Source: an uncultured Desulfohalobiaceae bacterium (GTDB lineage Bacteria > Desulfobacterota > Desulfovibrionia > Desulfovibrionales > CAZUBS01). Taken from it: DNA of 64,000 nt. Below the pieces are notes generated by a model. It ran no database searches and was not told the DNA's origin. It saw only the letters and a list, made by a program, of their open reading frames with translations. The position numbers were made by a program, and so were the translations under genes. The stretch spans positions 3,239 through 67,238 of the forward strand of contig CAZQOG010000001.1 of NCBI GenBank assembly GCA_964594925.1, read 5' to 3'. This document shows, one piece after another, positions 1 to 64,000 of this stretch; the stretch's first letter is position 1; every line of letters begins with the position of its first letter.

Positions 1-726
1 GATGCTCTCTGGATTATCTTCTCCGGAACGTTTCCCGGTCAGGGCGGCGAGAATATCCGGGCAGAGCGCCCGGAGCCGGAAACAGAACCGCTCCACCACT
101 CCGGCCTTCTCCAGGGTGGTGTCACACTCTACGTCTCGCCCATTCTCCATGAGCCGACGATACCGGACGTGCGCCTCATCCCTTTCCCCGGCCAACTGAT
201 CAAGGAGCAGGGCCGGGTCCACAAAGGAGTGTTTTGAACCACCATCGTGGTAGAGCGCATACGAGGACCAGCGATACTCACCGGGAGATTCCGCCAAGCC
301 CGCACGCACAGGGTTCAGATGAATGTAGACCGAAGCTCCGAGCAAATAGGTGGGGTCAAGGCAGACTGCCTGACGGTACGGCCCGCCGAAGAGATGCCCT
401 TTGCGCTGGTACTTGCGGTTGAACCACATGGCATAGCGCATGAATACGGCATGCATGCTCCTGTCCAGGTTCTGCTCCTTGGGGCGGATCAGGATATGGG
501 CATGGTTGGGCATGAGGCAAAACGCCAGAACCTGAACATTGAACTTGAGCGCCGATTCCTTGAACAGGGCCAGAAAGGATAGATAATCCCCCTGCTCAAG
601 GAAAAGCACTTCCTTGCCCGCGGCCCGCTGCGTGACATGCGAAACCACGTCGGGCTGCGTAAGCTTGTACCGCGCCCGAAACATGCGCTGCCGCCCAGCT
701 GCGGCTATGACGTCCAAATGGTCCAT
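1..726 (-). CDS. RAYT / IS200-like HUH tyrosine (Y1) transposase; C-terminal end cut by window edge
   Basis: Own minus-strand translation (absent from ORF track because no stop lies in the window): MDHLDVIAAAGRQRMFRARYKLT... HUH motif in LMPNHAHILI; Tyr region GHLFGGPYRQ; YIHLNPVRAGL and YRWSSY as in COG1943 RayT-like proteins. Frame stays open to base 1. Confidence 0.8.
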   Translation of the reverse strand, partial: MDHLDVIAAAGRQRMFRARYKLTQPDVVSHVTQRAAGKEVLFLEQGDYLSFLALFKESALKFNVQVLAFCLMPNHAHILIRPKEQNLDRSMHAVFMRYAMWFNRKYQRKGHLFGGPYRQAVCLDPTYLLGASVYIHLNPVRAGLAESPGEYRWSSYALYHDGGSKHSFVDPALLLDQLAGERDEAHVRYRRLMENGRDVECDTTLEKAGVVERFCFRLRALCPDILAALTGKRSGEDNPESI

Positions 727-785
727 GCCGTCATCCCCCCTGTTACCCGTTTTGCACATAGCCTAAAATGGGTAAACTGCAAATC

Positions 786-822
786 TTTTTACCCATTTCG
801 CACCATGTCTGAAATGGGTAAT
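786..822. repeat. 37-nt hairpin repeat, copy 1
   Basis: TTTTTACCCATTTC-(11 nt loop)-GAAATGGGTAAT with a 10-bp perfect stem. Near-identical copy at 1037-1073 (differences only in the loop). Lies 60 nt upstream of the RAYT start. Confidence 0.8.
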
Positions 823-1036
823 TCTGGGACGTCGATATTCAATTGCTTCTGAAGGGCCACAGCAGGCGGATGACCGATGCCGTGCTGGCTTTCGAGTTGC
901 TGTTGCGGCATTCGTTCAACTCTGTCGGAAGCCAGGCGGGATATCGAAGAGGATCACGCCTTTCTGGCGTGGGAGGGGATTATAGGGCCTGTCTGTTACT
1001 GAAGGGAAAGTGATGTAACGATCATAGGGTTGCCCC

Positions 1037-1073
1037 TTTTTACCCATTTCGCGCTATGTCTGAAATGGGTAAT
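1037..1073. repeat. 37-nt hairpin repeat, copy 2
   Basis: Same stem TACCCATTTC/GAAATGGGTA as 786-822, same orientation. Sits 13 nt beyond the stop of the phosphohexomutase gene. Confidence 0.8.
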
Positions 1074-1085
1074 GGGCAGGAAGGG

Positions 1086-2531
1086 TCATGCTGGATTATC
1101 CAGAATCTTTGCCACACGTGCCAGCGTGGCCGAGGTAAGGGTCTCGGCCCGGTGTCTGTCCCGGGCCTCGCTGTAGCAGCGCAGCTCGGGGGCGTTGCCG
1201 GACGGGCGCAGGTGGATGATCTCCTCGTTTGCAAAGGTCACCCTCAGGCCGTCTGTTGTGTCGGTGTGCGCCGGATGGGTCCCTGTGGGGGAAAGGATGT
1301 GCTGCAGCTTGGCACCATCCTCGGTTAACTCGTCGATCAGCTGCAGGCTCTTCCTGGAAGGGACGCCCGTGATCCGGTCGCTGGCGGTGTAGCGCCCGGG
1401 GAGGTCGTGCAGGATCTCCGACACCCGGCACCCTCTCTCCCGGGAAGCTGCCAGGGCTGTGAGGGACGGAAGCATGGCATCTCGTGTGGGCAGGGGGGCG
1501 AGTTCCTTTCCAGCCCGTTCAAAAGCCGAGCCCACCAGAAAACCACCATTGGCCTCGAACCCCACAACCTTGGCCCTGCCGTCGGCCTGGGCCTGCTCCA
1601 TGCCGGCGATCACATAGGGCGATCCGATTTTGGTACGGATCACCGTGTCGAACAGGCCGCTCTTCTCGATGGCCGTATTGCAGCTCACCGGGCAGACCAC
1701 GGTTTCTGCGCCCAGGTAACGGGCGCAGAGCAGGCCCACGATGTCGCCTCGCAGCCAGGCGCCGGTCTCGTCCGCTATCAAGGGGCGGTCGCCGTCCCCG
1801 TCAAAGGAGAGGATGGCCTCGAAGCCGTGCCCCCTGGACCAGGCCCTGCCCCGCTCTACATCCTCAGCTGCAACCGCCTCGGTGTCGATGGGCACGAAGT
1901 GGTCGGTGCGGCCAAGGGTGGTCACCTCGGCGCCCAGGCCCTGGAGGACCTCCCGGAAGGCCTCCCGGGCCACGCTGGAGTGCTCGTACAGCCCCAGGCG
2001 CATGCCCGCCAAAAGGCCGGGGGGAAAGAAGTCGAGGGAGCGCTGGATATAGCGTTGCAGGGGGGCGGGGTTTGGTTGTGCCAGGGACAACAGCGGAGTG
2101 TCTTGGGAAAGCTCCACCATTGTGTCGGCCATGGCCTGCTCGTCCGCCTTGGAGATTTCGCCGTCAGGGCGGTAGAACTTGATGCCGTTGCGGTCAAAGG
2201 GGATGTGGCTGCCGGTGACCATTATTACCGGGATGAACTCCTCAAGCCCGTACAGGGCCAGGGCCGGCGTGGGCAGCGGGCCGCAATAGTCCAGTGCATA
2301 CCCCAGGCCCGCAACAGCCTGCCCGCAGGCCGCAGCAATCCCCGGGCTGCTCGGCCGCAAATCAACCCCCACCGCCACCCGGCTAAAACCGAACTTACGC
2401 CCCACGACCTCCAGAAACGCCTGGGTATAGGCACGGCAGACCGCACCCGTCATATCCACCACAAGCCCCCGAGCCCCGCTGGTGCCGAATGACACCCCAC
2501 TGTGACGCATGATGTCGGTGATGATTTGCAT
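1086..2531 (-). CDS. phosphomannomutase/phosphoglucomutase-family phosphohexomutase
   Basis: 481 aa. GTSGARG near N-terminus, phosphoserine loop TGSHIPFDRNGIKF, metal-binding FDGDGDRPL. Context with GDP-mannose/fucose genes. Confidence 0.85.
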   Translation of the reverse strand: MQIITDIMRHSGVSFGTSGARGLVVDMTGAVCRAYTQAFLEVVGRKFGFSRVAVGVDLRPSSPGIAAACGQAVAGLGYALDYCGPLPTPALALYGLEEFIPVIMVTGSHIPFDRNGIKFYRPDGEISKADEQAMADTMVELSQDTPLLSLAQPNPAPLQRYIQRSLDFFPPGLLAGMRLGLYEHSSVAREAFREVLQGLGAEVTTLGRTDHFVPIDTEAVAAEDVERGRAWSRGHGFEAILSFDGDGDRPLIADETGAWLRGDIVGLLCARYLGAETVVCPVSCNTAIEKSGLFDTVIRTKIGSPYVIAGMEQAQADGRAKVVGFEANGGFLVGSAFERAGKELAPLPTRDAMLPSLTALAASRERGCRVSEILHDLPGRYTASDRITGVPSRKSLQLIDELTEDGAKLQHILSPTGTHPAHTDTTDGLRVTFANEEIIHLRPSGNAPELRCYSEARDRHRAETLTSATLARVAKILDNPA

Positions 2532-2585
2532 GAAAAAGAGTTGTTTTGGGTTTATAAGGGTGTTGCCCTGTCTTTGATCCGCCCG

Positions 2586-3001
2586 TCATTGAGACAACAA
2601 ACCCAGAAGCTTGTCCCGCATGTCCGTCACAGACCTATACTCGCCCTTGTCAACCAGGGCCTGGACCACGGCTGGATCCACGTTTAAATAGTCGTGCACC
2701 AGGACATTGCGAAAGCCGATCATTTTCATGCAACGGGAATGTTCTTGATCCGTCAGGCAATTGCGCCGCAGAAGCTCATCAACAGCTTCCCGGGACCTTG
2801 TCACTGTGCGCGCGAACTTCTTTTCCAGCACGTACCGGCTGAGTCCTATCAGTGACTCGACAAGGACCTGGACGGCCCTTTCCACGCTCAGCTGATCCCG
2901 CTCGCTGAGATGGCCCTGATCCTTTTGAGCGATTCAAGGACGCCGACCATTCTGTCGATATGAGCGGCCAGCTCCTTTTCATAGACAATGTCTCGCGTCA
3001 T
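2586..3001 (-). pseudogene. hepT: hepT (DUF86/HEPN toxin) split by a frameshift
   Basis: ATG at 3001 overlaps the mntA stop (ATGA). It gives 37 aa (MTRDIVYEKELAAHIDRMVGVLESLKRIRAISASGIS) and then a stop at 2888. The rest (ORF 2586..2885, GTG-initiated in the track) continues in another frame and carries the HEPN R-x4-H motif in GFRNVLVHDY. Both frames are open between 2891 and 2933. The joined length of about 136 aa matches typical HepT. Confidence 0.7.
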
Positions 3002-3444
3002 GGTTCGTGATGAGAGTCGGAAGTAGTCGGGAATACGGAGGGCCTGTCTGTGGCAGTGAACAGCTCGGGCGCGTAATCCTTCTCGATTTTGGAGACTACG
3101 GATTGCTCGATCCGCCGCACATGCGGCACGTTGCGGTCATAGATGCGCAACCCGTTGATAATGCTCCACTGCAGAGCAGGGGGGGCAATTTCCAGATCAA
3201 CCACACTCACTTTCCCATACAGTTTCAGCTCCCGCTGCAATACCTCTTCAGCTTGCTGGGGGCGCATAAATCTTTCCACCGGATTCTGGAGCCAGTGGGT
3301 GAACAATACGGCCAGGTCCCAGTCGCTTTCCGACAGTGCCGTGCCCCGGGCCCTAGACCCATAAAGGTAGACGGCATCAACGGCAAAGCGTTCCCGCAGG
3401 ATGTCCACCACCTTCCTGAGAACATGTTCTTGGGATTCAGCCAT
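2998..3444 (-). CDS. mntA: MntA-type nucleotidyltransferase antitoxin
   Basis: Track ORF 2998..3675 trimmed to the internal ATG at 3444 (MAESQEHVLRK...); upstream residues are translated repeat sequence. GS-x-RG...D-x-D motif (YLYGSRARGTALSESDWDLAV). 4-nt ATGA overlap with hepT. Confidence 0.8.
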   Translation of the reverse strand: MAESQEHVLRKVVDILRERFAVDAVYLYGSRARGTALSESDWDLAVLFTHWLQNPVERFMRPQQAEEVLQRELKLYGKVSVVDLEIAPPALQWSIINGLRIYDRNVPHVRRIEQSVVSKIEKDYAPELFTATDRPSVFPTTSDSHHEP

Positions 3445-3502
3445 GCCGGAAATGTACCCAATTTCAGACCGTGAGGAAAGGGACGTATTCGACCTTAGCA
3501 GT

Positions 3503-3652
3503 CCGTTGAAAAATCCCCGCTGGACTACGTTGCTTCTCCCAGGGCAAACCCTCACGTATAGGGAATACGCTTCGGCCTTGCCCTGGGAAAAGCGCACTGT
3601 GCCACGGCGAAGCGTATGCGAAGCCTGGGTTGCCAGCGTGGTTTTTGAACGG
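3503..3652. repeat. 150-bp TIR element (family B), full copy
   Basis: Ends are CCGTTGAAAAATCC ... GGTTTTTGAACGG. Internal complementary pairs CCCAGGGCAA/TTGCCCTGGG and ATACGCTTCG/CGAAGCGTAT. Reverse-oriented full copy at 47301-47448, shorter copy at 47468-47584, fragments at 25139-25163, 44917-44974 and 47265-47283. Confidence 0.8.
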
Positions 3653-3690
3653 ACTGTTGAAGAGGACTTTTTCAACGGACTGTTAGAGCT

Positions 3691-3753
3691 CTCTTGCTTC
3701 CCCCCTTCGCATGAAGCTACGGAGGGCAGGCCAGCTTCCAGCTTCGAGCTTCA
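3691..3753 (-). repeat. heptad GAAGCTN element (family A)
   Basis: The sense (minus) strand reads TAA|TGAAGCTCGAAGCTGGAAGCTGGCCTGCCCTCCGTAGCTTCATGCGAAGGGGGGAAGCAAGAG directly after the epimerase stop. Near-identical sequence in + orientation at 28050-28103. Confidence 0.8.
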
Positions 3754-4779
3754 TTACAAATTCTCCCCATACCACCCGGCGGCACGCTCCAGTCCTTGGC
3801 GGACCGAGTACTGTGGCTCGTAGCCCAGGAGGTCGCTGGCCTTGGTGGTGTCGGCCAGGGAGTGGCGCACATCCCCCGGGCGAAAGTCGCGGTAGACGGG
3901 TTCCTGGGCCGCGGCCCCGGGGCGGCGGGCTGCGACCAGGTCGCGGATTATGGCGTAGAGTTCATTCAGGGTGGTGCGCTCGCCAAAGGCCACGTTGAAG
4001 ACCTGCCCGGCGGCCCGGGCATTGCTCGTGGTCGCGGCCAGGATGTTGGCCTGGACGCAGTTGTCCACGTAGCAGAAATCGCGGCTGGTTTCGCCGTCGC
4101 CGTTGATGTACACCTGCGCCCCGGTGAGCAGGCCCTTGAACCACTGGGGGATGACCGCGGCATAGGCCCCTTCCGGATCCTGGCGTGGCCCGAAGATGTT
4201 GAAGTAGCGCAGGCCGATGGGCTCGAACCCGTAGACCCGGCCAAAGACCTCGGCATAGAGCTCGTTGACCAGTTTGGTCACGGCGTAGGGGGAAAGGGGG
4301 CTGCCGATGCGCTCCTCCTGCTTGGGGAGCTCCGGGGAGTCGCCGTAGGTGGAGCTGGAAGCGGCGTAGACAAAACGCGTGACCCGGGCATCCCTGGCTG
4401 CGACCAGCATGTGCAGAAAACCTGAGATGTTGTTCTCGTTGGTGAACACCGGGTCGTCGATGGACCGGGGCACCGACCCGATGGCGGCCTGGTGCAGCAC
4501 GTAGTCCACCCCGGCGCAGGCCTCCCTGCAGGCCGAGGGGTCCCGGATGTCCGACTCCAGGAAGCGGAACCTCTCCCACTGCTGCGGGCTGACCAGCGAG
4601 CGCACCTGCTCCAGGTTGTGGGGGTGGCCCGTGGAAAAGTTGTCCATCCCGACCACGGGCTGGTCCATGAGCAGCAGCTTTTCCAGCAGATTGGACCCGA
4701 TAAACCCGGCCACCCCGGTCACGCACCAAGTGCGGGGGGTCTGGGCCAAGGCTCGCAGCGCAGTATCGTAGTTTGTCAT
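3754..4779 (-). CDS. NAD-dependent nucleotide-sugar 4-epimerase, TviC/WbpP-like (SDR family)
   Basis: 341 aa. Rossmann motif [12 protein letters not shown], catalytic YAVTK (YxxxK). N-terminal region typical of UDP-GlcNAc(A) 4-epimerases. Confidence 0.8.
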
Positions 4780-4895
4780 GGCTGGGGTAGTACGTTGTTG
4801 GTTGGGGTTAGTAAATGGGGGGTATTGGTTTATTGGTTTAGTGGTTGAATGGATTATTGGTTAAATGGGAAATTGGGTGAATGGGCTCTCTGATC
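4780..4895 (-). promoter_or_regulatory. G-depleted CCAAT/AACCA-rich 5' leader without Shine-Dalgarno
   Basis: The sense strand upstream of the ATG reads ...CCCAATTTCCCATTTAACCAATAATCCATTCAACCACTAAACCAATAAACCAATACCCCCC...CCCCAGCC-ATG. I count only about 2 G in about 107 nt. Similar leaders at 15149-15197, 17077-17105 and 25383-25446. Confidence 0.35.
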
Positions 4896-4898
4896 CGG

Positions 4899-4999
4899 TT
4901 ACGGTAGGGGCGCGTGGCACGCGCCCTTCTTTTGCCGAGGCTTGGCTTTGGCACGTTATTCCGGCCAAAAGCAGGGCGGTTGCCAACCGCCCCACCAGA
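4899..4999. repeat. REPIN-like element (family C): two GTAG/CTAC-flanked hairpins
   Basis: GGTAGGGGCGCGTGGCACGCGCCC ... GGGCGGTTGCCAACCGCCCCACCAGA. Two GC-rich hairpins in inverted orientation, with terminal GTAG...C(T)AC. Confidence 0.75.
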
Positions 5000-5035
5000 A
5001 AAAAACAGCACAAAGCTACGGAGGACAGACAATCC

Positions 5036-5120
5036 TGCCTCTTGCTTTCCTTCCGACTTCGAACTTCGAACTTTCTTGCTTTCAGCTTTGAGCTTTCAGC
5101 TTCCACTTTTAACCTTCCAG
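5036..5120 (-). repeat. heptad element (family A)
   Basis: Sense (minus) strand: GTGGAAGCTGAAAGCTCAAAGCTGAAAGCAAGAAAGTTCGAAGTTCGAAGTCGGAAGGAAAGCAAGAGG. Begins within a few nt of the stop of ORF 5126..6010. Confidence 0.8.
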
Positions 5121-5125
5121 CTGTC

Positions 5126-6010
5126 TTAGTAACCGTGCGCTAAGGTGCAGTCGAGCTTGGAGTGGTGTGGGGCTCGGTACTTGAGTGTGGGCTCGTGCAC
5201 TCGAAGTGGATGTGGCGGCCCTTGTCTGGACGGGGGAAGGAATACCTGCTCCCAGCACAGCCGGGTGGTGTCGACCATATCCAACTCCACGCCGTGGGCC
5301 AGGATGGTCTTGAGCTCGGTGGAGACAAAGAGCTCGCCTTTACCCCGCCCAAGGAACAAGGGCAGGCCGCGGCAGACCCACCACAACCGGTCTGTTCGGC
5401 GGCTGTGCAGGCATACCAGGGAGAACCTGCCCCGGACCCTTTCCAAGACGCTGTCCAGGGAACCTTCCAAATCGCCTGCCTGACCAAGTGCCCTGGCCAT
5501 GCGCCCGGCCAGGAAGCGTGCCTCCCCATGGGCAAGCCGCATATCCTTTAAATCCGGTGCGTCCCGCCGCAGGCCCAGCTCCTTCGGGTTGTCCACCCGA
5601 CCCCAGAATCCAACCGTGACTAACCCCTGCTCGTCCTGGCCCACACCCCCCTTCCAGGGCCCGAACTGGTCCTCGCAGCAGGTCCTGACCAACCCGAACC
5701 CGCTCCGGGCCCGTGAGCATCCATGGGGCACCAGCTCTTCCACAAGGGAGTTGAACGATCCGGACATCTTGACCGTGACCACCCCCCCGCTCCCTGCAAA
5801 AGCCACGCAACAGGCAACCTCCCCCTTTTCCTGCAGGCGCATCAGGTCCTGGAGCAGCACCGGCATTGCCGGGCGGTTTCCTGCATAGGCAACAAGCACC
5901 CCTGCTACCCCTCTTCCCTGGTCCGGGCTTCCAAAAAGCGCAGATAATTGGACAGCAGACCGGCGTATTGCTGGATTCTGAGGGAGGAGCTGTGTAGCAT
6001 CTTCCAACAC
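5126..6010 (-). CDS. hypothetical protein; weak resemblance to a class-II (Ntn) glutamine amidotransferase fold but without the N-terminal Cys
   Basis: 294-aa ORF (GTG start in track) with plausible GC3-rich codons. The segment GRFSLVCLHSRRTDRLWWVCRGLPLFLGRGKGELFVSTELKTIL resembles the RD-x-G-x-PL...SE motif of GATase-2 domains. No catalytic Cys seen. Several overlapping alternative ORFs. Confidence 0.4.
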   Translation of the reverse strand: MLEDATQLLPQNPAIRRSAVQLSALFGSPDQGRGVAGVLVAYAGNRPAMPVLLQDLMRLQEKGEVACCVAFAGSGGVVTVKMSGSFNSLVEELVPHGCSRARSGFGLVRTCCEDQFGPWKGGVGQDEQGLVTVGFWGRVDNPKELGLRRDAPDLKDMRLAHGEARFLAGRMARALGQAGDLEGSLDSVLERVRGRFSLVCLHSRRTDRLWWVCRGLPLFLGRGKGELFVSTELKTILAHGVELDMVDTTRLCWEQVFLPPSRQGPPHPLRVHEPTLKYRAPHHSKLDCTLAHGY

Positions 6011-6091
6011 TATCCAGCTGCCCGAGCTGCAGGCAACCTGATTTTCAAAAGGCGGGATTGGGTAGGGGTAAAGGTAGGGAAAAGTGCTGGT

Positions 6092-7342
6092 TCAGGTGGG
6101 TTGTTCACTCTCTCGGGTGTACCACTCGTAGGTCTCGGCAATGCCTTGGTGCAAGGGAATGGAGGCTTTCCAGCCCAGGGCGGTCAGGCGGGAGACGTCC
6201 AGGAGCTTGCGCGGGGTGCCGTCCGGCCTGGTGTGGTCCCAGACCACCTGCCCTCTATAGCCAACCACCTCGGCCACAAGGGAGGCGATGTCCATGATGG
6301 CGGCGTCTTTTCCCGTGCCGATGTTGAAGAGTGGCTGGCTGGACGAAGATGGTGAGGCGTGAGGCGTGAGGGGGGAGACAGGGGCGGGACGAGAAAAAAT
6401 TGTGTCCCGGGGCTGGGTCATGAGGAAACAGCAGGCATCTGCCAGATCGTCCACGTGCAGAAACTCACGTCTCGGGGCGCCGGTGCCCCAGAGCACGACC
6501 TTTGGAGAGCTGGAAGCTTGAAGCTGGAAGCTTGAAGCAAGAGATGAAGAACGTGAAATGTAGGTTTCTTCCCCTTGCCTTGATTCTTTCTCCTGCTTCA
6601 AACTTCGAACTTCGAACTTCGAACTCGATTCCTCTTGCTTCGAGCTTCCAGCTTCCAGCTTCGAGCTTCTTTCTATTCCCAACCCTTCCAGCACGTCGTC
6701 CGGGATGGGGCCGAAGCGTTGCTCGTCCCTGGCTACGGCGGCGAGGTCGCCATGCTGGGCCAGCTTGGCCAGATGGAACTTGCGCATCAGGGCGGGGAGG
6801 ACATGGGAGGTGCACAGGTCGAAGCTGTCCCCCGGGCCGTAGAGGTTGGTGGGCATGACCGGGATGTACTCGGTGTTGTGCTGCCTGTTGTAGGCCCAGC
6901 ACATCTCGATGCCCGCGATCTTGGCCACTGCATAGGCGCTGTTGGTGGCCTCCAGTGGACCGGTCATCAGGTGCTCCTCGCGCATGGGCTGGGGCGCCTC
7001 GCGCGGGTAGATGCAGGAGCTGCCGAGGAAGAGCAGCCGCTTCACCCCGTTCAGGAAGCTGTGGTGGATGACGTTGTCCTGGATCTGCAGGTTGGTGTGA
7101 ATGAAGTCGGCCGGATAGGTGGCATTGGCCAGGATCCCGCCCACCCTGGCCGCGGCCAGAAACACGTATTCGGGCTTCTCGGCGGCAAAAAAATCGGCCA
7201 CGGCCCGCTGATCGGTCAGGTCGAGTTCTCTGCTGGTCCGCAGAAGCAGGTTGTCATACCCCTCCGACCGAAGCCTACGCACCAAAGCCGACCCCACTAG
7301 GCCACGATGACCGGCTATGTAGATTTTGGAAGATAGATGCAT
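6092..7342 (-). CDS. fcl: GDP-L-fucose synthase (GDP-4-keto-6-deoxymannose 3,5-epimerase/4-reductase) carrying an in-frame repeat insertion
   Basis: 416 aa versus about 320 for E. coli Fcl. Collinear with Fcl: IYIAGHRGLVGSA, LAAARVGGILANATYPADFI, LFLGSSCIYP, YAVAKIAG, VMPTNLYGP, REFLHVDD, PDGTPRKLLDVSRL. About 57 extra residues (ERSSKLEAGSSKQEE...SSFQLQASSSP) are encoded by a heptad repeat element. Confidence 0.9.
   Translation of the reverse strand: MHLSSKIYIAGHRGLVGSALVRRLRSEGYDNLLLRTSRELDLTDQRAVADFFAAEKPEYVFLAAARVGGILANATYPADFIHTNLQIQDNVIHHSFLNGVKRLLFLGSSCIYPREAPQPMREEHLMTGPLEATNSAYAVAKIAGIEMCWAYNRQHNTEYIPVMPTNLYGPGDSFDLCTSHVLPALMRKFHLAKLAQHGDLAAVARDEQRFGPIPDDVLEGLGIERSSKLEAGSSKQEESSSKFEVRSLKQEKESRQGEETYISRSSSLASSFQLQASSSPKVVLWGTGAPRREFLHVDDLADACCFLMTQPRDTIFSRPAPVSPLTPHASPSSSSQPLFNIGTGKDAAIMDIASLVAEVVGYRGQVVWDHTRPDGTPRKLLDVSRLTALGWKASIPLHQGIAETYEWYTRESEQPT
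6505..6674. repeat. heptad hairpin element (family A) inside the fcl coding sequence
   Basis: Left arm 6505-6543 is GAGAGCTGGAAGCTTGAAGCTGGAAGCTTGAAGCAAGAG. Right arm 6631-6669 is its imperfect inverted copy. The centre contains (TTCGAAC)x3. No stop codon in the fcl frame. Confidence 0.85.
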
Positions 7343-7343
7343 T

Positions 7344-7963
7344 GTTTTATGTTTTAGGTTTTAGGTTTTAGGAAAGAATGAAAATTGTTTTATGTTTTAG
7401 GAAAGAGTGAGAGATGATTTTTTTTATGAGAATAAAATGTGTGATTAGGATTTTAGGTATGAGATGAGTGATTGGAGCTTGCCCGAAAGGATTTTGAGTT
7501 CTTTGATCATCTCCTGGGCCGAAGAACGTTTTATAAAACCAACATGATGGGCAATGTACATTTGGGTTCTAAGTTCTGCAGCCGAGCCCTTTGCTATATG
7601 GAGAAAACGAACAAAGTCAGCATTTGAGCCACGTTCAGATCCTTCCGCAATATTGGAAGCAATCGAAACAGATGCCCGAGTCATTTGATCCTTTAATCCG
7701 TAATCATTGCAATTACGAAGCATTCTATAGACTTGAACTGCTATACGAGTAGCACTTCTCCACACATCAAGATCTTCAAAAGAACCATAGGCCATGTCAC
7801 CAAACTCCTTCCCAACCTCAAATCACAACTCCAAGCCCTCCCAATATATAGTCAAAAAAATCACGCCCATAATACTCAAAAAAAAGATATTAAACCTCTG
7901 TTATTGACAAATCCCTTCTTTTCATTGCCTTTCACCTAAAACATAAAACCTAAAACCTAAAAC
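7344..7963. other. cassette bounded by inverted heptamer arrays (GTTTTAG)n ... (CTAAAAC)n, carrying a four-helix-bundle gene
   Basis: Left arm 7344-7372 is GTTTTAT(GTTTTAG)3G, with a second short array at 7387-7401. Right arm 7935-7963 is CCTAAAACATAAAACCTAAAACCTAAAAC. The arms are about 27/29 complementary. The cassette fills the gmd-fcl gap almost exactly. Confidence 0.7.
7445..7795 (-). CDS. four-helix-bundle protein (23S rRNA intervening-sequence protein / Avd-like family)
   Basis: 116 aa. FEDLDVWRSA...SIASNIAEGSERGS...FLHIAKGSAAELRTQ pattern characteristic of the TIGR02436-type family. Confidence 0.8.
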   Translation of the reverse strand: MAYGSFEDLDVWRSATRIAVQVYRMLRNCNDYGLKDQMTRASVSIASNIAEGSERGSNADFVRFLHIAKGSAAELRTQMYIAHHVGFIKRSSAQEMIKELKILSGKLQSLISYLKS

Positions 7964-7984
7964 ATCCCCCCACATTTCCCAACC

Positions 7985-9073
7985 CTACTCATGATGCTCA
8001 AACGTCCTGAACCCGCTGGTCTTGCAAAGGTGGTCGCGTTGGGCTTCTTTGAGGTCTTCGCGGACCATGGTCTCCACGAGCTCGTCAAAGCTGACCTCGG
8101 CCTGCCAGCCGAGCTTTTCCCTGGCCTTTGAGGGGTCGCCGAGCAGGAAGTCGACCTCGGTGGGGCGAAAGTAGCGCGGGTCGATGGAGACGACCTCCCG
8201 GCCGGTCTCCTGGTTCCTGCCCACTTCCTCGAGCCCCGTGCCTTCCCAGGCCAGGCCGATGCCCACCTTGGCAAAGGCCCGCTCCACGAAATCCCGCACC
8301 GAGTAGGTCTCCCCGGTGGCCACCACAAAGTCCTCTGGCCTGTCCTGCTGGAGCATGAGCCACATGGCCCGGACAAAGTCCCTGGCGTGGCCCCAGTCCC
8401 GCTTGGAGTCGAGGTTGCCCAGGTAGAGCTTGTCCTGCAGCCCCAGGCGGATACGGGCCACGGCGCGGGTGATCTTGCGGGTCACGAAGGTCTCCCCCCG
8501 CACCGGGGACTCGTGGTTGAAGAGGATGCCGTTGCAGGCGAACATGCCGTAGGCTTCGCGGTAGTTGACCGTGATCCAGTAGGCGTAGACCTTGGCCGCC
8601 CCGTAAGGGCTGCGGGGGTAGAAGGGCGTTGTCTCGGTCTGGGGGGTCTCCACCACCTTACCGTACATCTCGCTGGTGGAGGCCTGGTAGAACCGCGTTG
8701 TTTCGGCCAGCCCCAGGATGCGAATGGCCTCGAGCAGGCGCAGGGTGCCCAGGGCGTCGGAGTTGGCAGTGTACTCCGGGGTCTCGAAGGAGACCTGCAC
8801 GTGGCTCTGGGCGGCCAGGTTGTAGATCTCGTCCGGCTGGACCTCCTGGATGACTCGGATCAGGTTGGTGGCGTCGGTCAGGTCGCCGTAGTGCATGAAG
8901 AAGCGCACGTCCTCCTCGTGGGGGTCCTGGTAGAGATGGTCCACCCGGGAGGAGTTGAAGGAGGAGGAGCGCCGCTTGATGCCGTGCACCACATACCCCT
9001 TGCCCAGCAGAAGCTCCGCCAGATACGCCCCGTCCTGCCCGGTGATGCCGGTGATGAGTGCTGTTTTGGACAT
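7985..9073 (-). CDS. gmd: GDP-mannose 4,6-dehydratase
   Basis: 362 aa. [40 protein letters not shown]...[13 protein letters not shown] is nearly collinear with E. coli Gmd. Confidence 0.95.
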
Positions 9074-9117
9074 GGTTTTTCTGTAGGTTAATGATTCTTG
9101 TTAAGAAAGGCTGAGAT

Positions 9118-9243
9118 GCAGTCCACGAATCTACACGAATGAAGAAATGAATTTTCACTAAAGAAGACCAGGTTTTTTCGCGAAGCCCCAGGACCTTATT
9201 CGTGTCAATTCGTGCAAATTCGTGAAAATTCGTGGTCCTGCCC
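9118..9243. repeat. inverted decamer-array element (family E), copy 1
   Basis: ATTCGTG at 9198, 9208, 9218 and 9228 (exact 10-bp phase). The inverse CACGAAT is at 9124 and 9134. Homologous element at 19343-19517. Fills the manC-gmd gap. Confidence 0.8.
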
Positions 9244-9251
9244 TTCTGCCT

Positions 9252-10667
9252 TTACTCCTCCAATCTCCCAAAATCATCCTCCAAACGCACAATATCGTCT
9301 TCTCCCAAATAGGAGCCGGACTGGACCTCGATCAGCTCCAGGGGGATCTTGCCCGGGTTTTCCAGGCGGTGCACCGCGCCCAGGGGGATGTAGACCGATT
9401 CATCCTCCTTGACCACCAGGGTTTCCTGGTCCCTGGTGACCTTGGCCGTGCCCGAGACCACCACCCAGTGCTCGGCCCGGTGGAAGTGCTTCTGCAGGGA
9501 CAGCTTGGCCCCGGGCTTGACCGTGATGCGCTTGACCTGGAAACGGTCCTCGGCGTCCACGCCCTCGAAGGAGCCCCAGGGGCGGTAGACGCGGCGGTGG
9601 AAGAGGTGCTCGCCCCTGCCGCACGAGGTCAGCTGCCGCACCAGCTCCTTGACCTCCTGCACCTTGTCCCTGGAGGCCACCAGGACCGCGTCCGGGGTCT
9701 CCACCACCACGTGGTTCGAGACACCGGTCACGGCCACCAGCCTGGAGGCGGCGTGGACATAGCAGTCCGTGACCTCGTGCACCAGGACGTCGCCGATGGT
9801 CACGTTGCCCGAGTCGTTCTTCTGCCCCACCTGCCACAGGGCCTCCCAGGAGCCAAGATCGTTCCAACCCGCTTCCAGGGGCAGCACCACCCCCTTGTCC
9901 GTCTTCTCCATGATGGCGTAGTCGATGGAGTCGCTTGGAGAACGCTCGAACCACTCCCGGTCCAGGCGCAGGAAGTCGAGATCCACTCTCCCTCGGGCCA
10001 GGGCTTCCCCGCAGGCCGCGAGCGTGTCCGGGGCGTGGGCCTGGTACTCATCGAGCAGGGTTTGGGCCCGGAACAAAAACATGCCGCTGTTCCAGAGGTA
10101 GCGGCCCGATTCCAGGTAGGAGCCGGCCGTGGCCCGGTCGGGCTTTTCCACGAAGCTGTCGATGCGACGCGCCCTGCCAGTAACGGGCTCCCCGAACCGG
10201 ATGTAGCCGTAGCCGGTCTCGGGTGTCCGGGGCACGATGCCGAAGGTGACCAGCAGCCCCTCCCCGGCCAGGGGGACGCCCTCCCGCACGCAGGAGATGA
10301 ATGCCGAGGCGTCCTCGATGTAGTGGTCTGCGGGCAGGACCAGGATGAGCGATTCCGGGTCCAGCTCGCGGGCCTTGAGCGCGGCCACGGCCACGGCCGG
10401 GGCGGTGTTGCGCACGGCCGGCTCCAGCAGGATGGCCGCGGGCTCCACCCCGGCTGTCCGGAGCTGCTCTGCCACCATGAAGCGGTGGTCCTCGTTGCAC
10501 AGCACCAGAGGCGCGTGGGTCCCGTCCAGCTCCTGCAGCCTGAGCACGGTCTCCTGCAGCATGGTGCGCTCGCCGGTGAAGGGGATGAGCTGCTTGGGGT
10601 AGTGCTTGCGGGACAGGGGCCACAACCGCGTGCCGGAACCCCCGGCCAGTATCACGGGAATGATCAT
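9252..10667 (-). CDS. manC: mannose-1-phosphate guanylyltransferase / mannose-6-phosphate isomerase (type II PMI-GMP)
   Basis: Track ORF trimmed to the ATG at 10667 (MIIPVILAGGSGTRLWPLSRKHYPKQL). C-terminal cupin (HRAEHWVVVSGTAKV). The upstream 53 codons are translated repeat sequence. Confidence 0.9.
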   Translation of the reverse strand: MIIPVILAGGSGTRLWPLSRKHYPKQLIPFTGERTMLQETVLRLQELDGTHAPLVLCNEDHRFMVAEQLRTAGVEPAAILLEPAVRNTAPAVAVAALKARELDPESLILVLPADHYIEDASAFISCVREGVPLAGEGLLVTFGIVPRTPETGYGYIRFGEPVTGRARRIDSFVEKPDRATAGSYLESGRYLWNSGMFLFRAQTLLDEYQAHAPDTLAACGEALARGRVDLDFLRLDREWFERSPSDSIDYAIMEKTDKGVVLPLEAGWNDLGSWEALWQVGQKNDSGNVTIGDVLVHEVTDCYVHAASRLVAVTGVSNHVVVETPDAVLVASRDKVQEVKELVRQLTSCGRGEHLFHRRVYRPWGSFEGVDAEDRFQVKRITVKPGAKLSLQKHFHRAEHWVVVSGTAKVTRDQETLVVKEDESVYIPLGAVHRLENPGKIPLELIEVQSGSYLGEDDIVRLEDDFGRLEE

Positions 10668-10747
10668 GGTATTCCGTTTGGCTGAATGTTCATGGATTTC
10701 ACCGTGTACCCCCAAACCAAGCGCCATTGCAACCGCGAAGCAGGGGG

Positions 10748-10972
10748 AAGAAGAGCTGGAAGCTGGAAGCTGGAAGCAAGAGAGTTCGAAGTTGGAAGTT
10801 CGAAGTCGGAAGGTAGGATAATGCAAGCTGAAAGCTCAAAGCTGAAAGCAAGAGAGTTCGAAGTTGGAAGTTCGAAGTCGGAAGGAAGGATAATGCAAGC
10901 TGAAAGCTCAAAGCTCAAAGCTGAAAGCAGGAGAGTTCGAAGTTGGAAGTTCGAAGTCGGAAGGTAGGAGAG
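10748..10972 (+). repeat. three tandem composite units (72 and 79 bp period) of heptad repeats
   Basis: The core AGTTCGAAGTTGGAAGTTCGAAGTCGGAAGG recurs at 10783, 10855 and 10934. Each is preceded by (R)AAGCTN heptads plus GCAAGAG and followed by TAGGATAATGCA. Confidence 0.85.
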
Positions 10973-11026
10973 AGGCAGGCTCACCTTTCCTGGGTAGACA
11001 AAATCTCGTCCAGCGAATGACGTATT

Positions 11027-11126
11027 TCTGGTAGGGGCGGCTGGTAGCCGCCCTGCCTTTGGTCGCAACCTCGTGCTGGAACCAAGCCCCGGCCAAAGAA
11101 GGGCGCGCACCACGTTCCCCTGCCAG
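11027..11126. repeat. REPIN-like element (family C), second hairpin degenerate
   Basis: TCTGGTAGGGGCGGCTGGTAGCCGCCCTGCCTTTGGTCG...GGGCGCGCACCACGTTCCCCTGCCAG. Confidence 0.65.
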
Positions 11127-11286
11127 CGTGAGGTTGTTCGACAGTATGTTGGTTTACTAAGGCTACCCAGCGATTTGTGTCTCTGTCCGTCTATGGGATT
11201 CTTCCCTTGAACTGTGGGCGGCACGGGGGTATAGGGGGCGGTAGGCCGGGAAAGCAGACCGGGACACTCGTTTCAGGAGGGGGACG

Positions 11287-11946
11287 ATGACTGCCTCGCC
11301 CAATCGGCAACGCCTCGTAGCCGGGCAGATTGCCGAGACCAAGCGCATCATGCTGGCCATCCGCAACTCACTGCCCCAGAACGGCCACACCAGCGTGCTG
11401 CTCACCAGCGCCCTGCCCGGCGAGGGCAAGAGCCTCATGACTTCAGGCCTGGCCTCTGCCGCCGCCCAGACCCTGGGAAAGATCCTGGCTGTGGACATGA
11501 ACTGGCACCGGCCCACCCTGCACCAATGGTTTGACCTGTCACCCTGGTTCGGCCTTGAGGAGCTTCGCGGGACACCGAACGCACCAGCGCTTGCCAGGCC
11601 TTCCGGGATCGAAAACCTGGACATTCTGCCCGCGCCGCAAGCCATCCAGGACCTGGCCGGGATAAACGGCAACACCTTTGACCTGGCCCGGAACATCCTG
11701 GACCAGTGCCGCAAGGAGTATGACCTGGTGGTGGTTGACGGAGCGCCTGTCTTCCCCACCAACCGGTGCATGATGGATCCGGTAGGGCTGGCCGGGCTGT
11801 GCAGCGGCGTGGCCCTGGTGGTCCGGGCCGAGCAGACCCCCCGCCAGGATGTCAAACGCGCCCAGAAGATCCTGGAAACCGCCGGCGCCAGGACCATCGG
11901 AATCATCATGAACCATGGCCGGCCCCACACTGGTACGCGGGAATAA
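11287..11946 (+). CDS. CpsD/CapB-like P-loop ATPase (BY-kinase catalytic-domain family)
   Basis: 219 aa. SALPGEGKSLMTSGLA Walker A-like, DLVVVDGAP Walker B-like. SD AGGAGGGGG upstream. Confidence 0.65.
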   Translation: MTASPNRQRLVAGQIAETKRIMLAIRNSLPQNGHTSVLLTSALPGEGKSLMTSGLASAAAQTLGKILAVDMNWHRPTLHQWFDLSPWFGLEELRGTPNAPALARPSGIENLDILPAPQAIQDLAGINGNTFDLARNILDQCRKEYDLVVVDGAPVFPTNRCMMDPVGLAGLCSGVALVVRAEQTPRQDVKRAQKILETAGARTIGIIMNHGRPHTGTRE

Positions 11947-12031
11947 TGCTGACCAATAGCACAACAAGCATGCTGCTTTTCACGCAGAGGATCAACGCGA
12001 CGGACCCAGTCCACGACCCTGGGGGGAGACC

Positions 12032-12811
12032 ATGACCAGCATAGAGTACGTTTGGGGGAGATGCCTGCACGGCGTGGCCCGGCGCAAGGTGTGGCTGCTG
12101 CTGGCCCTGGTGCCGGTGGCCACCTTTGTGCTGTCGGCCGCGGCCACTCCCGACCGCTTCCTGGTCACCAAGGACCTCACTGCCGAGCACCAGGCCCCGG
12201 TGTCCGTTCCGAGCCACCCCCTGCGCACCACCACCGTGGCCGACGTGCTCACGGATCCCCAGGACCTCTTTCTGGACCGATTTGCCCTGACCATGCTCAA
12301 GGAGCGGCTGGATGCCGACATGCCAGAGCTCGGCCTGGATACCCTGGCCGCAGTGCGGGGGAGGGTCGGGCAAACCATGAGCATCCAGGGCGTGGGTGAG
12401 AACGGCATCCGCGTGGCCTTCAAGGGACGAAACCGCGACCTGGGCCGGGACCTGGTCGGCTTCTACGCCCAGCGCATGCAGGAACGGGTGCGCGAAGGGC
12501 ACCAGCGCCTGACCCGGAACCGGAACGTGTCCGGGGTCCAAACCCGGGACGGCGACCTGAGCCCGCTGGTGGCACCGCTGGGCAGCATCCAGGTCGAGGA
12601 ACAGCGCAGCCTGTGGCGCGCGGAGCGCACCGTACCGGCCCTGACCTTCTTCATCCTCTCCCTGGCCCTGGTGGTCCTGGTCCTCCTGGCCATGGAGTGG
12701 AGCGACCCCTCCTTCAAGACCGAGCGCCAGGCCGCCCGCTACCTCGACCTCCCCATCCTGGGAACCCTCCCGGACATACAGAATCTGAGCCGTTCCTTGG
12801 GGGAAGGGTAA
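12032..12811 (+). CDS. polysaccharide co-polymerase (Wzz/PCP)-like membrane protein
   Basis: 259 aa. One TM near each end (VWLLLALVPVATFVLSAAA; ALTFFILSLALVVLVLLAM). C-terminal RYLDLPILGTLPD resembles the PCP-to-kinase linker. Confidence 0.5.
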   Translation: MTSIEYVWGRCLHGVARRKVWLLLALVPVATFVLSAAATPDRFLVTKDLTAEHQAPVSVPSHPLRTTTVADVLTDPQDLFLDRFALTMLKERLDADMPELGLDTLAAVRGRVGQTMSIQGVGENGIRVAFKGRNRDLGRDLVGFYAQRMQERVREGHQRLTRNRNVSGVQTRDGDLSPLVAPLGSIQVEEQRSLWRAERTVPALTFFILSLALVVLVLLAMEWSDPSFKTERQAARYLDLPILGTLPDIQNLSRSLGEG

Positions 12812-12817
12812 AGGGGG

Positions 12818-14125
12818 CTACAACCTCCACAAAGGAACGCCTTGGCGTTGCAACGCCCCCGGGTCGAGGATGGACTTGATGTCCACCACCCCGCCGCCCG
12901 GGAGCAGGCGCTCGAGCATGGCCTCCACCGGCATGTCCCGGTAGAACTGGTGCGCCACGGCCAGCACCAGGCCGTGGCACTGCGCGACCTTCTCCCAGGG
13001 GATCAGGTCAATGTTGTAAAAACGCCTGGCCTCTTCCGGGTCGGCCAGGGGGTCGTGCACCAGGACCTCGATGCCGTAGGAAGCGAGCTCGCGCACGATC
13101 TCCACGGCCCGGGTGTTGCGCAGGTCAGGGCAGTTCTCCTTGAAGGTCAGGCCGAGCATTGCCACGGTACAGCCCTTGACCCCGCGCCCGGCATGGATGA
13201 GCTGCTTGACCACCTTCTCCACCACGAACTTGGCCATGTTGTCGTTGATGCGCCTGCCGGCCAGGATGACCTGGGGATGGTACCCCAGGGACTCCGCCTT
13301 GAAGGTCAGGTAGTAGGGGTCCACCCCGATGCAGTGCCCGCCCACCAGCCCGGGGCTGAAGGGCAGGAAGTTCCACTTGCTCCCAGCGGCCTGGAGCACC
13401 TCCTGGGTGTCGATATCAAGCTTGTCGAAGATCAGGGCCAGCTCGTTCATGAGCGCGATGTTCAGGTCCCGCTGGGTGTTCTCGATGACCTTGGCCGCCT
13501 CGGCCACCTTGATGCTTGAGGCCCGGTGCACGCCCGCCTCCACCACGCTGGAGTAGATGCTGTCCAGCAGATCCAGGGTGGCCTGGTCCTGCCCGGCCAC
13601 CACCTTGACGATGGTCTCCAGGCGGTGCACCCGGTCGCCCGGGTTGATGCGCTCCGGGGAGTAGCCCACGGTGAAGTCCCTGCCGCAGGAAAGCCCGGAG
13701 TGCTCCTCCAGGAGGGGCACGCACACCTCCTGGGTCAGCCCGGGATAGACCGTGGACTCGTAGACCACCACGCTGCCGGGGCTCAGGTTTTGGCCGACCG
13801 TGACCGAGGCCCCGACTATGGGTTTCAGGTCGGGGATGCGGTGGTCGTCGATGGGGGTGGGCACGGCCACGATGATCACCCCGGCCCGCTCGAGTGCGGC
13901 CGGGTCGGTCGTAAACTCCACGGCCGCGCCGGCAAGGACATCGTCCTCCACCTCCCTGGTCCGGTCCCGCCCCTGGATGAGCTCCCGGACACGGGATCCG
14001 GAGATGTCGAACCCGATGACCCGGAAATGCCGCGCCAGGGCCACGGCCAAAGGCAACCCCACATACCCCAGGCCGACAACGGCAATGGGAGTGGCGCGCG
14101 AGGAAAGCTCGTCAAAGGAGATCAT
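12818..14125 (-). CDS. UDP-N-acetyl-hexosamine 6-dehydrogenase (TviB/WbpO/CapL-like nucleotide-sugar dehydrogenase)
   Basis: 435 aa. VVGLGYVGLPLAVALA NAD motif, catalytic-Cys region GLVGGHCIGVDPYY. Confidence 0.85.
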   Translation of the reverse strand: MISFDELSSRATPIAVVGLGYVGLPLAVALARHFRVIGFDISGSRVRELIQGRDRTREVEDDVLAGAAVEFTTDPAALERAGVIIVAVPTPIDDHRIPDLKPIVGASVTVGQNLSPGSVVVYESTVYPGLTQEVCVPLLEEHSGLSCGRDFTVGYSPERINPGDRVHRLETIVKVVAGQDQATLDLLDSIYSSVVEAGVHRASSIKVAEAAKVIENTQRDLNIALMNELALIFDKLDIDTQEVLQAAGSKWNFLPFSPGLVGGHCIGVDPYYLTFKAESLGYHPQVILAGRRINDNMAKFVVEKVVKQLIHAGRGVKGCTVAMLGLTFKENCPDLRNTRAVEIVRELASYGIEVLVHDPLADPEEARRFYNIDLIPWEKVAQCHGLVLAVAHQFYRDMPVEAMLERLLPGGGVVDIKSILDPGALQRQGVPLWRL

Positions 14126-14158
14126 GGAAATTCCTTAAAAGGATTGAGGTGGAGGTTG

Positions 14159-14301
14159 GTTTATGTTTTAGGTTTTAGGTTTTAGGTGAAGAGGATGTGG
14201 TAATGAGTTATGGTGGGAGCTGTTGCCCTTGCAATGAAAAAAAAATGAACCCATTCCACTGATTCCTCTTAACATAAAACATAAAACCTAAAACATAAAA
14301 C
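14159..14301. repeat. gene-less (GTTTTAG)n / (CTAAAAC)n hairpin element
   Basis: Left arm 14159-14186 is GTTTAT(GTTTTAG)3G followed by TGAAGAGG. Right arm CCTCTT + AACATAAAACATAAAACCTAAAACATAAAAC is at 14265-14301. Extra AAACATAAAACC at 14317-14328. Lies between the dehydrogenase start and the cysQ stop. Confidence 0.8.
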
Positions 14302-14341
14302 TTCTTCTCTCTTCCAAACATAAAACCAAAAAGCAATTTCT

Positions 14342-15148
14342 TTACGCTACAACAAACCACGGGTTGTGCAGGTCCGGCTTGTTGTAGGTCATTGGCAGGC
14401 CGGTTTCGTGCTCGGTCACTGTTTTGCCCGCACCTTCGGCCACGGCCTGACCGGCTGCGGTGTCCCACTCCATTGTCGGTCCGAACCTGGGATAGAGGTC
14501 GGCCCGGCCCTCGGCCACCAGACAGAACTTGAGGGAGCTGCCCGCCGGGGTCATGGTCAGGTCCGGGTGGCGCTCGCGCTGCTCATCGAGGAACCCTTCC
14601 AGATCGGGTGAGGGATGGGAGCGGCTGCCCACCACGGTGAAGGCGCGCTCCTCCACCCCCTCCAGGGGCAGCTTCTCGGCCCCGGCGAGCAAGGCCGGCA
14701 GGTCCTTGTCAAAGACCTCCCGGCCGGACCTCCAGCGGTAGGCCCCCTGCCCTGGAACACCCAGATAGACCAGCTCCCTGACCGGCACCACCACGACCCC
14801 GAACTCGGGGCGGCCGTTGTTTATGCAGGCGATGTTCACGGTGAACTCCCCGTTTCTCTTCACGAACTCCTTGGTGCCGTCCAGGGGGTCCACCAGCCAG
14901 AAACGCTTCCAGGTGGAGCGCTCCTCATAAGGCACCTGGGCACCCTCCTCGCTCAGAAGGGGCAGGGAGGTGTCAGCCAGCCGCTCCTTGATCACAGCGT
15001 GGGAGCGCTGGTCAGCCATGGTCAGGGGGGACGCGTCCTCCTTGTACTCCACGGCGAACTCCCCGCCATAGACCCGCATCACCGCCTCCCCAGCCTCGAC
15101 AGCAGCCCGCACCGCGAGCAGGATTTGTTCGGATTGTGTGTCGGTCAT
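14342..15148 (-). CDS. cysQ: 3'(2'),5'-bisphosphate nucleotidase
   Basis: 268 aa. WLVDPLDGTKEF and inositol-monophosphatase-family layout. Adjacent to the PAPS-synthesis gene. Confidence 0.85.
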   Translation of the reverse strand: MTDTQSEQILLAVRAAVEAGEAVMRVYGGEFAVEYKEDASPLTMADQRSHAVIKERLADTSLPLLSEEGAQVPYEERSTWKRFWLVDPLDGTKEFVKRNGEFTVNIACINNGRPEFGVVVVPVRELVYLGVPGQGAYRWRSGREVFDKDLPALLAGAEKLPLEGVEERAFTVVGSRSHPSPDLEGFLDEQRERHPDLTMTPAGSSLKFCLVAEGRADLYPRFGPTMEWDTAAGQAVAEGAGKTVTEHETGLPMTYNKPDLHNPWFVVA

Positions 15149-15197
15149 TGTTTTGATGCCGGTTATTTGATGATTGATTGGTTGATTGGGTGCAAGT

Positions 15198-15350
15198 GAT
15201 TTATGTTTTAGGTTTTAGGTTTTAGGTTTTAGGTTTTAGGTTGAAGAGGTTAGGGAGGTTGGAGGATAGTTTTCGCTTATTGTGAGGCAAGAGCGCTTTA
15301 AGCTGAAGGATCCTAAATCTCCTCTTTCCCTAAAACCTAAAACATAAAAC
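15198..15350. repeat. gene-less (GTTTTAG)n / (CTAAAAC)n hairpin element
   Basis: Left arm 15198-15240 is GATTTAT(GTTTTAG)5G followed by TTGAAGAGG. Right arm CCTCTTT + CCTAAAACCTAAAACATAAAAC is at 15321-15350. Lies between the cysQ start and the sat-cysC stop. Confidence 0.8.
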
Positions 15351-15357
15351 ATTCCCC

Positions 15358-17076
15358 CTACCGTATATACCCCTGCTCCTCCAGATAGAGCAGGACCTGC
15401 TGGGCGGCTTCAAAGGGGGTGGCCGTGGTGGTGTCGATGACCAGCTCGGCGCCCGCGGGGGGGATATAGGGGTCGTCTATACCCGTGACACCCTTGATGA
15501 TGCCCTTTCGGGCCTTGGCGTAGAGTCCCTTGCGGTCGCGCTGCTCGCAGACCTCCAGCGGGGTGGACATGTAGACCTCCACGTATCCGCCGTAGCGGGA
15601 GATGAGCTCCCGGTTGGCCAGCCTGGACCCCTCATAGGGGGCAATGGGGGCGCACAGGGCGATGCCCCGGTTCTTGGTGATCTCGCTGGCCACGAAGCCG
15701 ATGCGGGTGATGTTCAGCTCCCGGTGCTCGCGGGAGAACCCCAGCTCGCTGGAAAGGTACTTGCGCACGATGTCCCCGTCCAGAAGCGTCACCGGCCGTT
15801 CGCGCATCTCCAGGAACTTCATATACAACACCTTGGCCAGGGTGGACTTGCCCGCACCGGACAGCCCGGAGATGAACACGGTGAACCCCTGGCGGTGCCT
15901 GGGCGGGTGGGCCTTGCGCAGCTCCGCAACCACCTCCGGGAAAGAGAACCACTCCGGGATGTCCAGGCCGTGCTCCAGCCGGCGCTTGAGCTCGGCCGAG
16001 GAGATCTTTTTGACCTGCATGCCCTCGCCGACCTCCTCCTCGGCCAGGTACTGGGCCCGCTCCTCCACGTAGACCATGCGCTGCAGCGGCACCATGGCGA
16101 TGCCCGTCTCCCCGGCCATCTCCCCGACCAGTTTTTGGGCAGCGCCCCTGGGGTAGAAGAGCTTGTCCTGGCCGTTGCCCGCAAAGGGGTCCCCGTGGTC
16201 CGGGGCGACCATGAAGTGGCTGCAACCGAAGTTACGCCGCACAATGGCCTGCCACAGCGCCTCCCGTGGCCCGGCCTTGCGGCAGGCCATGGGCAGCAGC
16301 CCCATGGAGATCATGTTCTTGGGAAACATCTTCACGAACTCCCGGTAGCAGCGGACCATGGTGAAGTGGTCCAGGTCCCCGGGAGCAGGAATGCCCACCG
16401 TTGGATGCAGGAAGATGGATGCGCCTGCGCTGCGGGCCGCCCTGAGCACCATCTCCTTGTGGGCGCAGTGCAGGGGCCGCTCGGTCTGAAAACCGATCAC
16501 CCGGCGCCACCCAGACTGTGAAAACCGTCGGTGGGTATCGGACGGGGTCAGGCGCAGCTCGGGAAAGTCAAAGTGAAGGGGCAGGTGCACACCTTCCAGC
16601 CGCCCGCCCGCATACCACGCCCCGGTCAGGGACAGGAGCGTGCGCACGCCCGGGTGGTGCTCGGGATGGTCCGTGCCGAACACCTGCCGGGCTTCCAGCT
16701 TCTTGTCCGGCCGCCACAGGTCCTCGATGCGCATCACGGCCAGCATGAAGCCTTCCTGGTCCCTGAGGGCCAGGCACCCCCCAACCCGCACCTCCCGGGC
16801 AAGCGCGTCCGGCAGGTCCAGGCAGACGGGCATGGGCCAGACCGTGCCGTCGGCCAGGCGCATCTCCCCCACGACACGCTCGTAGTCCTCCCGGCGCATG
16901 AACCCGTCCAGGGGGTAGAAGGCCCGGTTGAGCAAAAGCTCCAGGTCGCAGAGCTGCCGCTCGTCCAGGTCCAGGGAAGGATAGTCCAGCGACTCCTCCT
17001 TCAGGCACTCGGCCCTCCGGAAATGCACCAGCAGGCTTTCTGCATAGGGGGAGATTGTGGGGGGAGGAGATTGCAT
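15358..17076 (-). CDS. bifunctional sulfate adenylyltransferase / adenylylsulfate (APS) kinase (PAPS synthase type)
   Basis: 572 aa. N-terminal ATP-sulfurylase region (GFQTERPLHCAHKEM, HPTVG). C-terminal APS kinase with P-loop FISGLSGAGKSTLAKVL. Confidence 0.85.
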   Translation of the reverse strand: MQSPPPTISPYAESLLVHFRRAECLKEESLDYPSLDLDERQLCDLELLLNRAFYPLDGFMRREDYERVVGEMRLADGTVWPMPVCLDLPDALAREVRVGGCLALRDQEGFMLAVMRIEDLWRPDKKLEARQVFGTDHPEHHPGVRTLLSLTGAWYAGGRLEGVHLPLHFDFPELRLTPSDTHRRFSQSGWRRVIGFQTERPLHCAHKEMVLRAARSAGASIFLHPTVGIPAPGDLDHFTMVRCYREFVKMFPKNMISMGLLPMACRKAGPREALWQAIVRRNFGCSHFMVAPDHGDPFAGNGQDKLFYPRGAAQKLVGEMAGETGIAMVPLQRMVYVEERAQYLAEEEVGEGMQVKKISSAELKRRLEHGLDIPEWFSFPEVVAELRKAHPPRHRQGFTVFISGLSGAGKSTLAKVLYMKFLEMRERPVTLLDGDIVRKYLSSELGFSREHRELNITRIGFVASEITKNRGIALCAPIAPYEGSRLANRELISRYGGYVEVYMSTPLEVCEQRDRKGLYAKARKGIIKGVTGIDDPYIPPAGAELVIDTTTATPFEAAQQVLLYLEEQGYIR

Positions 17077-17105
17077 GGTGCTTGATGGATTGTTGGTTGA
17101 GTGGT

Positions 17106-18311
17106 TTATGAATTCTTTTTCCAGCGGAAGAGGCCGGCTTTCTTGCGCGGCTCCTCCTGGGGGCGGGGGGCCGTTGCTTCAGGGTCGGGGTGGTCATCGC
17201 ATTCGCAGCTGGTCAGCCTGGTTGTCAGCCGCCTGATCTCTTCGCGATAGGCGCCGCAGCGCTTGAGAAAACCCTCGGCCCGCCGCCGCTCCTGCTCGAT
17301 CTGCTCCTCGAGCCTCAGAACCAGCTGGTTGCGGCCCAGCTCGAGATGCTCGGCGATCTCCCGCTCCTGCCACTCCACCCTCAGGGCCAGCTTGTCCACC
17401 CGGGACTCCAGGCCCGCGATCCTGTCCATGATCCGGGAAGCGTCACGGGAGCTTCCTTCCTCTTCCGGGCTTGCCTGCAGCACGGGCGTGCCCTCGACCA
17501 CGTCGGACCCTTCCTGACGATCCGCAATGACCTGCTCCACGATGGCCGCATCGATGTGCCGGGCCTCATCCGCGAAGCCGTAGACCAAGGCGGCGTCGCA
17601 GAGCAGGTTGATGGTCCGTGGGACCCCTCCGGCATGGGCGTGGATGAGCTCGACCGCCTCAGGGGAGAACAGCCCGGTGTCAGCGGCGCCGGCCTTTTCC
17701 AGACGGTGGGCGATGTACTCGCTTGTCTCGCGCCTGGTCAGCGGACCCAGGTGGAAGCGCACCCCGATGCGCTGCACCAGCTGGCTCATGTCGGGCCGGC
17801 CCAGCTTGCGCCGCAGCTCCGGCTGCCCCACCAGCATGATCTGCAGCAGGCTGCTGGTGTCGGACTGCAGGTTGGAGAGCATGCGCACCTCCTCCAGGGC
17901 CTCCCGGGAGAGGTTCTGGGCCTCGTCGATGATCAGCAGGACCCGTCTCCCCGCGGCAAAGTGTTCGATGAGGAAGTCGTTGAGCCGGTTGAGCAGCCCG
18001 GACATGTCCAGACCCTGCGGATCGATCTCGAACTCCTGCAGGATGAGCTTGAGCAGCTCCTGGTGGGAGACATTGGTGTTGAAGATGACCGCCACCTCGA
18101 TATCCTCTTCCAGCTGGGACATGAGCTGGCGGATCAGGGTGGTCTTGCCCGTGCCCACGTCCCCGGTCAGCAGGATGAACCCGTTGCCCGAGCTGAGGCC
18201 GTACTCCAGGTAGATCTGAGCCAGCCGGTGCTTGGCGCTGGGAAAGAGATAGGCGGGGTTGGGAACGATGTTGAAGGGCTTTTCCCGCAGTCCGTAGAAG
18301 GTGGTGTACAT
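17106..18311 (-). CDS. ExeA-like AAA ATPase (resembles the EPS/PEP-CTERM locus-associated ATPase)
   Basis: 401 aa. MYTTFYGLREKPF start, Walker A LLTGDVGTGKTTL, Walker B VLLIIDEAQNL, coiled-coil C-terminus. Confidence 0.75.
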   Translation of the reverse strand: MYTTFYGLREKPFNIVPNPAYLFPSAKHRLAQIYLEYGLSSGNGFILLTGDVGTGKTTLIRQLMSQLEEDIEVAVIFNTNVSHQELLKLILQEFEIDPQGLDMSGLLNRLNDFLIEHFAAGRRVLLIIDEAQNLSREALEEVRMLSNLQSDTSSLLQIMLVGQPELRRKLGRPDMSQLVQRIGVRFHLGPLTRRETSEYIAHRLEKAGAADTGLFSPEAVELIHAHAGGVPRTINLLCDAALVYGFADEARHIDAAIVEQVIADRQEGSDVVEGTPVLQASPEEEGSSRDASRIMDRIAGLESRVDKLALRVEWQEREIAEHLELGRNQLVLRLEEQIEQERRRAEGFLKRCGAYREEIRRLTTRLTSCECDDHPDPEATAPRPQEEPRKKAGLFRWKKNS

Positions 18312-18334
18312 AAAAATTTTTAGAGAAAAAATTT

Positions 18335-18495
18335 AAGTTCGAAGTTCGAAGTTCGAAGCAAAGGCAGAAAAATTTTTGATCCACGACTCTTCAATCTTCC
18401 TCCATCTATTCCCTTCGCGTCCTTCGCGATAAAATATCCCCTTTCACTCTTTCTTCTTCCTTCAAACTTCAGGCTTCGAACTTCGACCTTTCTTC
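18335..18495. repeat. heptad hairpin element (family A)
   Basis: (GAAGTTC)x3 at 18335-18359 and the inverted CTTCAAACTTCAGGCTTCGAACTTCGACC at 18457-18495. Lies in the intercistronic gap. Confidence 0.7.
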
Positions 18496-18510
18496 TCGTG
18501 CGCAGCACGT

Positions 18511-19308
18511 TCATACAGCCTTGTTCATCACCAGTCCCAAGAGGTTGCCGGGGGAGATCATTTCCAGGGCCTTGGAGATGTCCCGCCGGCTGGTCTTGCC
18601 TGCCTCCACCACCATGAGGACGGCGTCCACGTAGGAGGCAAAGACCAGGGCGTCGGGCATGTCCAGCAGGGGCAGGGAGTCGAAGATCACGTAGCGGTCC
18701 GGGTAGCGCTGCTTGAGCTCGCGCACCAGCTGCTTCATGCGCGGCGAGCCGAGCAGGTCGGTGGAGCCCTTGAGGGACCTCCCGGCGGGCAGGACCACCA
18801 GCTTTTCAATGCCCGGGTTGATGAGCAGCTCACTGAGCGGGACATCGTCGACGAGGTAGTCGGACAACCCCCGGTCCGCGTTCAGCCCCAGGTAGTCCGA
18901 GACATCGGGCTTCCTGAGATCGGTCTCCACCAGCATGGCTGTCTGCTGCATGTCCCTGGCGATGCTCATGGCCAGATTGATGGACATGGTGGTCTTGCCT
19001 TCGCGGGAACGCGCGCTGGTGACCATGAGCGTGTTCCACCCCTTGTCCTTGGTCCGCTGCAGGATCTGGGTGCGCAGCAGGTTGAAGATGTCCGTGGTCT
19101 TGATGTCCTCACCAGCCACCCTGATCCTGCAGGCCTCCAGATGCTCCTGGTCCACCGGAAGCACCCGGGTGGAGGTGTAGCCCGGCGCAGGGAACTCCTC
19201 CTGGACGGCTTGGGCCCCCGCAGCCGCAGACCGCGGCTCCCGTGCTGCCGGACCTTGCCCGGCCTGCGCGGCCTTGGCCTTTTCCAGCGCCTTGGCAATC
19301 TTGCTCAT
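18511..19308 (-). CDS. CpsD/EpsG-like tyrosine-autokinase-family ATPase
   Basis: Track ORF trimmed to the ATG at 19308 (MSKIAKALEKAK), with GGAG 9 nt upstream. Walker A-like SARSREGKTTMSINLA; DYVIFDSLPLL; VLMVVEAGKT. Confidence 0.75.
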   Translation of the reverse strand: MSKIAKALEKAKAAQAGQGPAAREPRSAAAGAQAVQEEFPAPGYTSTRVLPVDQEHLEACRIRVAGEDIKTTDIFNLLRTQILQRTKDKGWNTLMVTSARSREGKTTMSINLAMSIARDMQQTAMLVETDLRKPDVSDYLGLNADRGLSDYLVDDVPLSELLINPGIEKLVVLPAGRSLKGSTDLLGSPRMKQLVRELKQRYPDRYVIFDSLPLLDMPDALVFASYVDAVLMVVEAGKTSRRDISKALEMISPGNLLGLVMNKAV

Positions 19309-19342
19309 GAAAAAAACTCCGTTTTTTTGATGAAGGCTGGAA

Positions 19343-19517
19343 GCAGTTCCACGAATTTGCACTAATGAAGAATTGAATCTCCACGAATAAAGGCCTGTGA
19401 ATATTTCGGCGGAGCCGATGGACCCTGTCCTGCCTGTGGGTCTTCCCGCCGGCAGGACATTTCCGGGTCTTAATTCGTGTCTCTTCGTGCAGATTCGTGA
19501 AAATTCGTGGACCTGCC
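19343..19517. repeat. inverted decamer-array element (family E), copy 2
   Basis: ATTCGTG / CTTCGTG at 19473, 19483, 19493 and 19503 (10-bp phase). CACGAAT at 19349 and 19382. Both copies end ...AAAATTCGTGG(A/T)CCTGCCC. Confidence 0.8.
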
Positions 19518-19536
19518 CTTCCGCCTCTCCTCTTCT

Positions 19537-19567
19537 CCCTTCCAGCTTCCAGCTTCGAACTTCGAAC
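19537..19567 (-). repeat. short heptad element (family A)
   Basis: The sense (minus) strand reads TAG GGGATA GTTCGAAGTTCGAAGCTGGAAGCTGGAAGGG, starting 6 nt after the PCP stop. Confidence 0.75.
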
Positions 19568-19573
19568 TATCCC

Positions 19574-21316
19574 CTACCCAAACCGCTGCACAACCCTGTA
19601 CCAGAGCACATCCAGGGGCTCGTAGAAAAAGTGTACCGCCAGGATGATCCCCACGACCGCGGCCAGGGCGAAAAGCGTCACCAGCAGCCTGCGCCTGAAA
19701 CGCCTGACCCGGTCGGCCCTGGTCTCCAGATAGGGCACGGTCACCAGCACCGGGACCCCCGTGGACATGCCCAGGTCGTCGCTGCTGTGCACGGAGCGGT
19801 CCATAAACTCCGAAAGGGAGCCGCTGCCCACGCCCACGCCCGTGGCCAGAACCACTCCGACAAGGAGCAGGGCCAGCCTGTTCGGCTTGAAGGGCTTCTC
19901 CGGCACCGTGGGGGGATCGATCAGGGTCAGCTTCTCGGCCATGGCGCTCTCTTCCATGCCCTTGGCCTCCCGGGCCGCCATGAGCTTGGACACGGTCTCC
20001 TGGTACTTTTCCTGGGCATTGGCGTAGTCGCGCTGCAGGGCCCGGTACTGCTGCTCCACCTGGGGCGTCATCTCGATCCGCCTCTGGAACTCGGCATATC
20101 TCCGGTTCAGCTCCTTGAGGTCGCGCTGCATGTTGGCGATGTCCAGCTCGGTGGAGGCGATCTGGGTCTCGAGGTTGATGTAGGCCGGGTTGTCCGGCTG
20201 CTCCCTGCTGTCCTCGCTGATGATCCGCGTGGCGGCCAGCTCCTCGACCTCTCCGGTCAGCTCCTGCACCTCCCGCTCCGCCTTGACCACGTCGGGGTGT
20301 TTGTCGGTGTACCGGCTCTTGAGCCGGGCCAGCTCGTTTTGCTCCGCCTCCAGGCGCTGGCGCAGCTCCTTGAGTTCGGTCCGGGTGTTCACCTCCTGCT
20401 CCAGCGACTCGATGTTGCGCTTCAGGGACATGACGTCGGGGTGCTTTTCCGACTGCACGGCCTTCAGGGACAGGTACCTGTTGCGCAGCGTGGCCAGCTC
20501 CTCCTCGGCGGTCATGGGCCGGCCCCGGTCCGTGGAGTAGACGTCCCTGACCGGCTCGATGGTGGCCAGCTGCCCCTCCAGGTATATCTTGCGGTCCATG
20601 AGCGTGCTGATGCGCTCCTGCTTGGCGTTGATCTCCTGCTGCAGCCGCTCCATGGTCTGCAGGTTGAGCTCCATGAGCTCTGGAAGGGCCGTCAGGTGAC
20701 GGTCCTTGAAGGTCGCTATATCCTGCTCGGTGGTTTCTATCTCCTGGCGCAGGGAGTCCAGCTGCTTCTCCAGGAAATCATAGGTCGTCTCCGCTTTTTC
20801 CTTGCGCGCCCTGAGGTTCTCCTCCAGGTAGAGGGAGACCAGGGTGCTGGCCACCTGGGCCACCTGACGCGGGCTGTGCCCCTCGTAGGCCACGTTGAAG
20901 GCCACCGTGGCCGTGCCCGGCCTGCCCGACTGCGGGTTGATGACCTCGGCCTGGACCGGCTGCATGGTGATGTCCTCGCGCATGGCGCTGACGATCTCCT
21001 CGGTGGTCTTGCTGTCCCGATCATCCGCATAGAGATTGAAGCGCTGGATGACGTCCAGCAGATTCCGCCTGCTGAGCACGATCTGGGTGATGGACTGCAG
21101 CCGCTCCTCGATGTACCCGGTCACGGTCGAGCGGATAAAGCTTTCAGGGATCTCCTGGGCCTCGATGAGGATGGTGGCCTCGGACTTGTAGGTGGGGGGC
21201 AGGACCACTGCCAGCACCGCCACTGCGGCGAACACCGCAACCGCCGGCAAAATGAAGGCCCATTTGCGCCTCTTGAGCACCTCGATGTAATATTTGACGT
21301 CGACCTGCTGCTCCAT
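19574..21316 (-). CDS. polysaccharide chain-length determinant (GumC/Wzz-type PCP) with long coiled-coil periplasmic region
   Basis: 580 aa. N-terminal TM and LPPTYKSEATILIE Wzz motif. C-terminal LTLIDPPTVPEKPFKPNR plus TM (GNVR-like). Confidence 0.85.
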   Translation of the reverse strand: MEQQVDVKYYIEVLKRRKWAFILPAVAVFAAVAVLAVVLPPTYKSEATILIEAQEIPESFIRSTVTGYIEERLQSITQIVLSRRNLLDVIQRFNLYADDRDSKTTEEIVSAMREDITMQPVQAEVINPQSGRPGTATVAFNVAYEGHSPRQVAQVASTLVSLYLEENLRARKEKAETTYDFLEKQLDSLRQEIETTEQDIATFKDRHLTALPELMELNLQTMERLQQEINAKQERISTLMDRKIYLEGQLATIEPVRDVYSTDRGRPMTAEEELATLRNRYLSLKAVQSEKHPDVMSLKRNIESLEQEVNTRTELKELRQRLEAEQNELARLKSRYTDKHPDVVKAEREVQELTGEVEELAATRIISEDSREQPDNPAYINLETQIASTELDIANMQRDLKELNRRYAEFQRRIEMTPQVEQQYRALQRDYANAQEKYQETVSKLMAAREAKGMEESAMAEKLTLIDPPTVPEKPFKPNRLALLLVGVVLATGVGVGSGSLSEFMDRSVHSSDDLGMSTGVPVLVTVPYLETRADRVRRFRRRLLVTLFALAAVVGIILAVHFFYEPLDVLWYRVVQRFG

Positions 21317-21443
21317 GCGACGTTACTCCTGCACCGTTGTGTTGTTTCTCTCCGGCTGCCTCGGGCACCGGGGCTTGATTGCGGGCACGGCCGAAATCAT
21401 GCCGCGTGTTCGCTTGTATAAGCACCGTACATAAGTCCTTCAG

Positions 21444-22847
21444 TCAGTTCAGCAAGTCCGGGAAGCGGAAAGCCACCTGCCCGAACACGACGTTCCTGGA
21501 TTCAGAGTCGTCGTCGTCCACGTCTTCCGTAGCCGTGTAGCTGTATCCGAACCTAAGGTCGACCATTTCGGTCAGCCGGTAGGTCAGGCCCGGGGAGATC
21601 TGCAACGTCCGGCGCTCCTCGTCGTCAACGATGCCCTCGGTCTCGGAGCGGTACAGGCTCACATTTCCGAAGACCTGCAAGCGCTCGGTAAGACGCCGGG
21701 TGAGCCGAAGCAGCAGGCGGTCCCTGGTGATGTTCTCCCCGAAGCTGCTGGCGGTGATGGACCGGCTGGCGCCGAGGGAGAGGTCGGTCAGCTCCCACTG
21801 CCAGTTGGCAGTGGCGTCGAAGAGGAAGCCCCAGCTGTCGTCGTCCAGGTCGAGCCCGCCGGTTTCGAAGCTTGAGTCGGTGTAGCTGACACCACCCCGG
21901 ACCACCACGTCCTTGTTGGGGGCGTAGGCATGGGCCAGCCCGGTCATGACCTGGACCGTCAGCTGCTCGCCATCGCCCGACACCGGGTCGTACTCCACCT
22001 GCTGGAGGTCCACGTTCCCCAGGATGCGGCTCTTCTGGTTGTCCAGCAGCCGGGAGTAGCTGACGCCGCCGCCGTAGACGGTGCTGTCGGTGTCCTGGTC
22101 CCCATCGAAGTCAGTGTCCTGGAAACGCAGGTCAAAGGCCAGCAGGGAGCGCTCGTCAAGCCTGTATTCGTAGGAGGGAGACAGAAAGACCACGTCCCTG
22201 CGGTTGCGGTCCTGGATGAGGCCGGATTCCTCGAGCTCGGTCTCAAAGGTGTGGTCCCGCCGCCAGCTGGCCGCAAGGCCCGCGCTGCTCCGACGGGACA
22301 GGGCGTAGTCGGTGTTTAGGGTGTAGTACTGGTTGACCCGGTTGTACCGGGTCAGGTCCAGGTAGTTGTAGATGTCCACCACGCCCCTGACACGGGCCTC
22401 CAGGCGTTCGGTCCGGGCCCTGAACTCCAGGGATGGCGAGACACGCTGCTCCAGGTCCCCGTCGTCATCGAAAAAGACGTTGTCGTTGTAGGACTCCCGC
22501 ACCTCGAGACGGGGCAGGAGCGCGTAGTCGGCTGCGGGGATGGAGAGGACGGGGTCGCCTTGGTAGCCCTGCGCCGCGGGCTCCTCCGCCTGGGCCAGGA
22601 CCTCCGGCCCGGGAGTGACCGTGACCTGCGCCGCGGTCTCGGCAGGAGAAGTTGCCGCATACCGGAAGGCCACAGGAAGACGGATGTGCCACAAGGGCTC
22701 GGCCGCGTCTTGCGCACCGGCCGCGGAATCAACGCCCACGCCTACGCAGGCCAGCAACACCACCACCCAGAGGGTCCGGGCAACGCAGTCCACAGCTCTC
22801 ATGACCACCGCCTCCATTCCGTTCAAGAACCAGTCATCCGGTATCAC
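21444..22847 (-). CDS. putative outer-membrane beta-barrel protein of the EPS export module
   Basis: GTG at 22847 overlaps the upstream stop (GTGA). An alternative ATG at 22802 gives the signal-like MRAVDCVARTLWVVVLLAC. Sequence is rich in alternating Y/D/S/T/R beta-strand-like segments. Function inferred mainly from position. Confidence 0.5.
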   Translation of the reverse strand: MIPDDWFLNGMEAVVMRAVDCVARTLWVVVLLACVGVGVDSAAGAQDAAEPLWHIRLPVAFRYAATSPAETAAQVTVTPGPEVLAQAEEPAAQGYQGDPVLSIPAADYALLPRLEVRESYNDNVFFDDDGDLEQRVSPSLEFRARTERLEARVRGVVDIYNYLDLTRYNRVNQYYTLNTDYALSRRSSAGLAASWRRDHTFETELEESGLIQDRNRRDVVFLSPSYEYRLDERSLLAFDLRFQDTDFDGDQDTDSTVYGGGVSYSRLLDNQKSRILGNVDLQQVEYDPVSGDGEQLTVQVMTGLAHAYAPNKDVVVRGGVSYTDSSFETGGLDLDDDSWGFLFDATANWQWELTDLSLGASRSITASSFGENITRDRLLLRLTRRLTERLQVFGNVSLYRSETEGIVDDEERRTLQISPGLTYRLTEMVDLRFGYSYTATEDVDDDDSESRNVVFGQVAFRFPDLLN

Positions 22848-23407
22848 GGCACCACGATGGTGTCACCGGGGTGCAGGGGAATGTTGCTCGCAACGCTCCT
22901 GCCCTTGGCCAGGTCGTCGTAGTCAAAGGGGATCATCTCCTGGCCCGAGACTGTCGTCCGCACGATCTTGATCTTGCCGGAATCGGCAAAAGGCGTCATG
23001 CCCCCGGCCATGGCCAGAACCTGCATGACCCGCAGGGGGCCCTCCATGACGTACATGCCGGGCTTGTTGACCTTGCCCACCACGTACACCCTCTGGCTGC
23101 CCAGCTTGAGCAGCATGACGCTGACCGGGGCGTCGGGCACGTACTCGCTGATCCTGTCCTTGATCTGGCCCCTCAGCTCCTCCACCGTCCCTCCCTGGGC
23201 GGAGACGTCCCCGATAAGCGGAAAGGATATCTTGCCGTCGGGACGCACCACCACATCCTTGTGCAGGGATTCATCCCCCCAGACCGAGATTTCGAGCACG
23301 TCGCCGGGACCCAAGGTGAAACGGCCTTCCACCTGGGACAGGACCGCGGCAGGCAAGGCCAGAACACACACAATCGTGAACACTGTGCAGGCACAAATAT
23401 TCTTCAT
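22844..23407 (-). CDS. Wza-like polysaccharide export periplasmic/OM protein (Poly_export + SLBB)
   Basis: Trimmed to the ATG at 23407 (MKNICACTVFTIVCVLALPAAVLS signal). LGPGDVLEISVWGDE...VRPDGKISFPLIG...YVVGKVNKPG. Confidence 0.85.
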   Translation of the reverse strand: MKNICACTVFTIVCVLALPAAVLSQVEGRFTLGPGDVLEISVWGDESLHKDVVVRPDGKISFPLIGDVSAQGGTVEELRGQIKDRISEYVPDAPVSVMLLKLGSQRVYVVGKVNKPGMYVMEGPLRVMQVLAMAGGMTPFADSGKIKIVRTTVSGQEMIPFDYDDLAKGRSVASNIPLHPGDTIVVP

Positions 23408-23594
23408 GACATCCTCACGGGTTGTAAAAAGGTACCGAGCAATCCGATTTTTCAGCCCGGCGCCGCCCCTGACCGCAACTTGCCGGGATACGGAGCCGAA
23501 GCCAGTATAAAAGGAAAATCTTGTTTCCACAGTCTTGGTGCGGGAAGACCTGTTAGGAAGTGGCACAAACGGGGGAAAAACTCAATGCGGACGG

Positions 23595-24092
23595 TCACAT
23601 GAGATAGTTCTGCATGGCCTGGTAGCTCTGGAACTCCGCATTGCTGATCTCAGCGCCGATCTGGTACTCCTCGCCGGTGTCGTGCAGCCGGCGAACGTCG
23701 CAGGTCAGGTTGACCGGCCTGTGGGATCCCGGAACCCGCAGGATGATATCAAAGGTCCCGTTGGTGTCCTCGCGCAGAAAATTGACCGGCTCGCCGTAGG
23801 GAAAGACCACCTTCAGGCCGTTGAGGGAAATGTCCTGGATGGTCCCGGCCAGGTAGCACCGGCGGTCCTGGCCTGTCTTGGCTTCCACCAGGGCCGGGCT
23901 TTGAAAGCTGCGCCTGGGGAATCGGCGGCGCTCCGAGTTCCTGGACGCAGGCTGGTGGCCGTCACAGAGGTACTTTTCGATCATGACCTCCAGAAGGGAG
24001 GAGACCGATCGGTGCTCCTGCTTTGCCTTGTCCTTGAGAGCCTGCCTGGTGCCCGAGCTGATTCGAAAGGAAATGATGCTGTCTTTGCGCAT
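23595..24092 (-). CDS. ribbon-helix-helix (CopG-like) + PilZ domain protein
   Basis: 165 aa. N-terminal ISFRISSGTRQALKDKAKQEHRSVSSLLEVMIEKYL is RHH-like. PilZ motifs RRRFPR (RRxxxR) and DISLNG (D/NxSxxG). Confidence 0.7.
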   Translation of the reverse strand: MRKDSIISFRISSGTRQALKDKAKQEHRSVSSLLEVMIEKYLCDGHQPASRNSERRRFPRRSFQSPALVEAKTGQDRRCYLAGTIQDISLNGLKVVFPYGEPVNFLREDTNGTFDIILRVPGSHRPVNLTCDVRRLHDTGEEYQIGAEISNAEFQSYQAMQNYLM

Positions 24093-24466
24093 GTCCGGTC
24101 CTGGATGTTCGAATTGCTGGAAGCGCGAGTGGCACCTCCCAAAGCTTCTATTTGGTGATATAGCTCAAAGCCAGTAAACTTCAATGAGGGGAAGGACCCT
24201 ATTTCTTTCTGAAATGACCCCAAAAACTCCTACTTTTTTCCGCCATTATCGAGTAGGGTTTTTTGCGGGTTTGCAGATGCAAGGCCTCTCCGGCCATTTT
24301 TCTCAGGGCCGGACCACAACATTGTGGACAAACCTGTGGGTCTTTTTTACAACAGGACGCACATCAAGCCTGCTTCCGGGCTGACGCCCCAGAATGTTCC
24401 CCCGCCCTCGTGCAGCGCGGCCTGGTCGGGAGAAATGCAGCACCACAGGATTCCCTGGAGTCTCCC

Positions 24467-25135
24467 TTGTCCGAGACCAGCTACTCGATCCTGATCGCCG
24501 ACGACCACTCCCTGATGCGGGAGGGCCTCAAGCACATCCTGCACTCCCGGCCCATGTTCAAGGTTGTGGGCGAGGCGGACAATGGCTTCGAGGCGGTCAG
24601 CCAGTTCCACAAGCTCAAGCCCGACCTGGTCATCATGGACCTGGGCATGCCCAAGAAGGACGGGGAGACCGCCATCCGGGAGATCCTGTCCAGCGACCCC
24701 AAGGCCAGGATCCTGGTGCTGACCGGGTACGATGCCGACGAGTACGTCTTCTCGGCCCTCAAGGCCGGGGCCAATGGGTTCGTGCTCAAGGACTGCGACT
24801 GGAACGAGATGGTCACGGCCATCTGCACCGTGCTGGACGGAAAGTGCTATCTCACCCCGCGCATCTCGGAAAAGGTCATCAAGGGCTACCTGCTGGGCAA
24901 GGAAAGCCAGCGAAACGCCCAGTCCGTGGGCCAACTCTCGCCGCGCGAGCTGGACGTGCTCAAGCTCATCGCCCTCAGGTTCAAGAACAAGGAGATCGGG
25001 GACAAGCTGTTCATCAGCGTCAAGACCGTGGAAAAGCACAGGGCCAACCTGATGCGCAAGCTGGACCTGCACAGCGCCACCGAGCTGATTGCCTTTGCCG
25101 AGGCAGCAGGCCTGACCCAGGAAGCAGACACCTAG
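24467..25135 (+). CDS. NarL/FixJ (LuxR)-family response regulator
   Basis: REC domain (ILIADDHSLMREGL...DLVIMDLGMPKKDG) plus LuxR HTH (LSPRELDVLKLIALRFKNKEIGDKLFISVKTVEKHR). Start proposed at TTG 24467 with GGAG 7 nt upstream. The track ORF starts at 24263, which is probably too long. Confidence 0.8.
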   Translation: MSETSYSILIADDHSLMREGLKHILHSRPMFKVVGEADNGFEAVSQFHKLKPDLVIMDLGMPKKDGETAIREILSSDPKARILVLTGYDADEYVFSALKAGANGFVLKDCDWNEMVTAICTVLDGKCYLTPRISEKVIKGYLLGKESQRNAQSVGQLSPRELDVLKLIALRFKNKEIGDKLFISVKTVEKHRANLMRKLDLHSATELIAFAEAAGLTQEADT

Positions 25136-25165
25136 CAGCCCGTTGAAAAATCCCCGCTGGACTCG

Positions 25166-25305
25166 TTGAAGCTGGAAGCTCGAAGCTCGAAGCTTGAAGC
25201 AAGAGAGGAAGTTCGAAGCTCGAAGTCGGAAGCTGGAAGCAAACCAGGAAGAACAAATACAATTTGGGAACTCGATTCTTTTCTTTCCTTCGAACTTCGA
25301 ACTTA
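25166..25305 (+). repeat. 140-bp heptad element (family A) with a unique core
   Basis: TTGAAGCTGGAAGCTCGAAGCTCGAAGCTTGAAGCAAGAGAGGAAGTTCGAAGCTCGAAGTCGGAAGCTGGAAGCAAACCAGGAAGAACAAATACAAT...CTTCGAACTTCGAAC. A copy about 90 percent similar (aligned by eye) lies in reverse orientation at 44779-44915. Confidence 0.85.
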
Positions 25306-25382
25306 ACCTCCACCCACAGTGTCTGGCGATAAAGGACAACGGCAGGCTGCGTGTAACCGGTTGTAGTAGGGGCACCCGTTCC

Positions 25383-25446
25383 CACTCAATCACCAATCGG
25401 CCAATACAACATCCAACCAATCAACCACTAACCCAATCCAACACCT
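25383..25446 (+). promoter_or_regulatory. G-depleted CCAAT/AACCA-rich leader without SD
   Basis: CACTCAATCACCAATCGGCCAATACAACATCCAACCAATCAACCACTAACCCAATCCAACACCT-ATG; 2 G in 64 nt. Confidence 0.35.
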
Positions 25447-26862
25447 ATGCGCCTTTTGATCTGTGGTGCGGGCAGTGTGACCCGCGAGCTTCTCAGCCGC
25501 CTGGGCAGGCGCTGGAAGGTCACCGTGGTCGATGTGGGGGAAGACACCCTGCAGGACCTGGCCGCACGGTCGGCGATCGTGGTCAAGACCGTGACGGGGG
25601 ACCCCTCGAGCCCGGTCGTCCTGGACAGGGGCGACCTCGAGGCACAGGAGTACGTCCTGGCCTTGAGCGACGACGACCAGGTCAACCTGGCCGTGGTCCG
25701 GTTCGCCAGGGAGAAGAAGATCCGCCACATCCTGGCCCGGGTCCACGACTCGGAGGTGGCGCCCAAGTTTCAGAAGCTCGGCGCCCGCGTCCTTCCCGGT
25801 CCGGCCCTGCTGGCCCGCAACATCTTCCACTACCTGCAGAACCCGACGGTCAACGTCACTCCCCTGGCCTCCGGCATGGGAGAGGTCCTGGAGATGGAGG
25901 TCACGCCCAAGCTCTGGGTGCACGACCACCGGGTGGAGTCGCTCCACGAACAGGGCTGGCGTGTCGTGGGCATTGTGCGTGACGGCAGCCTGATGTTCCC
26001 CAGTCCCGAGACCATTGTCCAGGCCAGGGACAAGCTGGTCATCCTGGGCCGGCCCGACCTGATGCAGCCGGTGTGCAACCGCATGGAGTGCGGCCTGCCC
26101 CACTTCCCCCTCTCCCACGGGGGAGGCATGCTCCTTTGTCTGACTGGTGACGACGCAAAGCAGCAGAGCGGGACCCTGGCCGAGGGCATGCACCTGGCCC
26201 AGAACCTTCAGCTGGAGCAGGTCACGGTTTTGCATGAACAGGAAGGAAACACCTTGGAGGAGCAGGTTACGGACTGGGAGCAAAGTTTGGATCTACAGCG
26301 CAAGACAGTGTCCGGGGAGGTCCTCGGACATCTGGAGTCGCAGTGCAGGACCCTCCGGCCCGGACTGGTGGTCATCCGGCCCTTCAGCCAGTCCTTTTGG
26401 AAATCCTTCATCACCTCCCCCCTGGTGGGGTTGGCCCACACCATCCAGCGCCCGGTGCTCATCTCCCGGAACACCGAGCCCTACCGCAGAATCCTGGTTC
26501 CCTTTGTGGCCTCCCCCAGGGCGGAGTCAGCCCTGGAGGTCGCCCTGGACCTGGCCGGGCAGCTCGACGCCGAGGTCTCCATAATCTTTGTGGAGGAACC
26601 GGAGTTCTTCCACGGGGAAGACGCCCAGGAACAGGTCAGCTCCGTTTTGCGCCGGGCCCGGAAGATCGCGCACATGCGGCAGCACCCCCTCAAGGAAATC
26701 GTGCTCGAGGGCAACCCGGTCAAGGAGGTGACCAGGGAAGCCCACGACTTCGACCTCATGGTCCTTGGCAGCGACACCAAGGAGAAGGCCTTTTTCGCCC
26801 CCCACCTAAGCGAGCTGCTGGCCCAGAAGTCCCCCTGCTCGGTGCTGATCATCACCTCCTGA
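25447..26862 (+). CDS. TrkA-N/TrkA-C (RCK) domain protein fused to universal stress protein (Usp) domains
   Basis: 471 aa. MRLLICGAGSVTRELL GxGxxG motif. C-terminal Usp-like RRILVPFVASPRAESALEVALDLA...DLMVLGSD...SPCSVLIITS. Confidence 0.75.
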   Translation: MRLLICGAGSVTRELLSRLGRRWKVTVVDVGEDTLQDLAARSAIVVKTVTGDPSSPVVLDRGDLEAQEYVLALSDDDQVNLAVVRFAREKKIRHILARVHDSEVAPKFQKLGARVLPGPALLARNIFHYLQNPTVNVTPLASGMGEVLEMEVTPKLWVHDHRVESLHEQGWRVVGIVRDGSLMFPSPETIVQARDKLVILGRPDLMQPVCNRMECGLPHFPLSHGGGMLLCLTGDDAKQQSGTLAEGMHLAQNLQLEQVTVLHEQEGNTLEEQVTDWEQSLDLQRKTVSGEVLGHLESQCRTLRPGLVVIRPFSQSFWKSFITSPLVGLAHTIQRPVLISRNTEPYRRILVPFVASPRAESALEVALDLAGQLDAEVSIIFVEEPEFFHGEDAQEQVSSVLRRARKIAHMRQHPLKEIVLEGNPVKEVTREAHDFDLMVLGSDTKEKAFFAPHLSELLAQKSPCSVLIITS

Positions 26863-26866
26863 CGCC

Positions 26867-28015
26867 ATGGTCCTCAGCCAGCCCGTCTCCTTGCTCCTGG
26901 TCTCCATGGCCGCCGCGGTCCTGCCCTGGATCAGCCGCTGGCTCCGTGTCCCGTCCGTGGTCATGGAAATCCTGTTCGGGGTGGTGCTCGGCAAGAGTTT
27001 GCTCCAGCTGCAACTCGGCGGGGAGTGGATGCCGATCCTGGCCGAGCTGGGCTTTTTGCTGCTCATGTTCCACTCCGGCATGGAGATCAACTTCAACATG
27101 CTCCTCGCGCAGAGCCGGCGAAATCTCCTGGTCCAGCTGGGCATATTCGCCGCCACCCTGGCCATGGCCGTGGGTGTGGCCGTTCTGATCGGCCGGGGCG
27201 TTTTCCTGGCCCTGGTGCTCTCCACCACCTCCCTGGGCCTGGTCATGCCCACCCTCAAGGAGGCAGGGCTCTCCCGGACCGCCACGGGCCAGTCCGTGCT
27301 GGTGGCGGCCACCCTGGCCGACTTCCTGACCCTGTTCGGCATCACCATGTTCCTGCTCTGGAACGACAGCGGGCTGAGCCTGCAGCTTTTGACCCCCTTC
27401 CCCCTGTTTCTGGGCTTCGGGGTCCTGCTCTGGGCGGGCAGGCTCTGGGCCTGGTGGCACCCTCGCCAGGCCGGCCGTTTTCTGGGTCCCTCGGACAGCC
27501 AGGAGATCGGGGTCCGCTACTCCCTGGCCCTGCTGTTTTTGTTCGTGGCCCTGTCGGAGCTGGTGCACATGGAGCCCGTGCTCGGCGCCTTCATGGGCGG
27601 CTGCGTCATCGCCTTTGTGTTCCGGGGGAAGATCGACCTGGAAGGCAAGATCTCCGTCCTGGGATTCGGCTTCCTGATCCCCATCTTCTTCATCCACGTG
27701 GGCATGCAGTTCGACGTGGCTTCCCTGCTCAGCCCGGGCCAGATCCTGTTCACCCTGGTGCTGCTGGCGGCCGCCCTGGCGGTCAAGATCGTGCCCGCCC
27801 TGCTCTTCGTGCTGCTCCGGATGCCCCTGCGCGCCGCCCTGCGCAACGGGATCCTGCTCTCCTCCCGGTTGAGCCTCATCGTGGCAGCAGCCTCCATCGG
27901 GCTGGAGCAGGGCTTCCTGGACCAGCCCACCAAGGACGCCGTCGTCTTCCTGGCCCTCCTGACCTGCTTCCTCGGCCCGACCCTGTTCAAGCTTTTGAAG
28001 GAGAAAAGAAGCTAG
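26867..28015 (+). CDS. cation:proton antiporter (CPA2 / Kef-type Na+/H+ exchanger family)
   Basis: 382 aa polytopic membrane protein. ILAELGFLLLMFHSGMEIN motif. Starts 5 nt after the RCK/Usp gene. Confidence 0.8.
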   Translation: MVLSQPVSLLLVSMAAAVLPWISRWLRVPSVVMEILFGVVLGKSLLQLQLGGEWMPILAELGFLLLMFHSGMEINFNMLLAQSRRNLLVQLGIFAATLAMAVGVAVLIGRGVFLALVLSTTSLGLVMPTLKEAGLSRTATGQSVLVAATLADFLTLFGITMFLLWNDSGLSLQLLTPFPLFLGFGVLLWAGRLWAWWHPRQAGRFLGPSDSQEIGVRYSLALLFLFVALSELVHMEPVLGAFMGGCVIAFVFRGKIDLEGKISVLGFGFLIPIFFIHVGMQFDVASLLSPGQILFTLVLLAAALAVKIVPALLFVLLRMPLRAALRNGILLSSRLSLIVAAASIGLEQGFLDQPTKDAVVFLALLTCFLGPTLFKLLKEKRS

Positions 28016-28132
28016 AAGCTGGAAGCTCGAAGCTCGAAGCTCGAAGCTAGAAGCTGGAAGCTGGCCTGCCCTCCGTAGCTTCATGCGAAGGGGGGAAGCA
28101 AGAGAATTTGAAGTTCGAAGCTGGAAGCTGGC
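28008..28132 (+). repeat. heptad element (family A): 8 perfectly phased GAAGCTN units, then GGCCTGCCCTCCGTAGCTTCATGCGAAGGGGGGAAGCAAGAG and a second short run
   Basis: GAAGCT at 28008, 28015, 28022, 28029, 28036, 28043, 28050 and 28057. The antiporter stop TAG (28013-28015) lies inside the first units. Confidence 0.9.
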
Positions 28133-28190
28133 CTGGATGCAGGTAATCTTCTGTTTGAGATTTTTTTCCCGCACACCGATATCCATTCTC

Positions 28191-28285
28191 TGTAGAGGCA
28201 CGTTGCACGTGCCCTGCCTTTGACAGAGGGCCGGACGTGGTTACAGAACGGATCGGCAAGAGGGCGCGTGCAACGTGCCCCTACA
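28191..28285. repeat. REPIN-like element (variant family D)
   Basis: TGTAGAGGCACGTTGCACGTGCCCT ... AGGGCGCGTGCAACGTGCCCCTACA. Two inverted hairpins with GTAG...CTAC ends. Confidence 0.75.
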
Positions 28286-28300
28286 CCTGTGACCTGAGGA

Positions 28301-29455
28301 TTGTGGTTTTTGGGCATGCACATCGATCCCCACAAACAGCGGATGCTCCAGGACCGCCTCCTGGACTGGTTTGCCGCGAACCAGCGCGACCTTCCCTGGC
28401 GCAGAGGGTACGACCCCTATGCGGTCTGGGTTTCGGAGGTCATGCTGCAGCAGACCCAGATGGGCAGGGCCGTGGCCTACTTCGAGCGCTGGATGGAACG
28501 CTTCCCCGACCCCGCGGCCCTGGCCGCGGCCGACCCGGAGGAGGTGCTGCTGCTCTGGGAGGGCCTGGGCTACTACTCCCGGGCCAGGAACCTGCAAAAG
28601 GCCGCGGCCGTCCTGATCCGGGACCACGGCGGCGCCCTGCCCTCCGACCGCGAGTCCCTGCTTCGCCTCCCCGGCATCGGACCCTACACTGCCGGGGCCA
28701 TTTGCAGCATCGCCTTCAACCAGCCCGAGACAGCGGTCGACGCCAATGTGGAACGTGTCCTGGCCCGGGTGCTGGACATAGACACACCGGTCAAGCAGTC
28801 CGCTGCAGCGCGCACCATCCGCAGGGCCGCAGCCGGTCTGATCCCTGCAGGCAGGGCCCGCGACTTCAACCAGGCCCTGATGGAGCTGGGGGCCCTGTGC
28901 TGCAGCCCCCGGGATCCCGGGTGCACGGTTTGCCCCCTGCACATCCTGTGCGAGGCCCGCCGGCTGGGCATCGTGTCCGAACGCCCAGTCCCCGGGAAGA
29001 AGCCCCTGATCACCCCCCTTCAGATCGTGGCTGGAGTCCTGGTCCACAAGGGGCGGGTCTTCATTCAGAAACGGCTCCCGGGGTCTGTGTGGGGCGGCCT
29101 GTGGGAGTTCCCCGGGGGCAGGGTCGAGCCTGGAGAAAGCCCGGCCAAGGCCTGCGCCCGGGAGTTTCTGGAGGAGACCGGCTTCCGGGTCCGCGACCTG
29201 CACGAAATGGCCGTGATCCGCCACGGCTACACCACCTACAGGGTCCGCCTGCACTGCTTTTCCTGCTCCCTGCCGGGCAGGTCAAAAGAGCCGCTGCTCA
29301 CCGCCGCCCAGGACTATCGCTGGGCCCTGCCCGAAGAGCTGGACGGCTTTGCCTTCCCCGCTGCCCACCGCAAGCTCATCGACACGATGGCCGGGGATGA
29401 CCGGTTCCGGGGCAGGCTCAAGCAAACCTTCGGGCTGAAGGACACCAATCGGTGA
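28301..29455 (+). CDS. mutY: A/G-specific adenine DNA glycosylase
   Basis: 384 aa. DLPWRR..DPYAVWVSEVMLQQTQ, HhH region, Fe-S cluster CSPRDPGCTVCPLHILC, Nudix-like C-terminus. The start could be a downstream Met. Confidence 0.9.
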   Translation: MWFLGMHIDPHKQRMLQDRLLDWFAANQRDLPWRRGYDPYAVWVSEVMLQQTQMGRAVAYFERWMERFPDPAALAAADPEEVLLLWEGLGYYSRARNLQKAAAVLIRDHGGALPSDRESLLRLPGIGPYTAGAICSIAFNQPETAVDANVERVLARVLDIDTPVKQSAAARTIRRAAAGLIPAGRARDFNQALMELGALCCSPRDPGCTVCPLHILCEARRLGIVSERPVPGKKPLITPLQIVAGVLVHKGRVFIQKRLPGSVWGGLWEFPGGRVEPGESPAKACAREFLEETGFRVRDLHEMAVIRHGYTTYRVRLHCFSCSLPGRSKEPLLTAAQDYRWALPEELDGFAFPAAHRKLIDTMAGDDRFRGRLKQTFGLKDTNR

Positions 29456-29489
29456 TAAATTCAGGTTCATCCGGTTCGAGCGCACTTTT

Positions 29490-29590
29490 TCTGGTAGGGG
29501 CGGCTGGCAGCCGCCCTGCCTTTGGTCGGGACCTCGCTCAGGAACCAATTCTCGGAGATGAAAGGGCGCGTGCCACGCGCCCCTACCAGA
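29490..29590. repeat. REPIN-like element (family C)
   Basis: TCTGGTAGGGGCGGCTGGCAGCCGCCCTGCCTTTGGTCGGG...AGGGCGCGTGCCACGCGCCCCTACCAGA. Flanked by imperfect direct repeats GGTTCATC(C/A)(G/A)GTTCGAGCG at 29464 and 29658. Confidence 0.85.
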
Positions 29591-29923
29591 AAGGAAAGAC
29601 TCGTTCCGGAATATTTTTCATTGGAATCCACGCAAAACGTCGCAGTACCAAGAGTTTCGGTTCATCAAGTTCGAGCGTATTTTTTCAAGGATTGCCCGGT
29701 TTCGGGGAGAGGCCGTGGGTGTTCATGACCAGCAAGAATGGAAATGCGGATCGGTCCGATCGGTCGGATCCGTCAATGCCGCTACAGGACCCCTTGTGGA
29801 TGCGGCTGCACATGCGTAGACTGTTTTTTTTTATGAAAATCCCGGCCACGATGGCCCGCGCCCGATGAACACGGCCTCCCCTCCCGATCATGGCCGCATC
29901 GCGAAAATCGAACCGAGTCTGTC

Positions 29924-31717
29924 TTGAAACGCACCATAGTGTTGATCCTTTTGCTGGCCACACTGCCCCTGGGAAAAGCCCGGGGCGAGCAAACCAACGC
30001 CACGCAAAGCCCGCCCGGTGTACCGTACCAGCCGCAGATAACAGGCCTGACCGACCAGGAGGAGCTGAAGCGGCTCCTGCAATCGGTGTCCACCACCTTT
30101 GAGCAGCAGGACCGGCCGTCCCCGACCGTTCGCCAGCTCCGCCGCAGGGCCATGGGAGACGTCGAGGACATGTCCGAGGCCCTGGGCTCCAGGGGGTATT
30201 TCAAGTCCACGATCCAGCTCGCCCTGCACGAGGAGCCACCTCCTGTACGGGTGGTCTTCACCGTCGACACCGGCCCCAGGTTTGCCTTTGACTCCGTCGA
30301 GGTCCTGGCTGCTGGCAACGGCGTCCTGCCCGAGCTGCCACAGGACCTGTTCGAGGAGCACGGGATGTCCCGCGGCGCACCCTATGCCTCGCGCGTGGTG
30401 CTCGAGGCCGAGCAGGGTCTGGTCGAGCACCTCTCCGAGTCGGGCTACCCTTTCCCGCACATGGAGAAACGCAAGGTCGTTGCCGACCATGCAAAGGAGT
30501 CGGTCTCGGTCACCCTGAGCATTGACCCCGGCCCCTGGGCCCGCTTCGGGCCGGTTCGCTTTTCCGGGCTGGAAACCATCGATCAGGAGTATGTCCGCAG
30601 CAGGATCCCCTGGGACCGGGGGGACACCTTCGACGCCTCCCTGGTGGACCAGGCCCGGACCAGGCTGATCCAAACCGGCCTCTTCTCCTCTGTCTCCATC
30701 CGCAAGGACAGTGTTCGGGAGCAGGAGCTGCCCGTGGAGGTCAGGCTGGTGGAACGGGCACAGCGCACCATCCGGGGCGGCCTAGGCTTCAACACCGACG
30801 AAGGCCCCTACGTCCTCGCCGGATGGGAGCACCGCAACATCCTGGGGGGCGCTGAAAGGCTCTCCCTGTCCGCCAGGGTCAGCAGCCGCACCTACTCGCT
30901 TGAGTCAAGCCTGAGCGAACCGCTCTTCTTTCGCCCGGACCAGACCCTCAACCTGGGCGCCTCCATCGTGGACGAGGACACGGACGCCTTTGACAGCAGG
31001 CGCCTCGAGCTTGCCGCGATCGTGGAACGCCAGATCACGGACCAGCTCTCCCTGGGTGCCGGGGCCCGCTACCGGTACAGCCGCATCCACAGGCTGGACT
31101 CCTCCGACACCTTCGGACTGCTCTCCTTTCCCCTGCTGGCCAGGCTGGACACCAGCGACGACCTGCTCGACCCGTCACGCGGGGGCCGGTTGACAGTCGA
31201 TCTGGCACCCTATGCCGACACCCTGGGCACGGGGGTGTCCTTTCTCAAGGGCCGGGCCTCCTACAGCCGCTACCTCGAGCTCATGCCCGATAAGCGGCTT
31301 ATCCTGGCTCTACGCGGTGCAGCCGGATTCATTACCGGGGACAGCAGGAATCAGGTGCCGGCGGACGAGCTCTTCTATGCCGGCGGCGGGGGTTCCGTGC
31401 GCGGTTACGCCTACCAGGCGGCCGGAGACCTGGACAAGGAGGACGACCCCCTGGGAGGTCTGTCCCTGCTGGAGGTGTCGGGCGAGCTGCGCTATCGGCT
31501 GAGCGACACATTCGGCGTGGTGGCCTTTCTTGACGGAGGCCGGGCCTTTGCCGAAAGAACCCTGGGCAGCGACCCCCTGCTCTGGGGAACCGGCCTGGGG
31601 TTCCGCTACTACTCGCCCATCGGCCCGGTGCGGCTCGACCTGGCCGTGCCCCTGGACAAGCGAAGCGGCGTTGACGACAGCTTCCAGCTCTACATAAGCG
31701 TGGGGCAATCCTTCTGA
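29924..31717 (+). CDS. tamA: translocation and assembly module outer-membrane subunit (BamA/Omp85 family)
   Basis: 597 aa. Signal peptide MKRTIVLILLLATLPLG, POTRA-like repeats, C-terminal barrel ending ...YISVGQSF. Followed 2 nt later by tamB. Confidence 0.85.
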   Translation: MKRTIVLILLLATLPLGKARGEQTNATQSPPGVPYQPQITGLTDQEELKRLLQSVSTTFEQQDRPSPTVRQLRRRAMGDVEDMSEALGSRGYFKSTIQLALHEEPPPVRVVFTVDTGPRFAFDSVEVLAAGNGVLPELPQDLFEEHGMSRGAPYASRVVLEAEQGLVEHLSESGYPFPHMEKRKVVADHAKESVSVTLSIDPGPWARFGPVRFSGLETIDQEYVRSRIPWDRGDTFDASLVDQARTRLIQTGLFSSVSIRKDSVREQELPVEVRLVERAQRTIRGGLGFNTDEGPYVLAGWEHRNILGGAERLSLSARVSSRTYSLESSLSEPLFFRPDQTLNLGASIVDEDTDAFDSRRLELAAIVERQITDQLSLGAGARYRYSRIHRLDSSDTFGLLSFPLLARLDTSDDLLDPSRGGRLTVDLAPYADTLGTGVSFLKGRASYSRYLELMPDKRLILALRGAAGFITGDSRNQVPADELFYAGGGGSVRGYAYQAAGDLDKEDDPLGGLSLLEVSGELRYRLSDTFGVVAFLDGGRAFAERTLGSDPLLWGTGLGFRYYSPIGPVRLDLAVPLDKRSGVDDSFQLYISVGQSF

Positions 31718-31719
31718 CC

Positions 31720-34700
31720 ATGTCCAAGCGCAGGCTGCTCCGGCGCATACTTCGGGCCGCAGGGCTCTCCCTGGCCGCGACCATGCTGATCCTTGGGGGG
31801 ATGTTCGCATTCCTGCAGACGGACATGGGACAATTGTTTCTGGCCAGGTGGCTCTCCGCCTCCCTGAGCTCACCCGGAGCGTCGGTCTCCATCCAGGGGC
31901 TGGGCGGCACCTTCCCCTGGAGCCTGCGCGTCCTGTCCATCGAGGTTGCCGACGACCAGGGGAGCTGGCTCACGGCCGACAACCTCTACCTGCAGCTGAA
32001 GCCCGGCGAGCTTCTCCACGGACGCGCACACCTGCCCCTGATCCAACTGGACAAGCTCAACCTGCACCGCCTGCCAGAAGGACACGACCGTGCGGAACCT
32101 TCCGAAACAGCCACTCTGCCCAGCCTGAACCTGCCTCCGCTGGACATCGATCACCTGGCGGTCGCCTCCCTGGTAATACACGAGCCGCTTGCCCGGCAGC
32201 AGCTGCAGCTCTCCATTACCGGCAGCACCAACCTGGCCGGACCCACCAGCACCGCCCGGCTGACCGCAGCCTCGCTGCAAGGTCCCGAAACCAACCTCCA
32301 AGGGCGTTTCCAGCTCAGCCGCGACGACCCCGGGGGGCTGCTCGTCGACGTGAGCTACTTTGAAGCACCGGGGGGGCTCCTGGGGACCGCTCTGCCCCAG
32401 ACCTCGCAGAATGCTTCTCTCAAGCTCGACCTGAACGGCCAGGGCCCCCTGAGGGACTGGCAGGGGAGCTACTCCATCGCCTGCGGCGACCTGGTCCGCT
32501 CCCGCGGCGACCTGCACCTGGATGGATTGGACAGTGCCCGGCTGACCGTGGACGGGCAAATGACCCTGGAAGCTTCGCTGCTGCCGCCGTGGCTGCGTCA
32601 GGAGCCCGGGCCGGATGGAACCTTCCGTCTTGTCCTGTCCAGGGCAAAGGACGGCGCCGTGCTCCTGAACTCCCTGCGCCTGGAGGGGGGCGGCTCCAAG
32701 CTCGCGCTGCAGGGAGACGTCGACCTGACCCGCGGGGTGCTCCAGGCACAATTTTCCCTGCGCACCCCCCTGGCCGCGGAACTCCTGGACCGGGCCGCCG
32801 ACATCGACGTCCAGGGGCTTACGCGGTTCAGCGGCAGCCTCAAGGGATCCTTTGAGGAACCAATCCTTGCTGTCGCTGCCCCTGCCAGGGCGCTGCGCTT
32901 TCAGGACGTGGGCATCGAAGATGCAGGGGTCGAGGCGACCCTGCATGTTCGGCCATCCGGTCCTCGTGCGGGTCTTAAGGTCAACGCCACCATCCAGGCC
33001 CGCCAGGCAGAGCTTCCAGGATTTACATCACCCCTCTCCCCTGTGTCCCTGGACCTTTCCGGAAGCACCGCGGACTTCACGACCCTGCACCTGGAGCGGG
33101 TGGTCCTGAAGGAGCGCACGGCCATGGTCACCGCGAGGGGCGACCTGAATCTGGACTCCCGCAACGTGAACGCTCGGGTTGAACTGCGCGACCTGGCCCT
33201 CGAGCGACTGTCCGGGATGGCTGCAACCGGGCTTCACGGCGGACTGGACCTGGACCTCGATCTATCTGGAAGCCTGGACCAGCCCCTGTTGAATCTGACC
33301 CTGGAAGGAGCGGTCACCGATCTTGGGGGGGTTCCGAAAGAGGCTTCTCCAATGATCGGGGACCATATCTCCCTGGATGGCGGCGGCTCGCTGCGGGGGT
33401 CGCGGCTCCAGGTGGACTCTCTCCAGGTCAGCGGTCTGAGCACCCTGTCCCTGAACGGCACCGTGGATGTCGCCTCGAATGCATTCGACCTGGAGTACGC
33501 CATTGCCTCTGGCGACCCGGCCCCGCTGCTGGCCTCCACACCGGTTTCTATGGACGCCCCCCCACAATTTCACGGAACCCTGCAAGGCACTGATGGCGAC
33601 TTCACCCTGAAGCTTGTGGCCGAAACACCCCTGCTGGCCGTTGCCGGCCGGGAGCTGCACTCACCAGCCCTCAGCTTCGAGCTGAGCTCCCTGCCGGAAA
33701 CAGGGTTCACGGGCAGGGCCGGGCTGCGGGCCGACTTCCAGGGGAGGCCGCTGACGGGCAGCCTGGACCTGCAACTGCCCGGAAAGGAGCTTTTGCTGAA
33801 CAACATCCTGCTGCGGTCCGGCAGCACCGAGCTTCAGGGATCCGCCACCATTTCCACGGGCCCGTACATGGTTCAGGCAAAGGCACGCCTGCTGGCGCCC
33901 GACCTGTCCCTGTGGGAGGACCTCGTCCCCCTGGACGGGCCGGCCGGCTCCCTGGACGCCGCCCTCCGGGCCCGCTTCGACCGGACCCTGCAGATGGACA
34001 TGGAGGGCGAGATCGTCGGACTCTCCCTGGCCCGGACCTCGATCAAGCAAGCGAGCTTTGAGCTCTCCGGCGAAAATCTGCTTGCTGACCCTGAGTTCAC
34101 CACCACTGTGCAGGCCAGGGAAATGCGCTGGAAGCACGCCCTGCTCCCAAGCACGCGGCTCACCCTTTCCGGGACCCCGAACAGGATCGGCTTCACCGGC
34201 AGCCTCAGCGCCCTGGCACCCATGCGCGGCTCCCTCGACCTGTCCGGGCAGGTCGAACGCCGGGAGTCCGGGACGCTCCTGACCCTTGACAACCTGCAGG
34301 GCCGGGCGGACCGGGTGGACTTCGCCCTGGACGGTCCCGCGGACATCCGCTTCGCCCCGGGCTCCTTGACCATCAGGGATCTTGCCTTGCACACCGATCA
34401 CGGCCTTCTCAACCTGGAGGGCACGGCGGATGAAGACGCCCTGGATGTCCGGGCGGTGATGGAGGATCTGGACCCGGCCCTGTTCAGCGCCCTGGCCGGC
34501 CTGCCCCTGGAGGGCAGGATCTCCGGCAAGGCCACGCTCACGGGCGAGGCCGACGCCCCGCTGCTCCAGGCCGACTTCTCCGGGCGGGACCTTCAGGTGG
34601 CCTCCGGGCGTATCGGACAGCTCAGCCCCTTTGACATGACTGCCGCCCTGCGCATGACAGGGCGGCAGACAGACATTCAGGGCACCATCAGCGGCTTTGA

Positions 34701-36060
34701 CCCGGAGCCGGGCAGCTATCGCCTGCAACTCCCCCTGACCTGGAGCCTCTTCCCCTGGACCCTTGAAATGCGCCGCAACCAAGCGATTTCCGGGTATCTG
34801 CGCTCAGCCCTGCGGCTGGATGCGGTCTCCGAGGCCCTGGCCCTGGACGACCAGTTCTTTGACGGCACGGCCAGTGTCGACATCACCCTGGCCGGCACCT
34901 GGTCCGGGCCGGAATTGTCCGGGGGGGGCGACCTGACTGGTGGAAGCTATGAAAACATCGCCTCGGGGACAGCCATCTCCAGCATAAGCGGCAGCTTGTC
35001 CTCCCTGCGGGACAACACCTTCGCGGTCGACCTGAGCGGTTCCGGTCCGGGAGGCGGCCGGGTCGAGCTGACCGGAACCCTGGGCGTGCCCCCCCTGAGC
35101 CCGCTGCACTACGACCTGCGTGCGGAAGTGGAGCAGGCCCGGCTTGTCCAGCGCGACCGGCTCCAAAGCACGGCCACCGGGACCATGCGGGTCGATGGTG
35201 ATGCCCAGGGGCTGAGCCTGAGCGGAAGGCTGACCCTGGACCCGTCAGAGCTGCGCCTGCGAAGCGGTACACCGGACATGGTCTCCATCCCCATCGAGGA
35301 GGTCAATGTTGACGACAGGCACACCTCGCCGGATCAGGACGGATCCGGCTTTGTAAGCCGCCTGGATGTAGCCCTGGAGTTTCCCGCCCGGCTCTCCGTG
35401 CGCGGACGGGGGCTTGACTCGGAATGGCGGGGAAAGCTGTCCGCAGGTGGAACCGCAGACCGGCCCGAGCTCCGAGGGCGCCTGCAGGTGGTCCGGGGCA
35501 CCTACACCTTTCTCGGGGAACGCTTCCAGCTCGACCAGGGCAGCATCACATTTGACGGCGCTTCCCCCCCCAACCCACTGGTGGACCTGACTGCCATCAA
35601 CCGTGATAACGGCTTCGAGGCCCGGGTCCTGCTGTCGGGGCAGCCCGACAATCTCACGGTGACCCTGGAGTCCGATCCCGCCCTTCCCCGGGACGAAATC
35701 CTGGCCCGGGTCCTTTTCGGCCGCTCCGTGTCCGAGCTTTCACCCCTGCAGGCCCTCAAGCTGGCCCAGACCGTGGGGCAGCTGACCGGGAGGGATACGG
35801 GGCCCGACGTGCTGGGCGAGACCAGGGAGTTCCTGGGGGTGGACGAGCTCGAGATAGGCCAGGGCGCGGCCGGCGGCACGACCCTGGGCATCGGGACCTA
35901 CATCCACGAGGACATCTACATCAAGGGCGAAAAAGGCCTTGACCCCGAGGACGACGCAATCTCCGTGGAGATCGAGATCACCCCCAACATCGGCCTGGAA
36001 ACAGAGGTCGGCGGCTCCGGCCGCAGCGGCGTGGAGCTGTTCTGGAAGAAGGATTATTGA
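31720..36060 (+). CDS. tamB: translocation and assembly module inner-membrane subunit TamB (DUF490 C-terminus)
   Basis: 1446 aa. N-terminal TM anchor, long beta-rich repetitive body. C-terminal ...TLGIGTYIHEDIYIKGEKG...IEITPNIGLETEVG motif typical of TamB. Confidence 0.85.
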   Translation: MSKRRLLRRILRAAGLSLAATMLILGGMFAFLQTDMGQLFLARWLSASLSSPGASVSIQGLGGTFPWSLRVLSIEVADDQGSWLTADNLYLQLKPGELLHGRAHLPLIQLDKLNLHRLPEGHDRAEPSETATLPSLNLPPLDIDHLAVASLVIHEPLARQQLQLSITGSTNLAGPTSTARLTAASLQGPETNLQGRFQLSRDDPGGLLVDVSYFEAPGGLLGTALPQTSQNASLKLDLNGQGPLRDWQGSYSIACGDLVRSRGDLHLDGLDSARLTVDGQMTLEASLLPPWLRQEPGPDGTFRLVLSRAKDGAVLLNSLRLEGGGSKLALQGDVDLTRGVLQAQFSLRTPLAAELLDRAADIDVQGLTRFSGSLKGSFEEPILAVAAPARALRFQDVGIEDAGVEATLHVRPSGPRAGLKVNATIQARQAELPGFTSPLSPVSLDLSGSTADFTTLHLERVVLKERTAMVTARGDLNLDSRNVNARVELRDLALERLSGMAATGLHGGLDLDLDLSGSLDQPLLNLTLEGAVTDLGGVPKEASPMIGDHISLDGGGSLRGSRLQVDSLQVSGLSTLSLNGTVDVASNAFDLEYAIASGDPAPLLASTPVSMDAPPQFHGTLQGTDGDFTLKLVAETPLLAVAGRELHSPALSFELSSLPETGFTGRAGLRADFQGRPLTGSLDLQLPGKELLLNNILLRSGSTELQGSATISTGPYMVQAKARLLAPDLSLWEDLVPLDGPAGSLDAALRARFDRTLQMDMEGEIVGLSLARTSIKQASFELSGENLLADPEFTTTVQAREMRWKHALLPSTRLTLSGTPNRIGFTGSLSALAPMRGSLDLSGQVERRESGTLLTLDNLQGRADRVDFALDGPADIRFAPGSLTIRDLALHTDHGLLNLEGTADEDALDVRAVMEDLDPALFSALAGLPLEGRISGKATLTGEADAPLLQADFSGRDLQVASGRIGQLSPFDMTAALRMTGRQTDIQGTISGFDPEPGSYRLQLPLTWSLFPWTLEMRRNQAISGYLRSALRLDAVSEALALDDQFFDGTASVDITLAGTWSGPELSGGGDLTGGSYENIASGTAISSISGSLSSLRDNTFAVDLSGSGPGGGRVELTGTLGVPPLSPLHYDLRAEVEQARLVQRDRLQSTATGTMRVDGDAQGLSLSGRLTLDPSELRLRSGTPDMVSIPIEEVNVDDRHTSPDQDGSGFVSRLDVALEFPARLSVRGRGLDSEWRGKLSAGGTADRPELRGRLQVVRGTYTFLGERFQLDQGSITFDGASPPNPLVDLTAINRDNGFEARVLLSGQPDNLTVTLESDPALPRDEILARVLFGRSVSELSPLQALKLAQTVGQLTGRDTGPDVLGETREFLGVDELEIGQGAAGGTTLGIGTYIHEDIYIKGEKGLDPEDDAISVEIEITPNIGLETEVGGSGRSGVELFWKKDY

Positions 36061-36133
36061 AGCTGGAAGCTCGAAGCTGGAAGCTGGAAGCAAGAAATAT
36101 TGGAGCTGGAAGCTGGAAGCTGGAAGCAAGAGG
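36059..36133 (+). repeat. heptad element (family A), two runs
   Basis: The tamB stop TGA (36058-36060) overlaps the first GAAGCT. Units at 36059, 36066, 36073, 36080 and 36087; second run 36102-36132. Confidence 0.85.
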
Positions 36134-36310
36134 TTGAGAAGGAAAGCAGGGCGAAAGATTTTTCTTTCCTACAATACAACCCCATCCATATAGGGGCGAA
36201 TAATCATTCGCCCAGGATCATACCCAAATTACCCGCAGGCAAACGGCCTGCGGAAAAGATCTCTTGCAACAATCGTTGTGCGGAGGGTGATATTTGAGCT
36301 TCGAGCCCTC

Positions 36311-37264
36311 CTATTCTTCTTCTTGCTTCAAGCTTCCAGCTTCCAGCTTCGAGCTTGCATCTTCTCTTCTAAAGCTTCTCGGATGGGCCTGGTCGTAGAC
36401 CGTGGTGATCCTGGACAGGGTGAGGTGGGTGTAACGCTGGGTGGTTGCGAGCCGGGAGTGGCCCAGAAGCTCCTGAACGCTTCGAAGGTCCGCCCCTGAC
36501 TCGAGCATGTGGGTGGCGAAGCTGTGCCGCAGGGTGTGCGGGCTGACGTCCTGGGGCAGGCCTGCGGCCCTGGAGAGCCGCTCCACGATGCGGTTGGCCT
36601 CCCGGCGCTGCAGGCGACCCCCCCGCATGCCCAAAAACAGGGCCCGCTGCCCCGGAGGCGGTGAAAAGGCACCCCGCACGTCCAGGTAGCGCAGCAACCG
36701 CTCCCTGGCCGCCCTGGTCAGCAGGGCGATCCTCTCCTTGCCCCCTTTGCCCTGGACACGGGTCACCCCCTCGCCCAAGTCGATGTCCACCACATCCAGG
36801 CCCAGGGCCTCGCTGATGCGCAGCCCCGATCCGTAGAGCAGCTCGGCCAGGGCCAGGTCGCGGCAGCCGCGGGGGCCCGCCTCGACGGACGCCTCCATCA
36901 GGGACAGGGCCTGATCGACATTGAGGGCCCTGGGATGGCGGCTCTCCTGCTTGGGGTTGGAGGTGCCCGAGCTTGGGTCTTTGCGCAGCAGCTTGCGTCG
37001 ACGGCAGTACCCGAAAAAGGAGCGGGCCGCGGAAAGCTTGCGCGCCATGGTGGACCTGCGCAGCCCCCGGCGGTGCATCTCCCCCAGATAGCCCCGCAGG
37101 TGGTCCCGCTGCACCGCGGAGGGGGTTTTCAGGCTCAGCCCGTGGCGCTTGAGAAAGCTCTCCAGCTGCTCCAGGTCGCGGCCGTAGGCCGTGACCGTAG
37201 CCGGGGAGTAGCCCTTCTCCACCTCGAGCCAGGCCAGGAAATCTTTGACCGGGTCACGGGGCAT
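36311..37264 (-). CDS. tyrosine site-specific recombinase XerC/XerD family, with a repeat-encoded C-terminal tail
   Basis: 317 aa. N-terminal SAM-like core-binding domain. Catalytic HTLRHSFATHML...LLGHSRLATTQRYTH. After the usual ...YDQAHPR end, the ORF runs on about 20 codons (SFRREDASSKLEAGSLKQEEE) into heptad repeats at 36311-36356. Confidence 0.85.
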   Translation of the reverse strand: MPRDPVKDFLAWLEVEKGYSPATVTAYGRDLEQLESFLKRHGLSLKTPSAVQRDHLRGYLGEMHRRGLRRSTMARKLSAARSFFGYCRRRKLLRKDPSSGTSNPKQESRHPRALNVDQALSLMEASVEAGPRGCRDLALAELLYGSGLRISEALGLDVVDIDLGEGVTRVQGKGGKERIALLTRAARERLLRYLDVRGAFSPPPGQRALFLGMRGGRLQRREANRIVERLSRAAGLPQDVSPHTLRHSFATHMLESGADLRSVQELLGHSRLATTQRYTHLTLSRITTVYDQAHPRSFRREDASSKLEAGSLKQEEE

Positions 37265-38201
37265 CGCGCCGGTCCAGGGCGTAGGAGCTGCCGGTGACCT
37301 CCTTGGCCTTCTTCTTCATGTTCATGGCGATCTGGGAGGCCTGGCCGTAGTGCTTAAGCCGGCCGCCCTCGTTGAAGACAACCCCCACGGAGATGGCCAC
37401 AAAGGGAAACTCCCGCACCACCCCCCGGCGGTCTGTGGAACTGATAAAGCCCCTGCGCCGGTCCTCGGGGTCGTAGAAATGGGGCACGATGCTGTCGAAG
37501 CTCTCCACGATGCGCTGGCAGGCGGCCTCGGCCTTGTCCGGTTCCAGAATGATCACGAAGTCGTCCCCGCCCACGTGTCCGACAAAGGAATCCGCCCCCA
37601 CAAAGGCCCGGATGGTGTTCACGATCACCCGGGCGGACATCATCAGCACCTCGTCCCCGCGGGAGAAGCCGTACTTGTCGTTGAAGGACTTGAAATGGTC
37701 CAGGTCGGCATAGAGCATGGCAAAGTCCCGACCGCGTTCGATGAGGTCCTGGATGCGGTTGATGATGGAGGTGTTGCCGGGGAGCTTGGTCAGGGGGTTG
37801 GCATCCAGCCCGCGTACGGCCCGGTGCACGGTCAGGGTGATCCTGGCCCGGGCCTCCACAGGGGAGACAGGGCGGAGCAGGAAGTCGTCCACCTCGACCC
37901 TGGCGAAATCGAAGAGCTCCTCCTGGCGCTCGCTCTCCAGGCAGATCAGGACCGGGACCTGGCGGTAGACGTTTTCGCTCTTGACCAGACGCACCAGCTC
38001 GGGCGCGTCGAAGTCAGGGATGGCGCTGTCCACGATCAACAGGTCGGGAGGCTCGTTGAACAGCCGCTCGATGGCCCCCCGGCCCCGCTCGAACACGGTC
38101 CAATGGACCTCCTCCGCAGGCCACAGCCCAAGGAGCAGTTCGGTGAGCCCCGAGTCCCCGGTGAGGAGGATGAACTGCTGCTTCCGGGAGCCGAGCTTCA
38201 C
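37254..38201 (-). CDS. response-regulator-like receiver + GGDEF domain protein (GGDDF variant)
   Basis: 315 aa. REC-like N-terminus (DLLIVDSAIPDFDAPEL). DLDHFKSFNDKYGFSRGDEVL and HVGGDDFVIIL. Confidence 0.8.
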   Translation of the reverse strand: MKLGSRKQQFILLTGDSGLTELLLGLWPAEEVHWTVFERGRGAIERLFNEPPDLLIVDSAIPDFDAPELVRLVKSENVYRQVPVLICLESERQEELFDFARVEVDDFLLRPVSPVEARARITLTVHRAVRGLDANPLTKLPGNTSIINRIQDLIERGRDFAMLYADLDHFKSFNDKYGFSRGDEVLMMSARVIVNTIRAFVGADSFVGHVGGDDFVIILEPDKAEAACQRIVESFDSIVPHFYDPEDRRRGFISSTDRRGVVREFPFVAISVGVVFNEGGRLKHYGQASQIAMNMKKKAKEVTGSSYALDRRDAP

Positions 38202-39052
38202 CCTGCCTGCCCTTCCAGCTCCGGCGACATGCTCTCCAGGTCGGCCACCTCCTCGATGACCCGGTCCAGGACCCCGTCCAGATCCTGAAGTGTCAACCCC
38301 AGGGCCTTGAGGGAGTTCTTCTCCAGGTAGGGCACCTGGTCGTCCCCGCTGTTGCCCACCTCGAGGGTCTTGACCAGAAAATCAGCCACGTGCACCACGT
38401 GGGCCATGTCCGGGTAGTGCCTGGCGCTCTGGGGACGATGGTGCCAGGCCAGGCCCTCCCGCAGGTTGAGGGGCAGGTTCCAGTGATCGGCCAGCCAGGC
38501 ATTGATGCGGTCGTGTGAGAAGCCCAGGACGACCTTCTCGGCGTCGTAGTAGCTCAGGTCCCGGCGTGTGACCTGATCATCGATCTCCTGCCGGGACCCG
38601 GGCAGCTGCACCGCCACCACCACCTTGCCGATGTCGTGCAAGAGCCCGGTCACGGCATACTCTTCCGGGTCCTTGATGCCCGCGGCCTTGGCCAGGCAGT
38701 TGCTTGCCACGGCCACCCCCACGCTGTGGTCCCACAACCCGACCATGCTCTGGGCCATGATGTCGAACACCGAGGAGCTGATGATCAAGCCCCGGATGAC
38801 GTTGAACCCGAGCAGCACCAGGGCGTGCTGCACCGTACTGATGCGCCTGGGGAACCCATAGATGGAGGAGTTGACCATCTTGAGCACCTTGGCCGAGAGC
38901 ACCTGGTCGCGGGAGATGACCCTGGCTATCTCCTCGGTGGAGGAGTCCGGGTCCTGCACCAGCCTGGTCACCTTGTCCAGGACAGTGGGCAGTGTCGGCA
39001 GGTCCTTGACCGCCAGGATCTGCCCCTTGCGTTCGGTCTGCAGGTCGTCCAT
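38198..39052 (-). CDS. HDOD domain protein
   Basis: 284 aa. LPTLPTVLDKVTRLVQDPDSSTEEIARVISRDQVLSAKVLKMVNSSIYGFPRRISTVQHALVLLG, later LLHDIGK. 4-nt overlap with the GGDEF gene. Confidence 0.85.
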   Translation of the reverse strand: MDDLQTERKGQILAVKDLPTLPTVLDKVTRLVQDPDSSTEEIARVISRDQVLSAKVLKMVNSSIYGFPRRISTVQHALVLLGFNVIRGLIISSSVFDIMAQSMVGLWDHSVGVAVASNCLAKAAGIKDPEEYAVTGLLHDIGKVVVAVQLPGSRQEIDDQVTRRDLSYYDAEKVVLGFSHDRINAWLADHWNLPLNLREGLAWHHRPQSARHYPDMAHVVHVADFLVKTLEVGNSGDDQVPYLEKNSLKALGLTLQDLDGVLDRVIEEVADLESMSPELEGQAG

Positions 39053-39055
39053 GGG

Positions 39056-39400
39056 TCAGTCCTTGCCGGCGGCCGGGGGTGCGGCTGTCGCCCCGCTCAG
39101 ATTTTCCTGAAAATGGCTTGTGAGGAAGCCCTTGACCTGCTCCATCCAGGGGTCGTCCTCGTGGCTTCGAAAGAGGTGGTCCAGCCGTTGCAGCCGCTGT
39201 GCGATGGACACCGCGCCGGGCAGACCCTCGACGTCCCCCTTGACCACCAGGGAGGCCACCTCCATGCGCTCCAGCGTGGCCAGGATGCCGGACGTCAGCT
39301 CGGTCCCCTCGGCCACGAGCACCATGCCGCTGTCCCCCCTGAACACGGGTTTGGCCAGGACCATCCCCGGCCGGGCCATGCTGAGCGGAACTTTCGCCAT
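39056..39400 (-). CDS. hypothetical protein (resembles small N-terminal modules found on some HD-GYP proteins)
   Basis: 114-aa ORF tightly packed upstream of the HDOD gene. No motif I can name with certainty. Confidence 0.45.
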   Translation of the reverse strand: MAKVPLSMARPGMVLAKPVFRGDSGMVLVAEGTELTSGILATLERMEVASLVVKGDVEGLPGAVSIAQRLQRLDHLFRSHEDDPWMEQVKGFLTSHFQENLSGATAAPPAAGKD

Positions 39401-39432
39401 GCAATCTCCCCTTGAAATGTTTTCCTCTCCGG

Positions 39433-40578
39433 TCAGGCAAGCCGATAATACATCCCGGGCAGCTGCCTGACTACCCCCTGAACCTCAAGTACGGACAGGA
39501 CCCTGCTCGCGCCCCCGCTGTCCCATCCCAGGGACCGGGTCAGCGCATCGAGGTGCAGGCACCCACCCTCACCCAGCGCCTCCACGACCTGCTGCTGCTC
39601 CGGGGTCAGGTTCCTGGGAGGCGGCGGTCCCGTGTCTTTCTGAGCTGGGGCGGTCCCCTTTCCGCTCGGATCTGCAGCTCTCCAGGCCTTGAGCAATGGT
39701 TCGAGCTCGACCAGCACGTCCTCGGCGCTGCGGGCCAGGAAAGCTCCCTGCCGGATCAACTCGTGGCATCCGTCGTGACGAAGGCTGTCCACGGGCCCGG
39801 GCACGGCAAAGACCTCCCTGTTCTGATCCAGGGCCTGCATGGCCGTGATCAGGCTGCCGCTCCTGGAGGCGGCCTGGACCACCACCACCCCCAGGGAGAT
39901 CCCGCTGATGATCCGGTTGCGGCGGGGGAAGTTATGGGCGTCTGGCGGGGTGCCGGGTGAAAACTCGGTCAGCAGCAGCCCTGCCTCGCTCATGCGGCCC
40001 CAGAGGTCGCGGTTGGAAGCCGGGTAGACCAGATCCAGCCCCGTGCCCAGGACCCCGATGGTGCTCCCGCTGCCGGTGAGCGCGCTGGCGTGGGCCTGGC
40101 GGTCGATGCCCTGGGCAAAGCCGGAAGCAATGGTCACCCCGGCCCGGGAAAGCCCCCCGGCCAGGCGGCCGGCCATGTCCAATCCGTACCGGGAGCAGTC
40201 CCTTGCACCCACCATGCCCACCACGGGGCGCTGCAGCAGGGACACGTCCCCACGGTAATAGAGCACTGGCGGGGCATCCGGGATCTGCCGCAGCAGGGAA
40301 GGATACGCACCATCGCTCCACAGCAGCACCTTGAGACCCTGCTCCCTGGCCAGGGAGCGCTCCCTGGTGGCAGCCTTTCGCCACCCTTCACCGAGGAAGG
40401 CCGTGACCACCTTCTGCCTGACCAGCCCCTGGCCGGTCCAGGCCCGGACATTGGCCACGGCCCCGCCGGCGGAGCCGTAGTACCCAAGCAGGCTGCCCAC
40501 GGTGCGCAGCCCCAGCCCGCGGGTGTGCACAAGGGCCAGACAGGACCAGTACTCGTGTTCGCGCGTGGTGTGGGGCAT
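39433..40578 (-). CDS. dprA: DNA-processing protein A
   Basis: 381 aa. VGMVGARDCSRYG...GVTIASGFAQGIDRQAHASAL...VVVQAASRSGSLITA Rossmann-like DprA core, C-terminal winged-helix-like tail. Confidence 0.9.
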   Translation of the reverse strand: MPHTTREHEYWSCLALVHTRGLGLRTVGSLLGYYGSAGGAVANVRAWTGQGLVRQKVVTAFLGEGWRKAATRERSLAREQGLKVLLWSDGAYPSLLRQIPDAPPVLYYRGDVSLLQRPVVGMVGARDCSRYGLDMAGRLAGGLSRAGVTIASGFAQGIDRQAHASALTGSGSTIGVLGTGLDLVYPASNRDLWGRMSEAGLLLTEFSPGTPPDAHNFPRRNRIISGISLGVVVVQAASRSGSLITAMQALDQNREVFAVPGPVDSLRHDGCHELIRQGAFLARSAEDVLVELEPLLKAWRAADPSGKGTAPAQKDTGPPPPRNLTPEQQQVVEALGEGGCLHLDALTRSLGWDSGGASRVLSVLEVQGVVRQLPGMYYRLA

Positions 40579-40716
40579 AGGGTTCCGGCTTCAGCTTCCT
40601 GCCTTGCTTAAGTTGAAAAATTGCGGCAGTAAAGCCGCGGTTCCTGCACGTGCCCGCCGGTTTCTTCTCGTTTGTACCGATGCAAAAGAGCGGGCCTGAC
40701 TGAAAGGAGTGGCCCC

Positions 40717-41628
40717 ATGCCCTATCCGGAGCCTGCCCTGAATGCTTTTGCCCTGGCCCTGCTCGGACTGTGCGCCGCCACCTCCCTGGGGTCTTCCCTG
40801 ACGGCTCTTGTCAGCGAGATCCACGCCTGGGCAGCCCGCAAGGTCTTTGCCGAAAAATTCTCCCGGCACATGGCCCGTCTCGGGCTGGTGAGCGGCAGCG
40901 TTGTTGTGATCGTTTTTGCCGCCTGGTGGGTCATCGTGCTGCGGGCCCGGGGTCATGACCCGGCCGTGCCCCCGGACATCCTGGCGCTTCCGGCGCTCCT
41001 CGGGGCCACGGCATGCATCACCCTGGCCATCTTCGTGCTGTCCTTCACGGCCCTGCGCAGGATCAGGGTGGTGCGCCTGCTGGTCGTGGCCATGGCCCTG
41101 GCCGCCATGGCGGGGTGCGTTCTTTCGGGGACCCGGCTGCTGCTTTTGATGCCGGTCATCGTCACCGGACAGGGCACGGCCTTCCCAGGGACGCTGCTTT
41201 CCACGGCACCCCTCTTTGTGCTGGCCCAGCTCGCTCTTCTGGCACCTGGCTCCGGAGGCGTGCTGGGCATGGTCTATCTGCTGACCCGCCGCAACCGTGA
41301 CGACTTCGGGCGCGACTACTACCGCTGGGCGGTTTCACGAGCCGCGGCCTGGGGCACAACCTGCCCCCTGGTCCTGGCTGGTACCGCTGCCCTGGTCGCA
41401 CGTACCTTTTCCCAGCCGCTGACCGGGCTTGTTGAAATCCCCTCCCTGCTCGTTCCGCTGGGGCTGGGTCTCGTGCTGCTGCTCGCCGTTTCCGGGCTGT
41501 GCCTGACCATCCTGCGCAACCAGCACCCCATGCGCCTCAAGGTCAGAATGGTCCTTGCCGCCCTCTGTCTCCTGGCCGGCACCGGACTGCTGACCCACGC
41601 CCAGCTGGGACCCCTCGCGGGCTTGTAA
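40717..41628 (+). CDS. polytopic membrane protein, unknown function
   Basis: About 303 aa from the ATG at 40717 (track ORF starts at 40672). Multiple hydrophobic helices. No recognisable motif. Confidence 0.55.
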   Translation: MPYPEPALNAFALALLGLCAATSLGSSLTALVSEIHAWAARKVFAEKFSRHMARLGLVSGSVVVIVFAAWWVIVLRARGHDPAVPPDILALPALLGATACITLAIFVLSFTALRRIRVVRLLVVAMALAAMAGCVLSGTRLLLLMPVIVTGQGTAFPGTLLSTAPLFVLAQLALLAPGSGGVLGMVYLLTRRNRDDFGRDYYRWAVSRAAAWGTTCPLVLAGTAALVARTFSQPLTGLVEIPSLLVPLGLGLVLLLAVSGLCLTILRNQHPMRLKVRMVLAALCLLAGTGLLTHAQLGPLAGL

Positions 41629-41633
41629 AAAGA

Positions 41634-41839
41634 GGTTCTTCGACGTTTTATGGATTTATTGGAAGTCGAAGATCCTTATTCTGGTAGGGGCGCGTGGCAC
41701 GCGCCCTTTCTTCTGTCACACTTTGGTTCCGGCACGAGGTTCCGGCCAAAGGCAGGGCGGCTGCCAGCCGCCCCTACCAGATAGGAACTACTCCTTGCGA
41801 AATTTTTTTGGGCATTTCCACACGAAATGTCGAAGAACC
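41634..41839. repeat. nested composite: GGTTCTTCGAC-type inverted ends enclosing a REPIN (41680-41781)
   Basis: Left end GGTTCTTCGACGTTTTATGGA (41634-41654). Right end TCCACACGAAATGTCGAAGAACC (41817-41839). Inside is TCTGGTAGGGGCGCGTGGCACGCGCCC...GGGCGGCTGCCAGCCGCCCCTACCAGA. Confidence 0.8.
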
Positions 41840-41855
41840 TAAAAGAGAGTACTTC

Positions 41856-44531
41856 TCAGGCCGAAACCGCCGCCCGGGTTGTGCTGAGCAGGAAGATCTC
41901 GCCGGGGTCCAGGATCAGGACCACGCTGCCGTCACCCATGATCGTGGCCCCTGAGATGCCCTGCAGGTTGCCCAGATAATTGCCCATGGACTTGATGACC
42001 ACCTCCTGGCGCTCCAGCAGGGAGTCCACCACCAGCCCCAGCCGCCTGTCGTTGACGGACATGATCACGATGGGCAGGACATCCCGCTCCTGCTTCTGAT
42101 CGGGCAGGCCCAGCACCTCGGCCAGGTCCACGATGCCCAGCACGTCGCCGCGCAGGGTCACGGCCTTGCGCTTGTTGACCTCCGTCAGCCTGCTGGTGGC
42201 GATCTTGGTGGTCTCTGAAACAGCGTCCAGGGGGATGGCGTAGGTATCGCCGCACACTGTGACCATCAAGGCCTCGATAATGGCCAGGGTCAGGGGAAGT
42301 GACAGAATGAAGGTGCTTCCCTTTCCAAGCTCCGACTGGATCCCGATGCTGCCCTTGAGCTCCTTGATGTTGTTGCGCACCACATCCATGCCCACGCCCC
42401 GGCCTGAGATATCGGTAATCTTTTCGGCAGTTGAAAACCCGGGGGCAAAGATCAGCTCCCTGGCCTCGCGGTCGTCCAGGCTCCGGGCCTCCTGATCGCT
42501 GATAAGCCCTTTGTCCACGGCGATGGTGCGCATCTTTTCGGGATCGATTCCCCTGCCGTCGTCCTGGATCTCGATGATCACCGAGTTGCCCTGGTGATAG
42601 GCGCGCAGCCACACGCGCCCGACAGGGTCCTTTCCCGCCCCAAGACGCTGCTCCTCGTTCTCCAGCCCATGGTCCACGGCATTGCGGATAAGGTGCACCA
42701 GAGGGTCCCCGATCACCTCCACCACGCTCTTGTCCAGCTCGGTCTCCTCCCCCTCGGTGATCAGCTCCACCCGCTTCTCGCTCTTGCGGCTCAGGTCGCG
42801 CACCAGCCTGGGAAAACGGGAAAAGACCGTCTTGACCGGGACCATGCGCACCTTCATGATCGTGTCCTGGAGGTCGTCCGATATCCTGGCCATTGAGTAG
42901 GTGGTCTCGGTCAGCTGCTGGGCGATTTCCACCACCCCGTGCCTGCCCTGCAGCTCCTTGGCCAGCAGGGCGTAACGGTTGCGGTTGATGATCAGCTCCC
43001 CGATCAGGTTCATGAGATGATCGAGCTTCTCGTGGTCGACCCGGATGGTCGAAGAGGTCTGGATCCTGGTCTTGGCCGCAGGCTGGGCAGCGTCGCTGGG
43101 CAAGGCTGGCCGGGCCTTTTGCCCGGGCACGGATTGCCCGGGCTGCGCCGCCAGCTCTTCCGGCTGCCGTGACCCTGCTTCTGCGTCCGCTTCGGCAAAG
43201 GCCCCGGACCGGGGGCCGGCATCCTTGCCCGGCTCCGCTGTCTTGTCCTCACCCCCGCCCCGATCCACTGACTTGCCGCGCACTTGCTGCAGGGCCTTCT
43301 CCACCATGTCGCGGAGTATGGAGGCCTCCTGCTCCAGCATGTCCTGAAGCATCTCAAAGTCCAGGTCCGTCTTGCGGGCCTGATCCACCAGGTTGGCGGT
43401 ACGCTCCGCAGTGACGGCAATGTCCTCAAGCCCCATGTAGGCGGCCGCATTCTGCAGGGAGACCAGCGAGCGGAACAGCCCGTCGATCAGCTCCCGGTTG
43501 CAGCTGTCCTGTCTGAGGCTTTGCAAGGCGAAGTCGATGTTATTGAACTGCTGCCCGGCGGTCTGCTCGAAGATCTTGAGATCCTCGACGTCCTCGGGCG
43601 GCGCTTCTGTCTGGCCGGACGGATCCGGGGCGGGCGCCGGGGTCTCTTCGAGCACCCTCTCACGGCTGCACTGCACCGTCTGTTGCAGCAGCTCCGCCAA
43701 GCGGGAGACGTCAAAGGGCTCCACCCGCCCGTTGCCCGGGTCCACCCGGGAGACCAGCGACTCGATGGTGTCGACCACTTGCAGCAGCAGATCCAGCACT
43801 GGACGTTCCGGAATGGACTCCCTGGTGCGGTAGATGTTGAGCAGGGTCTCGGCTTCGTGCGTGACCCTGTTCAGCTCGGCATACCCGGCAATGCCGCTGT
43901 TCCCCTTGAGGTTGTGGAAGCAGCGGAATGCCTCCCGGACCAGCTCCCCCTCATTGTCCGGGCTCTTTTCCATCTCCAGCAGGGAGGCGTTCAGGCTCTG
44001 GATGATCTCGCGGCTTTCCTCCATGAAGTCGGAAAGGTGCTCGGGGCTGACCAGGGTCAGGCTGTAGGCCCCGCACTGACCGTTGTCCTCGACCGGGATG
44101 CCGATACCGCCCGCGGCTTGTTCGGGGGGGCTGCATTCCCCGGACAGGAGCCCGTTGATGGTGGCGATGGTGGTGGCGGTCTCCACATCGCCCTCTTGAG
44201 AGCTCTGCTCCAGGTTGTCGATCAGCTGCCTGAGCTTGTCCGTGGCCTCGAGAACCACATCCATGATCTCGGTGGACAAGCTCAGGTTGCCCTTGCGCAG
44301 GGCGTCCAGAAAGTTTTCCGCGTTGTGGGCCAGGGCGTTGATCACATTGAGCCCCAGAAACCCCGAGGCCCCTTTCAGGGAATGCATGGGGCGAAAGATG
44401 TCGTCCAGAAGCTTCAGGTTGCCGGGGTCCTTTTCCAGCTCCAGCAGGCTCGGCTCGATGGAATCCAGGTGCTCCCTGGCCTCTATGACGAACTCCGAGA
44501 AGATTTCCGGATCAAACATGTCCTGATTCAT
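41856..44531 (-). CDS. cheA: chemotaxis histidine kinase CheA with multiple Hpt domains
   Basis: 891 aa. Hpt motifs FRPMHSLKGASG and FRCFHNLKGNSG. Dimerisation/HATPase region (HLIRNAVDHG, DDGRGID, GRGVGMDVV). C-terminal CheW-like domain. Confidence 0.95.
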   Translation of the reverse strand: MNQDMFDPEIFSEFVIEAREHLDSIEPSLLELEKDPGNLKLLDDIFRPMHSLKGASGFLGLNVINALAHNAENFLDALRKGNLSLSTEIMDVVLEATDKLRQLIDNLEQSSQEGDVETATTIATINGLLSGECSPPEQAAGGIGIPVEDNGQCGAYSLTLVSPEHLSDFMEESREIIQSLNASLLEMEKSPDNEGELVREAFRCFHNLKGNSGIAGYAELNRVTHEAETLLNIYRTRESIPERPVLDLLLQVVDTIESLVSRVDPGNGRVEPFDVSRLAELLQQTVQCSRERVLEETPAPAPDPSGQTEAPPEDVEDLKIFEQTAGQQFNNIDFALQSLRQDSCNRELIDGLFRSLVSLQNAAAYMGLEDIAVTAERTANLVDQARKTDLDFEMLQDMLEQEASILRDMVEKALQQVRGKSVDRGGGEDKTAEPGKDAGPRSGAFAEADAEAGSRQPEELAAQPGQSVPGQKARPALPSDAAQPAAKTRIQTSSTIRVDHEKLDHLMNLIGELIINRNRYALLAKELQGRHGVVEIAQQLTETTYSMARISDDLQDTIMKVRMVPVKTVFSRFPRLVRDLSRKSEKRVELITEGEETELDKSVVEVIGDPLVHLIRNAVDHGLENEEQRLGAGKDPVGRVWLRAYHQGNSVIIEIQDDGRGIDPEKMRTIAVDKGLISDQEARSLDDREARELIFAPGFSTAEKITDISGRGVGMDVVRNNIKELKGSIGIQSELGKGSTFILSLPLTLAIIEALMVTVCGDTYAIPLDAVSETTKIATSRLTEVNKRKAVTLRGDVLGIVDLAEVLGLPDQKQERDVLPIVIMSVNDRRLGLVVDSLLERQEVVIKSMGNYLGNLQGISGATIMGDGSVVLILDPGEIFLLSTTRAAVSA

Positions 44532-44974
44532 GGAGTCCCCTGTAACGGCATCAGAGCGTCCTCTTCCCTTCTTCGAACTTTCTTGCTTCCAGCTTCCAGC
44601 TTCGAGCTTCCAGCTGTAACGCAGCCCCCCCTTCGCACAAGACTACGGAGGGCAGGCCAGCGGGGATGTTTCAACGGCCCGCTACCCCAGCCAACCCATC
44701 GTACAAGGCAGGGCACGTGCAACGTGCCCCTACAACCCAATGCAAAATTCTCCCACCAGGGAACAAGTTCGAAGTCGGAAGTTTGAAGTTCGAAGGAAAG
44801 AAAAGAATCGAGTTCCCATTGTATTTATTCTTCCTGGTTTGCTTCCAGCTTCCGACTTCGAGCTTCGAACTTCTTCCCTTGCTTCCAGCTTCCAGCTTCG
44901 AGCTTCCAGCTTCAATTTACGTGAGGGTTTGCCCTTGGGGAAGCAACGCAGTCCAGCGGGGATTTTTCAACGGC
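44532..44974. repeat. 443-bp intercistronic repeat island between cheY and cheA
   Basis: Made of a family A run (44561-44615), CTACGGAGGGCAGGCC module, family B fragment, half-REP plus shared 74-bp block (44705-44778), 140-bp family A element (44779-44915) and a family B fragment (44917-44974). Confidence 0.85.
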
Positions 44975-45349
44975 CTACCTCCCGCCAAGGAGCATCTTGA
45001 CGTTGCGCACCAGGTCGTCCGGCTGGGCCGGCTTGACCATGTACATGTTGGCACCCAGCATCATGCCTTGCTGGATGTCCTTTTCCTGCCCCTCGGTAGA
45101 CAGCACCACCACTGGGATGTCCCGATAGGATTCCTGCTCCCGAACGGTCTTGATAAAGGTGAACCCGTCCATCTTGGGCATGTTCACATCGCTGATGATC
45201 AGGTCCACCCGATCTGCCGAGTACAGCTTCTCCAGGCCTTCCAGGCCGTCCTCTGCAGTGATGACCCGAAACCCTTCCTTCTTCATGATGAAGGCCACCA
45301 GGTTCCTCACAGTCTTGGAATCGTCCACAATCAGGATATGTTTAACCAT
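44975..45349 (-). CDS. cheY: CheY-like single-domain response regulator
   Basis: 124 aa. ILIVDDSKTVRNL...DLIISDVNMPKMDG...VVVLSTEG. Confidence 0.9.
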   Translation of the reverse strand: MVKHILIVDDSKTVRNLVAFIMKKEGFRVITAEDGLEGLEKLYSADRVDLIISDVNMPKMDGFTFIKTVREQESYRDIPVVVLSTEGQEKDIQQGMMLGANMYMVKPAQPDDLVRNVKMLLGGR

Positions 45350-46121
45350 CCGTCCCCCTGTTTCGCATCAGAACCCTGTCGACAAGGCCGGCGACATCGA
45401 CGATTCCGATCAGCCGCTCGCCGTTCTTGACCAGACCGGCCAGGAGATCCGAGGCCACGCCAAGGTTTGAGTCGATGTTCCACTCTATGGTCTCGCGGGT
45501 CATTCTGTACATGCTGGCCACCCGCGTGACCAGCAGCCCGATCTGCAGCTCCGGAGCCTTGCAGATGATCACGAACTGCTCGTCCCCGGATTGGTGACCG
45601 GAAACGTCGAGCAGCATGCCCAGGTGGACCAGGGGGGTGACCCGGCCCCTGAGGTTGATGATGCCGGCCATGAAGGAGGGTGCCGTAGGAAGCCTGGTCG
45701 GCTCCATCCTGCGTACCACCTCCTGCACGTCGGTTATGGGCACCACGAACTCCTGCTTCCCCAGATAGAAGCTCACCAGCTGCAGCTCCTCCAACTGGTC
45801 ACGCTCCGTGGTCCGGGCATCCTCCCCTGCACCCTCATCCGGCGCAGGACATGGAGAAGGAGGGGCCTGGGGCTGTCCGTCCCTGGGATGCTCTTCCGTA
45901 TCAGGCTTGGCTGCGCCTTCGGCCACGTGCTCCACCGGCCCGCTCCCCGCCTGGGGGGGCTGGTCCCGGCCCGGATGCAGTTCGAGCTTTCTGAGCAGCT
46001 CTTCCTGCTCCATGCCCAGATACCGGCGCAGAAACTCCTGCTCGTCCCGGGTGAATGGTTGTTCCTCCGCGCTCTCGGGGAGCTCGATGCCGTCCTTGAA
46101 ATATTCTTCCGGTGTCTTCAT
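45342..46121 (-). CDS. CheW-domain protein with an acidic/Pro-rich N-terminal extension (ParP-like)
   Basis: 259 aa. C-terminal CheW fold ([24 protein letters not shown]...[18 protein letters not shown]). Translationally coupled to the upstream ParA-like gene. Confidence 0.75.
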
Positions 46122-46891
46122 GGCGAAAGCTTTCGGATCTCCCGGGCCAGCCGCTGGTACTCGACCGAGCCGCGTGAATCAGGGGCGATGTCCAGGATGG
46201 TTTTGCCCACCCCGCTGGCCTCCCGAAACTTGGTGTCTATGTTGATGACCGTTTCCAGGAGCCGCGCGCCCATCTTGCGCCTGAGCAGGTTGAGCACCCT
46301 GCGGCAGGCCCCGGCCCGGCGGTCGTACATCGTGGCCAGGGCACGGTACTCAATGGGCCGCGGCATGACCCTGTTGAGCATGCGCATGGTGTCGAACATG
46401 AGCTTGAGCCCGTGCAGGGCCAGAAAGTCCGTCTGGATGGGAATGACCGTCAGGTTCGAGGCCACCAGGGCGTTGACCATGAGCACCCCGATATTGGGCG
46501 GGCAGTCCAGGATGATATGGTCGTAGTCCTGTGCAACAGCGATCAGCCCCTTCCTGAGTATGAGGCCCTTCCCCGGCTTGCCCTTGAGGTCCCCCTCCAG
46601 GTCTGAAAGGCGGACGTGGCTGGGCACGAAATCAAAACCCATGCCCCTGTCGGGCTGGATGGCCCGCTCCCAGACCGAGCGGTCCGCCACACTCCCCGCG
46701 AACAGATCAAAGGCTCCGTGCTCCACCTGCTCCGGATAAAAGGCCAGGTGGATGGTGGCGCAGGCATGCGGATCGAGGTCCACGACCAGGACCCGGAGCT
46801 CCATCCTGGAGAGGGCGGCTGCCAGGGTCAGCGCCGTGGTGGTCTTGCCCACCCCGCCCTTCTGGTTGGCGATGCACAGTACTTTGCTCAT
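46118..46891 (-). CDS. ParA/MinD-family ATPase (ParC/PpfA-like, chemosensory-array partitioning type)
   Basis: Trimmed to the ATG at 46891 ([27 protein letters not shown], deviant Walker A). Embedded in the che cluster. Confidence 0.8.
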
Positions 46892-46936
46892 TGACGATTC
46901 GTGTCCGCCTTTACGCTCCAAGCACAAGTAAGACAT

Positions 46937-47588
46937 TAGAAAAGGCAGGGCACGTGCAACGTGCCCCTACAAACCAATGCAAAATTCTCCCCCAGGGAAC
47001 AAGTTCGAAGTCGGCCTGTCCCCCGTAGCTTCAAATCCATAGACTCAACGCATTCCAGCATACCGTCTAAGAACCTGATTCTGGTCGGGGCGCCTGCCAC
47101 GCGCCTTTTTTTCTGCCGAGCCTTGGTTCCGGCATGAGGTTCCGACCAAAGGCAGGGCGGTAGCCAACCGCCCCTACCAGAAAAGAAATACTCGATCCGA
47201 AAAAAACTCTTTTCTCGTTGTCGTTGTCGTTGTCGTTGTCGTAATCGTAATCGATCTTCTTGTTCCAGCGGGGATTTTTCAACATTTCTTTCTTTGCGGG
47301 CCGTTCAAAAACCTCGCTGGCAACCCAGGCTTCGCTTTGGCTACGCCGTGGCATGGGGCGCTTTACCAAGGCCAAGGCCGAAGCGTATTCTTCATACGTG
47401 AGGGTTTGCCCTTGGTGAAGCAACGCAGTCCAGCGGGGATTTTTCAACATTCTTTTCTCTTCGCAGGCCGTTCAAAAACCTCGCTGGCAAGGCGCTTTCC
47501 CACGGGCAAGGCCGAAGCGTATTCCCTATACGTGAGGGTTTGCCCGTGGGGAAGCAACGCAGTCCAGCGAGGATTTTTCAACGGCCTG
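46937..47588. repeat. 652-bp intercistronic repeat island between the PilZ gene and the ParA-like gene
   Basis: Contains the shared 73-bp block with half-REP (46942-47014), a REPIN (47080-47181), hexamer run (GTTGTC)4(GTAATC)2 at 47214-47255, and family B copies at 47301-47448 and 47468-47584. Confidence 0.85.
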
Positions 47589-47981
47589 CTACCCCAGCTG
47601 CTTTTTGATCATGGCTGCCAGGGCCTTCCAGTCGTCCTCCCAGACGTCGACGAACTTGAGCCCCATGTCGTAGAGGGTCAGGGGGGCTTTTTCGTCGATC
47701 CAGGCCACCTCGGCCACCGCCACCAGGTGCTGCCCCACATCACTTTCAAAAACCTTGAAGTAGCTCGGGTGGAACTTGTTCAGGCCCGAGATGTAGATGG
47801 TGAGCTGTATCTTTTCCCCGGCCTGAAAGCTTCGGGGGGACTCCACCCGGAGCCCGCCCTGGCTGATGTCCCGGCAGTGGGTCGAGACCGCGGGCTGCTC
47901 TGCCGGCGGGTACCTGAACTCGCTGATCTCGACCCGGAATTTCTTGCGCAACCGCTGGTACTGTCGTCGGTTGGCATCCAC
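47589..47981 (-). CDS. PilZ domain protein
   Basis: GTG at 47981 with AAGGAGGGG upstream, directly after the cheR stop. RRQYQR (RRxxxR) and DISQGG (DxSxxG). About 130 aa. Confidence 0.75.
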   Translation of the reverse strand: MDANRRQYQRLRKKFRVEISEFRYPPAEQPAVSTHCRDISQGGLRVESPRSFQAGEKIQLTIYISGLNKFHPSYFKVFESDVGQHLVAVAEVAWIDEKAPLTLYDMGLKFVDVWEDDWKALAAMIKKQLG

Positions 47982-47983
47982 GG

Positions 47984-48862
47984 CTACCCCTCCTTCTTGT
48001 ACATGATAGCCCCGGGCAGATGGATGGGCTTGAAGGCTCTGGAAATGTTGTGCAGCGACTCCGAGTGTCCGATGATCAGGTACCCCCCCGAGGCCAGGTT
48101 GTCGTAGAACCCGCTGATGACCCTGCGCTTCATCTCGTCGTCGAAGTAGATGATCACGTTGCGGCAGAAGATGCACTGGGAGCGCTCCACCCGTTTGAGC
48201 TGGTACCGGTCGCTCAGGTTGATCTGCACGAAGCTGACCATTTTCTTGATCTCGTCACTGACCTCGAACCGCCCCCCTTCGAGCTCCTTCATGTACCGTG
48301 AAATCAGGTGCCTGGGCGTGGTGCGCAGGGAGTACTCGGAGTAAATGCCCCTGGCGGCGCTCTTGAGCACCCCCTCAGAAAGGTCATTGGCCGTGATGCG
48401 GATGTCCCACTGCTGCACGCTGCCCCGCAGGACCTCATGCAGGATCATGGCGATGGTGTAAGGCTCTTCCCCCGTGGAGCAGCCCGCAGACCAGATGCGC
48501 AGCTTTCTGGTCCCGGCCCGGGCGCTGATGATCTCCGGCAGGACCTTTTCCTGGAATGACTGCAGCTGGGGCGGGTTGCGAAAGAAGCTGGTCTCGTTGG
48601 TGGTGATGACCTCGAAGAGCCGATTCATCTCCTTCTGGCGCCCCGGGTCGTACTTGAGGTAGTAGTAGTACTCTCCAAAGGATTTGAGGTTGAGATCCTT
48701 GAGCCTGTTGCAGAGCCTGTTCTCGAGCAGATACTTGCGGTTGTCCGCGACATAGATCCCGCTCTGCTGGTAGACGAAGTCCCGAAGCTGCACGAACTCC
48801 TCGTCCGTGATCTTGAGCTCCTTGCGCAGGGTGATGGTCTTGGAAAAAAGGGACGAGCTCAT
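47984..48862 (-). CDS. cheR: chemotaxis protein methyltransferase
   Basis: 292 aa. FFRNPPQL, SAM-binding RIWSAGCSTGEEPYTIAM, IFCRNVIIYF. Confidence 0.95.
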   Translation of the reverse strand: MSSSLFSKTITLRKELKITDEEFVQLRDFVYQQSGIYVADNRKYLLENRLCNRLKDLNLKSFGEYYYYLKYDPGRQKEMNRLFEVITTNETSFFRNPPQLQSFQEKVLPEIISARAGTRKLRIWSAGCSTGEEPYTIAMILHEVLRGSVQQWDIRITANDLSEGVLKSAARGIYSEYSLRTTPRHLISRYMKELEGGRFEVSDEIKKMVSFVQINLSDRYQLKRVERSQCIFCRNVIIYFDDEMKRRVISGFYDNLASGGYLIIGHSESLHNISRAFKPIHLPGAIMYKKEG

Positions 48863-50796
48863 TCCCCCTCCCCGGGCATCCGGCTGCGAATCCGATCGAC
48901 CGCATCCTGGGCCACGCCCTGAACCTCAGGGTCCTGCTGCTCGAGCAGCTGCAAAAGCATTTCAAACGACTCACTGTCTCCGATCTTTCCCAGAGTCTCC
49001 ACGGCCTTGAGCACGATCAGCTTGTTGGGGTGGTTCAAAAGCTCAGCCACGGGCTCAAGCGGCAAAGCCTCATCCTGTTCGGCCAGTGATTCGAGGGCCC
49101 GGATCTTGACCCAGTCGTCCTCGTCCCGCAGCGCGTTCAGCAGGTAGCGGTTGGCATCCGGGTGGCGGCAGCTTCCAAGCACCTCCATCAGGGCCTTGCG
49201 CACCTCCACATTGTCGTCGTGCAGCCGGTCCTCGAGCAGGGACAGTGCACCTGGTGTCGCGGCACAGGTGCTGCCCACCGCCTCGAGGGCTATCTTGCGG
49301 ATGTCCGGAACCGGGTCGTGCAGGGCCTTCTCCAGACGCTCCATATAGGCCTCAATGTCCACGTTGCCGAAAGCGTACACAGCCATGAGCCTGTGCAGCG
49401 GCTCGGTGCTTTCGAACATCTCCTCGAAACGGCTCATGACTGCCTGGTTGGCCAGGTGGATGCTCGCCTCCAGGGCTGCCTCCTTGACGTCGTCGAAGCG
49501 GTGCTCCAGAAAGGCCAGTATCTCTTCCGTGGCTTCGTGCACCCTCTGCTTTTCGCCCAGGTACTTCAGGGCCTGCTTGATGACATGGCCGTCGCCGTGA
49601 GCCGACAGCACCTCACGAAAGAAACCCACGGCCTCAGGGCCTGCTGTCTCGCTCAGCACACCTGACAGCTCTCTTTGCAAATCACGTTCCTTGTCCCAGA
49701 AAACTTCCATCAGCAGCGAGGTGGCCTCAGGGCCGTCCAGCTCCTTGAGCACCCGCAGGGCCAGAGAGGCGGCCAGGGGGTCCTCTTGGCGCAGGGCCTG
49801 GGCCAGCCTGTCGTTGAGACCGATGGACACCAGGGCCCGGACCATGCCCTCGAAACGTTCCGGCTCCTTGTCCTGATCAAGGGTCGCGGCAAGCTTCAGG
49901 ATGCCCGCCGTGGCCTGCTCGTCCCCCAGATAGCTCAGGCCGAGCACGGCTGCGTCCTGGACCTCTGAGTCCTCGTCCCCCAGAGCCCTGGAAAGGGAGA
50001 CCCTGAGCATCTCCTGCTCTCGCAAGGAGAGCAGGGTCAGAGCCCGCTCCCCCAGCAGCTTGACCAGGGCCTGGACGATCTTGTTGCCAAGCGCCGGGTT
50101 GGCCGCTTCCAGGCTTTCCAGCAGCATGGGCACGGCCTTGATGTTCCCGGCCTCCCCCAGTGCCTCCACGATCATGGAGTCCACCAGCTCGGAGCCTTTC
50201 CCCAGGAAACCGGCCAGCGCGTCCACCGAGGATTCGTCGCGGATCTTGATCAGTGCCTCGATGACCGAGAACTGCACCCATTCTTCGTCGCCCAGGGCCT
50301 GGTTGAGACACTGGGCCGCAACCGGGCTCGCAATGTCGCCCAGGGCCACTGCGGCCTGATAGCGGACATTGACCTCGGGATCATCGAGCAGCACCCGGCA
50401 CAAGGCCCTGACCGCCCGGACATCGCCCGTGGCGCCCAGGATGTCGGCGGCAAAAATGCGCAGATCGGGATCGGGCCTCTCGAGCATCTCCAGGAGAGAG
50501 TCCAGGTCCCGGGATCCCACCTGACGGAGAATGTCCATGGCCAGGTTGCGCACCGCCACGTCATCGGACTCGAGCAGGGGCAGCACCGCCCTGACAGTGG
50601 ATGGGTCGGGGATCTTCCGCAGCGCCTGCTCCGCCGCCTCCTGAACGCCGAGGTTGTCGCTGGTGAGCAGCTTGACCAGAAGCGGCAGGGCCTCTTTGCA
50701 CTGCAGCTCTCCGGCGTGGTATGCGGCTTCACGCAGGGTGGCGCTGTCCGTTTCTTCCAGCTTGGCACACAGGGTCTGGCAATCCATGGTCTCCAT
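48859..50796 (-). CDS. HEAT-repeat (PBS-lyase-like) protein
   Basis: 645 aa of recurring about 30-aa units (D..VR..A..ALG.IGD), e.g. DDVAVRNLAMDILRQVG and DPEVNVRYQAAVALGDI. 4-nt overlap with cheR. Confidence 0.8.
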   Translation of the reverse strand: METMDCQTLCAKLEETDSATLREAAYHAGELQCKEALPLLVKLLTSDNLGVQEAAEQALRKIPDPSTVRAVLPLLESDDVAVRNLAMDILRQVGSRDLDSLLEMLERPDPDLRIFAADILGATGDVRAVRALCRVLLDDPEVNVRYQAAVALGDIASPVAAQCLNQALGDEEWVQFSVIEALIKIRDESSVDALAGFLGKGSELVDSMIVEALGEAGNIKAVPMLLESLEAANPALGNKIVQALVKLLGERALTLLSLREQEMLRVSLSRALGDEDSEVQDAAVLGLSYLGDEQATAGILKLAATLDQDKEPERFEGMVRALVSIGLNDRLAQALRQEDPLAASLALRVLKELDGPEATSLLMEVFWDKERDLQRELSGVLSETAGPEAVGFFREVLSAHGDGHVIKQALKYLGEKQRVHEATEEILAFLEHRFDDVKEAALEASIHLANQAVMSRFEEMFESTEPLHRLMAVYAFGNVDIEAYMERLEKALHDPVPDIRKIALEAVGSTCAATPGALSLLEDRLHDDNVEVRKALMEVLGSCRHPDANRYLLNALRDEDDWVKIRALESLAEQDEALPLEPVAELLNHPNKLIVLKAVETLGKIGDSESFEMLLQLLEQQDPEVQGVAQDAVDRIRSRMPGEGE

Positions 50797-50831
50797 CCAC
50801 TTGCAGTGTCCGGGGCGGTGGCCCGGACCGG

Positions 50832-51884
50832 TCAGTTGTAGAGGCTGTTGGTGATTTCCGCTGCCATGTCCTCGATGTCCACCACACCATCGGCCAGACC
50901 GTTTTGCACGATGGCCTTGGGCATGCCGTAAACCACGCAGGTGGAGTCGCTCTGGGCCAGGGCCTTCCCCCCCCGCTCCTTAAGGGCCCGGATGCCCTCC
51001 AGCCCGTCGGAGCCCATTCCGGTCAGGATGATCCCCAGCCCACGCCTGCCCACACCTTCGGCCACGGAAGAGATCAGCACGTTGGCCGAGGGTTTGTAGA
51101 GCGAGCCCCGGGGCTCCTGGCTGACCGTGACATCGATGTGGGTGACCCGCTGCGTGATGGACAGATGGGAGCCCCCCGGGGCGATGAAGACAACGCCGTC
51201 CTTGACCCGGTCACCGGCTTCCGCCTCCTTGACGGTGATGGCGCAGGTGTCGTTGAGCCGCTTGGCAAACGGACCGGTGAAGGCCTTGGGCATGTGCTGG
51301 GCAATGAGGATGCAGGCGGGGAATTTTTCCGGCAGCATGGAAAGCAGCTTCTGAACGGCGGGGGGCCCGCCCGTGGAAACCCCGATAGCCACGATGTCCC
51401 GGACCTGGGTCCTGCGGTCGGCCTTGGGCACGGTGACCACCTTGTCCGGATCCTGCCGCCTGACCCTGGCGGCCATGGGTGACCGGACCTTGCGCCTGGC
51501 CACGGTCTTGACCTTCTGCTGCAGCTCCTCTTCGATCTTGATGATCTGCAGGGAAACCTTGGAGAGCTGCTTGGGGATGAAGTCGACCGCGCCGAGCTCC
51601 ATGGCCTTGAGGGTTGCTTCGGCCCCCTCGTTGGTCAACGAGCTGATCATGATCACCGGCCTGGGCATCTCCATCATGATGTGCCTGAGCGCGGTCAGCC
51701 CGTCCATGCGCGGCATCTCGATGTCCATGGTCACCACGTCGGGATTGAGCTCCCGGACTTTCTCCAGGGCCTCCTCGCCGTTGTGGGCCACGCCCACCAC
51801 CTCGATCTCGGGATCGTTGTCCAGCATGGTGCTGATGGCCCGGCGCATGAATGCCGAGTCATCCACGACCAGTACGCTGATCAA
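50832..51884 (-). CDS. cheB: chemotaxis response regulator protein-glutamate methylesterase
   Basis: 350 aa. REC (VLVVDDSAFMRR...VVTMDIEMPRMDG) plus esterase (GVSTGGPPAV, AQHMPKAFTGPFAKRL, LTGMGSDG). Confidence 0.95.
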   Translation of the reverse strand: MISVLVVDDSAFMRRAISTMLDNDPEIEVVGVAHNGEEALEKVRELNPDVVTMDIEMPRMDGLTALRHIMMEMPRPVIMISSLTNEGAEATLKAMELGAVDFIPKQLSKVSLQIIKIEEELQQKVKTVARRKVRSPMAARVRRQDPDKVVTVPKADRRTQVRDIVAIGVSTGGPPAVQKLLSMLPEKFPACILIAQHMPKAFTGPFAKRLNDTCAITVKEAEAGDRVKDGVVFIAPGGSHLSITQRVTHIDVTVSQEPRGSLYKPSANVLISSVAEGVGRRGLGIILTGMGSDGLEGIRALKERGGKALAQSDSTCVVYGMPKAIVQNGLADGVVDIEDMAAEITNSLYN

Positions 51885-51977
51885 TGCCTGCTCCTCGCGT
51901 TGTGATTTGTCCGATTGTACGAGGACGGGCCGGCCACCTTTCGCAGAAAACCCCTCCCGGCTGAAAAATCCGATCGG

Positions 51978-53471
51978 TCACGCACCATGCGGCCCTTCCA
52001 ATTCCCTCACGAACTCCTCGTTTTCCAAAAGTGAAAGCCAGGTCCGGGTCAGATCGCGGTCCCACTGCTTTCCGGCCCCTTCGGCCAGGATGGCTTTGAC
52101 CTTGTCAGGATCCATGGCCTTGCGGTAGGCCCGGTCCGAGGTCATGGCCTCGTAGCTGTCCACCACGCTGACCAGCCGGGCCAGGTAGGGGATGTCCTCA
52201 CCGGCCAGGCCTTCCGGGTAGCCGTGGCCGTCAATGCGCTCATGATGGTGGTAGATGATCAGCAAAATGTCCTGCAGGGTGCCCACCTTGGACAGGATGT
52301 CCCTGCCCACGGCGGGGTGCTTCTTCATGACCTCGTACTCGTCCGCTTCCAGTCGGGAATCCTTGTTCAAGATGTGGTCCGGCACCCCGATTTTGCCGAT
52401 GTCGTGCAGCACGCCGGCCGTATAGAGCTGGTCGAGCTCACTCTGCTCCAGCCCGAGATGTCTGCCCAGGGCCGTGGCGTAGTGGGCCACCCGTTCGGAA
52501 TGCCCCCTGGTATAGATGTCCTTTGCCTCCACGGCCTGGGCATAGGAGCGGATCACGTCCATGGTCATCTCGCGCATCTGGCCATAAAGGCGGGCGCTCT
52601 CGATGGAGGTGGCCGTGTGGGAAGCGAACACGGTCAGCAGCTGCAGGTCCGAGGTGGTGTAGAGGTTCTGCTCGCCTTCGCGGATGAGCACCACCACCCC
52701 CACGACCTTTTGCTGCTGGTTGTACATGGGCACGACCATGAGCGAGTGGCTGAGGGGCTCATCCACAAGGAAGGACAGGTCGTTGTCGGCATTGACCACG
52801 TAGGGGTCGACCAGCTTGGAAACCCGTTTCTTGAGCACCAGCTTGATGACCCTGCTCAACCAGGGCCAGACCTTGGAGTTGTTGCGCAGGTTCGTCCCGT
52901 GCACCGAGACCGACTTGAGCCCTGTCCGCCTTTCACCGTCGGCAACATACAACCCCACCCCGTCCGGGGAGAAGTTGCGCTGCAGGTGGAAGATGAACTC
53001 GTTGAACAGGGAGGTCAGGTCGAGCTGGGTGTTCAGGTCCTTGGTCAGGTTGAGGATGCGCACCAGGTTGCTCAGGTTCTTGCGCTCGGCCCGCTCCCTG
53101 CGCTCCTTGAGGACCTTGTCCACCTTGAGCAGCAGGTGGTTGATGTTGAAGGGCTTTGGCAGGTAGTCCGCAGCCCCCATTTTCATGCTCTCCACCGCGG
53201 TCTCGATGGTCCCGAACCCGGTCATGATCAAAAACTCGACGTCGATCTTCTCCTTGCTGATGCGCTGCAGCAGCTCCAACCCGTTGAACACGGGCATGCG
53301 CAGGTCCGAAAGCACCAGGTCCATGGCGTTTTCGTGCAGGAAATCGAGGGCTTCCTTTCCGTTTTTGGCCTGGTGGACCTCATACCCGGCGTCCTCCAGG
53401 GCGTCCTGGCAGATCTCGCGCAGGCTGACCTCGTCGTCGACCACAAGAATTTTGGCTTGGTTCTGGTTCAC
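51978..53471 (-). CDS. REC + GAF + HD-GYP response regulator (putative c-di-GMP phosphodiesterase, RpfG-like)
   Basis: 497 aa. ILVVDDEVSLREI...DLVLSDLRMPVFNG; central GAF-like region; HSERVAHYA...LHDIGKIGVPD...HHERIDGHGYPEGL. Confidence 0.9.
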   Translation of the reverse strand: MNQNQAKILVVDDEVSLREICQDALEDAGYEVHQAKNGKEALDFLHENAMDLVLSDLRMPVFNGLELLQRISKEKIDVEFLIMTGFGTIETAVESMKMGAADYLPKPFNINHLLLKVDKVLKERRERAERKNLSNLVRILNLTKDLNTQLDLTSLFNEFIFHLQRNFSPDGVGLYVADGERRTGLKSVSVHGTNLRNNSKVWPWLSRVIKLVLKKRVSKLVDPYVVNADNDLSFLVDEPLSHSLMVVPMYNQQQKVVGVVVLIREGEQNLYTTSDLQLLTVFASHTATSIESARLYGQMREMTMDVIRSYAQAVEAKDIYTRGHSERVAHYATALGRHLGLEQSELDQLYTAGVLHDIGKIGVPDHILNKDSRLEADEYEVMKKHPAVGRDILSKVGTLQDILLIIYHHHERIDGHGYPEGLAGEDIPYLARLVSVVDSYEAMTSDRAYRKAMDPDKVKAILAEGAGKQWDRDLTRTWLSLLENEEFVRELEGPHGA

Positions 53472-53652
53472 GTGGTGATCTCGCCTTCTGAAGACGTGGA
53501 TGGAAAACGGGTATTATCCGTACCGATATATGACTCGCATGTAAATTAAACGAATTACTGCATAAACCGCGCCCTGACAATATTCAAAAAAGTTCAATGA
53601 TCCAGCTTGCCACGAAGCAGGAAAAAGACTAATTATCTTTGGCTTCAAACAA

Positions 53653-53730
53653 CGGGATGTGGCTCAGTCTGGCTAGAGCGCTGCGTTCGGGACGCAGAGA
53701 CCGCGTGTTCGAATCACGCCATCCCGACCA
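53653..53730 (+). tRNA. tRNA-Pro: tRNA-Pro (anticodon CGG), CCA encoded
   Basis: Acceptor CGGGATG/CATCCCG. D arm GCTCAGTCTGGCTAGAGC. Anticodon stem CTGCG/CGCAG with loop TTCGGGA. T arm GCGTGTTCGAATCACGC. 3' ACCA. Confidence 0.9.
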
Positions 53731-53738
53731 GGTCATTC

Positions 53739-53778
53739 AAGGGGTTGCGCGAACATGCCGTGACCCCTTTTTCTTTTC
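53739..53778 (+). terminator. possible intrinsic terminator after tRNA-Pro
   Basis: GGGGT...ACCCC stem (53741-53745 / 53763-53767) with a long loop, followed by TTTTTCTTTT. Confidence 0.4.
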
Positions 53779-54125
53779 TCCAGCCTGCTTTCAGCCACCC
53801 CGATTTTCTGTGCTTTTGTCCCTGAATCCCGTCAAAAAAGCCCCTTTTCGCTTCGCACGGCCTGTGGCGTTCCCGGCCTAAGGCAATGGACAGCCAACTG
53901 CCATGGTTACAGGGCATCGGCTGGGGCCAAGGCCAGGCTTCCCCCATGGCTCGGTCACCCGTTTTCGTGCGACCGGCTCAAAAAACCATTGGTCTCTGAA
54001 CATCTTTCCACTGTGATACGGTGTTGACAAACCAGGGTCGACTTGCTCTCCTCATATAAAAGGTATCTTCTGAGCAGAGCACCAAAGTTGGGAAAACAAC
54101 GGTTTAGAATGTTTTACGAGGAGAG

Positions 54126-55256
54126 ATGATCATGCGTTTGCTCGCCCTGACCAAAATATTCACACCCTTGATCTTGCTTTTGTTTGTTTCACCAGTCCTT
54201 GCCCAGGAAGTCGAGCTGGTCAAAAAAACCGACAACTTCTGCCTCTTTTTAGACCAATCCAGCTCCATGAAATGGGATTACGAGGACCAGGGCATGAAAA
54301 TCGCCCTGGCCAAAAAAATTCTTGCCGACATCAACCGCAGGATACCGGAGTTGGATTACAATGGCGGCCTCTACACCTTTGCCCACTACTCTGAGCTGCT
54401 GCCCTTCAAAAGCTACAACCAGAGGGAAATGGCCACGGCAATTGACGGGATCGATACTGAATACTCCGGGCTGTTCAGCCTTCGGAACACACCCATTGGA
54501 TGGGGGCTTGAAGACTTGCAGCCCGCATTGTCCACACTTCGCGGCAGGATAGATCTCATCCTGATCACGGACGGAGGACAGAACATCGGCACCGACCCTG
54601 TCCGGATAGCCGGGAGCATGGCCCGTGAGTACGGTGACAGGCTGTGCATCCATGTCGTCAGCCTGGCCCAGAGCCCTGCTGAACAAAGTGTCACCACCGC
54701 CCTGAGCCAAATCACGCCGGATTGCAGCGTGTCCGTCACCGCGGCCGATCTTCTGTCAGAGAAAGAGCTGGAGAAGTTCGTCGAGGACGTCTTTTTTGAA
54801 CGACGGACCGTGTCCGCGCCCGCTCCGGCCGAACCCGAAGAACCTGTGGAAGAACCTGTTGTTGAGGAACCCACGGAGCCTGCCCCGGTGCCTGAGGAGA
54901 AGCCCGCAATGGAGCCGGAGATCATCGCGCTCCAGCGTGTCCACTTCGATTTCGACAAGTCGTTCATCAAGCCCGAGTATGTGCCGGTTCTGAACTGCGC
55001 AGTGTCCGTGCTCGAGGACAATCCCGATGTCGAGGTGCTCATCCAGGGACACACCTGCAGCACTGGAACTGAAGAGTACAATCAGGGACTGTCTGAACGC
55101 AGGGCACAATCGGTCAAGAACTACCTGGTCAAACACGGGATTGCCCCCGAACGGCTGGAAACCATCGGTTACGGCGAGAGTCGTCCGCGACACGACAACT
55201 CCACCCCCGAGGGTCGGGCCAAAAACAGACGGGTGGAGCTGAACGTCAAGCACTAA
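54126..55256 (+). CDS. secreted vWA-like + OmpA C-terminal (peptidoglycan-binding) domain protein
   Basis: 376 aa. Signal peptide MIMRLLALTKIFTPLILLLFVSPVLA. N-terminal LFLDQSSSM (vWA MIDAS-like DxSxS). Pro/Glu-rich linker. OmpA_C motif RVHFDFDKS...GHTCSTGTEEYNQGLSERRA...NRRVEL. SD GAGGAGAG. Confidence 0.85.
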   Translation: MIMRLLALTKIFTPLILLLFVSPVLAQEVELVKKTDNFCLFLDQSSSMKWDYEDQGMKIALAKKILADINRRIPELDYNGGLYTFAHYSELLPFKSYNQREMATAIDGIDTEYSGLFSLRNTPIGWGLEDLQPALSTLRGRIDLILITDGGQNIGTDPVRIAGSMAREYGDRLCIHVVSLAQSPAEQSVTTALSQITPDCSVSVTAADLLSEKELEKFVEDVFFERRTVSAPAPAEPEEPVEEPVVEEPTEPAPVPEEKPAMEPEIIALQRVHFDFDKSFIKPEYVPVLNCAVSVLEDNPDVEVLIQGHTCSTGTEEYNQGLSERRAQSVKNYLVKHGIAPERLETIGYGESRPRHDNSTPEGRAKNRRVELNVKH

Positions 55257-55299
55257 CAGTCCTCTGTCCCGAACATATCACTGTCTTGAATTTAGAGAT

Positions 55300-55326
55300 G
55301 GGGGGCGGCTGAGCCGCCCCCTTTTA
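55300..55326 (+). terminator. intrinsic terminator
   Basis: GGGGGCGGC-TGA-GCCGCCCCC perfect 9-bp GC stem followed by TTTTA, about 45 nt after the stop. Confidence 0.8.
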
Positions 55327-55442
55327 CCTTGGTACCAAATCCCTTAAGGTCATAAGATACAAAATGGCTGCCGGTGAAGAGCGTTCTGCACGATACAAAT
55401 GATTTGAGAAAACTTTTTTGCCTGAAACTAGTGAATTTTCAA

Positions 55443-55657
55443 GGCTCTTGGACGTTTGTGTGGAATTTTTAAAGATTCGTGTAGAGGCATTTTATCATTT
55501 AATCGCCAGGACCATGCTTACTTCAAAGTCATTCCCGCCTGCGCGGGAATGACTTACCGATAAAGGGTGCCAAGATTGAAACATTTTTACTTGATACGTA
55601 AATATCGTTCAAATTCGTGGATGCAACACTAGTATTCCACACAAACGTCGAAGAACC
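55443..55657. repeat. nested composite: GGTTCTTCGAC-type inverted ends enclosing a GTCATTCCCGC hairpin
   Basis: Ends are GGCTCTTGGACGTTTGTGTGGA (55443-55464) and TCCACACAAACGTCGAAGAACC (55636-55657), 20/22 complementary. Centre is a perfect 13-bp hairpin AAGTCATTCCCGC-CTGC-GCGGGAATGACTT (55526-55555). Confidence 0.8.
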
Positions 55658-55674
55658 ATTTATAAAGGAGCAAC

Positions 55675-57030
55675 ATGAGCATCGACTCCTGGGTCGACGA
55701 TGCAACTGCCGGGCTGCTGACCGACCTGTACGAGCTGACCATGCTCCAGGCTTACTGGCAAAAGGGCATGCACGACGAGGCCGTGTTCAGCCTGTTCACC
55801 CGCAAGCTGCCGGCCGGCCGCAACTACCTGCTGGCCTGCGGCCTGGACGATGTCCTGCGCTACCTGGAAAACCTGCGCTTCGACCAGTCCTGTCTGGAGG
55901 CCCTGAAGAAGCTGGAGCAGTTCTCGGACGGGTTTCTGGACTGGCTGGCCGATTTCCGCTTCAGCGGTGATGTCTGGGCCATGGCCGAGGGCACTCCCTT
56001 TTTCCCGGATGAACCCATCCTGGAGGTCCGCGCGCCCATCGACCAGGCCCAGCTGGCCGAGACCTTCATCATGAACCAGGTCCACCTGCAGACCGTGCTG
56101 GCCTCCAAGGCCTCCCGCATGGTGACCGCGGCCGGCGACAGGGCCGTGGTCGACTTCGGCCTGCGGCGCATGCACGGCACGGATGCCGGGGTCAAGGCGG
56201 CGCGTGCCTTCCACATCGCCGGGATCCACTCCACCAGCAACGTGCTGGCGGGTGCTGCCTACGACATCCCGGTCTCCGGCACCATGGCCCACAGCTTCAT
56301 CGAGGCCCACGACAGCGAGATGGCCGCATTCAGGGACTTTGCTTCCGTCTACCCGAAGACCATCCTGCTGGTGGACACCTACGACACCCTGGATGGGGTA
56401 CGAAAGGTCATCGATCTGGCCCACGAGTTGGGGGACGACTTTCAGGTCCGGGGCGTCCGGCTTGACTCCGGCGATCTGGCCGACCTGGCCGTCACATCCC
56501 GCCGGCTGCTGGACCAGGCGGGGCTCGACCAGGTCTTGATCTTTGCCAGCGGCAGCCTGGACGAGCAGCGCATCGCTGAGATGCTCGCCACTGGCGCCCC
56601 CATCAACGGGTTCGGCGTGGGCACGCGCATGGGGGTGTCGGCTGACGCCCCCTACCTGGACATGGTCTACAAGCTCACGGAGTACGCGGGCAAAGGCCGG
56701 CTCAAGACCTCCTCGGGCAAGCAGACGCTCCCGGGCCAGAAGCAGGTCTTCCGTCAGGAGGAAAATGGCCGGGCCGGGCGCGACATCGTGGCGCAGCACC
56801 ACGAGTACCACCCGGGAAGGCCCCTGCTTGGCAAGGTCATGGAGAACGGCACGCGGCTGGAGGCGGGAAAGGTTTCAGTGGGTGCGGCCAGGGAGCACTG
56901 CCACAACGAGCTGTCGCGCCTGCCCGGCCGCCTGCTGGCCCTGGAGCAGGCCGCCCCCCCCTACCCGGTCGAGGTCAGCGACCACCTGGCCCGCAAACGG
57001 GACGAGGTCAGGGAGCGGGTGAAAAAGTAA
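55675..57030 (+). CDS. pncB: nicotinate phosphoribosyltransferase
   Basis: 451 aa. LLTDLYELTMLQAYW N-terminal motif, GTMAHSFI, NAPRTase-family length. SD AAAGGAG. Confidence 0.9.
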   Translation: MSIDSWVDDATAGLLTDLYELTMLQAYWQKGMHDEAVFSLFTRKLPAGRNYLLACGLDDVLRYLENLRFDQSCLEALKKLEQFSDGFLDWLADFRFSGDVWAMAEGTPFFPDEPILEVRAPIDQAQLAETFIMNQVHLQTVLASKASRMVTAAGDRAVVDFGLRRMHGTDAGVKAARAFHIAGIHSTSNVLAGAAYDIPVSGTMAHSFIEAHDSEMAAFRDFASVYPKTILLVDTYDTLDGVRKVIDLAHELGDDFQVRGVRLDSGDLADLAVTSRRLLDQAGLDQVLIFASGSLDEQRIAEMLATGAPINGFGVGTRMGVSADAPYLDMVYKLTEYAGKGRLKTSSGKQTLPGQKQVFRQEENGRAGRDIVAQHHEYHPGRPLLGKVMENGTRLEAGKVSVGAAREHCHNELSRLPGRLLALEQAAPPYPVEVSDHLARKRDEVRERVKK

Positions 57031-57076
57031 AAAAACTACCCGCGGCTCTTCTCAAACCGCAAAAACAATAAAAAAA

Positions 57077-57100
57077 CCGGGAAATTCCCGGCCTTTTATT
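57077..57100. terminator. probable bidirectional intrinsic terminator
   Basis: CCGGGAAATTCCCGG palindrome flanked by A7 on the left and CCTTTTATT on the right. 47 nt after the pncB stop. Confidence 0.55.
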
Positions 57101-57141
57101 CGCGCCTCATTCGCGTGATTCACAGCAAAATTTCGTATTTT

Positions 57142-57517
57142 TGGTTCTTCGACATTTTGTGTGGCAATGACTGATATTGATCGGAAAGCTTCCATGTGAG
57201 ATCGGTGCTCCAATGTACCGTCATTCCGGCCCCCGCCTGTCCCGGCGTAGCTGGAAGCGAAGAGGGAAGCCGGAATCCATGCCTTTGTCCAGATGATCGC
57301 GAAAGGCATGGATCCCGGATCGAGTCCGGGATGACGATGGTGCTGAGCCTTCATTCCGCTGCCAAGCCGGAATCCTTGTCTTTGTTCTCAGATGGCTCTG
57401 AGCAAATACAGGCATGGATTCCAGATCAAGCCCGGAATGACTTGGCACAACTTCCGTGGGGAGTAGAACATCGACTTTTTCCCCACATCCGGAATTCCAC
57501 ATCAAACCTCGAACAAC
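57142..57517. repeat. composite: GGTTCTTCGAC-type ends enclosing a cluster of four GTCATTCCGG...CCGGAATGAC-type hairpins
   Basis: Left end GGTTCTTCGACATTTTGTGTGG (57142-57163). Degenerate right end TTCCACATCAAACCTCGAACAAC (57495-57517). Inside: GTCATTCCGGC..GCCGGAATCCATGCC, GGCATGGATCCCGG..CCGGGATGAC, TTCATTCCGC..GCCGGAATCC, GGCATGGATTCC..CCCGGAATGAC. Confidence 0.7.
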
Positions 57518-57525
57518 TAAGATTT

Positions 57526-57559
57526 TTGCTTCCAGCTTCCAGCTCCCAGCTTCGAGCTC
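57526..57559 (-). repeat. short heptad element (family A) in the relA 3' region
   Basis: The sense (minus) strand reads TAG CGCGCTTTGCGCGCA GAGCTCGAAGCTGGGAGCTGGAAGCTGGAAGCAA. Confidence 0.75.
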
Positions 57560-57574
57560 TGCGCGCAAAGCGCG

Positions 57575-59740
57575 CTAATGTATCCCTCGCCGGGACTCCC
57601 GGATGACCTCCAGCACCGGGGGCAGCTTGGTCAGCTTCTCGATGGTGCGGTAGAGGTGGTCGGTGTCGTTGACCTCGATGGTGATCACGTTCTCGCTGCG
57701 CCCCTCCACGTTGGAGTTGAAATGGCCCGAGTCGATGTTCACGTTCTCGGCCGCCAGTACCTTGCAGATCTCCAGCAGCACGCCCTTCTTGTTCTCCGAC
57801 AGAATCTTGATGGTGGCCGGAAAGGACTCCTTGGCCTCGCTCTGCCAGGAGACGTCCACCAGGCGTTCCGGCTCCATGCGCTGCACATTGCTGCAGTCCG
57901 CCGCGTGCACGGTCACGCCGCGGCCGCGGCTGATGTACCCGACGATGGGATCTCCGGGCAAGGGCTGGCAGCACTTGGAAAAACGGATCAGCACATTGTC
58001 CACGCCCTTGATGCTGATGCCCTCCCTGGCCCGTTTCTCCCCGGCGGCGGGCTCGGTTCGCTTCTCGCCCGAAGGGGCTTCGGCCTTCTCCCTGGGCAGC
58101 TCCTCCCTGGGCACGAGGCGGTTGAGCACCTGCTTGGGGGTGATCTTGGCGTAGCCCACCTGGGAGAGCAGGTCGTCCACGGTCTTGAAGGAGAACTCCG
58201 CGGCAATGGGCTCCAGGCCCCCGCTCTTCATGACCTTCTGGAAGTTGACCCCCATGCGCCTGCCCGCCTTCTCCAGCATCTCCCTGGCCAGGGCGATGCT
58301 CCTGGCCCTCTCCTCGGTCCGGATCCAGTGCTTGATGCGGGTCCTGGCCTTGGCGGTCTTCACGAACTTGAGCCAGTCCCGGCTGGGGGTCCGGGCGGGG
58401 TTGGTGATGATCTCCACCGTGTCCCCGTTCTTGAGCCGGGTGTCCAGGGGCACCAGCCTGCCGTTGACCTTGGCCCCGGAGCAGTGGCTGCCCACCTCGG
58501 TGTGGATCAGGTAGGCGAAGTCCACCGGGGTGGCGCCGTCCGGCAGCTCCTTGACCTCGCCCCGGGGGGTGAAGACGTAGACCTCCTCCTGGAAAAGGTC
58601 GAAACGCAGGGAGGACATGAACTCCCGGGGATCCTTGATCTCCTGCTGCCAGTCCATGATCTGCCTGAGCCACTGAAAGCGCTCCTCGTCCTTGGCCTTG
58701 AAACGGCTTCCTTCCTTGTATTTCCAGTGCGCGGCCACCCCGTACTCGTTGATCTGGTGCATCTCCTCGGTCCGGATCTGGATCTCGATGCGCTCACCCC
58801 TGGGTCCGATGACCGTGGTGTGCAGGCTCTGATACAGGTTTGCCTTGGGCATGGAGATGTAGTCCTTGAACCGGCCGGGAACCGGCTTCCATATGGAGTG
58901 GACAAGCCCCAGCACGGCATAGCAGTCCTTGACCGTGTCCACGAGCACCCTGAAGGCAATCAGGTCGTATATCTGATCGAGATTGAGGTGCTGCTGCTGC
59001 ATCTTGTTGTAGATGGAGTAGATATGCTTCTGTCGTCCGGCCACCTTGCCCTTGATCGCATTCTTGACCAGGATTTCATCGATCATCTCGGTGACGTGGG
59101 CGATGTACTCCAGGCCCAGGGTCTGGTGCTTCTTTATGCCCGCCTCGATCTGATTGTAGAGGTCGGGCTTGAGGTACTTGAGGCTGAGGTCCTCGAGCTG
59201 CACCTTGAGGCGGTAGAGACCGAAACGGTTGGCCAGGGGGGCGTAGATGTCCAGCGTCTCCTGGGCCACCAGCCGCTGCTTGACCGATTTCTGGAACCCC
59301 AGGGTGCGCATGTTGTGCATCCTGTCCGCCAGCTTGACCATGATGACCCGGAAGTCCTCGGACATGGCCAGCATCATCTTGCGGATGTTCTCGGCCTGCG
59401 CTTCCTGGCGGGAGGTGAAGCTCATCTTGCCGATCTTGGTCACCCCGTCCACGATCAGAGCCACATCCTCGTTGAACTGCTCCCTGACCTCGCTGATCTC
59501 TATGTCGGTGTCCTCCACTGTGTCGTGCAGCAGGCCGGCGGCAATGGTGGCTGCGTCCAGGCGCATCTCGGCCAGGATGTTGGCCACCTCCAGGGGGTGG
59601 GAAAGATAGGGCTCCCCGGACAGGCGCACCTGCCCGGAGTGGGCGGCGGCGGCATAGACGTAGGCCTTCTGGATGAGGGCCTGGTCCGGTGCCCCCAGAT
59701 AGGGGGAAACCTTGTCGATGATTTCGTTGATTCTGATCAT
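57575..59740 (-). CDS. relA: bifunctional (p)ppGpp synthetase/hydrolase (RelA/SpoT homologue)
   Basis: 721 aa. HD hydrolase (HPLEVA...LLHDTVEDT), synthetase (YQSLHTTVIGPRGERIEIQIRTEEMH), TGS and ACT regions. Confidence 0.95.
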   Translation of the reverse strand: MIRINEIIDKVSPYLGAPDQALIQKAYVYAAAAHSGQVRLSGEPYLSHPLEVANILAEMRLDAATIAAGLLHDTVEDTDIEISEVREQFNEDVALIVDGVTKIGKMSFTSRQEAQAENIRKMMLAMSEDFRVIMVKLADRMHNMRTLGFQKSVKQRLVAQETLDIYAPLANRFGLYRLKVQLEDLSLKYLKPDLYNQIEAGIKKHQTLGLEYIAHVTEMIDEILVKNAIKGKVAGRQKHIYSIYNKMQQQHLNLDQIYDLIAFRVLVDTVKDCYAVLGLVHSIWKPVPGRFKDYISMPKANLYQSLHTTVIGPRGERIEIQIRTEEMHQINEYGVAAHWKYKEGSRFKAKDEERFQWLRQIMDWQQEIKDPREFMSSLRFDLFQEEVYVFTPRGEVKELPDGATPVDFAYLIHTEVGSHCSGAKVNGRLVPLDTRLKNGDTVEIITNPARTPSRDWLKFVKTAKARTRIKHWIRTEERARSIALAREMLEKAGRRMGVNFQKVMKSGGLEPIAAEFSFKTVDDLLSQVGYAKITPKQVLNRLVPREELPREKAEAPSGEKRTEPAAGEKRAREGISIKGVDNVLIRFSKCCQPLPGDPIVGYISRGRGVTVHAADCSNVQRMEPERLVDVSWQSEAKESFPATIKILSENKKGVLLEICKVLAAENVNIDSGHFNSNVEGRSENVITIEVNDTDHLYRTIEKLTKLPPVLEVIRESRRGIH

Positions 59741-60218
59741 GTTCGTTTACTGACTGCCTTTATCTAATGGGCGTGTGCAGTGATAGCCGGTTCCGCCCCA
59801 ATATTCCAGCCGGGAGTGCGGGCCGTTCCCCGGCAGAAAAACAAGCCTTGCCGGGCCTGAGTGCCCCCATCTTCCATGTTGTGCGCTGTTCACACTATCC
59901 TGAACCGGGGAAACTGAAAAAATAGCCACGAATCGGAAGATTTCAAGGTTCACCTGATCCCTTCGCATCGTCCTGACGTTCCTCGGCAGGAAACAGATCG
60001 GGCCTGCGGATCAGGCGGGCTGGAGTTCAAAGCCTTCGTAACGAAAATGTAATGTATTACAGGAAGATAGGGGAAGCACCCCAGTTTGCCGCCCCCCCTT
60101 GCGGTGGAGGCGATTCTCATATATATAATCGTGCTCTTTGAACCGGTGCGTGTGGAATCAACACGGTTTTCCCATTTTTTCATCACGATATGAGAGTACC
60201 AAGAGAGACCTTTGCCCA

Positions 60219-63200
60219 ATGAACATTTCAGATACAACCCAAGTCAGGGAGCTGCTCAAAAACTTTGTCCACGACAGCATCCCGGAATACATACTGGACG
60301 GTTCCCACCAGATCGTGTCCCACGACGGGGTCCAGAAGGTCGATCTCAAGGAGCGGGACCACTTCCTGGACATCGACGGCCGCATCCAGGCCGAGGACTT
60401 CCAGGTCTACAACTCCGAGATAGGCGTCAACCTGAGCGATGGGACGGTCAACTTCTACTGCAACTGCCCCGACTCCTTTTCCGGAGTCTGCCGCCATGTC
60501 GGTGCCACGGCCATCAAGCTCCTTAACTCCCTGGAGAGCGAGGACGCCACCGGCACGGCGCCGAAACCGCGCACCGACTGGCGCCAGAACTTCAGGTCCT
60601 TCTTTGCCACGGCGCCCGAGCCGGAACCCGGCAACCACTACCTCATCTACCGCTTCTACCCTGAGCCGGAACGGCTGCAGGTGGCCTTTTTCCGGGCCCG
60701 CCAGAACAAGACCGGCCTGTCCTCGGTGCAGAACGAAGTCTCCCTGGAACAGATCGTGCGCAACCCCGACTGGAGCGAGATGGCCCCGGGCCTGCCCCAG
60801 GTCCTGGAAAGCATCGGGCAGCACAACGACTACTACGGGCACCGCATCGAGATCCCCCCGGGGCTGCTGACCTGGTTTTTCTGGACCATCAAGGACGAGT
60901 TCTACCTCTTCTGGGAGGAGAGCGAGCAGCCGCTGCGCATCGTGTCCAACACCATGCGCCTCCAGGTCAAGCCGCAGCTCTCCGAGGACGGGCTCAGCTT
61001 CGACATCATGCTCGGCAGGGAAGGCAAAGTGCCCTTCTCCATCGGGGGGGAGGAGGTCTTCTTTTTCGGCACCATGCCCCTGTGGGTGTGCTGGAAGCAC
61101 GCCTTCTACCCGGTGCAGACCAGCCTGGGCTCCAAGCTGGTCCAGGAGCTGGTCCAGGACTCCCCCATCATTCCCCACGGCGAGATATCCGAGTTTCTGG
61201 ACCGGGTCTGGACCAAGATCCCCTCCTCCGACCTCTTCGGCCAGGAGGAGTTTCTGGAACGCATGCAGCCCATCTTCGTGCCGGCGCGGTTCAACCCCAA
61301 GCTCTTCCTGGACGAGGAGGGCAGCCTGCTGACCCTGGAGATCCAGTGCGTCTACGAGACCGAGCACGGGGAGGTCACCCTGCCGGGGCCCAACCCCGAC
61401 CTGCAGACCGGGAGCTACCACTTCGAGGGCAAGCCCTTTTTGCTCCGGCGTGAGCAGGAGCGCGAGTCGGAGCTGCTGACCAAGCTCATGGACATGGACT
61501 TCCAGCCCCGGAACAACGCCATCTGGTTCCTGGAGACCGAGGAGGCCATCACCTTCCTGCTCGACCACTACCCCACCCTGGTTCAGGACTACCGCGTCTA
61601 CGGAGAGCAGAACCTGACCCGTTACAAGGTCCGGCTCACCCCCCCCACCATCGTGGCCAACGTGGAGTCGGACAAGGAGGAGGGAGGCAAGTGGTTCGAC
61701 CTGGACCTGGCCGTGGAGTACGACGACATCCGGGTGCCCATCGACAAGATCTGGAAGGCCTGGACCCAGGGCAAGCGCTACGTCCAGCTCAAAGACGGCT
61801 CCTACACCAGCCTGCCCGAGTCCTGGCTGAAAAAGCTCGGCCACAAGCTGGAAGCCATGGGACTGGACCCGGAAAAACCCGTCAAGAGCCGCTTCAAGCA
61901 GTACGAGGCGCCCCTGCTGGACAAGCTTCTCGAAGACCTTCCCGAGGTGCACACCGACTCCTTCTGGAACGAGCTCCGGGAGAAGATCCACACCTTCGAG
62001 ACCATCCGGCAGCTCAAGCCCCCCAAGGGGCTGGACGCCAGCCTGCGCGGCTACCAGCAGCAGGGGCTGAACTTCCTCAACTTTTTGCGGGAGTACAACT
62101 TCGGCGGCATTCTGGCGGACGAGATGGGGCTGGGCAAGACCGTTCAGACCCTGGCCTTTCTGCAGCACATGGTGGAAAAGGGCCAGGGGGGCCCCAACCT
62201 CATCGTGGTCCCCACCTCGGTTCTGCCCAACTGGGAACGGGAGGGACAGAAGTTCGTGCCCGGGCTCAAGCGGCTGGTCATCTACGGCTCGCGCAGGGAG
62301 CACCTCTTCGACGAGATCCCCGGCTCAGACCTGATCATCACCACCTACGCCCTGCTCAGGCGGGACCTGGACGACCTGCTCAAGCACGAGTTCAACACCG
62401 TGATCCTTGACGAGGCCCAGAACATCAAGAACCCCAACACCATCACCGCGCGCTCGGTGCGCAAGCTCAACGCACGCTTCCGCCTCTGCCTCTCCGGAAC
62501 CCCCATCGAAAACAACCTGCTCGAGCTGTGGTCGCTGTTCGAGTTCCTGATGCCAGGCTTCCTCGGCTCCCAGAACGCCTTTCAGAAAGGCTTTGTCAAA
62601 CCCATCCGGGACGGCGACCAGGAAAGCCTGGAGTACCTGCGTCTGCGGGTCAAGCCGTTCATCCTCAGGCGAACCAAGAACGAGGTGGCCAAGGACCTGC
62701 CCCCCAAGGTGGAGAACGTCTACTACTCGGCGCTCATCGACGAGCAGAAGGAGCTCTACTCCTTGCTGGCGAACAGGCTCAAGGAGCAGGTCCTCAGGGA
62801 CGTGGAGCAGCGGGGCATCTCCCAGAGCCAGATGTCGATCCTGGACGCCCTGCTCAAGCTGCGCCAGATCTGCTGCCACCCCAGACTGCTCAAGCTGGAC
62901 ATCCCCGGGGTGTCCACCAACCTGCCCTCGGGCAAGTTCGAGGCCTTCAAGGACCTGGTCACCGGCATCATCGAGGACCGGCAGCACAAGGTATTGGTCT
63001 TCTCCCAGTTCGTGCAGATGCTCAAGATCATCCGCTCCTGGCTGCAGCTGTCCAACATCCCCTTCTCCTACCTGGACGGGGCCAGCAAGGACCGCATCGA
63101 GCAGGTGGACCAGTTCAACACCAACCCGGACATCCCCATCTTCCTCATCTCCCTCAAGGCTGGGGGCACCGGGCTCAACCTGACCGCTGCCGACTACGTC

Positions 63201-63437
63201 ATCCACTACGACCCCTGGTGGAACCCGGCCGTGGAAAGCCAGGCCACCGACCGCACCCACCGTATCGGGCAGACCAGGAAGGTCTTCTCCTACAAAATGA
63301 TCTGCGAGAACACCGTGGAGGAGAAGATCCTCAAGCTCCAGGAGCAGAAGCGCGGCGTGGCCGAGGCCATCATCCCGGGCACCGACCACTGGAAATCCAT
63401 CACCCGCAACGACCTGGAGATGCTGTTCGACGTGTGA
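60219..63437 (+). CDS. SNF2-family helicase with N-terminal SWIM zinc finger
   Basis: ATG at 60219 (MNISDTTQV; track ORF starts at 60138). SWIM CNCPDSFSGVCRHVGA. Motif I LADEMGLGKTVQ, motif II ILDEAQNIKN, motif VI QATDRTHRIGQ. Confidence 0.9.
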   Translation: MNISDTTQVRELLKNFVHDSIPEYILDGSHQIVSHDGVQKVDLKERDHFLDIDGRIQAEDFQVYNSEIGVNLSDGTVNFYCNCPDSFSGVCRHVGATAIKLLNSLESEDATGTAPKPRTDWRQNFRSFFATAPEPEPGNHYLIYRFYPEPERLQVAFFRARQNKTGLSSVQNEVSLEQIVRNPDWSEMAPGLPQVLESIGQHNDYYGHRIEIPPGLLTWFFWTIKDEFYLFWEESEQPLRIVSNTMRLQVKPQLSEDGLSFDIMLGREGKVPFSIGGEEVFFFGTMPLWVCWKHAFYPVQTSLGSKLVQELVQDSPIIPHGEISEFLDRVWTKIPSSDLFGQEEFLERMQPIFVPARFNPKLFLDEEGSLLTLEIQCVYETEHGEVTLPGPNPDLQTGSYHFEGKPFLLRREQERESELLTKLMDMDFQPRNNAIWFLETEEAITFLLDHYPTLVQDYRVYGEQNLTRYKVRLTPPTIVANVESDKEEGGKWFDLDLAVEYDDIRVPIDKIWKAWTQGKRYVQLKDGSYTSLPESWLKKLGHKLEAMGLDPEKPVKSRFKQYEAPLLDKLLEDLPEVHTDSFWNELREKIHTFETIRQLKPPKGLDASLRGYQQQGLNFLNFLREYNFGGILADEMGLGKTVQTLAFLQHMVEKGQGGPNLIVVPTSVLPNWEREGQKFVPGLKRLVIYGSRREHLFDEIPGSDLIITTYALLRRDLDDLLKHEFNTVILDEAQNIKNPNTITARSVRKLNARFRLCLSGTPIENNLLELWSLFEFLMPGFLGSQNAFQKGFVKPIRDGDQESLEYLRLRVKPFILRRTKNEVAKDLPPKVENVYYSALIDEQKELYSLLANRLKEQVLRDVEQRGISQSQMSILDALLKLRQICCHPRLLKLDIPGVSTNLPSGKFEAFKDLVTGIIEDRQHKVLVFSQFVQMLKIIRSWLQLSNIPFSYLDGASKDRIEQVDQFNTNPDIPIFLISLKAGGTGLNLTAADYVIHYDPWWNPAVESQATDRTHRIGQTRKVFSYKMICENTVEEKILKLQEQKRGVAEAIIPGTDHWKSITRNDLEMLFDV

Positions 63438-63438
63438 A

Positions 63439-63473
63439 GAAGCTCGAAGCTGGAAGCTCGAAGCTGGAAGCAA
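63439..63473 (+). repeat. heptad element (family A)
   Basis: GAAGCT at 63439, 63446, 63453 and 63460, then GAAGCAAGAGG. Starts 2 nt after the helicase stop TGA (63435-63437). Confidence 0.85.
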
Positions 63474-63494
63474 GAGGGTTTTGAAGATTCTGAT

Positions 63495-63524
63495 TCTGGT
63501 AGGGGCGCGTGGTACGCGCCCTTC
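63495..63524. repeat. single REP hairpin (half of a family C REPIN)
   Basis: TCTGGTAGGGGCGCGTGGTACGCGCCCTTC. Confidence 0.7.
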
Positions 63525-63585
63525 TTCGACGGAATGACGGTCCCAGCAAGAAACCAGTTTACCAGCGGATCACGTACAAATGCGC

Positions 63586-63620
63586 AAAAAAAATGCCGGG
63601 AATTTCTCCGGCATTTTTTA
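63586..63620. terminator. bidirectional intrinsic terminator between the helicase gene and ssb
   Basis: A8-TGCCGG-GAATTTCT-CCGGCA-T6ATTT. Confidence 0.7.
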
Positions 63621-63633
63621 TTTGAATTTGTTT

Positions 63634-63744
63634 TGAACTTTCTTGCTTCAAGCTTCCAGCTTGCTTTATCCTTCCTTACGACTTCGAACTTCGAACTTCG
63701 AACTTTCTTACTTTGAGCTTTGAGCTTTCAGCTTTGAGCTTTCT
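63634..63744 (-). repeat. heptad element (family A) abutting the ssb stop
   Basis: The sense (minus) strand reads TGA|AGAAAGCTCAAAGCTGAAAGCTCAAAGCTCAAAGTAAGAAAGTTCGAAGTTCGAAGTTCGAAGTCGTAAGGAAGGATAAAGCAAGCTGGAAGCTTGAAGCAAGAAAG. Confidence 0.85.
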
Positions 63745-64000
63745 TCAAAACGGCACGTCGTCCATGGCGCTGGCTTCCGAGGGGAAAGCCGGGCCAAGGT
63801 CCTCGTTGTCTTCTTCGGGTTTCTGCTGGCCCCCTTTCTGGCGCTGGTCCTGGGGGGCCGATGCCACGCCGGCGCCCGACCCCTTGGAGTCCATGAAGTT
63901 GACCCGAAGGGCCTTGACCTCGGTGGTGTAGCGCTTCTGGCCCTGCTGGTCCTCCCACTGCCGGGTCTGGAGGCTCCCTTCGACCAGGACCAGCCGCCCC
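63745..64000 (-). CDS. ssb: single-stranded DNA-binding protein, N-terminal part outside the window
   Basis: Own translation (not in ORF track): ...[40 protein letters not shown]...Gly/Gln-rich linker...[10 protein letters not shown]-stop. OB-fold end plus the acidic DDVPF tip typical of SSB. Confidence 0.85.

Follow-up and report, generated by a model that had tools for sequence, protein, structure and literature searches.

What are the runs of phased heptads, GAAGCTN and GAAGTTC, that recur at gene 3' ends in this Desulfohalobiaceae genome, and why do they share one orientation with respect to transcription? The survey covers a 64-kb window of one genome (the whole stretch of DNA analysed, 64,000 nucleotides). 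The explanation that we favour, with modest confidence, is that these runs, here called H elements, are copies without a gene, either solo 5' arms or arm-loop-arm hairpins, of heptad-armed cassettes resembling the intervening sequences (IVS) of 23S rRNA.

Heptad elements of the window

An earlier note, made from the sequence letters, reported the heptads at 15 loci, and this is borne out, as period-7 runs are found at 15 of 15 by TRF and by our own period-7 scan. The motif GAAGCTNGAAGCTNGAAGC, with at most one mismatch, has 38 matches in the window, compared with 0.00 in 100 dinucleotide shuffles; GAAGTTCGAAGTTCGAAG, with at most two mismatches, has 26 matches against 0.00 in shuffles, and exact GAAGCAAGAG has 8 against 0.25 expected. 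The elements are:

3690..3753 (-), H element, TGA-(GAAGCTN)3, nested 30-nt module, GAAGCAAGAG; immediately 3' of the TAA of a tviC-like epimerase gene
5036..5122 (-), H element, (AAAGCTN)3-GCAAGAA-(GAAGTTC)3; 23 nt past the stop of a GATase-like gene
6503..6672 (-), complete H hairpin in the fcl ORF, (GAAGCTN)4-GAAGCAAGAGG-(GAAGTTC)3-loop-CTCTTGC-(NAGCTTC)4; stop-free, adding ~58 residues in a surface loop
10748..10972 (+), three tandem 72-nt H modules (TRF: period 72, 2.9 copies, 90%), with heptad array, GCAAGAG, GAAGTTC array and GGATAATGCA; divergent gap between manC and a tyrosine-kinase-like gene
18333..18495 (-), H hairpin of the GAAGTTC type, intercistronic in the XrtA/PEP-CTERM operon; 5' arm begins 27 nt past a stop
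19537..19570 (-), solo H array, GAAGTTC then GAAGCTG units; 11 nt past the TAG of a chain-length determinant gene
25164..25306 (+), H element of ~140 nt, TGA-(GAAGCTN)4-GAAGCAAGAG-second array-loop-(CGAACTT)2; 33 nt past a response-regulator stop and preceded by a family-Y fragment
28005..28132 (+), H element of 8 heptads overlapping the CPA2 stop; carries the nested 30-nt module of 3690-3753
36057..36133 (+), H arrays at the tamB 3' end, (GAAGCTN)4-GCAAGAA, then (GAAGCTG)3-GAAGCAAGAG
36311..36366 (-), H array; the final ~15 codons (ASSKLEAGSLKQEEE*) of xerC and its stop lie in it, and 36057-36133 on the other side of the convergent gap is its inverted partner
44561..44620 (-), solo H array between cheY and cheA
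44765..44917 (-), H element of ~140 nt, sister copy of 25164-25306; 62 nt past the cheY stop and preceded by a family-Y copy
57526..57560 (-), solo H array of 4 units; 15 nt past the relA/spoT stop
63437..63477 (+), solo H array, the helicase TGA being followed at once by AGAAGCTC
63634..63744 (-), H element, (AAAGCTN)4-(GAAGTTC)3 and further units; directly 3' of an SSB-like TGA

The usual length of a GAAGCTN array is 3.7 or 4.7 units. Of 53 units, 47 have G or C at N (p=1.5e-5 relative to base composition), and units of this kind contain no stops in any of the six frames. Dispersed copies are 94-98% identical over 63-139 nt: 25166-25304 matches the reverse complement of 44779-44915 at 94% over 139 nt, non-heptad parts included, and 3690-3752 matches that of 28043-28105 at 98%. 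Judged by these identities, the runs are copies of a mosaic dispersed repeat family of this genome. Inspection of the ends of two near-identical copies revealed neither a target-site duplication nor a classical terminal inverted repeat.

Orientation, stop codons and transcription units

When scored against a gene map built with NCBIfam and Pfam, the sense strand carries the GAAG-rich array (in hairpins, the GAAG-rich 5' arm) in all 12 scorable elements (one-sided p=2.4e-4), in agreement with the polarity described previously. Locus 10748-10972 was left out of this count, as its gap is divergent. A polarity flip had been proposed for the two convergent gaps; the arrays there are indeed inverted, but a single inverted repeat with its two arms would give the same picture, and each gap was therefore scored once.

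The five reported contacts with stop codons are all exact. The CPA2 stop (TAG 28013-28015) is inside the second heptad, the tamB stop (TGA 36058-36060) is the T plus the GA of the first unit, the helicase stop (TGA 63435-63437) and the ssb-like stop (TGA 63745-63747, minus strand) abut their elements, and the tviC-like TAA (3754-3756, minus strand) is immediately followed by TGAAGCT. Other elements begin 11-33 nt past a stop. Locus 6505-6674 is not intergenic but is part of the GDP-fucose synthase ORF (fcl), whose frame it keeps, and at 36311-36356 the array codes for the last ~15 residues of XerC, whose profile match stops at residue 297 of 317. The SSB-like gene keeps its native tail (...DDVPF*) intact beside its element.

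The elements are within transcription units, either intercistronic or between a stop and a terminator (63588-63619 and 57071-57097, both bidirectional and intrinsic). The relA-side array is ~430 nt upstream of the latter; element 63634..63744 adjoins the former, and no terminator precedes it on the array side. Strict polarity characterises the H family of this lineage, not the GAAGCTN heptad: in co-directional gaps of other phyla, rough gene calls place 25 arrays in sense and 23 in antisense.

Variation among close relatives

Comparison with three contigs from close relatives (L121, L124 and L125), whose genes are ~95% identical, shows that H arrays vary in presence, in unit number and by a concerted change from GAAGCTN to AAAGCTN. 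In L121, fcl is missing ~135 nt of the hairpin (window ~6533-6667), and a direct repeat, AAGCT, marks the indel; the spacer carrying 5036..5122 is 43 nt instead of 346 nt, and another is ~93 nt instead of 642 nt. On the relA side, the 4 units of this genome compare with 6 units and a GAAGTTC array in L125, and in L124 a family-Y repeat takes the place of the array. All four units of the helicase-side array are GAAGCTN here and AAAGCTN in both L124 and L125, where the stop is TAA. Element 28005..28132 is identical in a further contig (Logan contig L001).

Predicted RNA structures

The earlier note suggested an RNA-level role, with which the transcribed position, polarity and stop adjacency agree; the two mechanisms that it offered, serial mini-hairpins and CsrA binding, fare less well. 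Long imperfect hairpins between inverted copies are predicted with significant stability at 6503-6672 (MFE -73 kcal/mol, z=-5.9) and 18346-18495 (z=-2.9), but the stems predicted at 25164-25308 and 44776-44917 are only as stable as shuffles (z=-0.95 and +0.28). The same arm arrangement also spans both convergent gaps. The proposed AGCU-NNN-AGCU mini-hairpins find no support, with z=-0.2 to -0.6 for solo arrays and +1.3 for 5036-5122 against dinucleotide shuffles. Recognition of GGA by a CsrA-type protein is not supported by the units themselves: GGA is confined to those with N=G, it does not occur in the AAAGCTN arrays of the window, and the orthologous array of two close relatives, being all AAAGCTN, has none. 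A search of Rfam, as the note had advised, gave no match for the H elements. Among 20 arm pairs, the sense strand folds no better than the antisense, the differences scattering about zero with a slight antisense lean, and thus there is no G-U signature of RNA-level selection.

Cassettes with PF05635 genes

A second heptad family, T (GTTTTAG), is present in the window in both gene-bearing and empty forms:

7343..7964 (-), T cassette, (GTTTTAG)4, ORF for a PF05635 four-helix bundle (7445-7795), (CCTAAAA)4, the latter arm abutting the fcl ATG
14157..14301 (-), empty T hairpin with an 84-nt loop, between cysQ and a tviB-like gene
15197..15352 (-), empty T hairpin with an 87-nt loop; 5' arm 6 nt past the sat/cysC stop

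All three have one common polarity. The cassette ORF matches PF05635 (E=1.8e-33; TIGR02436), the 23S rRNA intervening-sequence protein. The gene is foreign; the cassette has a GC content of 37%, compared with 62% for the window, and is missing from L121. Homologues occur in four other lineages (Contendobacter, Syntrophobacteraceae, Desulfosarcina and Smithella), always intercistronic, co-oriented and between inverted heptad arrays of 30-49 nt with 86-98% complementarity. Their 5' arm reaches into the upstream stop or directly adjoins it; at L138 and L140 the upstream TAA is part of a GTTTTAA heptad, and at L138, L140 and L143 a distance of 8-10 nt separates the end of the 3' arm from the next ATG. 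PF05635 cassettes sit intercistronically and co-oriented with the host operon. No recombinase is linked to them in any locus examined.

The GAAGCTN heptad also adjoins such genes. When 119 loci chosen solely for GAAGCTN arrays were scanned with an HMM of the cassette proteins, PF05635 genes were found in five, all from other phyla; on a rough estimate, chance adjacency has p<1e-4. At L013, L088, L038 and L058 the gene is at most 25 nt from the seed array, and at L020 GAAGCTT...GAAGCAAAGAGGATCAAGGATG is upstream of the gene and an AAGCTTC arm downstream. The arms of the L058 cassette are in reverse order. The putative link between H elements and cassettes rests on the common heptad, junction motif and architecture; no gene-bearing GAAGCTN copy of this genome underlies it, and no PF05635 remnant is detectable in any GAAGCTN element of the window.

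In the proposed complete form, a stop codon that the first heptad supplies or touches would be followed by a purine-rich heptad array, a GCAAGAGG-like ribosome-binding region, a small PF05635 ORF, a complementary heptad array and the next gene. In this genome, the GAAGCTN versions that lack the gene have proliferated at the 3' ends of genes. The H family is probably selfish, its elements having no dedicated host function, and polarity and stop adjacency may reflect the way in which the unit is inserted and then tolerated. This is close to the fallback of the earlier note, a MITE-like element with a preference for gene 3' ends. Where both arms are present, their stem of 25-40 bp would loop the insert out of the mRNA and, by analogy with 23S rRNA IVS elements, is probably an RNase III substrate. 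If RNase III did cut there, a stable hairpin within fcl would come at a cost.

Alternative explanations

It is rather unlikely that the elements are host-selected RNA, REP/BIME-like stabilisers or processing signals in 3'-UTRs or between cistrons, kept for the expression of flanking genes. Their place within transcription units and before terminators, the strict sense polarity, the very stable hairpin forms and the retention of the helicase-downstream element at one site in three relatives would fit; however, presence varies freely among relatives, unrelated repeats occupy one site, solo arrays have no structure beyond their composition, sense has no folding advantage over antisense, and the insertions in fcl and at the xerC 3' end resemble selfish spread. 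Least probable of all is a periodic protein platform, either CsrA on GGA loops or a ring-forming or multi-domain RNA-binding protein that reads one NAG in every 7 nt, for which HutP, a reader of UAG-N4 repeats, is the model. Strict 7-nt phasing, an invariant AAG/AGC core, the typical ~4 units and a purine-rich strand that is always sense are set against unconserved GGA (AAAGCTN arrays, N=C units and the concerted G-to-A change in relatives), chance-level mini-hairpins and the lack of a Csr/Rsm-like Rfam match, and the PF05635 protein is the sole nearby candidate binder.

Recombination at folded DNA is improbable. A Y1 transposase or a tyrosine recombinase would here recognise single-stranded arm-pair hairpins, comparable to integron attC or REP sites, as landing pads for the capture and release of the PF05635 cassette. 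Arm complementarity equal on both strands is expected of DNA-level structure, target-site duplications are absent, empty and filled hairpins of one heptad coexist, and the cassettes are promoterless and co-oriented, as integron cassettes are; but no recombinase accompanies them, the xerC of the window is an ordinary chromosomal gene, and polarity with respect to transcription is not needed at the DNA level. Local, independent origin by slippage, giving immobile simple sequence repeats (SSRs) unrelated to cassettes, is very improbable and largely refuted by the dispersed homologous copies. Unit number does differ (4 versus 6) between relatives, GAAGCTN arrays occur in many phyla, and the long SSRs of many bacteria are most often heptanucleotide repeats (Mrazek 2007, as summarised in PMC4679880). 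Neighbouring units nevertheless differ at N, non-heptad flanks and junction motifs are common to copies over 63-139 nt, the GAAGCAAGAG end is in excess, polarity is uniform, and elsewhere the arrays adjoin PF05635 genes.

Comparison with known systems

The earlier note did not recognise a described family; the exact family is indeed absent from the literature searched, but the class is already described. Heptamers of Xanthomonas and Nostoc come in ~4 units, are adjacent to stop codons, form inverted pairs and are transcribed (PMC4692102), and relatives are known from cyanobacteria and Beggiatoaceae (PMC4679880) and from Geobacter (PMC2700814). Heptameric intergenic repeats near stop codons are thus a known class, and the GAAGCTN family and its link to cassettes appear to be new. 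Heptads acting as cassette arms in other bacteria may help to explain bacterial 7-base repeats that have long been puzzling. A precedent for the cassettes is the 23S IVS of Coxiella, with an S23p (PF05635) ORF, a 28-bp terminal inverted-repeat stem that is an RNase III cleavage site, and a variable count of tandem heptamers (PMC4990558).

The heptad arrays are copies of a mosaic element

The window has a GC content of 62%, and the closest named homologues of its RelA protein (from a Desulfohalobiaceae MAG, 84%, and from Desulfohalobium retbaense, 70%) would place it in the Desulfovibrionales, family Desulfohalobiaceae. The gene map is as follows.

Genes of the window
Minus strand: XrtA/PEP-CTERM exopolysaccharide cluster
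Plus strand: TrkA-like gene, CPA2, mutY, tamA, tamB
Further genes of the map: xerC; chemotaxis cluster; relA/spoT; Snf2 helicase; 3' end of an SSB-like gene

The GAAGCTN/GAAGTTC heptad-array elements (H elements), which are either solo arrays or arm-loop-arm hairpins, occur at 15 loci in these 64 kb, 13 of them intergenic, and the heptad runs listed in the earlier note were recovered at all 15 loci by Tandem Repeats Finder and by our own period-7 scan. The array motif GAAGCTNGAAGCTNGAAGC, when allowing at most one mismatch, has 38 matches in the window as compared with 0.00 in 100 dinucleotide-preserving shuffles; the GAAGTTC version has 26 matches (0.00 in shuffles), and the junction GAAGCAAGAG occurs eight times (0.25 expected). 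The arrays are 2-8 units long, with modes at 3.7 and 4.7 units. The N position is G or C in 47 of 53 units (p=1.5e-5), and GAAGCTN units having G or C at this position are stop-free in all six frames, as seen when reading the codons by eye.

The order of the parts recurs: TGA, about four GAAGCTN units, GAAGCAAGAG(G), about three GAAGTTC units, a loop and, optionally, one or more complementary arms. The sequence 25166-25304 and the reverse complement of 44779-44915 are 94% identical across 139 nt, non-heptad sequence included, 3690-3752 is 98% identical to the reverse complement of 28043-28105, and a 72-nt module is present in three copies at 10754-10969. Rather than products of separate slippage events, the H elements are copies of a mosaic element. 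At the ends of the 94%-identical copies the features of a DDE-type MITE were not found, there being no target-site duplication and no matching termini. Stems between inverted arms are predicted for the H hairpins at fcl, 18k, 25k and 44k, across the 36k and 63k gaps and for the three pairs T1-T3 of a second heptad family described below, with duplex energies of -26 to -78 kcal/mol, and the arrays at 3690, 19537, 44561 and 57526 are solo arrays without an inverted partner. A metagenome scan for the composite GAAGCTN-GAAGCTN-GAAGCAAGAG gave 11 matches, none of them from the Desulfohalobiaceae lineage of the window.

A module of about 30 nt (CCTGCCCTCCGTAGCTTCATGCGAAGGGGGG, a small hairpin) is nested in heptad arrays, following the last GAAGCTG unit and preceding GAAGCAAGAG; it is seen at 3701-3731, 28064-28094, 44620-44655 and 5010-5035 and looks like an insertion within an insertion.

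Orientation and position relative to stop codons

The purine-rich strand is the sense strand in all 12 scorable elements when scored against the gene map (one-sided p=2.4e-4), as claimed previously, and in the hairpin forms the GAAG-rich array of the sense strand is the 5' arm. In this count locus 10748-10972 was left out as unscorable, lying in a divergent gap, and the convergent tamB/xerC and helicase/ssb gaps were each scored once. The arrays in these two gaps do flip to follow each gene, as the earlier note had described, but they can equally be read as the two arms of one inverted repeat.

The five cases in which a heptad was said to overlap or abut a stop codon are exact on checking, and in four of these five the stop is created by the first unit of the element itself.

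Stop codons at H elements
tamB: TGA+AGCT
Helicase gene: TGA+AGAAGCT
ssb-like gene: TGA+AGAAAGCT
CPA2: GCTAG

Half of all H elements start with T(G/A)(A/G). For most of them the offset from the upstream stop is -7 to +33 nt, and the next start codon is 57-270 nt away. Convincing bidirectional intrinsic terminators are present at 63588-63619 and 57071-57097, beyond the helicase-side and relA-side elements, which therefore sit in 3' UTRs; the remaining H elements are in intercistronic spacers. A terminator scan found no intrinsic terminator inside H elements other than a weak 6-pair site at 63649-63663, and a T tract is absent from the heptad arrays.

Other repeats of the window

Two further repeats of the window are families X and Y.

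Copies of families X and Y
Family Y (CCGTTGAAAAATCCCCGCTGGACTGCGTTGCTTCCCCAAGGG): 3503-3558, 25140-25163, 44652-44679, 44918-44976, 47264-47283, 47395-47448, 47529-47587; in L124, 6017-6060
Family X (palindromic repeat, 100-140 nt): 4903-5003, 11025-11152, 29485-29649, 41665-41802, 47055-47202, 63483-63527

Six of the seven window copies of family Y are in sense orientation (seven of eight when counting the copy of L124, a contig of a close relative), and at two loci a family-Y copy separates the stop codon from the heptad element. In family X a T-rich tail follows a terminator-like hairpin (GGGGCGCGTGGCACGCGCCCC); the family is of mixed orientation relative to genes and adjoins an H module in the same order at 4903-5118 and 10884-11124. 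A decamer array (ATTCGTGAAA) at 9198-9260 and 19473-19535, 3' of manC and of a chain-length determinant gene, is 87-91% identical between copies. A 74-nt unit with a GGGCACGTGCAACGTGCCCC hairpin occurs at 44705-44778 and 46942-47014 (97% identical), with fragments upstream of mutY (28191-28285). The ORF 47067-47450 (minus strand, 127 residues) is without a family match, consists mostly of family X and Y copies and is probably not a gene. In the ORF 2998-3675 (225 residues) the match to a Pol-beta-type nucleotidyltransferase is confined to residues 80-182, and the N-terminal part overlaps a family-Y copy.

Differences among close relatives

The contigs L121, L124 and L125 share synteny with the window, the identity being about 95% for L124 and L125 and 82-95%, depending on the block, for L121. 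The H element in fcl, the GDP-L-fucose synthase gene, corresponds to an indel of about 135 nt between relatives, with an AAGCT direct repeat at its bounds, and spacers of 642 and 346 nt in the window compare with about 93 and 43 nt in L121. At the 3' side of relA the window has four units and L125 has six, together with an intact GAAGTTC array; in L124 an unrelated family-Y repeat is found at this place instead of the heptad element. At the 3' side of the helicase gene (63437-63477 in the window) the position of the element is shared by the window, L124 and L125, but all four units are GAAGCTN in the window and AAAGCTN in L124 and L125, and the helicase stop is TGA in the former and TAA in the latter. 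This concerted difference implies that the array was converted or replaced as a whole, and not that its units mutated independently at single points.

H elements within reading frames

The element at 6503-6672 lies inside fcl, in frame and stop-free, in a loop that is short in homologues; the NCBIfam match to the product is split into residues 5-199 and 337-412 of 416. The element at 36311-36366 provides the codons for the last ~15 residues of XerC, past the end of the XerC profile. Heptad elements supply stop codons and extend or interrupt ORFs in frame (fcl, xerC), spurious ORFs can arise from such repeats (possibly the ORF 47067-47450), and gene callers and pseudogene calls need care in genomes having heptad elements.

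A second in-frame insertion in fcl, three CCTCACG units at 6352-6371, is common to the window and L121, the positions in L121 being 396-415 and 1241-1265 for heptads of this kind. In L122, from an unrelated organism, there are GGGAGAT and CCTCAGT heptads (4388-4409, 5773-5796 and 6507-6536), fcl has an insertion of about 100 residues in the same loop as the insert of the window, gmd has a faint, sub-threshold match to LAGLIDADG_3 (intein-type), and a PF05635 gene is found between gmd and fcl.

A heptad-armed cassette with a PF05635 gene

The second heptad family of the window, GTTTTAG/CCTAAAA, forms three inverted pairs, one of which is filled (the T cassette). PF05635 is the four-helix-bundle, or 23S rRNA intervening-sequence (IVS), protein family, also called S23p.

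GTTTTAG/CCTAAAA features
7963-7934/7372-7343: inverted pair
14301-14271/14187-14157: inverted pair
15352-15329/15242-15197: inverted pair
7343-7964, minus strand: T cassette, between the gmd stop and the fcl start, with arms (GTTTTAG)4 and (CCTAAAA)4

On the sense strand, each of the three pairs has its G/T-rich arm on the 5' side. The insert of the T cassette is foreign: its GC content is 37% as compared with 62% for the window, and it is missing from L121. Its ORF 7445-7795 (minus strand) matches PF05635/TIGR02436 (E=1.8e-33), and its 3' arm abuts the fcl ATG. At the corresponding site of L121 there is a short spacer with CCTCACG heptads.

Homologues of the T-cassette protein with 63-70% identity are found on Contendobacter, Syntrophobacteraceae, Desulfosarcina and Smithella contigs. 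The homologue genes that were fetched are all co-directional between cistrons (of polysaccharide operons and, in one case, of a type I-E cas operon) and all flanked by inverted heptad arrays.

PF05635 cassettes of other bacteria
L138: 1445-1899
L140: 1362-1902
L143: 1454-1891

The arms of L138, (GTTTTAA)6 and (CTTAAAA)6, show 98% complementarity over 49 nt. In these homologue cassettes the 5' arm overlaps or abuts the upstream stop, the TAA being within a heptad in L138 and L140, and the next ATG is 8-10 nt past the 3' arm in L138, L140 and L143, where a Shine-Dalgarno sequence is not obvious.

Promoterless intercistronic PF05635 inserts within complementary heptad arms are seen consistently in L138, L140, L143, L144-L147, L013, L020, L038, L058 and L088, and in PF05635 inserts of unrelated bacteria the first heptad often includes the upstream stop codon. 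This architecture is undescribed in the searchable literature. At 702-1882 of L148 (and in L149-L157) two fragments of a TviC-like epimerase, N-terminal (162 residues) and C-terminal (94 residues) in L148, flank a PF05635 gene that has a CCTAAAW 3' arm, and a second PF05635 gene is found immediately upstream; a coding gene seems to have been split, or replaced in part, by the cassette.

GAAGCTN arrays in other phyla

A scan for (GAAGCTN)3-GAAGC, using one genome per species, gave at least 119 loci in many phyla. When all ORFs of these loci were searched with an HMM of PF05635 homologues, five PF05635 genes were found, four of them within 25 nt of the seed GAAGCTN array. The layout in L013 and L088 is (GAAGCTN)7-11, a GGAGG-like site, the ORF and a near-complementary heptad array, and the upstream stop TAG overlaps the first heptad. 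In L038 and L020 the 5' arms are of the GAAGCTN type and the 3' arms are AAGCTTC, and in L058 the arms are in reverse order. L020 carries GAAGCAAAGAGGATCAAGGATG, which is similar to GAAGCAAGAGGAATC of the window, and this similarity suggests that the GCAAGAG(G) junction is a putative ribosome-binding region of the cassette gene. The loops of the GAAGCTN elements of the window contain no PF05635 remnants.

Across other phyla, 35 arrays are at -12 to +6 nt of a stop codon and five are at a start codon. A universal polarity is not seen, as 25 arrays are sense and 23 antisense between co-directional genes, when counted with a crude GC-frame gene caller that made a few errors on the window before tuning. 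Stop adjacency generalises and polarity does not, and stop adjacency is therefore taken as the hallmark of the class and strict polarity as a property of the family of the window lineage.

Possible explanations

The earlier note had proposed an RNA-level role, with serial AGCU-NNN-AGCU mini-hairpins, many of them exposing GGA, for example as a CsrA-type platform. The fcl element does fold very stably (-73 kcal/mol, z=-5.9), as does 18346-18495 (z=-2.9). Solo arrays are no more stable than shuffles (z = -0.2 to -0.6, and +1.3 for 5036-5122), which places the mini-hairpins at background level. GGA is not conserved: it occurs solely in units with G at the N position, and is missing from AAAGCTN arrays and from the orthologous arrays of L124 and L125. 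The Rfam search that had been suggested, run on the whole window at the gathering threshold and at E<=1, returned a tRNA-Pro and three chance-level matches only, no rRNA being present and all H elements lying in mRNA spacers or ORFs; the element family is unmatched. The CsrA and mini-hairpin idea is therefore unsupported. A comparison of sense and antisense duplex energies over 20 arm pairs, exploiting G-U asymmetry, shows no preference for the sense transcript, and RNA-level selection is therefore unproven. Avoidance of Rho loading, with the C-poor strand being the one transcribed first, is an attractive cause of polarity for the GAAGCTN and GTTTTAG families, but it is weakened by family Y, which is C-rich in its sense strand and yet mostly sense in the window, by the polarity at five gene ends without a downstream cistron and by the absence of polarity across phyla.

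The H elements are dispersed homologous copies that vary between strains, occupy transcribed positions and have a polarity, the cassette architecture is present in five or more lineages, and GAAGCTN arrays of other bacteria can adjoin PF05635 genes. On balance we lean towards regarding the H elements of the window as belonging, without a gene of their own, to a class of intercistronic cassettes that have heptad arms and resemble the IVS. If so, their stop adjacency and polarity are signatures of insertion and tolerance rather than of a CsrA-type platform. The gene-less copies would then descend from the cassettes or share machinery with them, and they may be processed by RNase III, or looped out, so that operon expression is kept.

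Among the long simple repeats of many bacterial genomes, tandem heptamers are the most over-represented. To our knowledge, dispersed bacterial heptanucleotide repeats have been unexplained since 1990, with no agreed function or origin, and we know of no role of the very large PF05635 family outside diversity-generating retroelements. A wider reading, which we consider rather doubtful, is that a single pan-bacterial class of mobile cassettes accounts for a large part of these repeats, which would be its arms, some of them orphaned; the reading covers cyanobacterial STRR, Xanthomonas GGGAATC, the Geobacter H4 sites and Beggiatoaceae TAACTGA. In such a cassette, complementary heptad arrays would enclose a gene of the PF05635 family (Avd-like, four-helix-bundle). 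The cassette would carry its own stop codon, its insertion into operons would be precise, at the stop/start junction, and it would be looped out or cut from the mRNA, as is the 23S rRNA IVS. The pentameric PF05635 protein might recognise the heptad arrays. If true, the link between heptamers and PF05635 would explain both, as a selfish intercistronic cassette and its debris.

Comparison with known systems

The REP/BIME elements of enterobacteria and pseudomonads are mosaics of extragenic palindromic modules at gene 3' ends and in intercistronic regions, which are co-transcribed, strain-variable and able to stabilise the upstream mRNA. The window elements are like these in their 3'-end and intercistronic placement and unlike them in their heptad periodicity. 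A REP is one imperfect palindrome, 20-40 nt long, which has a conserved 5' tetranucleotide and is moved by RAYT transposases. No RAYT-like ORF is found among the annotated genes of the 64-kb window. Rickettsia palindromic elements (RPE) were reportedly described by Ogata in 2000 as selfish elements inserted in frame in protein genes and tolerated in surface loops. The fcl element is likewise an in-frame palindromic insert in a protein gene, but the RPE have no heptad periodicity, an unrelated sequence and no reported stop-codon preference.

Heptanucleotide STRR repeats of cyanobacteria are said to go back to Mazel in 1990. The STRR and the Beggiatoaceae TAACTGA repeats are, like the window arrays, intergenic, gene-oriented tandem heptamers of 2-6 units (MacGregor 2015, PMC4679880), and their patchy distribution across phyla suggests horizontal spread (PMC4679880). 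The TAACTGA sets are mostly just upstream of starts, with only one inverted pair seen (PMC4679880), whereas the window arrays follow stops and often have partners. The claim that the family is undescribed holds for the literal heptad strings, which a literature search found in no paper, but the heptamer class has already been published (PMC4692102, PMC4679880, PMC2700814). In one searchable library no papers linking operon heptamer repeats to PF05635 genes were found.

The GGGAATC heptamers of Xanthomonas and GGGGAYT of Nostoc, of unknown function (Rehm et al. 2015, PMC4692102), share with the H elements the 7-nt unit, the preference for about four units, the many dispersed intergenic copies, a position much nearer to the upstream ORF and the frequent inverted pairs. 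The majority of them are transcribed, and most of the downstream-of-ORF copies within 50 bp of the stop, overlaps included, are on the sense strand (PMC4692102). Their units can form G-quadruplexes, which GAAGCTN cannot, and between co-directional genes the Xanthomonas heptamers are roughly equally distributed over both strands, in contrast to the 12 of 12 sense elements of the window (PMC4692102). Neither a mosaic structure (GCAAGAG junction and second GAAGTTC array) nor a PF05635 link is reported for those heptamers (PMC4692102). Geobacter metallireducens, a phylogenetic neighbour in the Desulfobacterota (broad sense), has a heptamer element with four tandem units per site in 49 intergenic and intragenic copies (Aklujkar 2009, PMC2700814); other classes of this genome have sites that are paired across the two strands, with a varying distance between them. 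The Geobacter units GGACCGG and MTYCTGA differ from GAAGCTN, and its heptanucleotide and octanucleotide elements were read as regulator-binding sites or regulatory RNAs, without an analysis of stop codons or polarity (PMC2700814).

The S23p-bearing 23S IVS is a selfish element, excised by RNase III, in which terminal inverted repeats enclose a four-helix-bundle ORF and form a stem of about 28 bp (PMC4990558). In Coxiella the IVS has an S23p ORF, a 28-bp inverted-repeat stem, which RNase III cuts, and, in the stem region, a variable number of tandem heptamers (PMC4990558). The T cassette and the cassettes of other phyla share their parts with these IVSs of Coxiella and Leptospira (PMC4990558). 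The 23S IVS is located in helix 25 or 45, whereas the window elements are between or inside protein-coding cistrons. The internal PF05635 ORF of the IVS, missing in the GAAGCTN elements of the window, is present in the T cassette and also in the GAAGCTN-armed cassettes of L013, L088, L038, L020 and L058.

Follow-up and report, generated by a model that had tools for sequence, protein, structure and literature searches.

An in-frame heptad hairpin repeat in the GDP-L-fucose synthase gene of a Desulfohalobiaceae bacterium, probably translated and tolerated as a passenger

The GDP-L-fucose synthase gene (fcl) in the window, i.e. the whole stretch of 64,000 nt analysed here, carries a heptad hairpin inside its reading frame. 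The alignments show this hairpin to be a single copy of a repeat of about 168 nt, which is discrete, non-coding and dispersed. We consider it probable that this copy is a passenger, which is translated and tolerated and adds a Ser/Glu/Lys-rich disordered loop of 56 residues to an Fcl that still functions. The element would then be selfish or neutral DNA, tolerated by selection at a permissive site, and not an adaptive domain.

The element and its host gene

The host gene is an ORF of 416 aa on the minus strand (6092..7342), which was assigned by homology, profile, fold and gene neighbourhood. Its product has the E. coli GDP-fucose synthetase (1bws) as best match (E=3e-104) and shows the extended SDR fold, with the GxxGxxG motif present as GHRGLVG at residues 11-17. 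The NCBIfam model GDPFucSynFcl matched with 446 bits in two separate stretches and the equivalog cut-off of 500 was not reached, because the insert splits the match in two. GDP-heptose reductases are among the close structural relatives found by Foldseek, therefore the exact substrate is deduced from the gmd and manC context, which is intact (cluster order manC-gmd-(IVP)-fcl-ORF-epimerase). A second fcl paralogue may exist elsewhere in the genome, of which 64 kb are in view. The scan of 6000-7500 found no promoters or terminators.

The ends of the element were set from homology to its second copy, and they fall at 6503/6504 and 6670/6671 (+/- about 4 nt). Between them (6503..6670, minus strand) there are 168 nt, i.e. 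24 heptads or the 56 codons R225-P280, of which RSSKLEAGSSKQEESSSKFEVRSLKQEKESRQGEETYISRSSSLASSFQLQASSSP is the exact translation with no stop. In gene sense, the 5' arm (6632..6667, minus strand; inverted-repeat and tandem-repeat searches) reads (GAAGCTS)4-GAAGCAAGAG and encodes SSKLEAGSSKQEE, while the 3' arm (6508..6543, minus strand; inverted-repeat search) reads CTCTTGCTTC-(NAGCTTC)4 and encodes SSLASSFQLQASS. Both arms are 36 nt long and they are 92% complementary, the variable seventh base of the heptads being often mismatched between them. The core between the arms (6544..6631, minus strand) is composed of degenerate heptads in the register of the 5' arm, a (GAAGTTC)4 array at 6596-6625, given as (CTTCGAA)4.3 in the tandem-repeat listing, and about 55 nt of unique sequence at 6544-6595. 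The inverted GAAGCTN arms and heptad core which the sequence-only reading had proposed were thus recovered. TRF reported period 7 at 6503-6538, 6596-6625 and 6637-6669. The stem of the hairpin is 40 bp, with a free energy of -73.3 kcal/mol as RNA (z=-6.05) and z=-7.5 as DNA.

In composition the insert is foreign to fcl, with a GC content of 0.47 vs 0.63 in the rest of the gene and a GC3 of 0.45 vs 0.80 (p=1e-7). It is located in a variable surface excursion directly ahead of the conserved PKVVLWGTG strand, a region which does vary in length among Fcl homologues, as had been suggested from the letters. The protein had also been described as collinear with E. coli Fcl save for about 57 residues; the element indeed accounts for 56, but the stretch without an E. 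coli match is really 82 residues long (194-275) and includes a helical extension of about 30 residues common to Fcl homologues of about 350 aa.

Since the length of the element is a multiple of 3 and its frame contains no stop, it is most likely read through by the ribosome; Fcl would gain the 56-residue loop in this way and would tolerate it in vivo. About 45% of the frames across family elements are stop-free, and therefore a frame-preserving insertion is about a 1-in-7 event.

Besides, a second in-frame heptad tract was found by tandem-repeat search at 6352..6377 (minus strand), (GCCTCAC)3 in gene sense, which encodes part of the extra loop PLTPHASP. This tract, noticed earlier as (GTGAGGC)2GTGAGGG, is also present in the nearest fcl orthologue, locus L001, in a longer form. 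The tract is a member of another dispersed heptad family, whose GCCTCAC-type heptad is also intergenic in a related metagenome-assembled genome, the Desulfohalobiaceae MAG (L006 3992-4035 and L015 2405-2434). The Fcl loop that holds the large insert contains heptad tracts or hairpins in L023, L021, L025, L039 and L040 as well, mostly of other heptad types; they are lineage-specific in at least five other lineages, and L039 and L040 have one homologous heptad-coded loop in common. Judging from this occupation of the same loop in other lineages, the insertion site in Fcl is permissive.

Copies of the element and the dispersed heptad family

The second copy lies at L016 5670-5837, which aligns with window 6504-6670 at 92.9% identity over 168 nt (E=5e-65). 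L016 is intergenic DNA of the closely related Desulfohalobiaceae MAG, to which the window has a nucleotide identity of 82-95%, and the copy stands between divergent genes. Homology between the two copies stops at both element ends and the flanks are unrelated. An intergenic copy of 93% identity with the same ends means that the segment is a dispersed element and not a product of local slippage, and the earlier proposal of a "family A" heptad hairpin in frame inside fcl is borne out by it. Read in the frame that corresponds to fcl, the L016 copy is interrupted by a stop and shifted once by 1 nt, while the copy in fcl stays open.

This exact subfamily has only two known copies, one in each of the two genomes, and the unique core was found in no others among the sequences compared. 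Its signature, GAACGTGANATGTAGGTTTCT, had 0 matches in JGI metagenome contigs and viral contigs, and the family signature matched there only isolated heptad hairpins from unrelated taxa. An exhaustive HMMER search of 1.84 billion representatives with the insert peptide likewise gave 0 matches at E<=0.001.

Tandem 7-nt repeats are the commonest long simple repeats in bacteria. The heptad pair GAAGCTNGAAGCT occurs 59 times in the window vs 0.29 expected, and the family signature was found on 11 contigs of one related MAG. It turned out that the family is a mosaic one, in which elements share modules, and that in this Desulfohalobiaceae-related genome it fills the DNA between genes and at their ends. 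For instance, a sister subfamily B is represented by an intergenic copy at 25168..25304 (plus strand), which consists of GAAGCTN and GAAGTTC arrays with a non-heptad core of about 60 nt. This copy aligns with a second one in the window at 44760..44914 (minus strand) and with L012 1368-1530, the flanks being unrelated at all three loci. Between orthologous element loci there are indels of about 110 nt and concerted heptad changes, and the units vary in number and sequence.

Generally, the family elements adjoin gene 3' ends or separate the genes of operons, and only one mid-gene copy was seen in 64 kb. A 72-nt x 2.9 array at 10754-10969 was considered as a second intragenic case and rejected, as its stop-free frame has no Pfam match and ManC starts at about residue 54. 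Such repeats also create spurious ORF extensions at gene ends.

Origin of the insertion and state of the enzyme

The nearest orthologue (L001, protein P0002) lacks 135 nt or 45 codons of the window gene, aligned to 6529..6663 (minus strand). As AAGCT stands at both edges, the position of the junction is uncertain by 5 nt. Of the element, L001 keeps only 33 nt of fused termini, AGAAGCT and the terminal ...CTTCCAGCTCTCC, joined at the AAGCT microhomology, and among them the distal 30 nt of the 3' arm. It had been claimed that the frame is kept with no stop and by a multiple of 3, which is correct, but the net difference to the closest orthologue is these 135 nt, an exact multiple of 3, and not the whole element. 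Aligning the orthologue, as had been recommended for defining the boundaries, revealed the element termini in L001 and no target-site duplication. Among the homologues examined, the insert is absent except for the remnant in P0002, and this result and the empty peptide search speak against an ancestral loop shared with unrelated taxa.

In our preferred reading, the insertion would be older than the divergence of the L001 lineage, in which slippage across the hairpin, from one AAGCT microhomology to the other, would then have removed 135 nt. The family may have spread with no dedicated transposase, e.g. if templates were switched or heptad tracts recombined ectopically.

It is possible, although we think it doubtful, that the Fcl loop contained an ancestral short heptad tract, like the 33 nt of L001, into which the full hairpin was copied later in the window lineage, with no insertion followed by deletion. 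The copying would have used a heptad arm as homology, by ectopic gene conversion or template switching. The 14 residues between LG and VVLWG in L001 are a normal length for the Fcl family, as this account expects, and heptad tracts in this loop are not only widespread but also old, as the homologous loop of L039 and L040 indicates. The shared modules of the mosaic elements and the concerted change of their arrays imply recombination between arrays. Besides, neither a target-site duplication nor a transposase was found, and identity between the copies in fcl and L016 reaches 93%, yet syntenic non-coding element loci are heavily rearranged. What tells for insertion followed by deletion is that both element ends are present in L001 and joined at AAGCT, the expected product of hairpin slippage, and that the predicted empty site, in which LGIE runs directly into KVVLWG, would have a length that also occurs naturally among homologues (P0059 and P0099, for instance).

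For the state of the enzyme, we compared fcl with L001 on each side of the insert. The dN/dS is 0.236 for the N-terminal part (upstream) and 0.259 for the C-terminal part (downstream), both with p<1e-6, and by this measure both halves are under purifying selection. The neighbouring epimerase has a lower dN/dS (0.145, vs about 0.25 for fcl); selection on fcl may be somewhat relaxed, and if the insertion is recent, the signal could in part be older than it. S108, C110, Y137, K141 and H180, i.e. the Ser-Tyr-Lys triad and the Cys/His epimerisation residues, are invariant in the homologue alignment and correspond to S107, C109, Y136, K140 and H179 of the E. coli enzyme. The AF2 model has a pTM of 0.84, with pLDDT <50 only at residues 231-268, at 328-333, which belong to the second heptad tract, and at the short stretch 68-71, and Foldseek superposes it on E. 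coli Fcl (1e6u) with a TM of 0.95 and an rmsd of 1.8 A. The mid-insert residues 231-268 are thus predicted to be a disordered loop on an otherwise confident fold. Taking catalytic residues, modelled fold and selection on both sides together, fcl looks alive. Among the outcomes that the sequence-only reading had left side by side, a tolerated Ser/Lys/Glu loop is favoured by this evidence, and inactivation of the gene is disfavoured.

The hairpin might also act on RNA. The 40-bp stem in the mRNA is a plausible substrate of RNase III and the insert may affect expression, so that there may be an effect at the RNA level of the kind suggested earlier; the removal of the hairpin, suggested with it, gained no support, with no Rfam family and no intron or intein signature. 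In the stronger form, the stem would be a processing or decay site for RNase III, or a translational roadblock, in the gmd-IVP-fcl-... transcript and the peptide a by-product. We regard this as unlikely. The stem is indeed very stable (-73 kcal/mol, z=-6), family elements typically stand at gene 3' ends or between operon genes, and the adjacent IVP gene is bracketed by inverted heptad arms with the geometry of the 23S intervening sequences excised by RNase III (PMC4990558). However, stems in coding regions are unwound by translating ribosomes, there is no terminator-like tail in either orientation and no Rfam family, and the purifying selection on the downstream half argues that full-length translation matters. 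The L016 copy between divergent genes also gives no consistent orientation, with at most one transcript matching the fcl sense.

That the insert ruins the folding or activity of Fcl, its open frame being a recent accident or irrelevant, is very unlikely. The NCBIfam score below its cut-off (a split match), the dN/dS somewhat above that of the neighbouring gene, and the fact that 3 of the 6 frames of the fcl copy are open anyway would be in line with it, and against it are the dN/dS of about 0.25 on either side (p<1e-6), the invariant catalytic residues, the confident fold close to E. coli Fcl, the exact multiple of 3 in the difference to L001 and the intact gmd and manC context.

It is extremely improbable that the insert is lost on the way to the mature protein (as an intron, as an intein or through translational bypass) or is an assembly artefact: the hairpin resembles bypass or processing signals superficially and the contig apparently comes from a metagenome-type assembly, but the Rfam scan of the insert gave no intron family and only sub-threshold generic matches to plant and animal miRNA-like hairpins, the 56 residues have no intein motifs or in-frame stop and the open frame requires no bypass, and two independent assemblies agree, with the remnant at the same site in L001 and the whole element in L016.

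Relation to known repeats and significance

The tolerated passenger that we prefer is like the Rickettsia palindromic elements (RPE; Ogata et al. 2000, 2002, summarised in the review PMC10969869), reported 44 times in R. conorii genes. Both are dispersed palindromic repeats with many copies, of about 100-150 nt in RPE and 168 nt here, where the L016 copy belongs to an abundant family. Both occur in intergenic DNA as well as in frame within genes, unrelated housekeeping genes in the case of RPE and fcl here, and translation of RPE adds a surface segment that the fold of the host protein accommodates, to which the predicted disordered insert on a confident Fcl model would correspond. However, the host belongs to another phylum and there is no sequence relationship, which makes the fcl insert an analogue and not a member. 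It is built from tandem 7-nt units of a mosaic family, it is the one mid-gene copy in 64 kb vs the 44 in genes of R. conorii, and its peptide is of low complexity and predicted to be disordered, with no conserved peptide module.

MITEs and REPINs/BIMEs (PMC10969869; Bertels & Rainey 2011, PMC3116915) are likewise short, non-autonomous, hairpin-forming elements with terminal inverted repeats, present in many copies and mostly extragenic beside gene ends, and the present element is within the MITE size of <~300 bp; its family is a mosaic of modules, as in BIMEs. Unlike MITEs, neither the fcl copy nor the L016 copy is flanked by a direct repeat as target-site duplication. The inverted doublet architecture is that of REP/REPIN, but in place of a fixed REP palindrome each arm is an array of heptads whose seventh base varies. 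Pfam scans of 30 of the 48 candidate gene products of the window found no transposase or RAYT. A XerD-like recombinase (36311-37264) is the only recombinase among those 30.

Tandem heptanucleotide repeats are described as TAACTGA in Beggiatoaceae and cyanobacteria (PMC4679880) and as four-heptamer elements, between and within genes, in Geobacter metallireducens (PMC2700814). The 7-nt unit, the abundance and the head-to-tail units that vary between relatives are the same here. They too are mainly intergenic near gene starts or ends with some intragenic copies, and which sites tolerate them is a matter of what the heptad can encode in the one or the other orientation. Those repeats are simple direct arrays, whereas here inverted pairs surround a conserved core and a unit of 168 nt is conserved between genomes.

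The 23S rRNA intervening sequences with an S23p/IVP ORF, which are excised by RNase III (PMC4990558), share the long stem made of terminal inverted repeats, and the fcl insert resembles a version of them with no ORF. It differs in being located in an mRNA coding region and not in rRNA, and in having no ORF of its own. On either side of the IVP gene of the window (7445-7795) stands an inverted heptad arm of 30 nt, the two being 93% complementary, with the heptad GTTTTAG vs GAAGCTN in the fcl insert, and in all sequence compared no IVP gene flanked by GAAGCTN arms was found. Among known systems, introns, inteins and programmed bypass left no signature in the insert, the frame of which is open.

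In every lineage examined, inverted heptad arrays stand on both sides of the IVP cassettes, which encode S23p/Avd-like four-helix bundles. A wider idea, which we offer as speculation and hold to be rather improbable, is that heptad hairpins form an undescribed class of non-autonomous repeats in Desulfobacterota-type genomes, tied to IVP cassettes, the ORF-less ones being miniature derivatives that spread by homology of heptad tracts, are processed by RNase III as double-stranded RNA and repeatedly colonise permissive loops and N-termini. As three heptads make seven codons, any frame of an array yields the same repeat of 7 residues, and because of this, colonisation of loops and N-termini would be easy.

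In conclusion, tandem 7-nt repeats can build discrete hairpin elements, and heptad repeats repeatedly supply coding sequence; in a conserved enzyme, this concerns one surface loop and the N-terminus. Enzymes that carry such inserts fall under curated family cut-offs (446 vs 500 bits here). In-frame protein-coding palindromes have so far been seen mostly as a peculiarity of Rickettsia, and fcl gives a clean case in an unrelated, free-living lineage. With the full insert, the trimmed remnant of the sister lineage and the intergenic copy, three comparable states are at hand, by which one can directly test how protein segments derived from repeats arise, are tolerated and decay.

The hairpin insert and its host gene

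The fcl gene, which encodes GDP-L-fucose synthase, covers 6092..7342 of the window on the minus strand (416 aa), and the sequence-only reading that it carries a heptad hairpin in frame was borne out by the ORF, the inverted arms, the period-7 arrays and the translation. The inverted-repeat search gave two arms of 36 nt (6508-6543 and 6632-6667; 92% complementary), TRF gave period-7 arrays at 6503-6538, 6596-6625 and 6637-6669, and the minus-strand translation of 6503-6670 is the peptide quoted in that reading. In the gene sense, the element is made of exactly 24 heptads (56 codons), and units 1-15 share one unbroken NGAAGNN register, indicating that most of the “core” consists of decayed heptads. 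Shuffled sequence would give 0.29 occurrences of the motif GAAGCTNGAAGCT, and the window has 59. The folding energy of the element as RNA is -73.3 kcal/mol (z=-6.05), and as DNA its z-score is -7.5. The GC content of the insert is 0.47 and its GC3 is 0.45, against 0.63 and 0.80 in the rest of fcl (p=1e-7), and this composition resembles non-coding DNA.

A second in-frame triplet, (GTGAGGC)2GTGAGGG, had also been reported in fcl, and we located it at 6352-6377, where it reads as GCCTCAC in the gene sense. Because the opposite strand gives TGA, this tract is readable only in the orientation found. Generally, three heptads make seven codons, so an array gives one 7-residue repeat in any frame, and the presence of a stop is set only by the variable seventh base. 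The GCCTCAC family is also intergenic in a closely related Desulfohalobiaceae MAG (contigs L006 and L015).

The closest solved structure to the window Fcl is E. coli GDP-fucose synthetase (1bws, E=3e-104), whose alignment covers residues 5-193 and 276-411 and leaves residues 194-275 unmatched. The NCBIfam GDP-L-fucose synthase equivalog matches in two stretches with 446 bits, which is below the cut-off of 500 bits because the match is split. Among the 120 best homologues, the length is mostly 340-365 aa. In an alignment of 20 homologues, about 30 of the 82 residues without E. coli counterpart (LAQHGDLAAVARDEQRFGPIPDDVLEGLG) form a helical extension common to this Fcl branch, while the remainder is unique to the window protein.

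Several results concern the function of the gene. The catalytic Ser/Tyr/Lys and the epimerisation Cys/His are invariant across the Fcl alignment. Compared with the nearest orthologue (P0002 on contig L001), dN/dS by Nei-Gojobori is 0.236 upstream of the insert (dS 0.25; p=5e-8 for <1) and 0.259 downstream (dS 0.42; p=8e-7 for <1), and that of the neighbouring epimerase is 0.145. Because the part downstream of the insert is under purifying selection, ribosomes presumably translate the insert in frame. The AlphaFold2 model from the 20-sequence alignment has a pTM of 0.84 and fits E. coli Fcl with a target-normalised TM of 0.95 and an rmsd of 1.8 A. Its only long stretch of low confidence is 231-268 in the middle of the insert, besides the short ones 68-71 and 328-333, the latter being the second heptad loop.

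Dispersal and history of the element

The family signature (GAAGCTN)2-GAAGCAAGAG was scanned against one genome per species, and it turned out that 11 of the 19 loci came from the single uncultured MAG, whose syntenic stretches are 82-95% identical to the window and mark it as a close relative. On its contig L016, 5670-5837 matches window 6504-6670 with 92.9% identity over 168 nt, non-heptad core included, with GGAGAGCTGG... and ...CGAGCTTCT as the two limits of the homology. This copy is intergenic; its neighbours are an ORF for a 90-aa membrane protein and a divergent transporter-like gene. The match shows that the fcl insert is one copy of a unit of ~168 nt, and it rules out a locally grown repeat. 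Three copies of a sister subfamily (window 25168-25304(+) and 44760-44914(-), L012 1368-1530) have the arms and a ~60-nt core in common with unrelated flanks, which is independent evidence for dispersal.

In the fcl-equivalent frame, the L016 copy contains one stop codon and a 1-nt frameshift, and the fcl copy contains neither. In 11 elements of the family, 30 of the 66 frames lack stops and about 1/3 of lengths are multiples of 3, giving a probability of ~15% for a frame-preserving insertion, which selection merely had to retain; special adaptation is unnecessary.

The L001 orthologue has 88% nucleotide identity to the window fcl and is collinear with it except for 135 absent nucleotides (45 codons), corresponding to about window 6529-6663. 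L001 keeps AGAAGCT-TCCAACTTCGAGCTTCCAGCTCTCC at the insert site with AAGCT at both gap edges, that is, both element termini are present and fused at an AAGCT microhomology. In the simplest history, the element would have inserted before the window and L001 lineages split, and an in-frame deletion across the hairpin would have followed in L001. The opposite history, in which the loop of the ancestor already had a short heptad tract and this anchored, by homology, the copying-in of the whole element, is a possible but less probable course. Insertion followed by deletion remains the simplest account.

Orthologous loci of window and MAG differ strongly, which indicates that arrays turn over fast by slippage and homogenisation: the Na/H-exchanger gene has a ~110-nt indel at its 3' end (window 28008-28152, L013 7705-7744), extra arms occur at window 57528, and every unit differs in concert between window 63439-63475 and L017 ~111-160 (GAAGCTS to AAAGCTS). 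No TSD is visible at the fcl or L016 copy. Among the 30 of 48 candidate window gene products scanned, no transposase or RAYT was found, and the sole recombinase is a XerD-like gene with a heptad-encoded C-terminal tail (last ~20 residues, array 36311-36400).

Besides, a further conserved non-heptad module, GGCCTGCCCTCCGTAGCTTCATGCGAAGGGGGGAAGCAAGAG, recurs beside heptad arrays (window 28060-28105(+), 3690-3735(-), 44610-44660(-) and ~5012-5045), so that the family organisation is mosaic and BIME-like. Single intergenic (GAAGCTN)n-GAAGCAAGAG arrays, in many cases with an inverted heptad arm after them, were seen in unrelated phyla and metagenome contigs with GC of 0.41-0.70 (L003 1383, L010 1733, L018 3914, L002 2429, L005 5563, L008, L009, L020, L026-L036), such as Stutzerimonas, Pseudomonas, Xanthomonas, Planctomycetia, Prevotella, Sphingobacteriia and Mongoliitalea; that of L018 lies immediately 3' of a stop codon. 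Both convergence and a widespread element are possible readings.

Heptads in Fcl loops, at gene ends and around IVP genes

In other lineages, different heptads encode this Fcl loop, which stops immediately short of the conserved PKV strand: a small hairpin, (AGGACTC)3-loop-(CAGTCCT-like)4, in L023 (P0092); CCTCNNN heptads together with a distinct inverted repeat in L021 (P0011); repeated CCTCAAG/AAGCGTAGCG units in L025 (P0104); (CTCCTCA)4 leading to SSLLTPHSSPKV in L039 (P0045); and a decayed form of the latter tract in L040 (P0009). The loop is a recurrent home for heptads. Heptad-encoded Fcl N-termini were also found in L001, L039 and L040.

Other elements of the window are found at the ends of genes. 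The Na/H exchanger has its stop codon (28013-28015) inside the first heptad of its array, and both the TamB and the SNF2 gene stop at, or <=2 nt from, an array, with the TamB stop codon at the array start (36042-36060). Heptads also lengthen the ManC ORF spuriously by 53 residues at its N-terminus, and manC is preceded by a composite tandem array of 72 nt x 2.9 (10754-10969). GTTTTAG-type inverted array pairs at 14157-14303 and 15197-15352, each with a spacer of ~85 nt, look like inter-cistronic hairpins; they separate successive genes of the minus strand (UDP-glucose dehydrogenase, inositol-monophosphatase-family, ATP-sulfurylase/APS-kinase). Within the polysaccharide locus, a toxin-antitoxin pair of HepT-like RNase and MNT-type nucleotidyltransferase (2586-3675) adjoins the heptad element 3690-3752.

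Between gmd and fcl, the window contains an IVP gene (7445-7795, 116 aa; 23S_rRNA_IVP, PF05635, a bAvd-like four-helix bundle), bracketed by inverted GTTTTAG arms of 30 nt (7343-7372 / 7935-7964; 93% complementary). The order gmd-IVP-fcl is also found in five distant lineages (L021, L023, L025, L039 and L040), while the closest relative L001 has no IVP gene there. The flanking heptad differs by lineage; the window, L021, L023, L025 and L040 have inverted arms on either side, and in L039 only an upstream (GAGGACT)9 array is clear. The cassette (window 7343-7984; L021 ~875-1555; L023 ~965-1403; L025 ~165-745; L039 ~455-1100; L040 ~700-1235) may be mobile. In L021/L022 1-871, the product of the gmd upstream of the 461-aa Fcl (P0011) is 703 aa long and faintly matches LAGLIDADG; it may be an intein-containing GDP-mannose dehydratase.

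The geometry of the bracketed IVP gene is that of the intervening sequences of 23S rRNA, in which RNase III cleaves the stem (PMC4990558). By this likeness, it is reasonable to regard the 40-bp stem of fcl mRNA as a putative RNase III target that would lower Fcl output, which is compatible with translation. The fcl element has no Rfam family and no terminator-like tail, and a significant RNA-level effect of the stem seems unlikely to us. That the heptad-hairpin class as such is tied to IVP cassettes and RNase III is more doubtful still.

Relation to known elements

Functionally, the fcl element comes closest to the Rickettsia palindromic elements (RPEs), dispersed repeats of ~150 nt that enter housekeeping genes in frame and that the protein fold can accommodate (review PMC10969869). 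The fcl element falls outside the RPE family because its host is different, its sequence is unrelated and its peptide is without homologue (none in an exhaustive HMMER search). It resembles MITEs and REPINs in architecture, but lacks a TSD or known mobilising enzyme. Beggiatoaceae and cyanobacteria have tandem heptanucleotide repeats (PMC4679880), and Geobacter metallireducens has four-heptamer elements between and within genes (PMC2700814); such repeats are the building blocks of the fcl element.

In conclusion, the insert, which the sequence-only reading had observed and interpreted correctly, is best classed as an RPE-like protein-coding palindrome made of heptads. What is new is the combination of a discrete conserved heptad hairpin unit, its in-frame capture in a conserved enzyme under ongoing purifying selection, and a trimmed remnant in the sister lineage.

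Follow-up and report, generated by a model that had tools for sequence, protein, structure and literature searches.

Among the described systems, rRNA intervening sequences (IVSs) that carry an S23p/PF05635 ORF, as in Leptospira and Coxiella, are the closest to the locus discussed here. These elements sit in helix 9, 25, or 45 of the 23S rRNA. The Coxiella burnetii IVS is 428 nt long, and its terminal stem of 28 bp is a target of RNase III. Its loop contains an S23p ORF, and its GC content is below that of the genome; the S23p protein is apparently not made in vivo (PMC4990558). A second group comprises heptamer repeats whose function is not known, including cyanobacterial STRR, TAACTGA (PMC4679880), and the GGGAATC/GGGGAYT repeats of Xanthomonas and Nostoc (PMC4692102), and the heptanucleotide elements of Geobacter are also intergenic heptamer repeats (PMC2700814). 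The published repeats come from Cyanobacteria, Bacteroidota, and some Proteobacteria, and the published arrays are gene-less, with no tie to mobile elements or to a gene family reported. Avd, the nucleic-acid/RT-binding subunit of DGR ribonucleoproteins, integron cassettes, and REP/BIME and MITE hairpins provide further points of comparison. To our knowledge, a function of PF05635/TIGR02436 proteins is known only from DGRs, reports of over-represented intergenic heptamer repeats date back to 1990 and have not led to an explanation, and the origin of the rRNA intervening sequences is not settled.

The window analyzed here is a stretch of DNA of 64,000 nucleotides in which a PF05635 gene lies between gmd and fcl. 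The features of the locus are as follows, in the order of transcription:

7985-9073, minus strand: gmd (GDP-mannose 4,6-dehydratase), the upstream host gene, with its stop codon at 7985-7987
7935-7964, minus strand: 5' arm on the transcript, UGUUUUAGG UUUUAGG UUUUAUG UUUUAGG, a (GTTTTAG)n array that begins 20 nt past the gmd stop
7796-7934, minus strand: 139-nt AT-rich leader running from the 5' arm to the start codon
7445-7795, minus strand: four-helix-bundle gene (PF05635/TIGR02436/NF008912), 116 aa, intact
7442-7463, minus strand: degenerate heptamer array, 73% to the reference copy, overlapping the last codons and stop of the four-helix-bundle gene
7387-7415, minus strand: inner duplicate of the 3' arm and the adjacent GGAAAGAGTGAGAGAT, a 29-nt tandem duplication of 7358-7386
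7343-7372, minus strand: 3' arm of the transcript, (CCUAAAA)n ... CAUAAAACA, ending 0-1 nt upstream of the start codon of fcl
6092-7342, minus strand: fcl (GDP-L-fucose synthase type epimerase/reductase), the downstream host gene, with its ATG at 7340-7342

The gmd-fcl gap (7343-7984, 642 bp) holds a 622-bp unit at 7343-7964, and the 116-aa ORF is the only gene in the gap. A preliminary description of this locus had placed the ORF on the operon strand, inside a unit with inverted heptamer arrays at its ends. The coordinates it gave all hold, and gmd, the four-helix-bundle gene, and fcl are all on the minus strand, which makes the arm at 7935-7964 the 5' arm of the transcript. The GC content is 37% for the unit and 41.6% for the four-helix-bundle gene, as compared to 64% for gmd, 61% for fcl, and 62% for the whole window. 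A Shine-Dalgarno sequence, GGAAGGAG, is located within the leader at 7806-7813, 9 nt upstream of the ATG of the four-helix-bundle gene, and the fcl start codon is not preceded by one. The leader contains no sigma-70-type promoter, and nothing resembling a promoter or terminator was found across 7200-8100, so that a promoter or terminator belonging to the four-helix-bundle gene itself was rejected for this interval. An Rfam scan of the window returned a single tRNA and no rRNA, and the unit therefore lies outside any 23S gene.

The assignment of the protein to the four-helix-bundle family, which the preliminary description proposed for checking by HMM search, is secure. The 116-aa protein matches PF05635 with an E value of 1.8e-33 (115.4 bits, cutoff 33.8), TIGR02436 with 116.5 bits (cutoff 24), and NF008912 with 152.8 bits (cutoff 124), and phmmer aligns it to 2gsc with an E value of 1.2e-19. 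The AlphaFold2 model (pLDDT 95.1) has helices at residues 10-25, 32-53, 58-84, and 90-115. In Foldseek the model superimposes on 2gsc with a TM score of 0.88, on 2rld with 0.81, and on Avd (4dwl_D) with 0.80, and the proposed Avd-like fold is thus borne out for the predicted structure. The conserved motif of the family (PMC3936711), GxxRxxxSxxxNxxE(G), is present and reads ...DQMTRASVSIASNIAEG..., and residues R40, S44, N48, and E51 are invariant or nearly so in an alignment of 38 sequences. The family is large; 15,986 PF05635/TIGR02436 clusters at 50% identity were reached from this single query. Additional PF05635 genes were not found in the window. XCC0516 of Xanthomonas campestris is a solved member of the same four-helix-bundle family.

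On the forward strand the left arm reads GTTTTAT(GTTTTAG)3G at 7344-7372 and the right arm reads CCTAAAACATAAAAC(CTAAAAC)2 at 7935-7963. A repeat search extended both arms to 30 nt (7343-7372 and 7935-7964) and confirmed that they are inverted and complementary, at 28 of 30 positions (93%); alternative registers pair perfectly over 22 nt and 16 nt. TRF reports a period of 7 and 4.1 copies for both arms. The arm duplex is thermodynamically real: the stem is seen in the MFE fold of the 656-nt transcript and again in its centroid fold, and a minimal arm construct folds at -32.3 kcal/mol with a z score of -7.3. The inner duplicate, whose partial array copy spans 7387-7401, also pairs with the 5' arm in the MFE fold.

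The unit resembles an rRNA IVS in many respects. It is a few hundred nt in size, has terminal inverted repeats of ~28-30 nt that form a long stem (at least ~20 bp) enclosing the element, and carries a PF05635 ORF in the loop. It also has a GC content below that of its host and a sporadic presence, and it is probably part of a longer host transcript. The two differ in that the rRNA elements are found in 23S helices whereas this unit occupies a spacer in a protein-coding operon, that the arms are here tandem heptamer arrays, and that the gene is intact and under purifying selection while Coxiella S23p does not seem to be made. The stem of the Coxiella IVS is cut by RNase III; the stem of the gmd-fcl unit is a putative substrate, and its processing might uncouple gmd from fcl, as the preliminary description suggested.

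The arms are also similar to the published heptamer repeats, which are likewise period-7 arrays of 2 to >10 units in the spacers of mostly co-directional genes. Those repeats often occur in convergent (inverted) pairs able to form stem-loops, and they often end a few nt before a start codon that lacks an SD sequence, as does the arm on the fcl side. The arrays described here share the characters of that intergenic class (period-7 spacer arrays, convergent pairs, co-directional neighbors) but bracket a specific gene family. With Avd (PDB 4dwl, 8ub7) the protein shares PF05635 membership and the same four-helix bundle, with an rmsd of 1.8 A over 109 columns, but the identity is only 12%, and Avd adjoins a DGR reverse transcriptase and template/variable repeats whereas the immediate neighbors of the 116-aa gene are gmd and fcl. 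An integron cassette is also a promoter-less single ORF with an imperfect inverted repeat, a fixed orientation, and expression by read-through. However, integron cassettes have a single 3' attC and are stacked at an attI next to an integrase, while the unit has repeats on both sides of its ORF and is a single insertion between gmd and fcl, PF05635 cassettes are scattered in ordinary operons, and no integrase is present among the annotated neighbors of the unit. REP/BIME and MITE hairpins are likewise short intergenic palindromes that occur in many copies in operons and can stabilize or process mRNA. They consist of a unique palindrome rather than simple period-7 arrays; this type of unit, by contrast, has no evident RAYT or transposase partner and showed no target-site duplication.

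The junctions of related genomes and the copies found elsewhere suggest how the unit came to be where it is. The best matches of gmd are from Desulfobacterota (~80% identity). Among the relatives of gmd with 80-82% identity, the gmd-fcl gap is 3 nt in one locus (L201) and 82 nt in four others (L202-205). Comparison of gmd-fcl junctions for an empty site had been suggested in the preliminary description, and the junctions of these closest gmd relatives found contain neither the arrays nor the gene. On the evidence of sequence comparison, the unit is a discrete AT-rich insertion; sporadic presence and foreign composition are also what characterize IVSs. The cassettes of four loci (L124, L139, L146, and L130) share 86-92% identity, with homology that comprises the gene and the arrays and ends at the arrays, and cassettes with 88-91% identity occur in flanks that are unrelated to each other. 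A further locus (L134) has three copies, 89-96% identical, in successive spacers of one operon. These cassettes in unrelated flanks and the three copies in one operon lend comparative support to the earlier suggestion of a mobile cassette. The dN/dS of the four-helix-bundle gene is 0.06-0.25, which indicates purifying selection.

Recurrence of the design was examined with a sample of 80 metagenomic relatives of the protein, 65 of whose loci were testable for flanking repeats. A flanking inverted repeat with a score of at least 14 was detected in 43 of the 65 loci and in none of the 65 after shuffling, and in 19 of the 65 no flanking array could be detected. The density of period-7 arrays is 2.94/kb near the gene and 0.36/kb far from it, and periods of 5, 6, 8, and 9 show no enrichment. 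Because arrays live in spacers, this per-kb comparison was judged to be a weak control and was replaced by a spacer-to-spacer comparison on the same contigs, under which the enrichment held (55% of the spacers adjacent to the gene bear arrays vs. 23% of the others; odds ratio 4.1, p 8e-7). The same design was found in genomes of Lysobacterales, Prevotellaceae, Verrucomicrobiales, Contendobacter, Desulfosarcina, and Syntrophobacteraceae, as well as in Riemerella anatipestifer, where the cassette follows an Fe-S accessory gene, and Calothrix PCC 7716. GC is below that of the flanks in 52 of 58 loci. The upstream neighbor is co-directional in 55 of 60 loci, both neighbors are in 33 of 44, and the median gap is 79 nt. 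The idea that other family members might lack such arrays is decisively contradicted, because most of the sampled relatives are flanked by them. The gmd-fcl unit is thus one instance of an architecture that is widespread in this protein clade, [operon gene]-(GTTTTAR-like)n-SD-gene-(complementary array)n-[next operon gene]. An rRNA setting was rejected for the relatives, as none of the 80 metagenomic loci lies inside an rRNA gene. We found no publication linking the PF05635 gene family to heptamer arrays.

The explanation that we prefer, and to which we give an even chance of being correct, is that the 622-bp unit is a horizontally acquired, IVS-like passenger cassette, that is, a promoter-less PF05635 gene in the loop of a heptamer hairpin. 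The cassette would have entered the short spacer between gmd and fcl in an exopolysaccharide operon, in the orientation of the operon, and would be transcribed solely by read-through of its host. The arms would pair in the polycistronic RNA to form an AU-rich duplex of 22-30 bp, pinching off the cassette in the manner of the terminal stem of a 23S IVS, and this duplex would be a plausible substrate for RNase III. A further role of the arrays may be to insulate translation, as stop codons close all three frames in the 3' arm, which also supplies an A-rich leader lacking an SD sequence directly before the fcl ATG. With translation insulated in this way the host genes would remain expressed and the insertion would be tolerated. 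The cassette would move between spacers and genomes along with its arms. Several observations count against this model: arm mismatches show no excess of G-U, the same arms occur without the gene, 19 of 65 relatives have no array that could be detected, none of the 80 metagenomic loci is in an rRNA gene, and target-site duplications were not seen. In compact relatives, moreover, the stop codons of the upstream gene and of the four-helix-bundle gene fall within the arrays, so that translating ribosomes would melt the stem.

A very improbable alternative is that the gene is a bona fide accessory of its host pathway (GDP-fucose/exopolysaccharide here, CRISPR-Cas elsewhere) and that the arrays are ordinary regulatory spacers. 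Within operons the gene shares the direction of its neighbors and is closely packed, as would be expected of such an accessory, and 18 such genes were counted inside cas loci and treated as possibly CRISPR-associated (PMC3936711). However, the host operons are functionally unrelated (DegT/flippase, Wza, cas7e/cas5e, gmd/fcl), the gene is missing from the same junction in relatives, and its composition is foreign. PADLOC returned no match for the gene, which also speaks against this reading and led us to reject membership in a defense system.

The preliminary description treated the arrays as the boundaries of the cassette, and they do bound the unit. As exclusive cassette ends they do not stand, since the arrays are also widespread without the gene, in this window and in many genomes, as a general intergenic repeat. 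With up to two mismatches allowed, the window contains 20 occurrences of a 15-mer taken from the array, against 0.02 expected from shuffles, and about 20 further heptamer arrays are distributed across the window. Two gene-less pairs of (GTTTTAG)n/(CTAAAAC)n arrays form hairpins with loops of ~85 nt in the same operon (minus-strand cluster) as the gmd-fcl unit:

14158-14303, minus strand: gene-less hairpin separating the CysQ-like and UDP-glucose/GDP-mannose dehydrogenase genes, with paired arrays at 14158-14187 and 14271-14303 (-51.4 kcal/mol, z -7.9)
15198-15352, minus strand: gene-less hairpin separating the ATP-sulfurylase/APS-kinase and CysQ-like genes, with paired arrays at 15198-15246 and 15329-15352 (-41.1 kcal/mol, z -7.0)

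The cassette and these two hairpins share only the arrays, a GTTTTAT terminal unit, and a short GAAGAGG/CCTCTT extension. The hairpins were rejected as deletion derivatives of the cassette, as alignment of their loops to the cassette interior was no better than for shuffled sequences (p 0.06-0.64).

The occurrence of the same arms without the gene, here and elsewhere, means that the arms may be a repeat of the host rather than part of the cassette. It is possible, though we doubt it, that the hairpins arise by slippage in operon spacers, that the gene landed in or targets a pre-existing loop, and that the arms are not transferable. The hairpins would then be classed with the cyanobacterial STRR, TAACTGA, and GGGAATC heptamer repeats. 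The two gene-less hairpins with identical arms in the same operon and the other arrays in the window favor this explanation, as do the arrays in 23% of the non-adjacent spacers on the contigs of relatives, the 117 of 120 (GTTTTAG)3 loci in genomes that have no PF05635 gene, and the differences in array unit type between closely related genes (e.g., L124 vs. L130). Gene-less inverted heptamer pairs between co-directional ORFs of Xanthomonas have also been published (PMC4692102). Nevertheless, on the same contigs arrays occur beside the gene more than twice as often as in the remaining spacers, the nearest gmd-fcl junctions lack them, and the homology between cassettes in unrelated contexts extends to the arms. 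The arms of the gmd-fcl cassette share the AT-richness of the gene, which sets them apart from the host, and they belong to the same type as those of the closest homologues in other phyla.

Movement of the unit could also be explained at the DNA level, with the arrays acting as terminal inverted repeats or hairpin ends for a recombinase supplied in trans or for the four-helix-bundle protein; the gene-less hairpins would then be its non-autonomous, MITE-like relatives and pairing in RNA incidental. We regard this as unlikely. The near-identical cassettes in unrelated flanks and successive spacers are what such an element would produce, as several copies at unrelated sites are expected of a transposon or MITE, and the purifying selection on the gene is in agreement with it. 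Gene-less arrays on the same contig share the exact unit in 27% of cases, as compared to 7% in the cross-locus control, which also favors a DNA element. Among arm mismatches at 54 loci, read on the sense strand, there are 21 G-U and 29 A-C pairs and thus no excess of G-U. Selection at the RNA level acting through G-U wobble was rejected on these counts; they give no RNA-specific signal, and the complementarity could be selected in DNA or be the mere outcome of the repeat structure. It was proposed earlier, in work by Ralph and McClelland (1993) as cited in PMC4990558, that the IVS ORF is a mobility component. Several findings are at odds with a DNA element. A helical bundle of 116 aa has no transposase or recombinase fold. 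No consistent direct repeat indicative of target-site duplication was found outside the arrays in 23 cassettes, and the flanks of the gmd-fcl unit share only a trivial AT(G). In addition, the loops of the two gene-less hairpins have no significant similarity to the cassette interior. The strict upstream co-orientation (55/60) would be predicted by a constraint at the level of RNA or expression and not by a DNA transposon.

A more speculative explanation, by analogy to Avd and rather improbable in our estimation, is that the PF05635 protein is a trans-acting recognizer of the heptamer arrays, in RNA or DNA. The gene and its arms would be autonomous, gene-less arrays would be its non-autonomous relatives or operating sites, and rRNA IVSs would be a special case of a cassette landing in an rRNA helix. 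The gene-less arrays meant here are those of Cyanobacteria, Bacteroidota, Xanthomonas, Beggiatoaceae, Desulfobacterota, and others.

The gene-in-hairpin design, which recurs within operons across many unrelated bacteria, connects two features of bacterial genomes that have long lacked an explanation. If PF05635 genes are generally array-bracketed operon cassettes, as we propose for the promoter-less passenger between gmd and fcl, then the function of the protein, the heptamer repeats, and the origin of the rRNA IVSs would become one testable problem, and occurrences of the gene described as 'CRISPR-associated' or 'polysaccharide-associated' would be passenger insertions. The design might also represent a natural, insulated, promoter-less insertion module that is tolerated by host operons. 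Riemerella anatipestifer and Calothrix are cultivable carriers that offer a direct experimental handle, and Xanthomonas campestris, with XCC0516 and reported heptamer repeats, is a further candidate carrier. A scan of viral contigs with the single protein as query found nothing; a profile scan of viral contigs identified two PF05635 loci, both with heptamer arrays.

The locus studied here lies in a minus-strand operon and includes the following genes.

9252-10826, minus strand, manC (from the ORF listing)
7985-9073, minus strand, gmd (PF16363, E 6e-163)
7445-7795, minus strand, 116-aa ORF (PF05635, E 1.8e-33)
6092-7342, minus strand, fcl (Epimerase, E 4e-61)

A repeat search of the 642-bp gmd-fcl gap found two inverted arms of 30 nt (7343-7372 and 7935-7964) with 93% complementarity; in shifted registers they pair perfectly over 22 nt and 16 nt. 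Tandem Repeats Finder gave a period of 7 for both arms with 4.1 copies per side, and a 15-mer from the array has 20 matches in the window when up to two mismatches are allowed, compared to 0.02 expected. The GC content of the unit bounded by the arms is 37% and that of the PF05635 gene is 41.6%, versus 64% in gmd and 61% in fcl. With the region read directly and its ORFs listed, the preliminary description of the gap, its arms and the 116-aa gene proves accurate. On the transcript, 20 nt separate the gmd stop from the start of the 5' arm, and the 3' arm, with stop codons in each of the three frames, runs up to the fcl ATG, which no Shine-Dalgarno sequence precedes. The PF05635 gene has GGAAGGAG 9 nt before its ATG. 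Neither a sigma-70-like promoter nor an intrinsic terminator was found within the cassette, and the 64-kb window holds no second PF05635 gene. The sole Rfam match across the window is a tRNA gene at 53653-53727.

The 116-aa protein scored above three curated thresholds in profile (HMM) searches, confirming the proposed PF05635 assignment, and it contains RxxxSxxxNxxEG, a motif of this family (PMC3936711). By sequence it matches 2gsc and 2rld, members whose structures have been solved. AlphaFold predicts a four-helix bundle with high confidence (pLDDT 95), and this model superposes on 2gsc (TM 0.88), 2rld (TM 0.81) and Avd (4dwl; TM 0.80, identity 12%), so the statement that the product has an Avd-like fold holds. 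Searched with this one sequence, a set of 1.84 billion cluster representatives yielded 15,986 relatives at E<=1e-3; the best homologues, from Desulfobacterota and Competibacteraceae MAGs, are only ~70% identical.

The arrays had been described as the ends of the cassette, and they are present there, but they also occur without a gene in two other spacers and are therefore not peculiar to gmd-fcl.

14158-14303, minus-strand cluster, gene-less (GTTTTAG)n...(CTAAAAC)n pair, loop ~85 nt
15198-15352, minus-strand cluster, gene-less (GTTTTAG)n...(CTAAAAC)n pair, loop ~85 nt

These hairpins occupy spacers among ATP-sulfurylase/APS-kinase, CysQ-like and UDP-glucose/GDP-mannose dehydrogenase genes, which are part of the cassette's own minus-strand polysaccharide cluster. 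The cassette and both hairpins share a variant first unit, (G/A)TTTATG, and terminal CATAAAAC. The predicted RNA folds are -51 and -41 kcal/mol for the two hairpins, respectively (z -7.9 and -7.0), and -32 kcal/mol for the cassette's minimal arm construct (z -7.3); the terminal stem of the cassette is predicted in both the MFE and centroid structures of a 656-nt transcript. One rival explanation is that such a hairpin was already there in the host and the PF05635 gene entered later, and another is a DNA transposon-like element of which the gene-less hairpins would be relatives.

Species-representative genomes were scanned for (GTTTTAG)3G, which gave at least 120 stretches from many phyla. A PF05635 gene is present in only 3 of the at least 120 listed, and the array directly adjoins the gene in all three. 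An inverted array pair brackets the gene in Lysobacterales (L017) and Prevotellaceae (L023), and in Verrucomicrobiales (L045) the gene adjoins an array in a locus cut by the contig end. The Lysobacterales copy (2130-2486) lies between perfect (GTTTTAG)3 and (CTAAAAC)3 arms that are still AT-rich around a coding sequence judged by eye to be GC-rich; an in-frame TAG at codon 35 makes it a pseudogene or an error (contig coverage 4.6x). Contigs with the exact array belong to Bacteroidota, Cyanobacteria, Acidobacteriota, Patescibacteria, Verrucomicrobiota, Planctomycetota, Desulfobacterota, Firmicutes and several archaea, and ~15% of the matches listed are short gene-less hairpins whose complementary array lies at a distance of 33-163 nt.

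The reverse question was asked of 80 metagenomic loci that encode relatives of the protein at 45-66% identity. The density of period-7 arrays is 2.94/kb up to 200 nt from the gene versus 0.36/kb beyond 500 nt, and the same comparison gave no enrichment near the gene for periods 5, 6, 8 and 9. Because arrays live in spacers, spacers were also compared with each other: 55% of gene-adjacent spacers contain arrays, and for the remaining spacers of these contigs the figure is 23% (odds ratio 4.1, p 8e-7). Among the 65 loci having both flanks, 46 have at least one flanking array and 43 have an inverted repeat (score >=14) joining the flanks, versus 0/65 when shuffled, so that other family members are indeed array-flanked. 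The unit varies by locus (GTTTTAA, GTTTTAG, GTTTTAC, GTTTTCG, GTTTTCA, GTTTAAG, ACCGTTG, GCAGAAG, GCTGAAA and others), and despite this the downstream array complements the upstream one. In the closest homologues the spacers are almost wholly array, the upstream stop codon can fall inside the array and the ATG of the next gene follows it by a few nt. Riemerella anatipestifer and Calothrix sp. PCC 7716 show the design, as do two viral contigs, and in Nostoc PCC 7120 plasmid alpha it is visible in part. Several unit families may share one contig, and of the gene-less arrays that lie on the contig more than 400 nt from the gene, 27% have a unit identical to that of the gene-flanking arrays, versus 7% in a cross-locus control. 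Head-to-tail PF05635 genes with only heptamer arrays between them occur in L160 (2980-3817) and L212 (3-731), a contig classed as viral with the palindromic-core units AACGTTG/AACGTTC. Three loci, L169 (274-759), L199 (794-1252) and L194 (1001-3345), have RNA elements nearby: in two of them a co-directional tRNA gene follows the PF05635 gene at no more than ~90 nt, and in the other a group II intron is immediately upstream.

Among the relatives' loci, the upstream neighbour is co-directional in 55/60, the downstream neighbour in 50/64 and both in 33/44; both neighbours are never opposite in strand to the gene, and the median distance from the upstream stop is 79 nt. A further, unlikely rival is that the gene is a true accessory of its host pathway. 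The host contexts are unrelated, and include DegT/flippase (Contendobacter), a Wza-type exporter (Desulfosarcina) and gmd/fcl in the window. In Syntrophobacteraceae (L209-L211, 3001-3381) the cassette lies between cas7e (Cas_CT1975) and cas5e of a type I-E Cascade operon. PF05635 genes within cas loci were tentatively taken as CRISPR-associated (PMC3936711; PMC10910872), and this cassette offers an alternative reading of those reports. A complete gene-less heptamer hairpin precedes it.

Cassettes that are 86-92% identical have unrelated flanks (L124, L139, L146 and L130; also L127/L150), and their similarity extends to the outer array ends and no further. L134 (1893-4989) carries three paralogues of 89-96% identity within 3.1 kb, all on one strand. 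They occupy consecutive spacers of a single operon, alternate with ~130-aa host ORFs and are each flanked by arrays of their own; the first copy is truncated exactly at the start of the downstream array. More than one copy is present in 8/88 loci, always on the same strand, and copies compared with each other give dN/dS of 0.06-0.25. From array to array the cassettes of relatives measure 326-556 nt, that of the window 622 nt. As to a transposon-like element, no target-site duplication was apparent at the cassettes examined. Empty sites were sought in the gmd relatives next after the window's own (80-82% identity). The distance from gmd to fcl is 3 nt in a Thermodesulfobacteriota genome (L201) and 82 nt in Desulfobacteraceae contigs (L202-205), and both junctions lack heptamer arrays as well as an intervening gene. 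The GC content of the PF05635 gene is below that of its flanks in 52/58 loci (median 6 points); the deficit of 22 points in the window suggests that the cassette was acquired recently.

The finding is real, and its reading as a cassette is supported and extends well beyond the window. We class it as an intervening-sequence-type element that resides in operon spacers and has heptamer arrays as arms. Among elements studied by experiment, the nearest analogue is the 23S rRNA intervening sequence with an S23p ORF. That of Coxiella is 428 nt with a 28-bp terminal stem cut mid-stem by RNase III; its GC is under that of the genome, and its ORF has earlier been speculated to be a mobility factor (PMC4990558). 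The window cassette shares this anatomy but sits in an mRNA context. In the preferred reading it would be a promoter-less passenger transcribed by read-through, and its arms would fold it out of the polycistronic RNA and insulate its translation. We infer that RNase III may cleave at the arms. Since stop codons fall inside the arrays of compact cassettes, ribosomes would open the stem. Arm mismatches on the sense strand are equally frequent as G-U (21) and A-C (29), and the data do not discriminate RNA- from DNA-level upkeep of the arms.

Heptamer repeats have been reported before: TAACTGA repeats stop 1 nt short of start codons lacking a Shine-Dalgarno sequence in Beggiatoaceae, Cyanobacteria and Bacteroidetes (PMC4679880), Xanthomonas GGGAATC repeats include ~70 convergent pairs, mostly between co-directional ORFs (PMC4692102), and Geobacter has heptanucleotide elements (PMC2700814). 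The published descriptions give no explanation for intergenic heptamer repeats and no tie to the PF05635 family. A full-text literature search of limited coverage, in which an earlier description may have been missed, found the genes and flanking arrays linked nowhere. The cassette connects an orphan protein family of very large size with the long-standing puzzle of heptamer repeats.

Other spacers of the window hold ~20 further heptamer arrays with other units (GAAGCTG, GCTTCCA, CTTCGAA). This second family is commoner, has ~50% GC and often forms inverted pairs with loops of 100-270 nt and no obvious gene inside.

3731-3752, 5056-5102, 18335-18358, 19539-19568, 25168-25304, arrays of the second family
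28007-28131, 36059-36359, 44585-44915, 57528-57558, 63439-63742, arrays of the second family

Directly upstream of the likely true manC start, a 72-nt composite of heptamer arrays (AGCTGGA, AGTTCGA, AAGCTGA/AAGCTCA) is repeated in tandem 2.9 times (10754-10969). The fcl ORF (416 aa) is lengthened by in-frame inserts (6352-6377 and 6503-6669) missing in the L201 homologue. One insert contains (GTGAGGC)n; another, of ~55 aa, is a heptamer hairpin with 36-nt arms (6508-6543 and 6632-6667, 92% complementary), and thus a hairpin element appears to be translated inside an enzyme.
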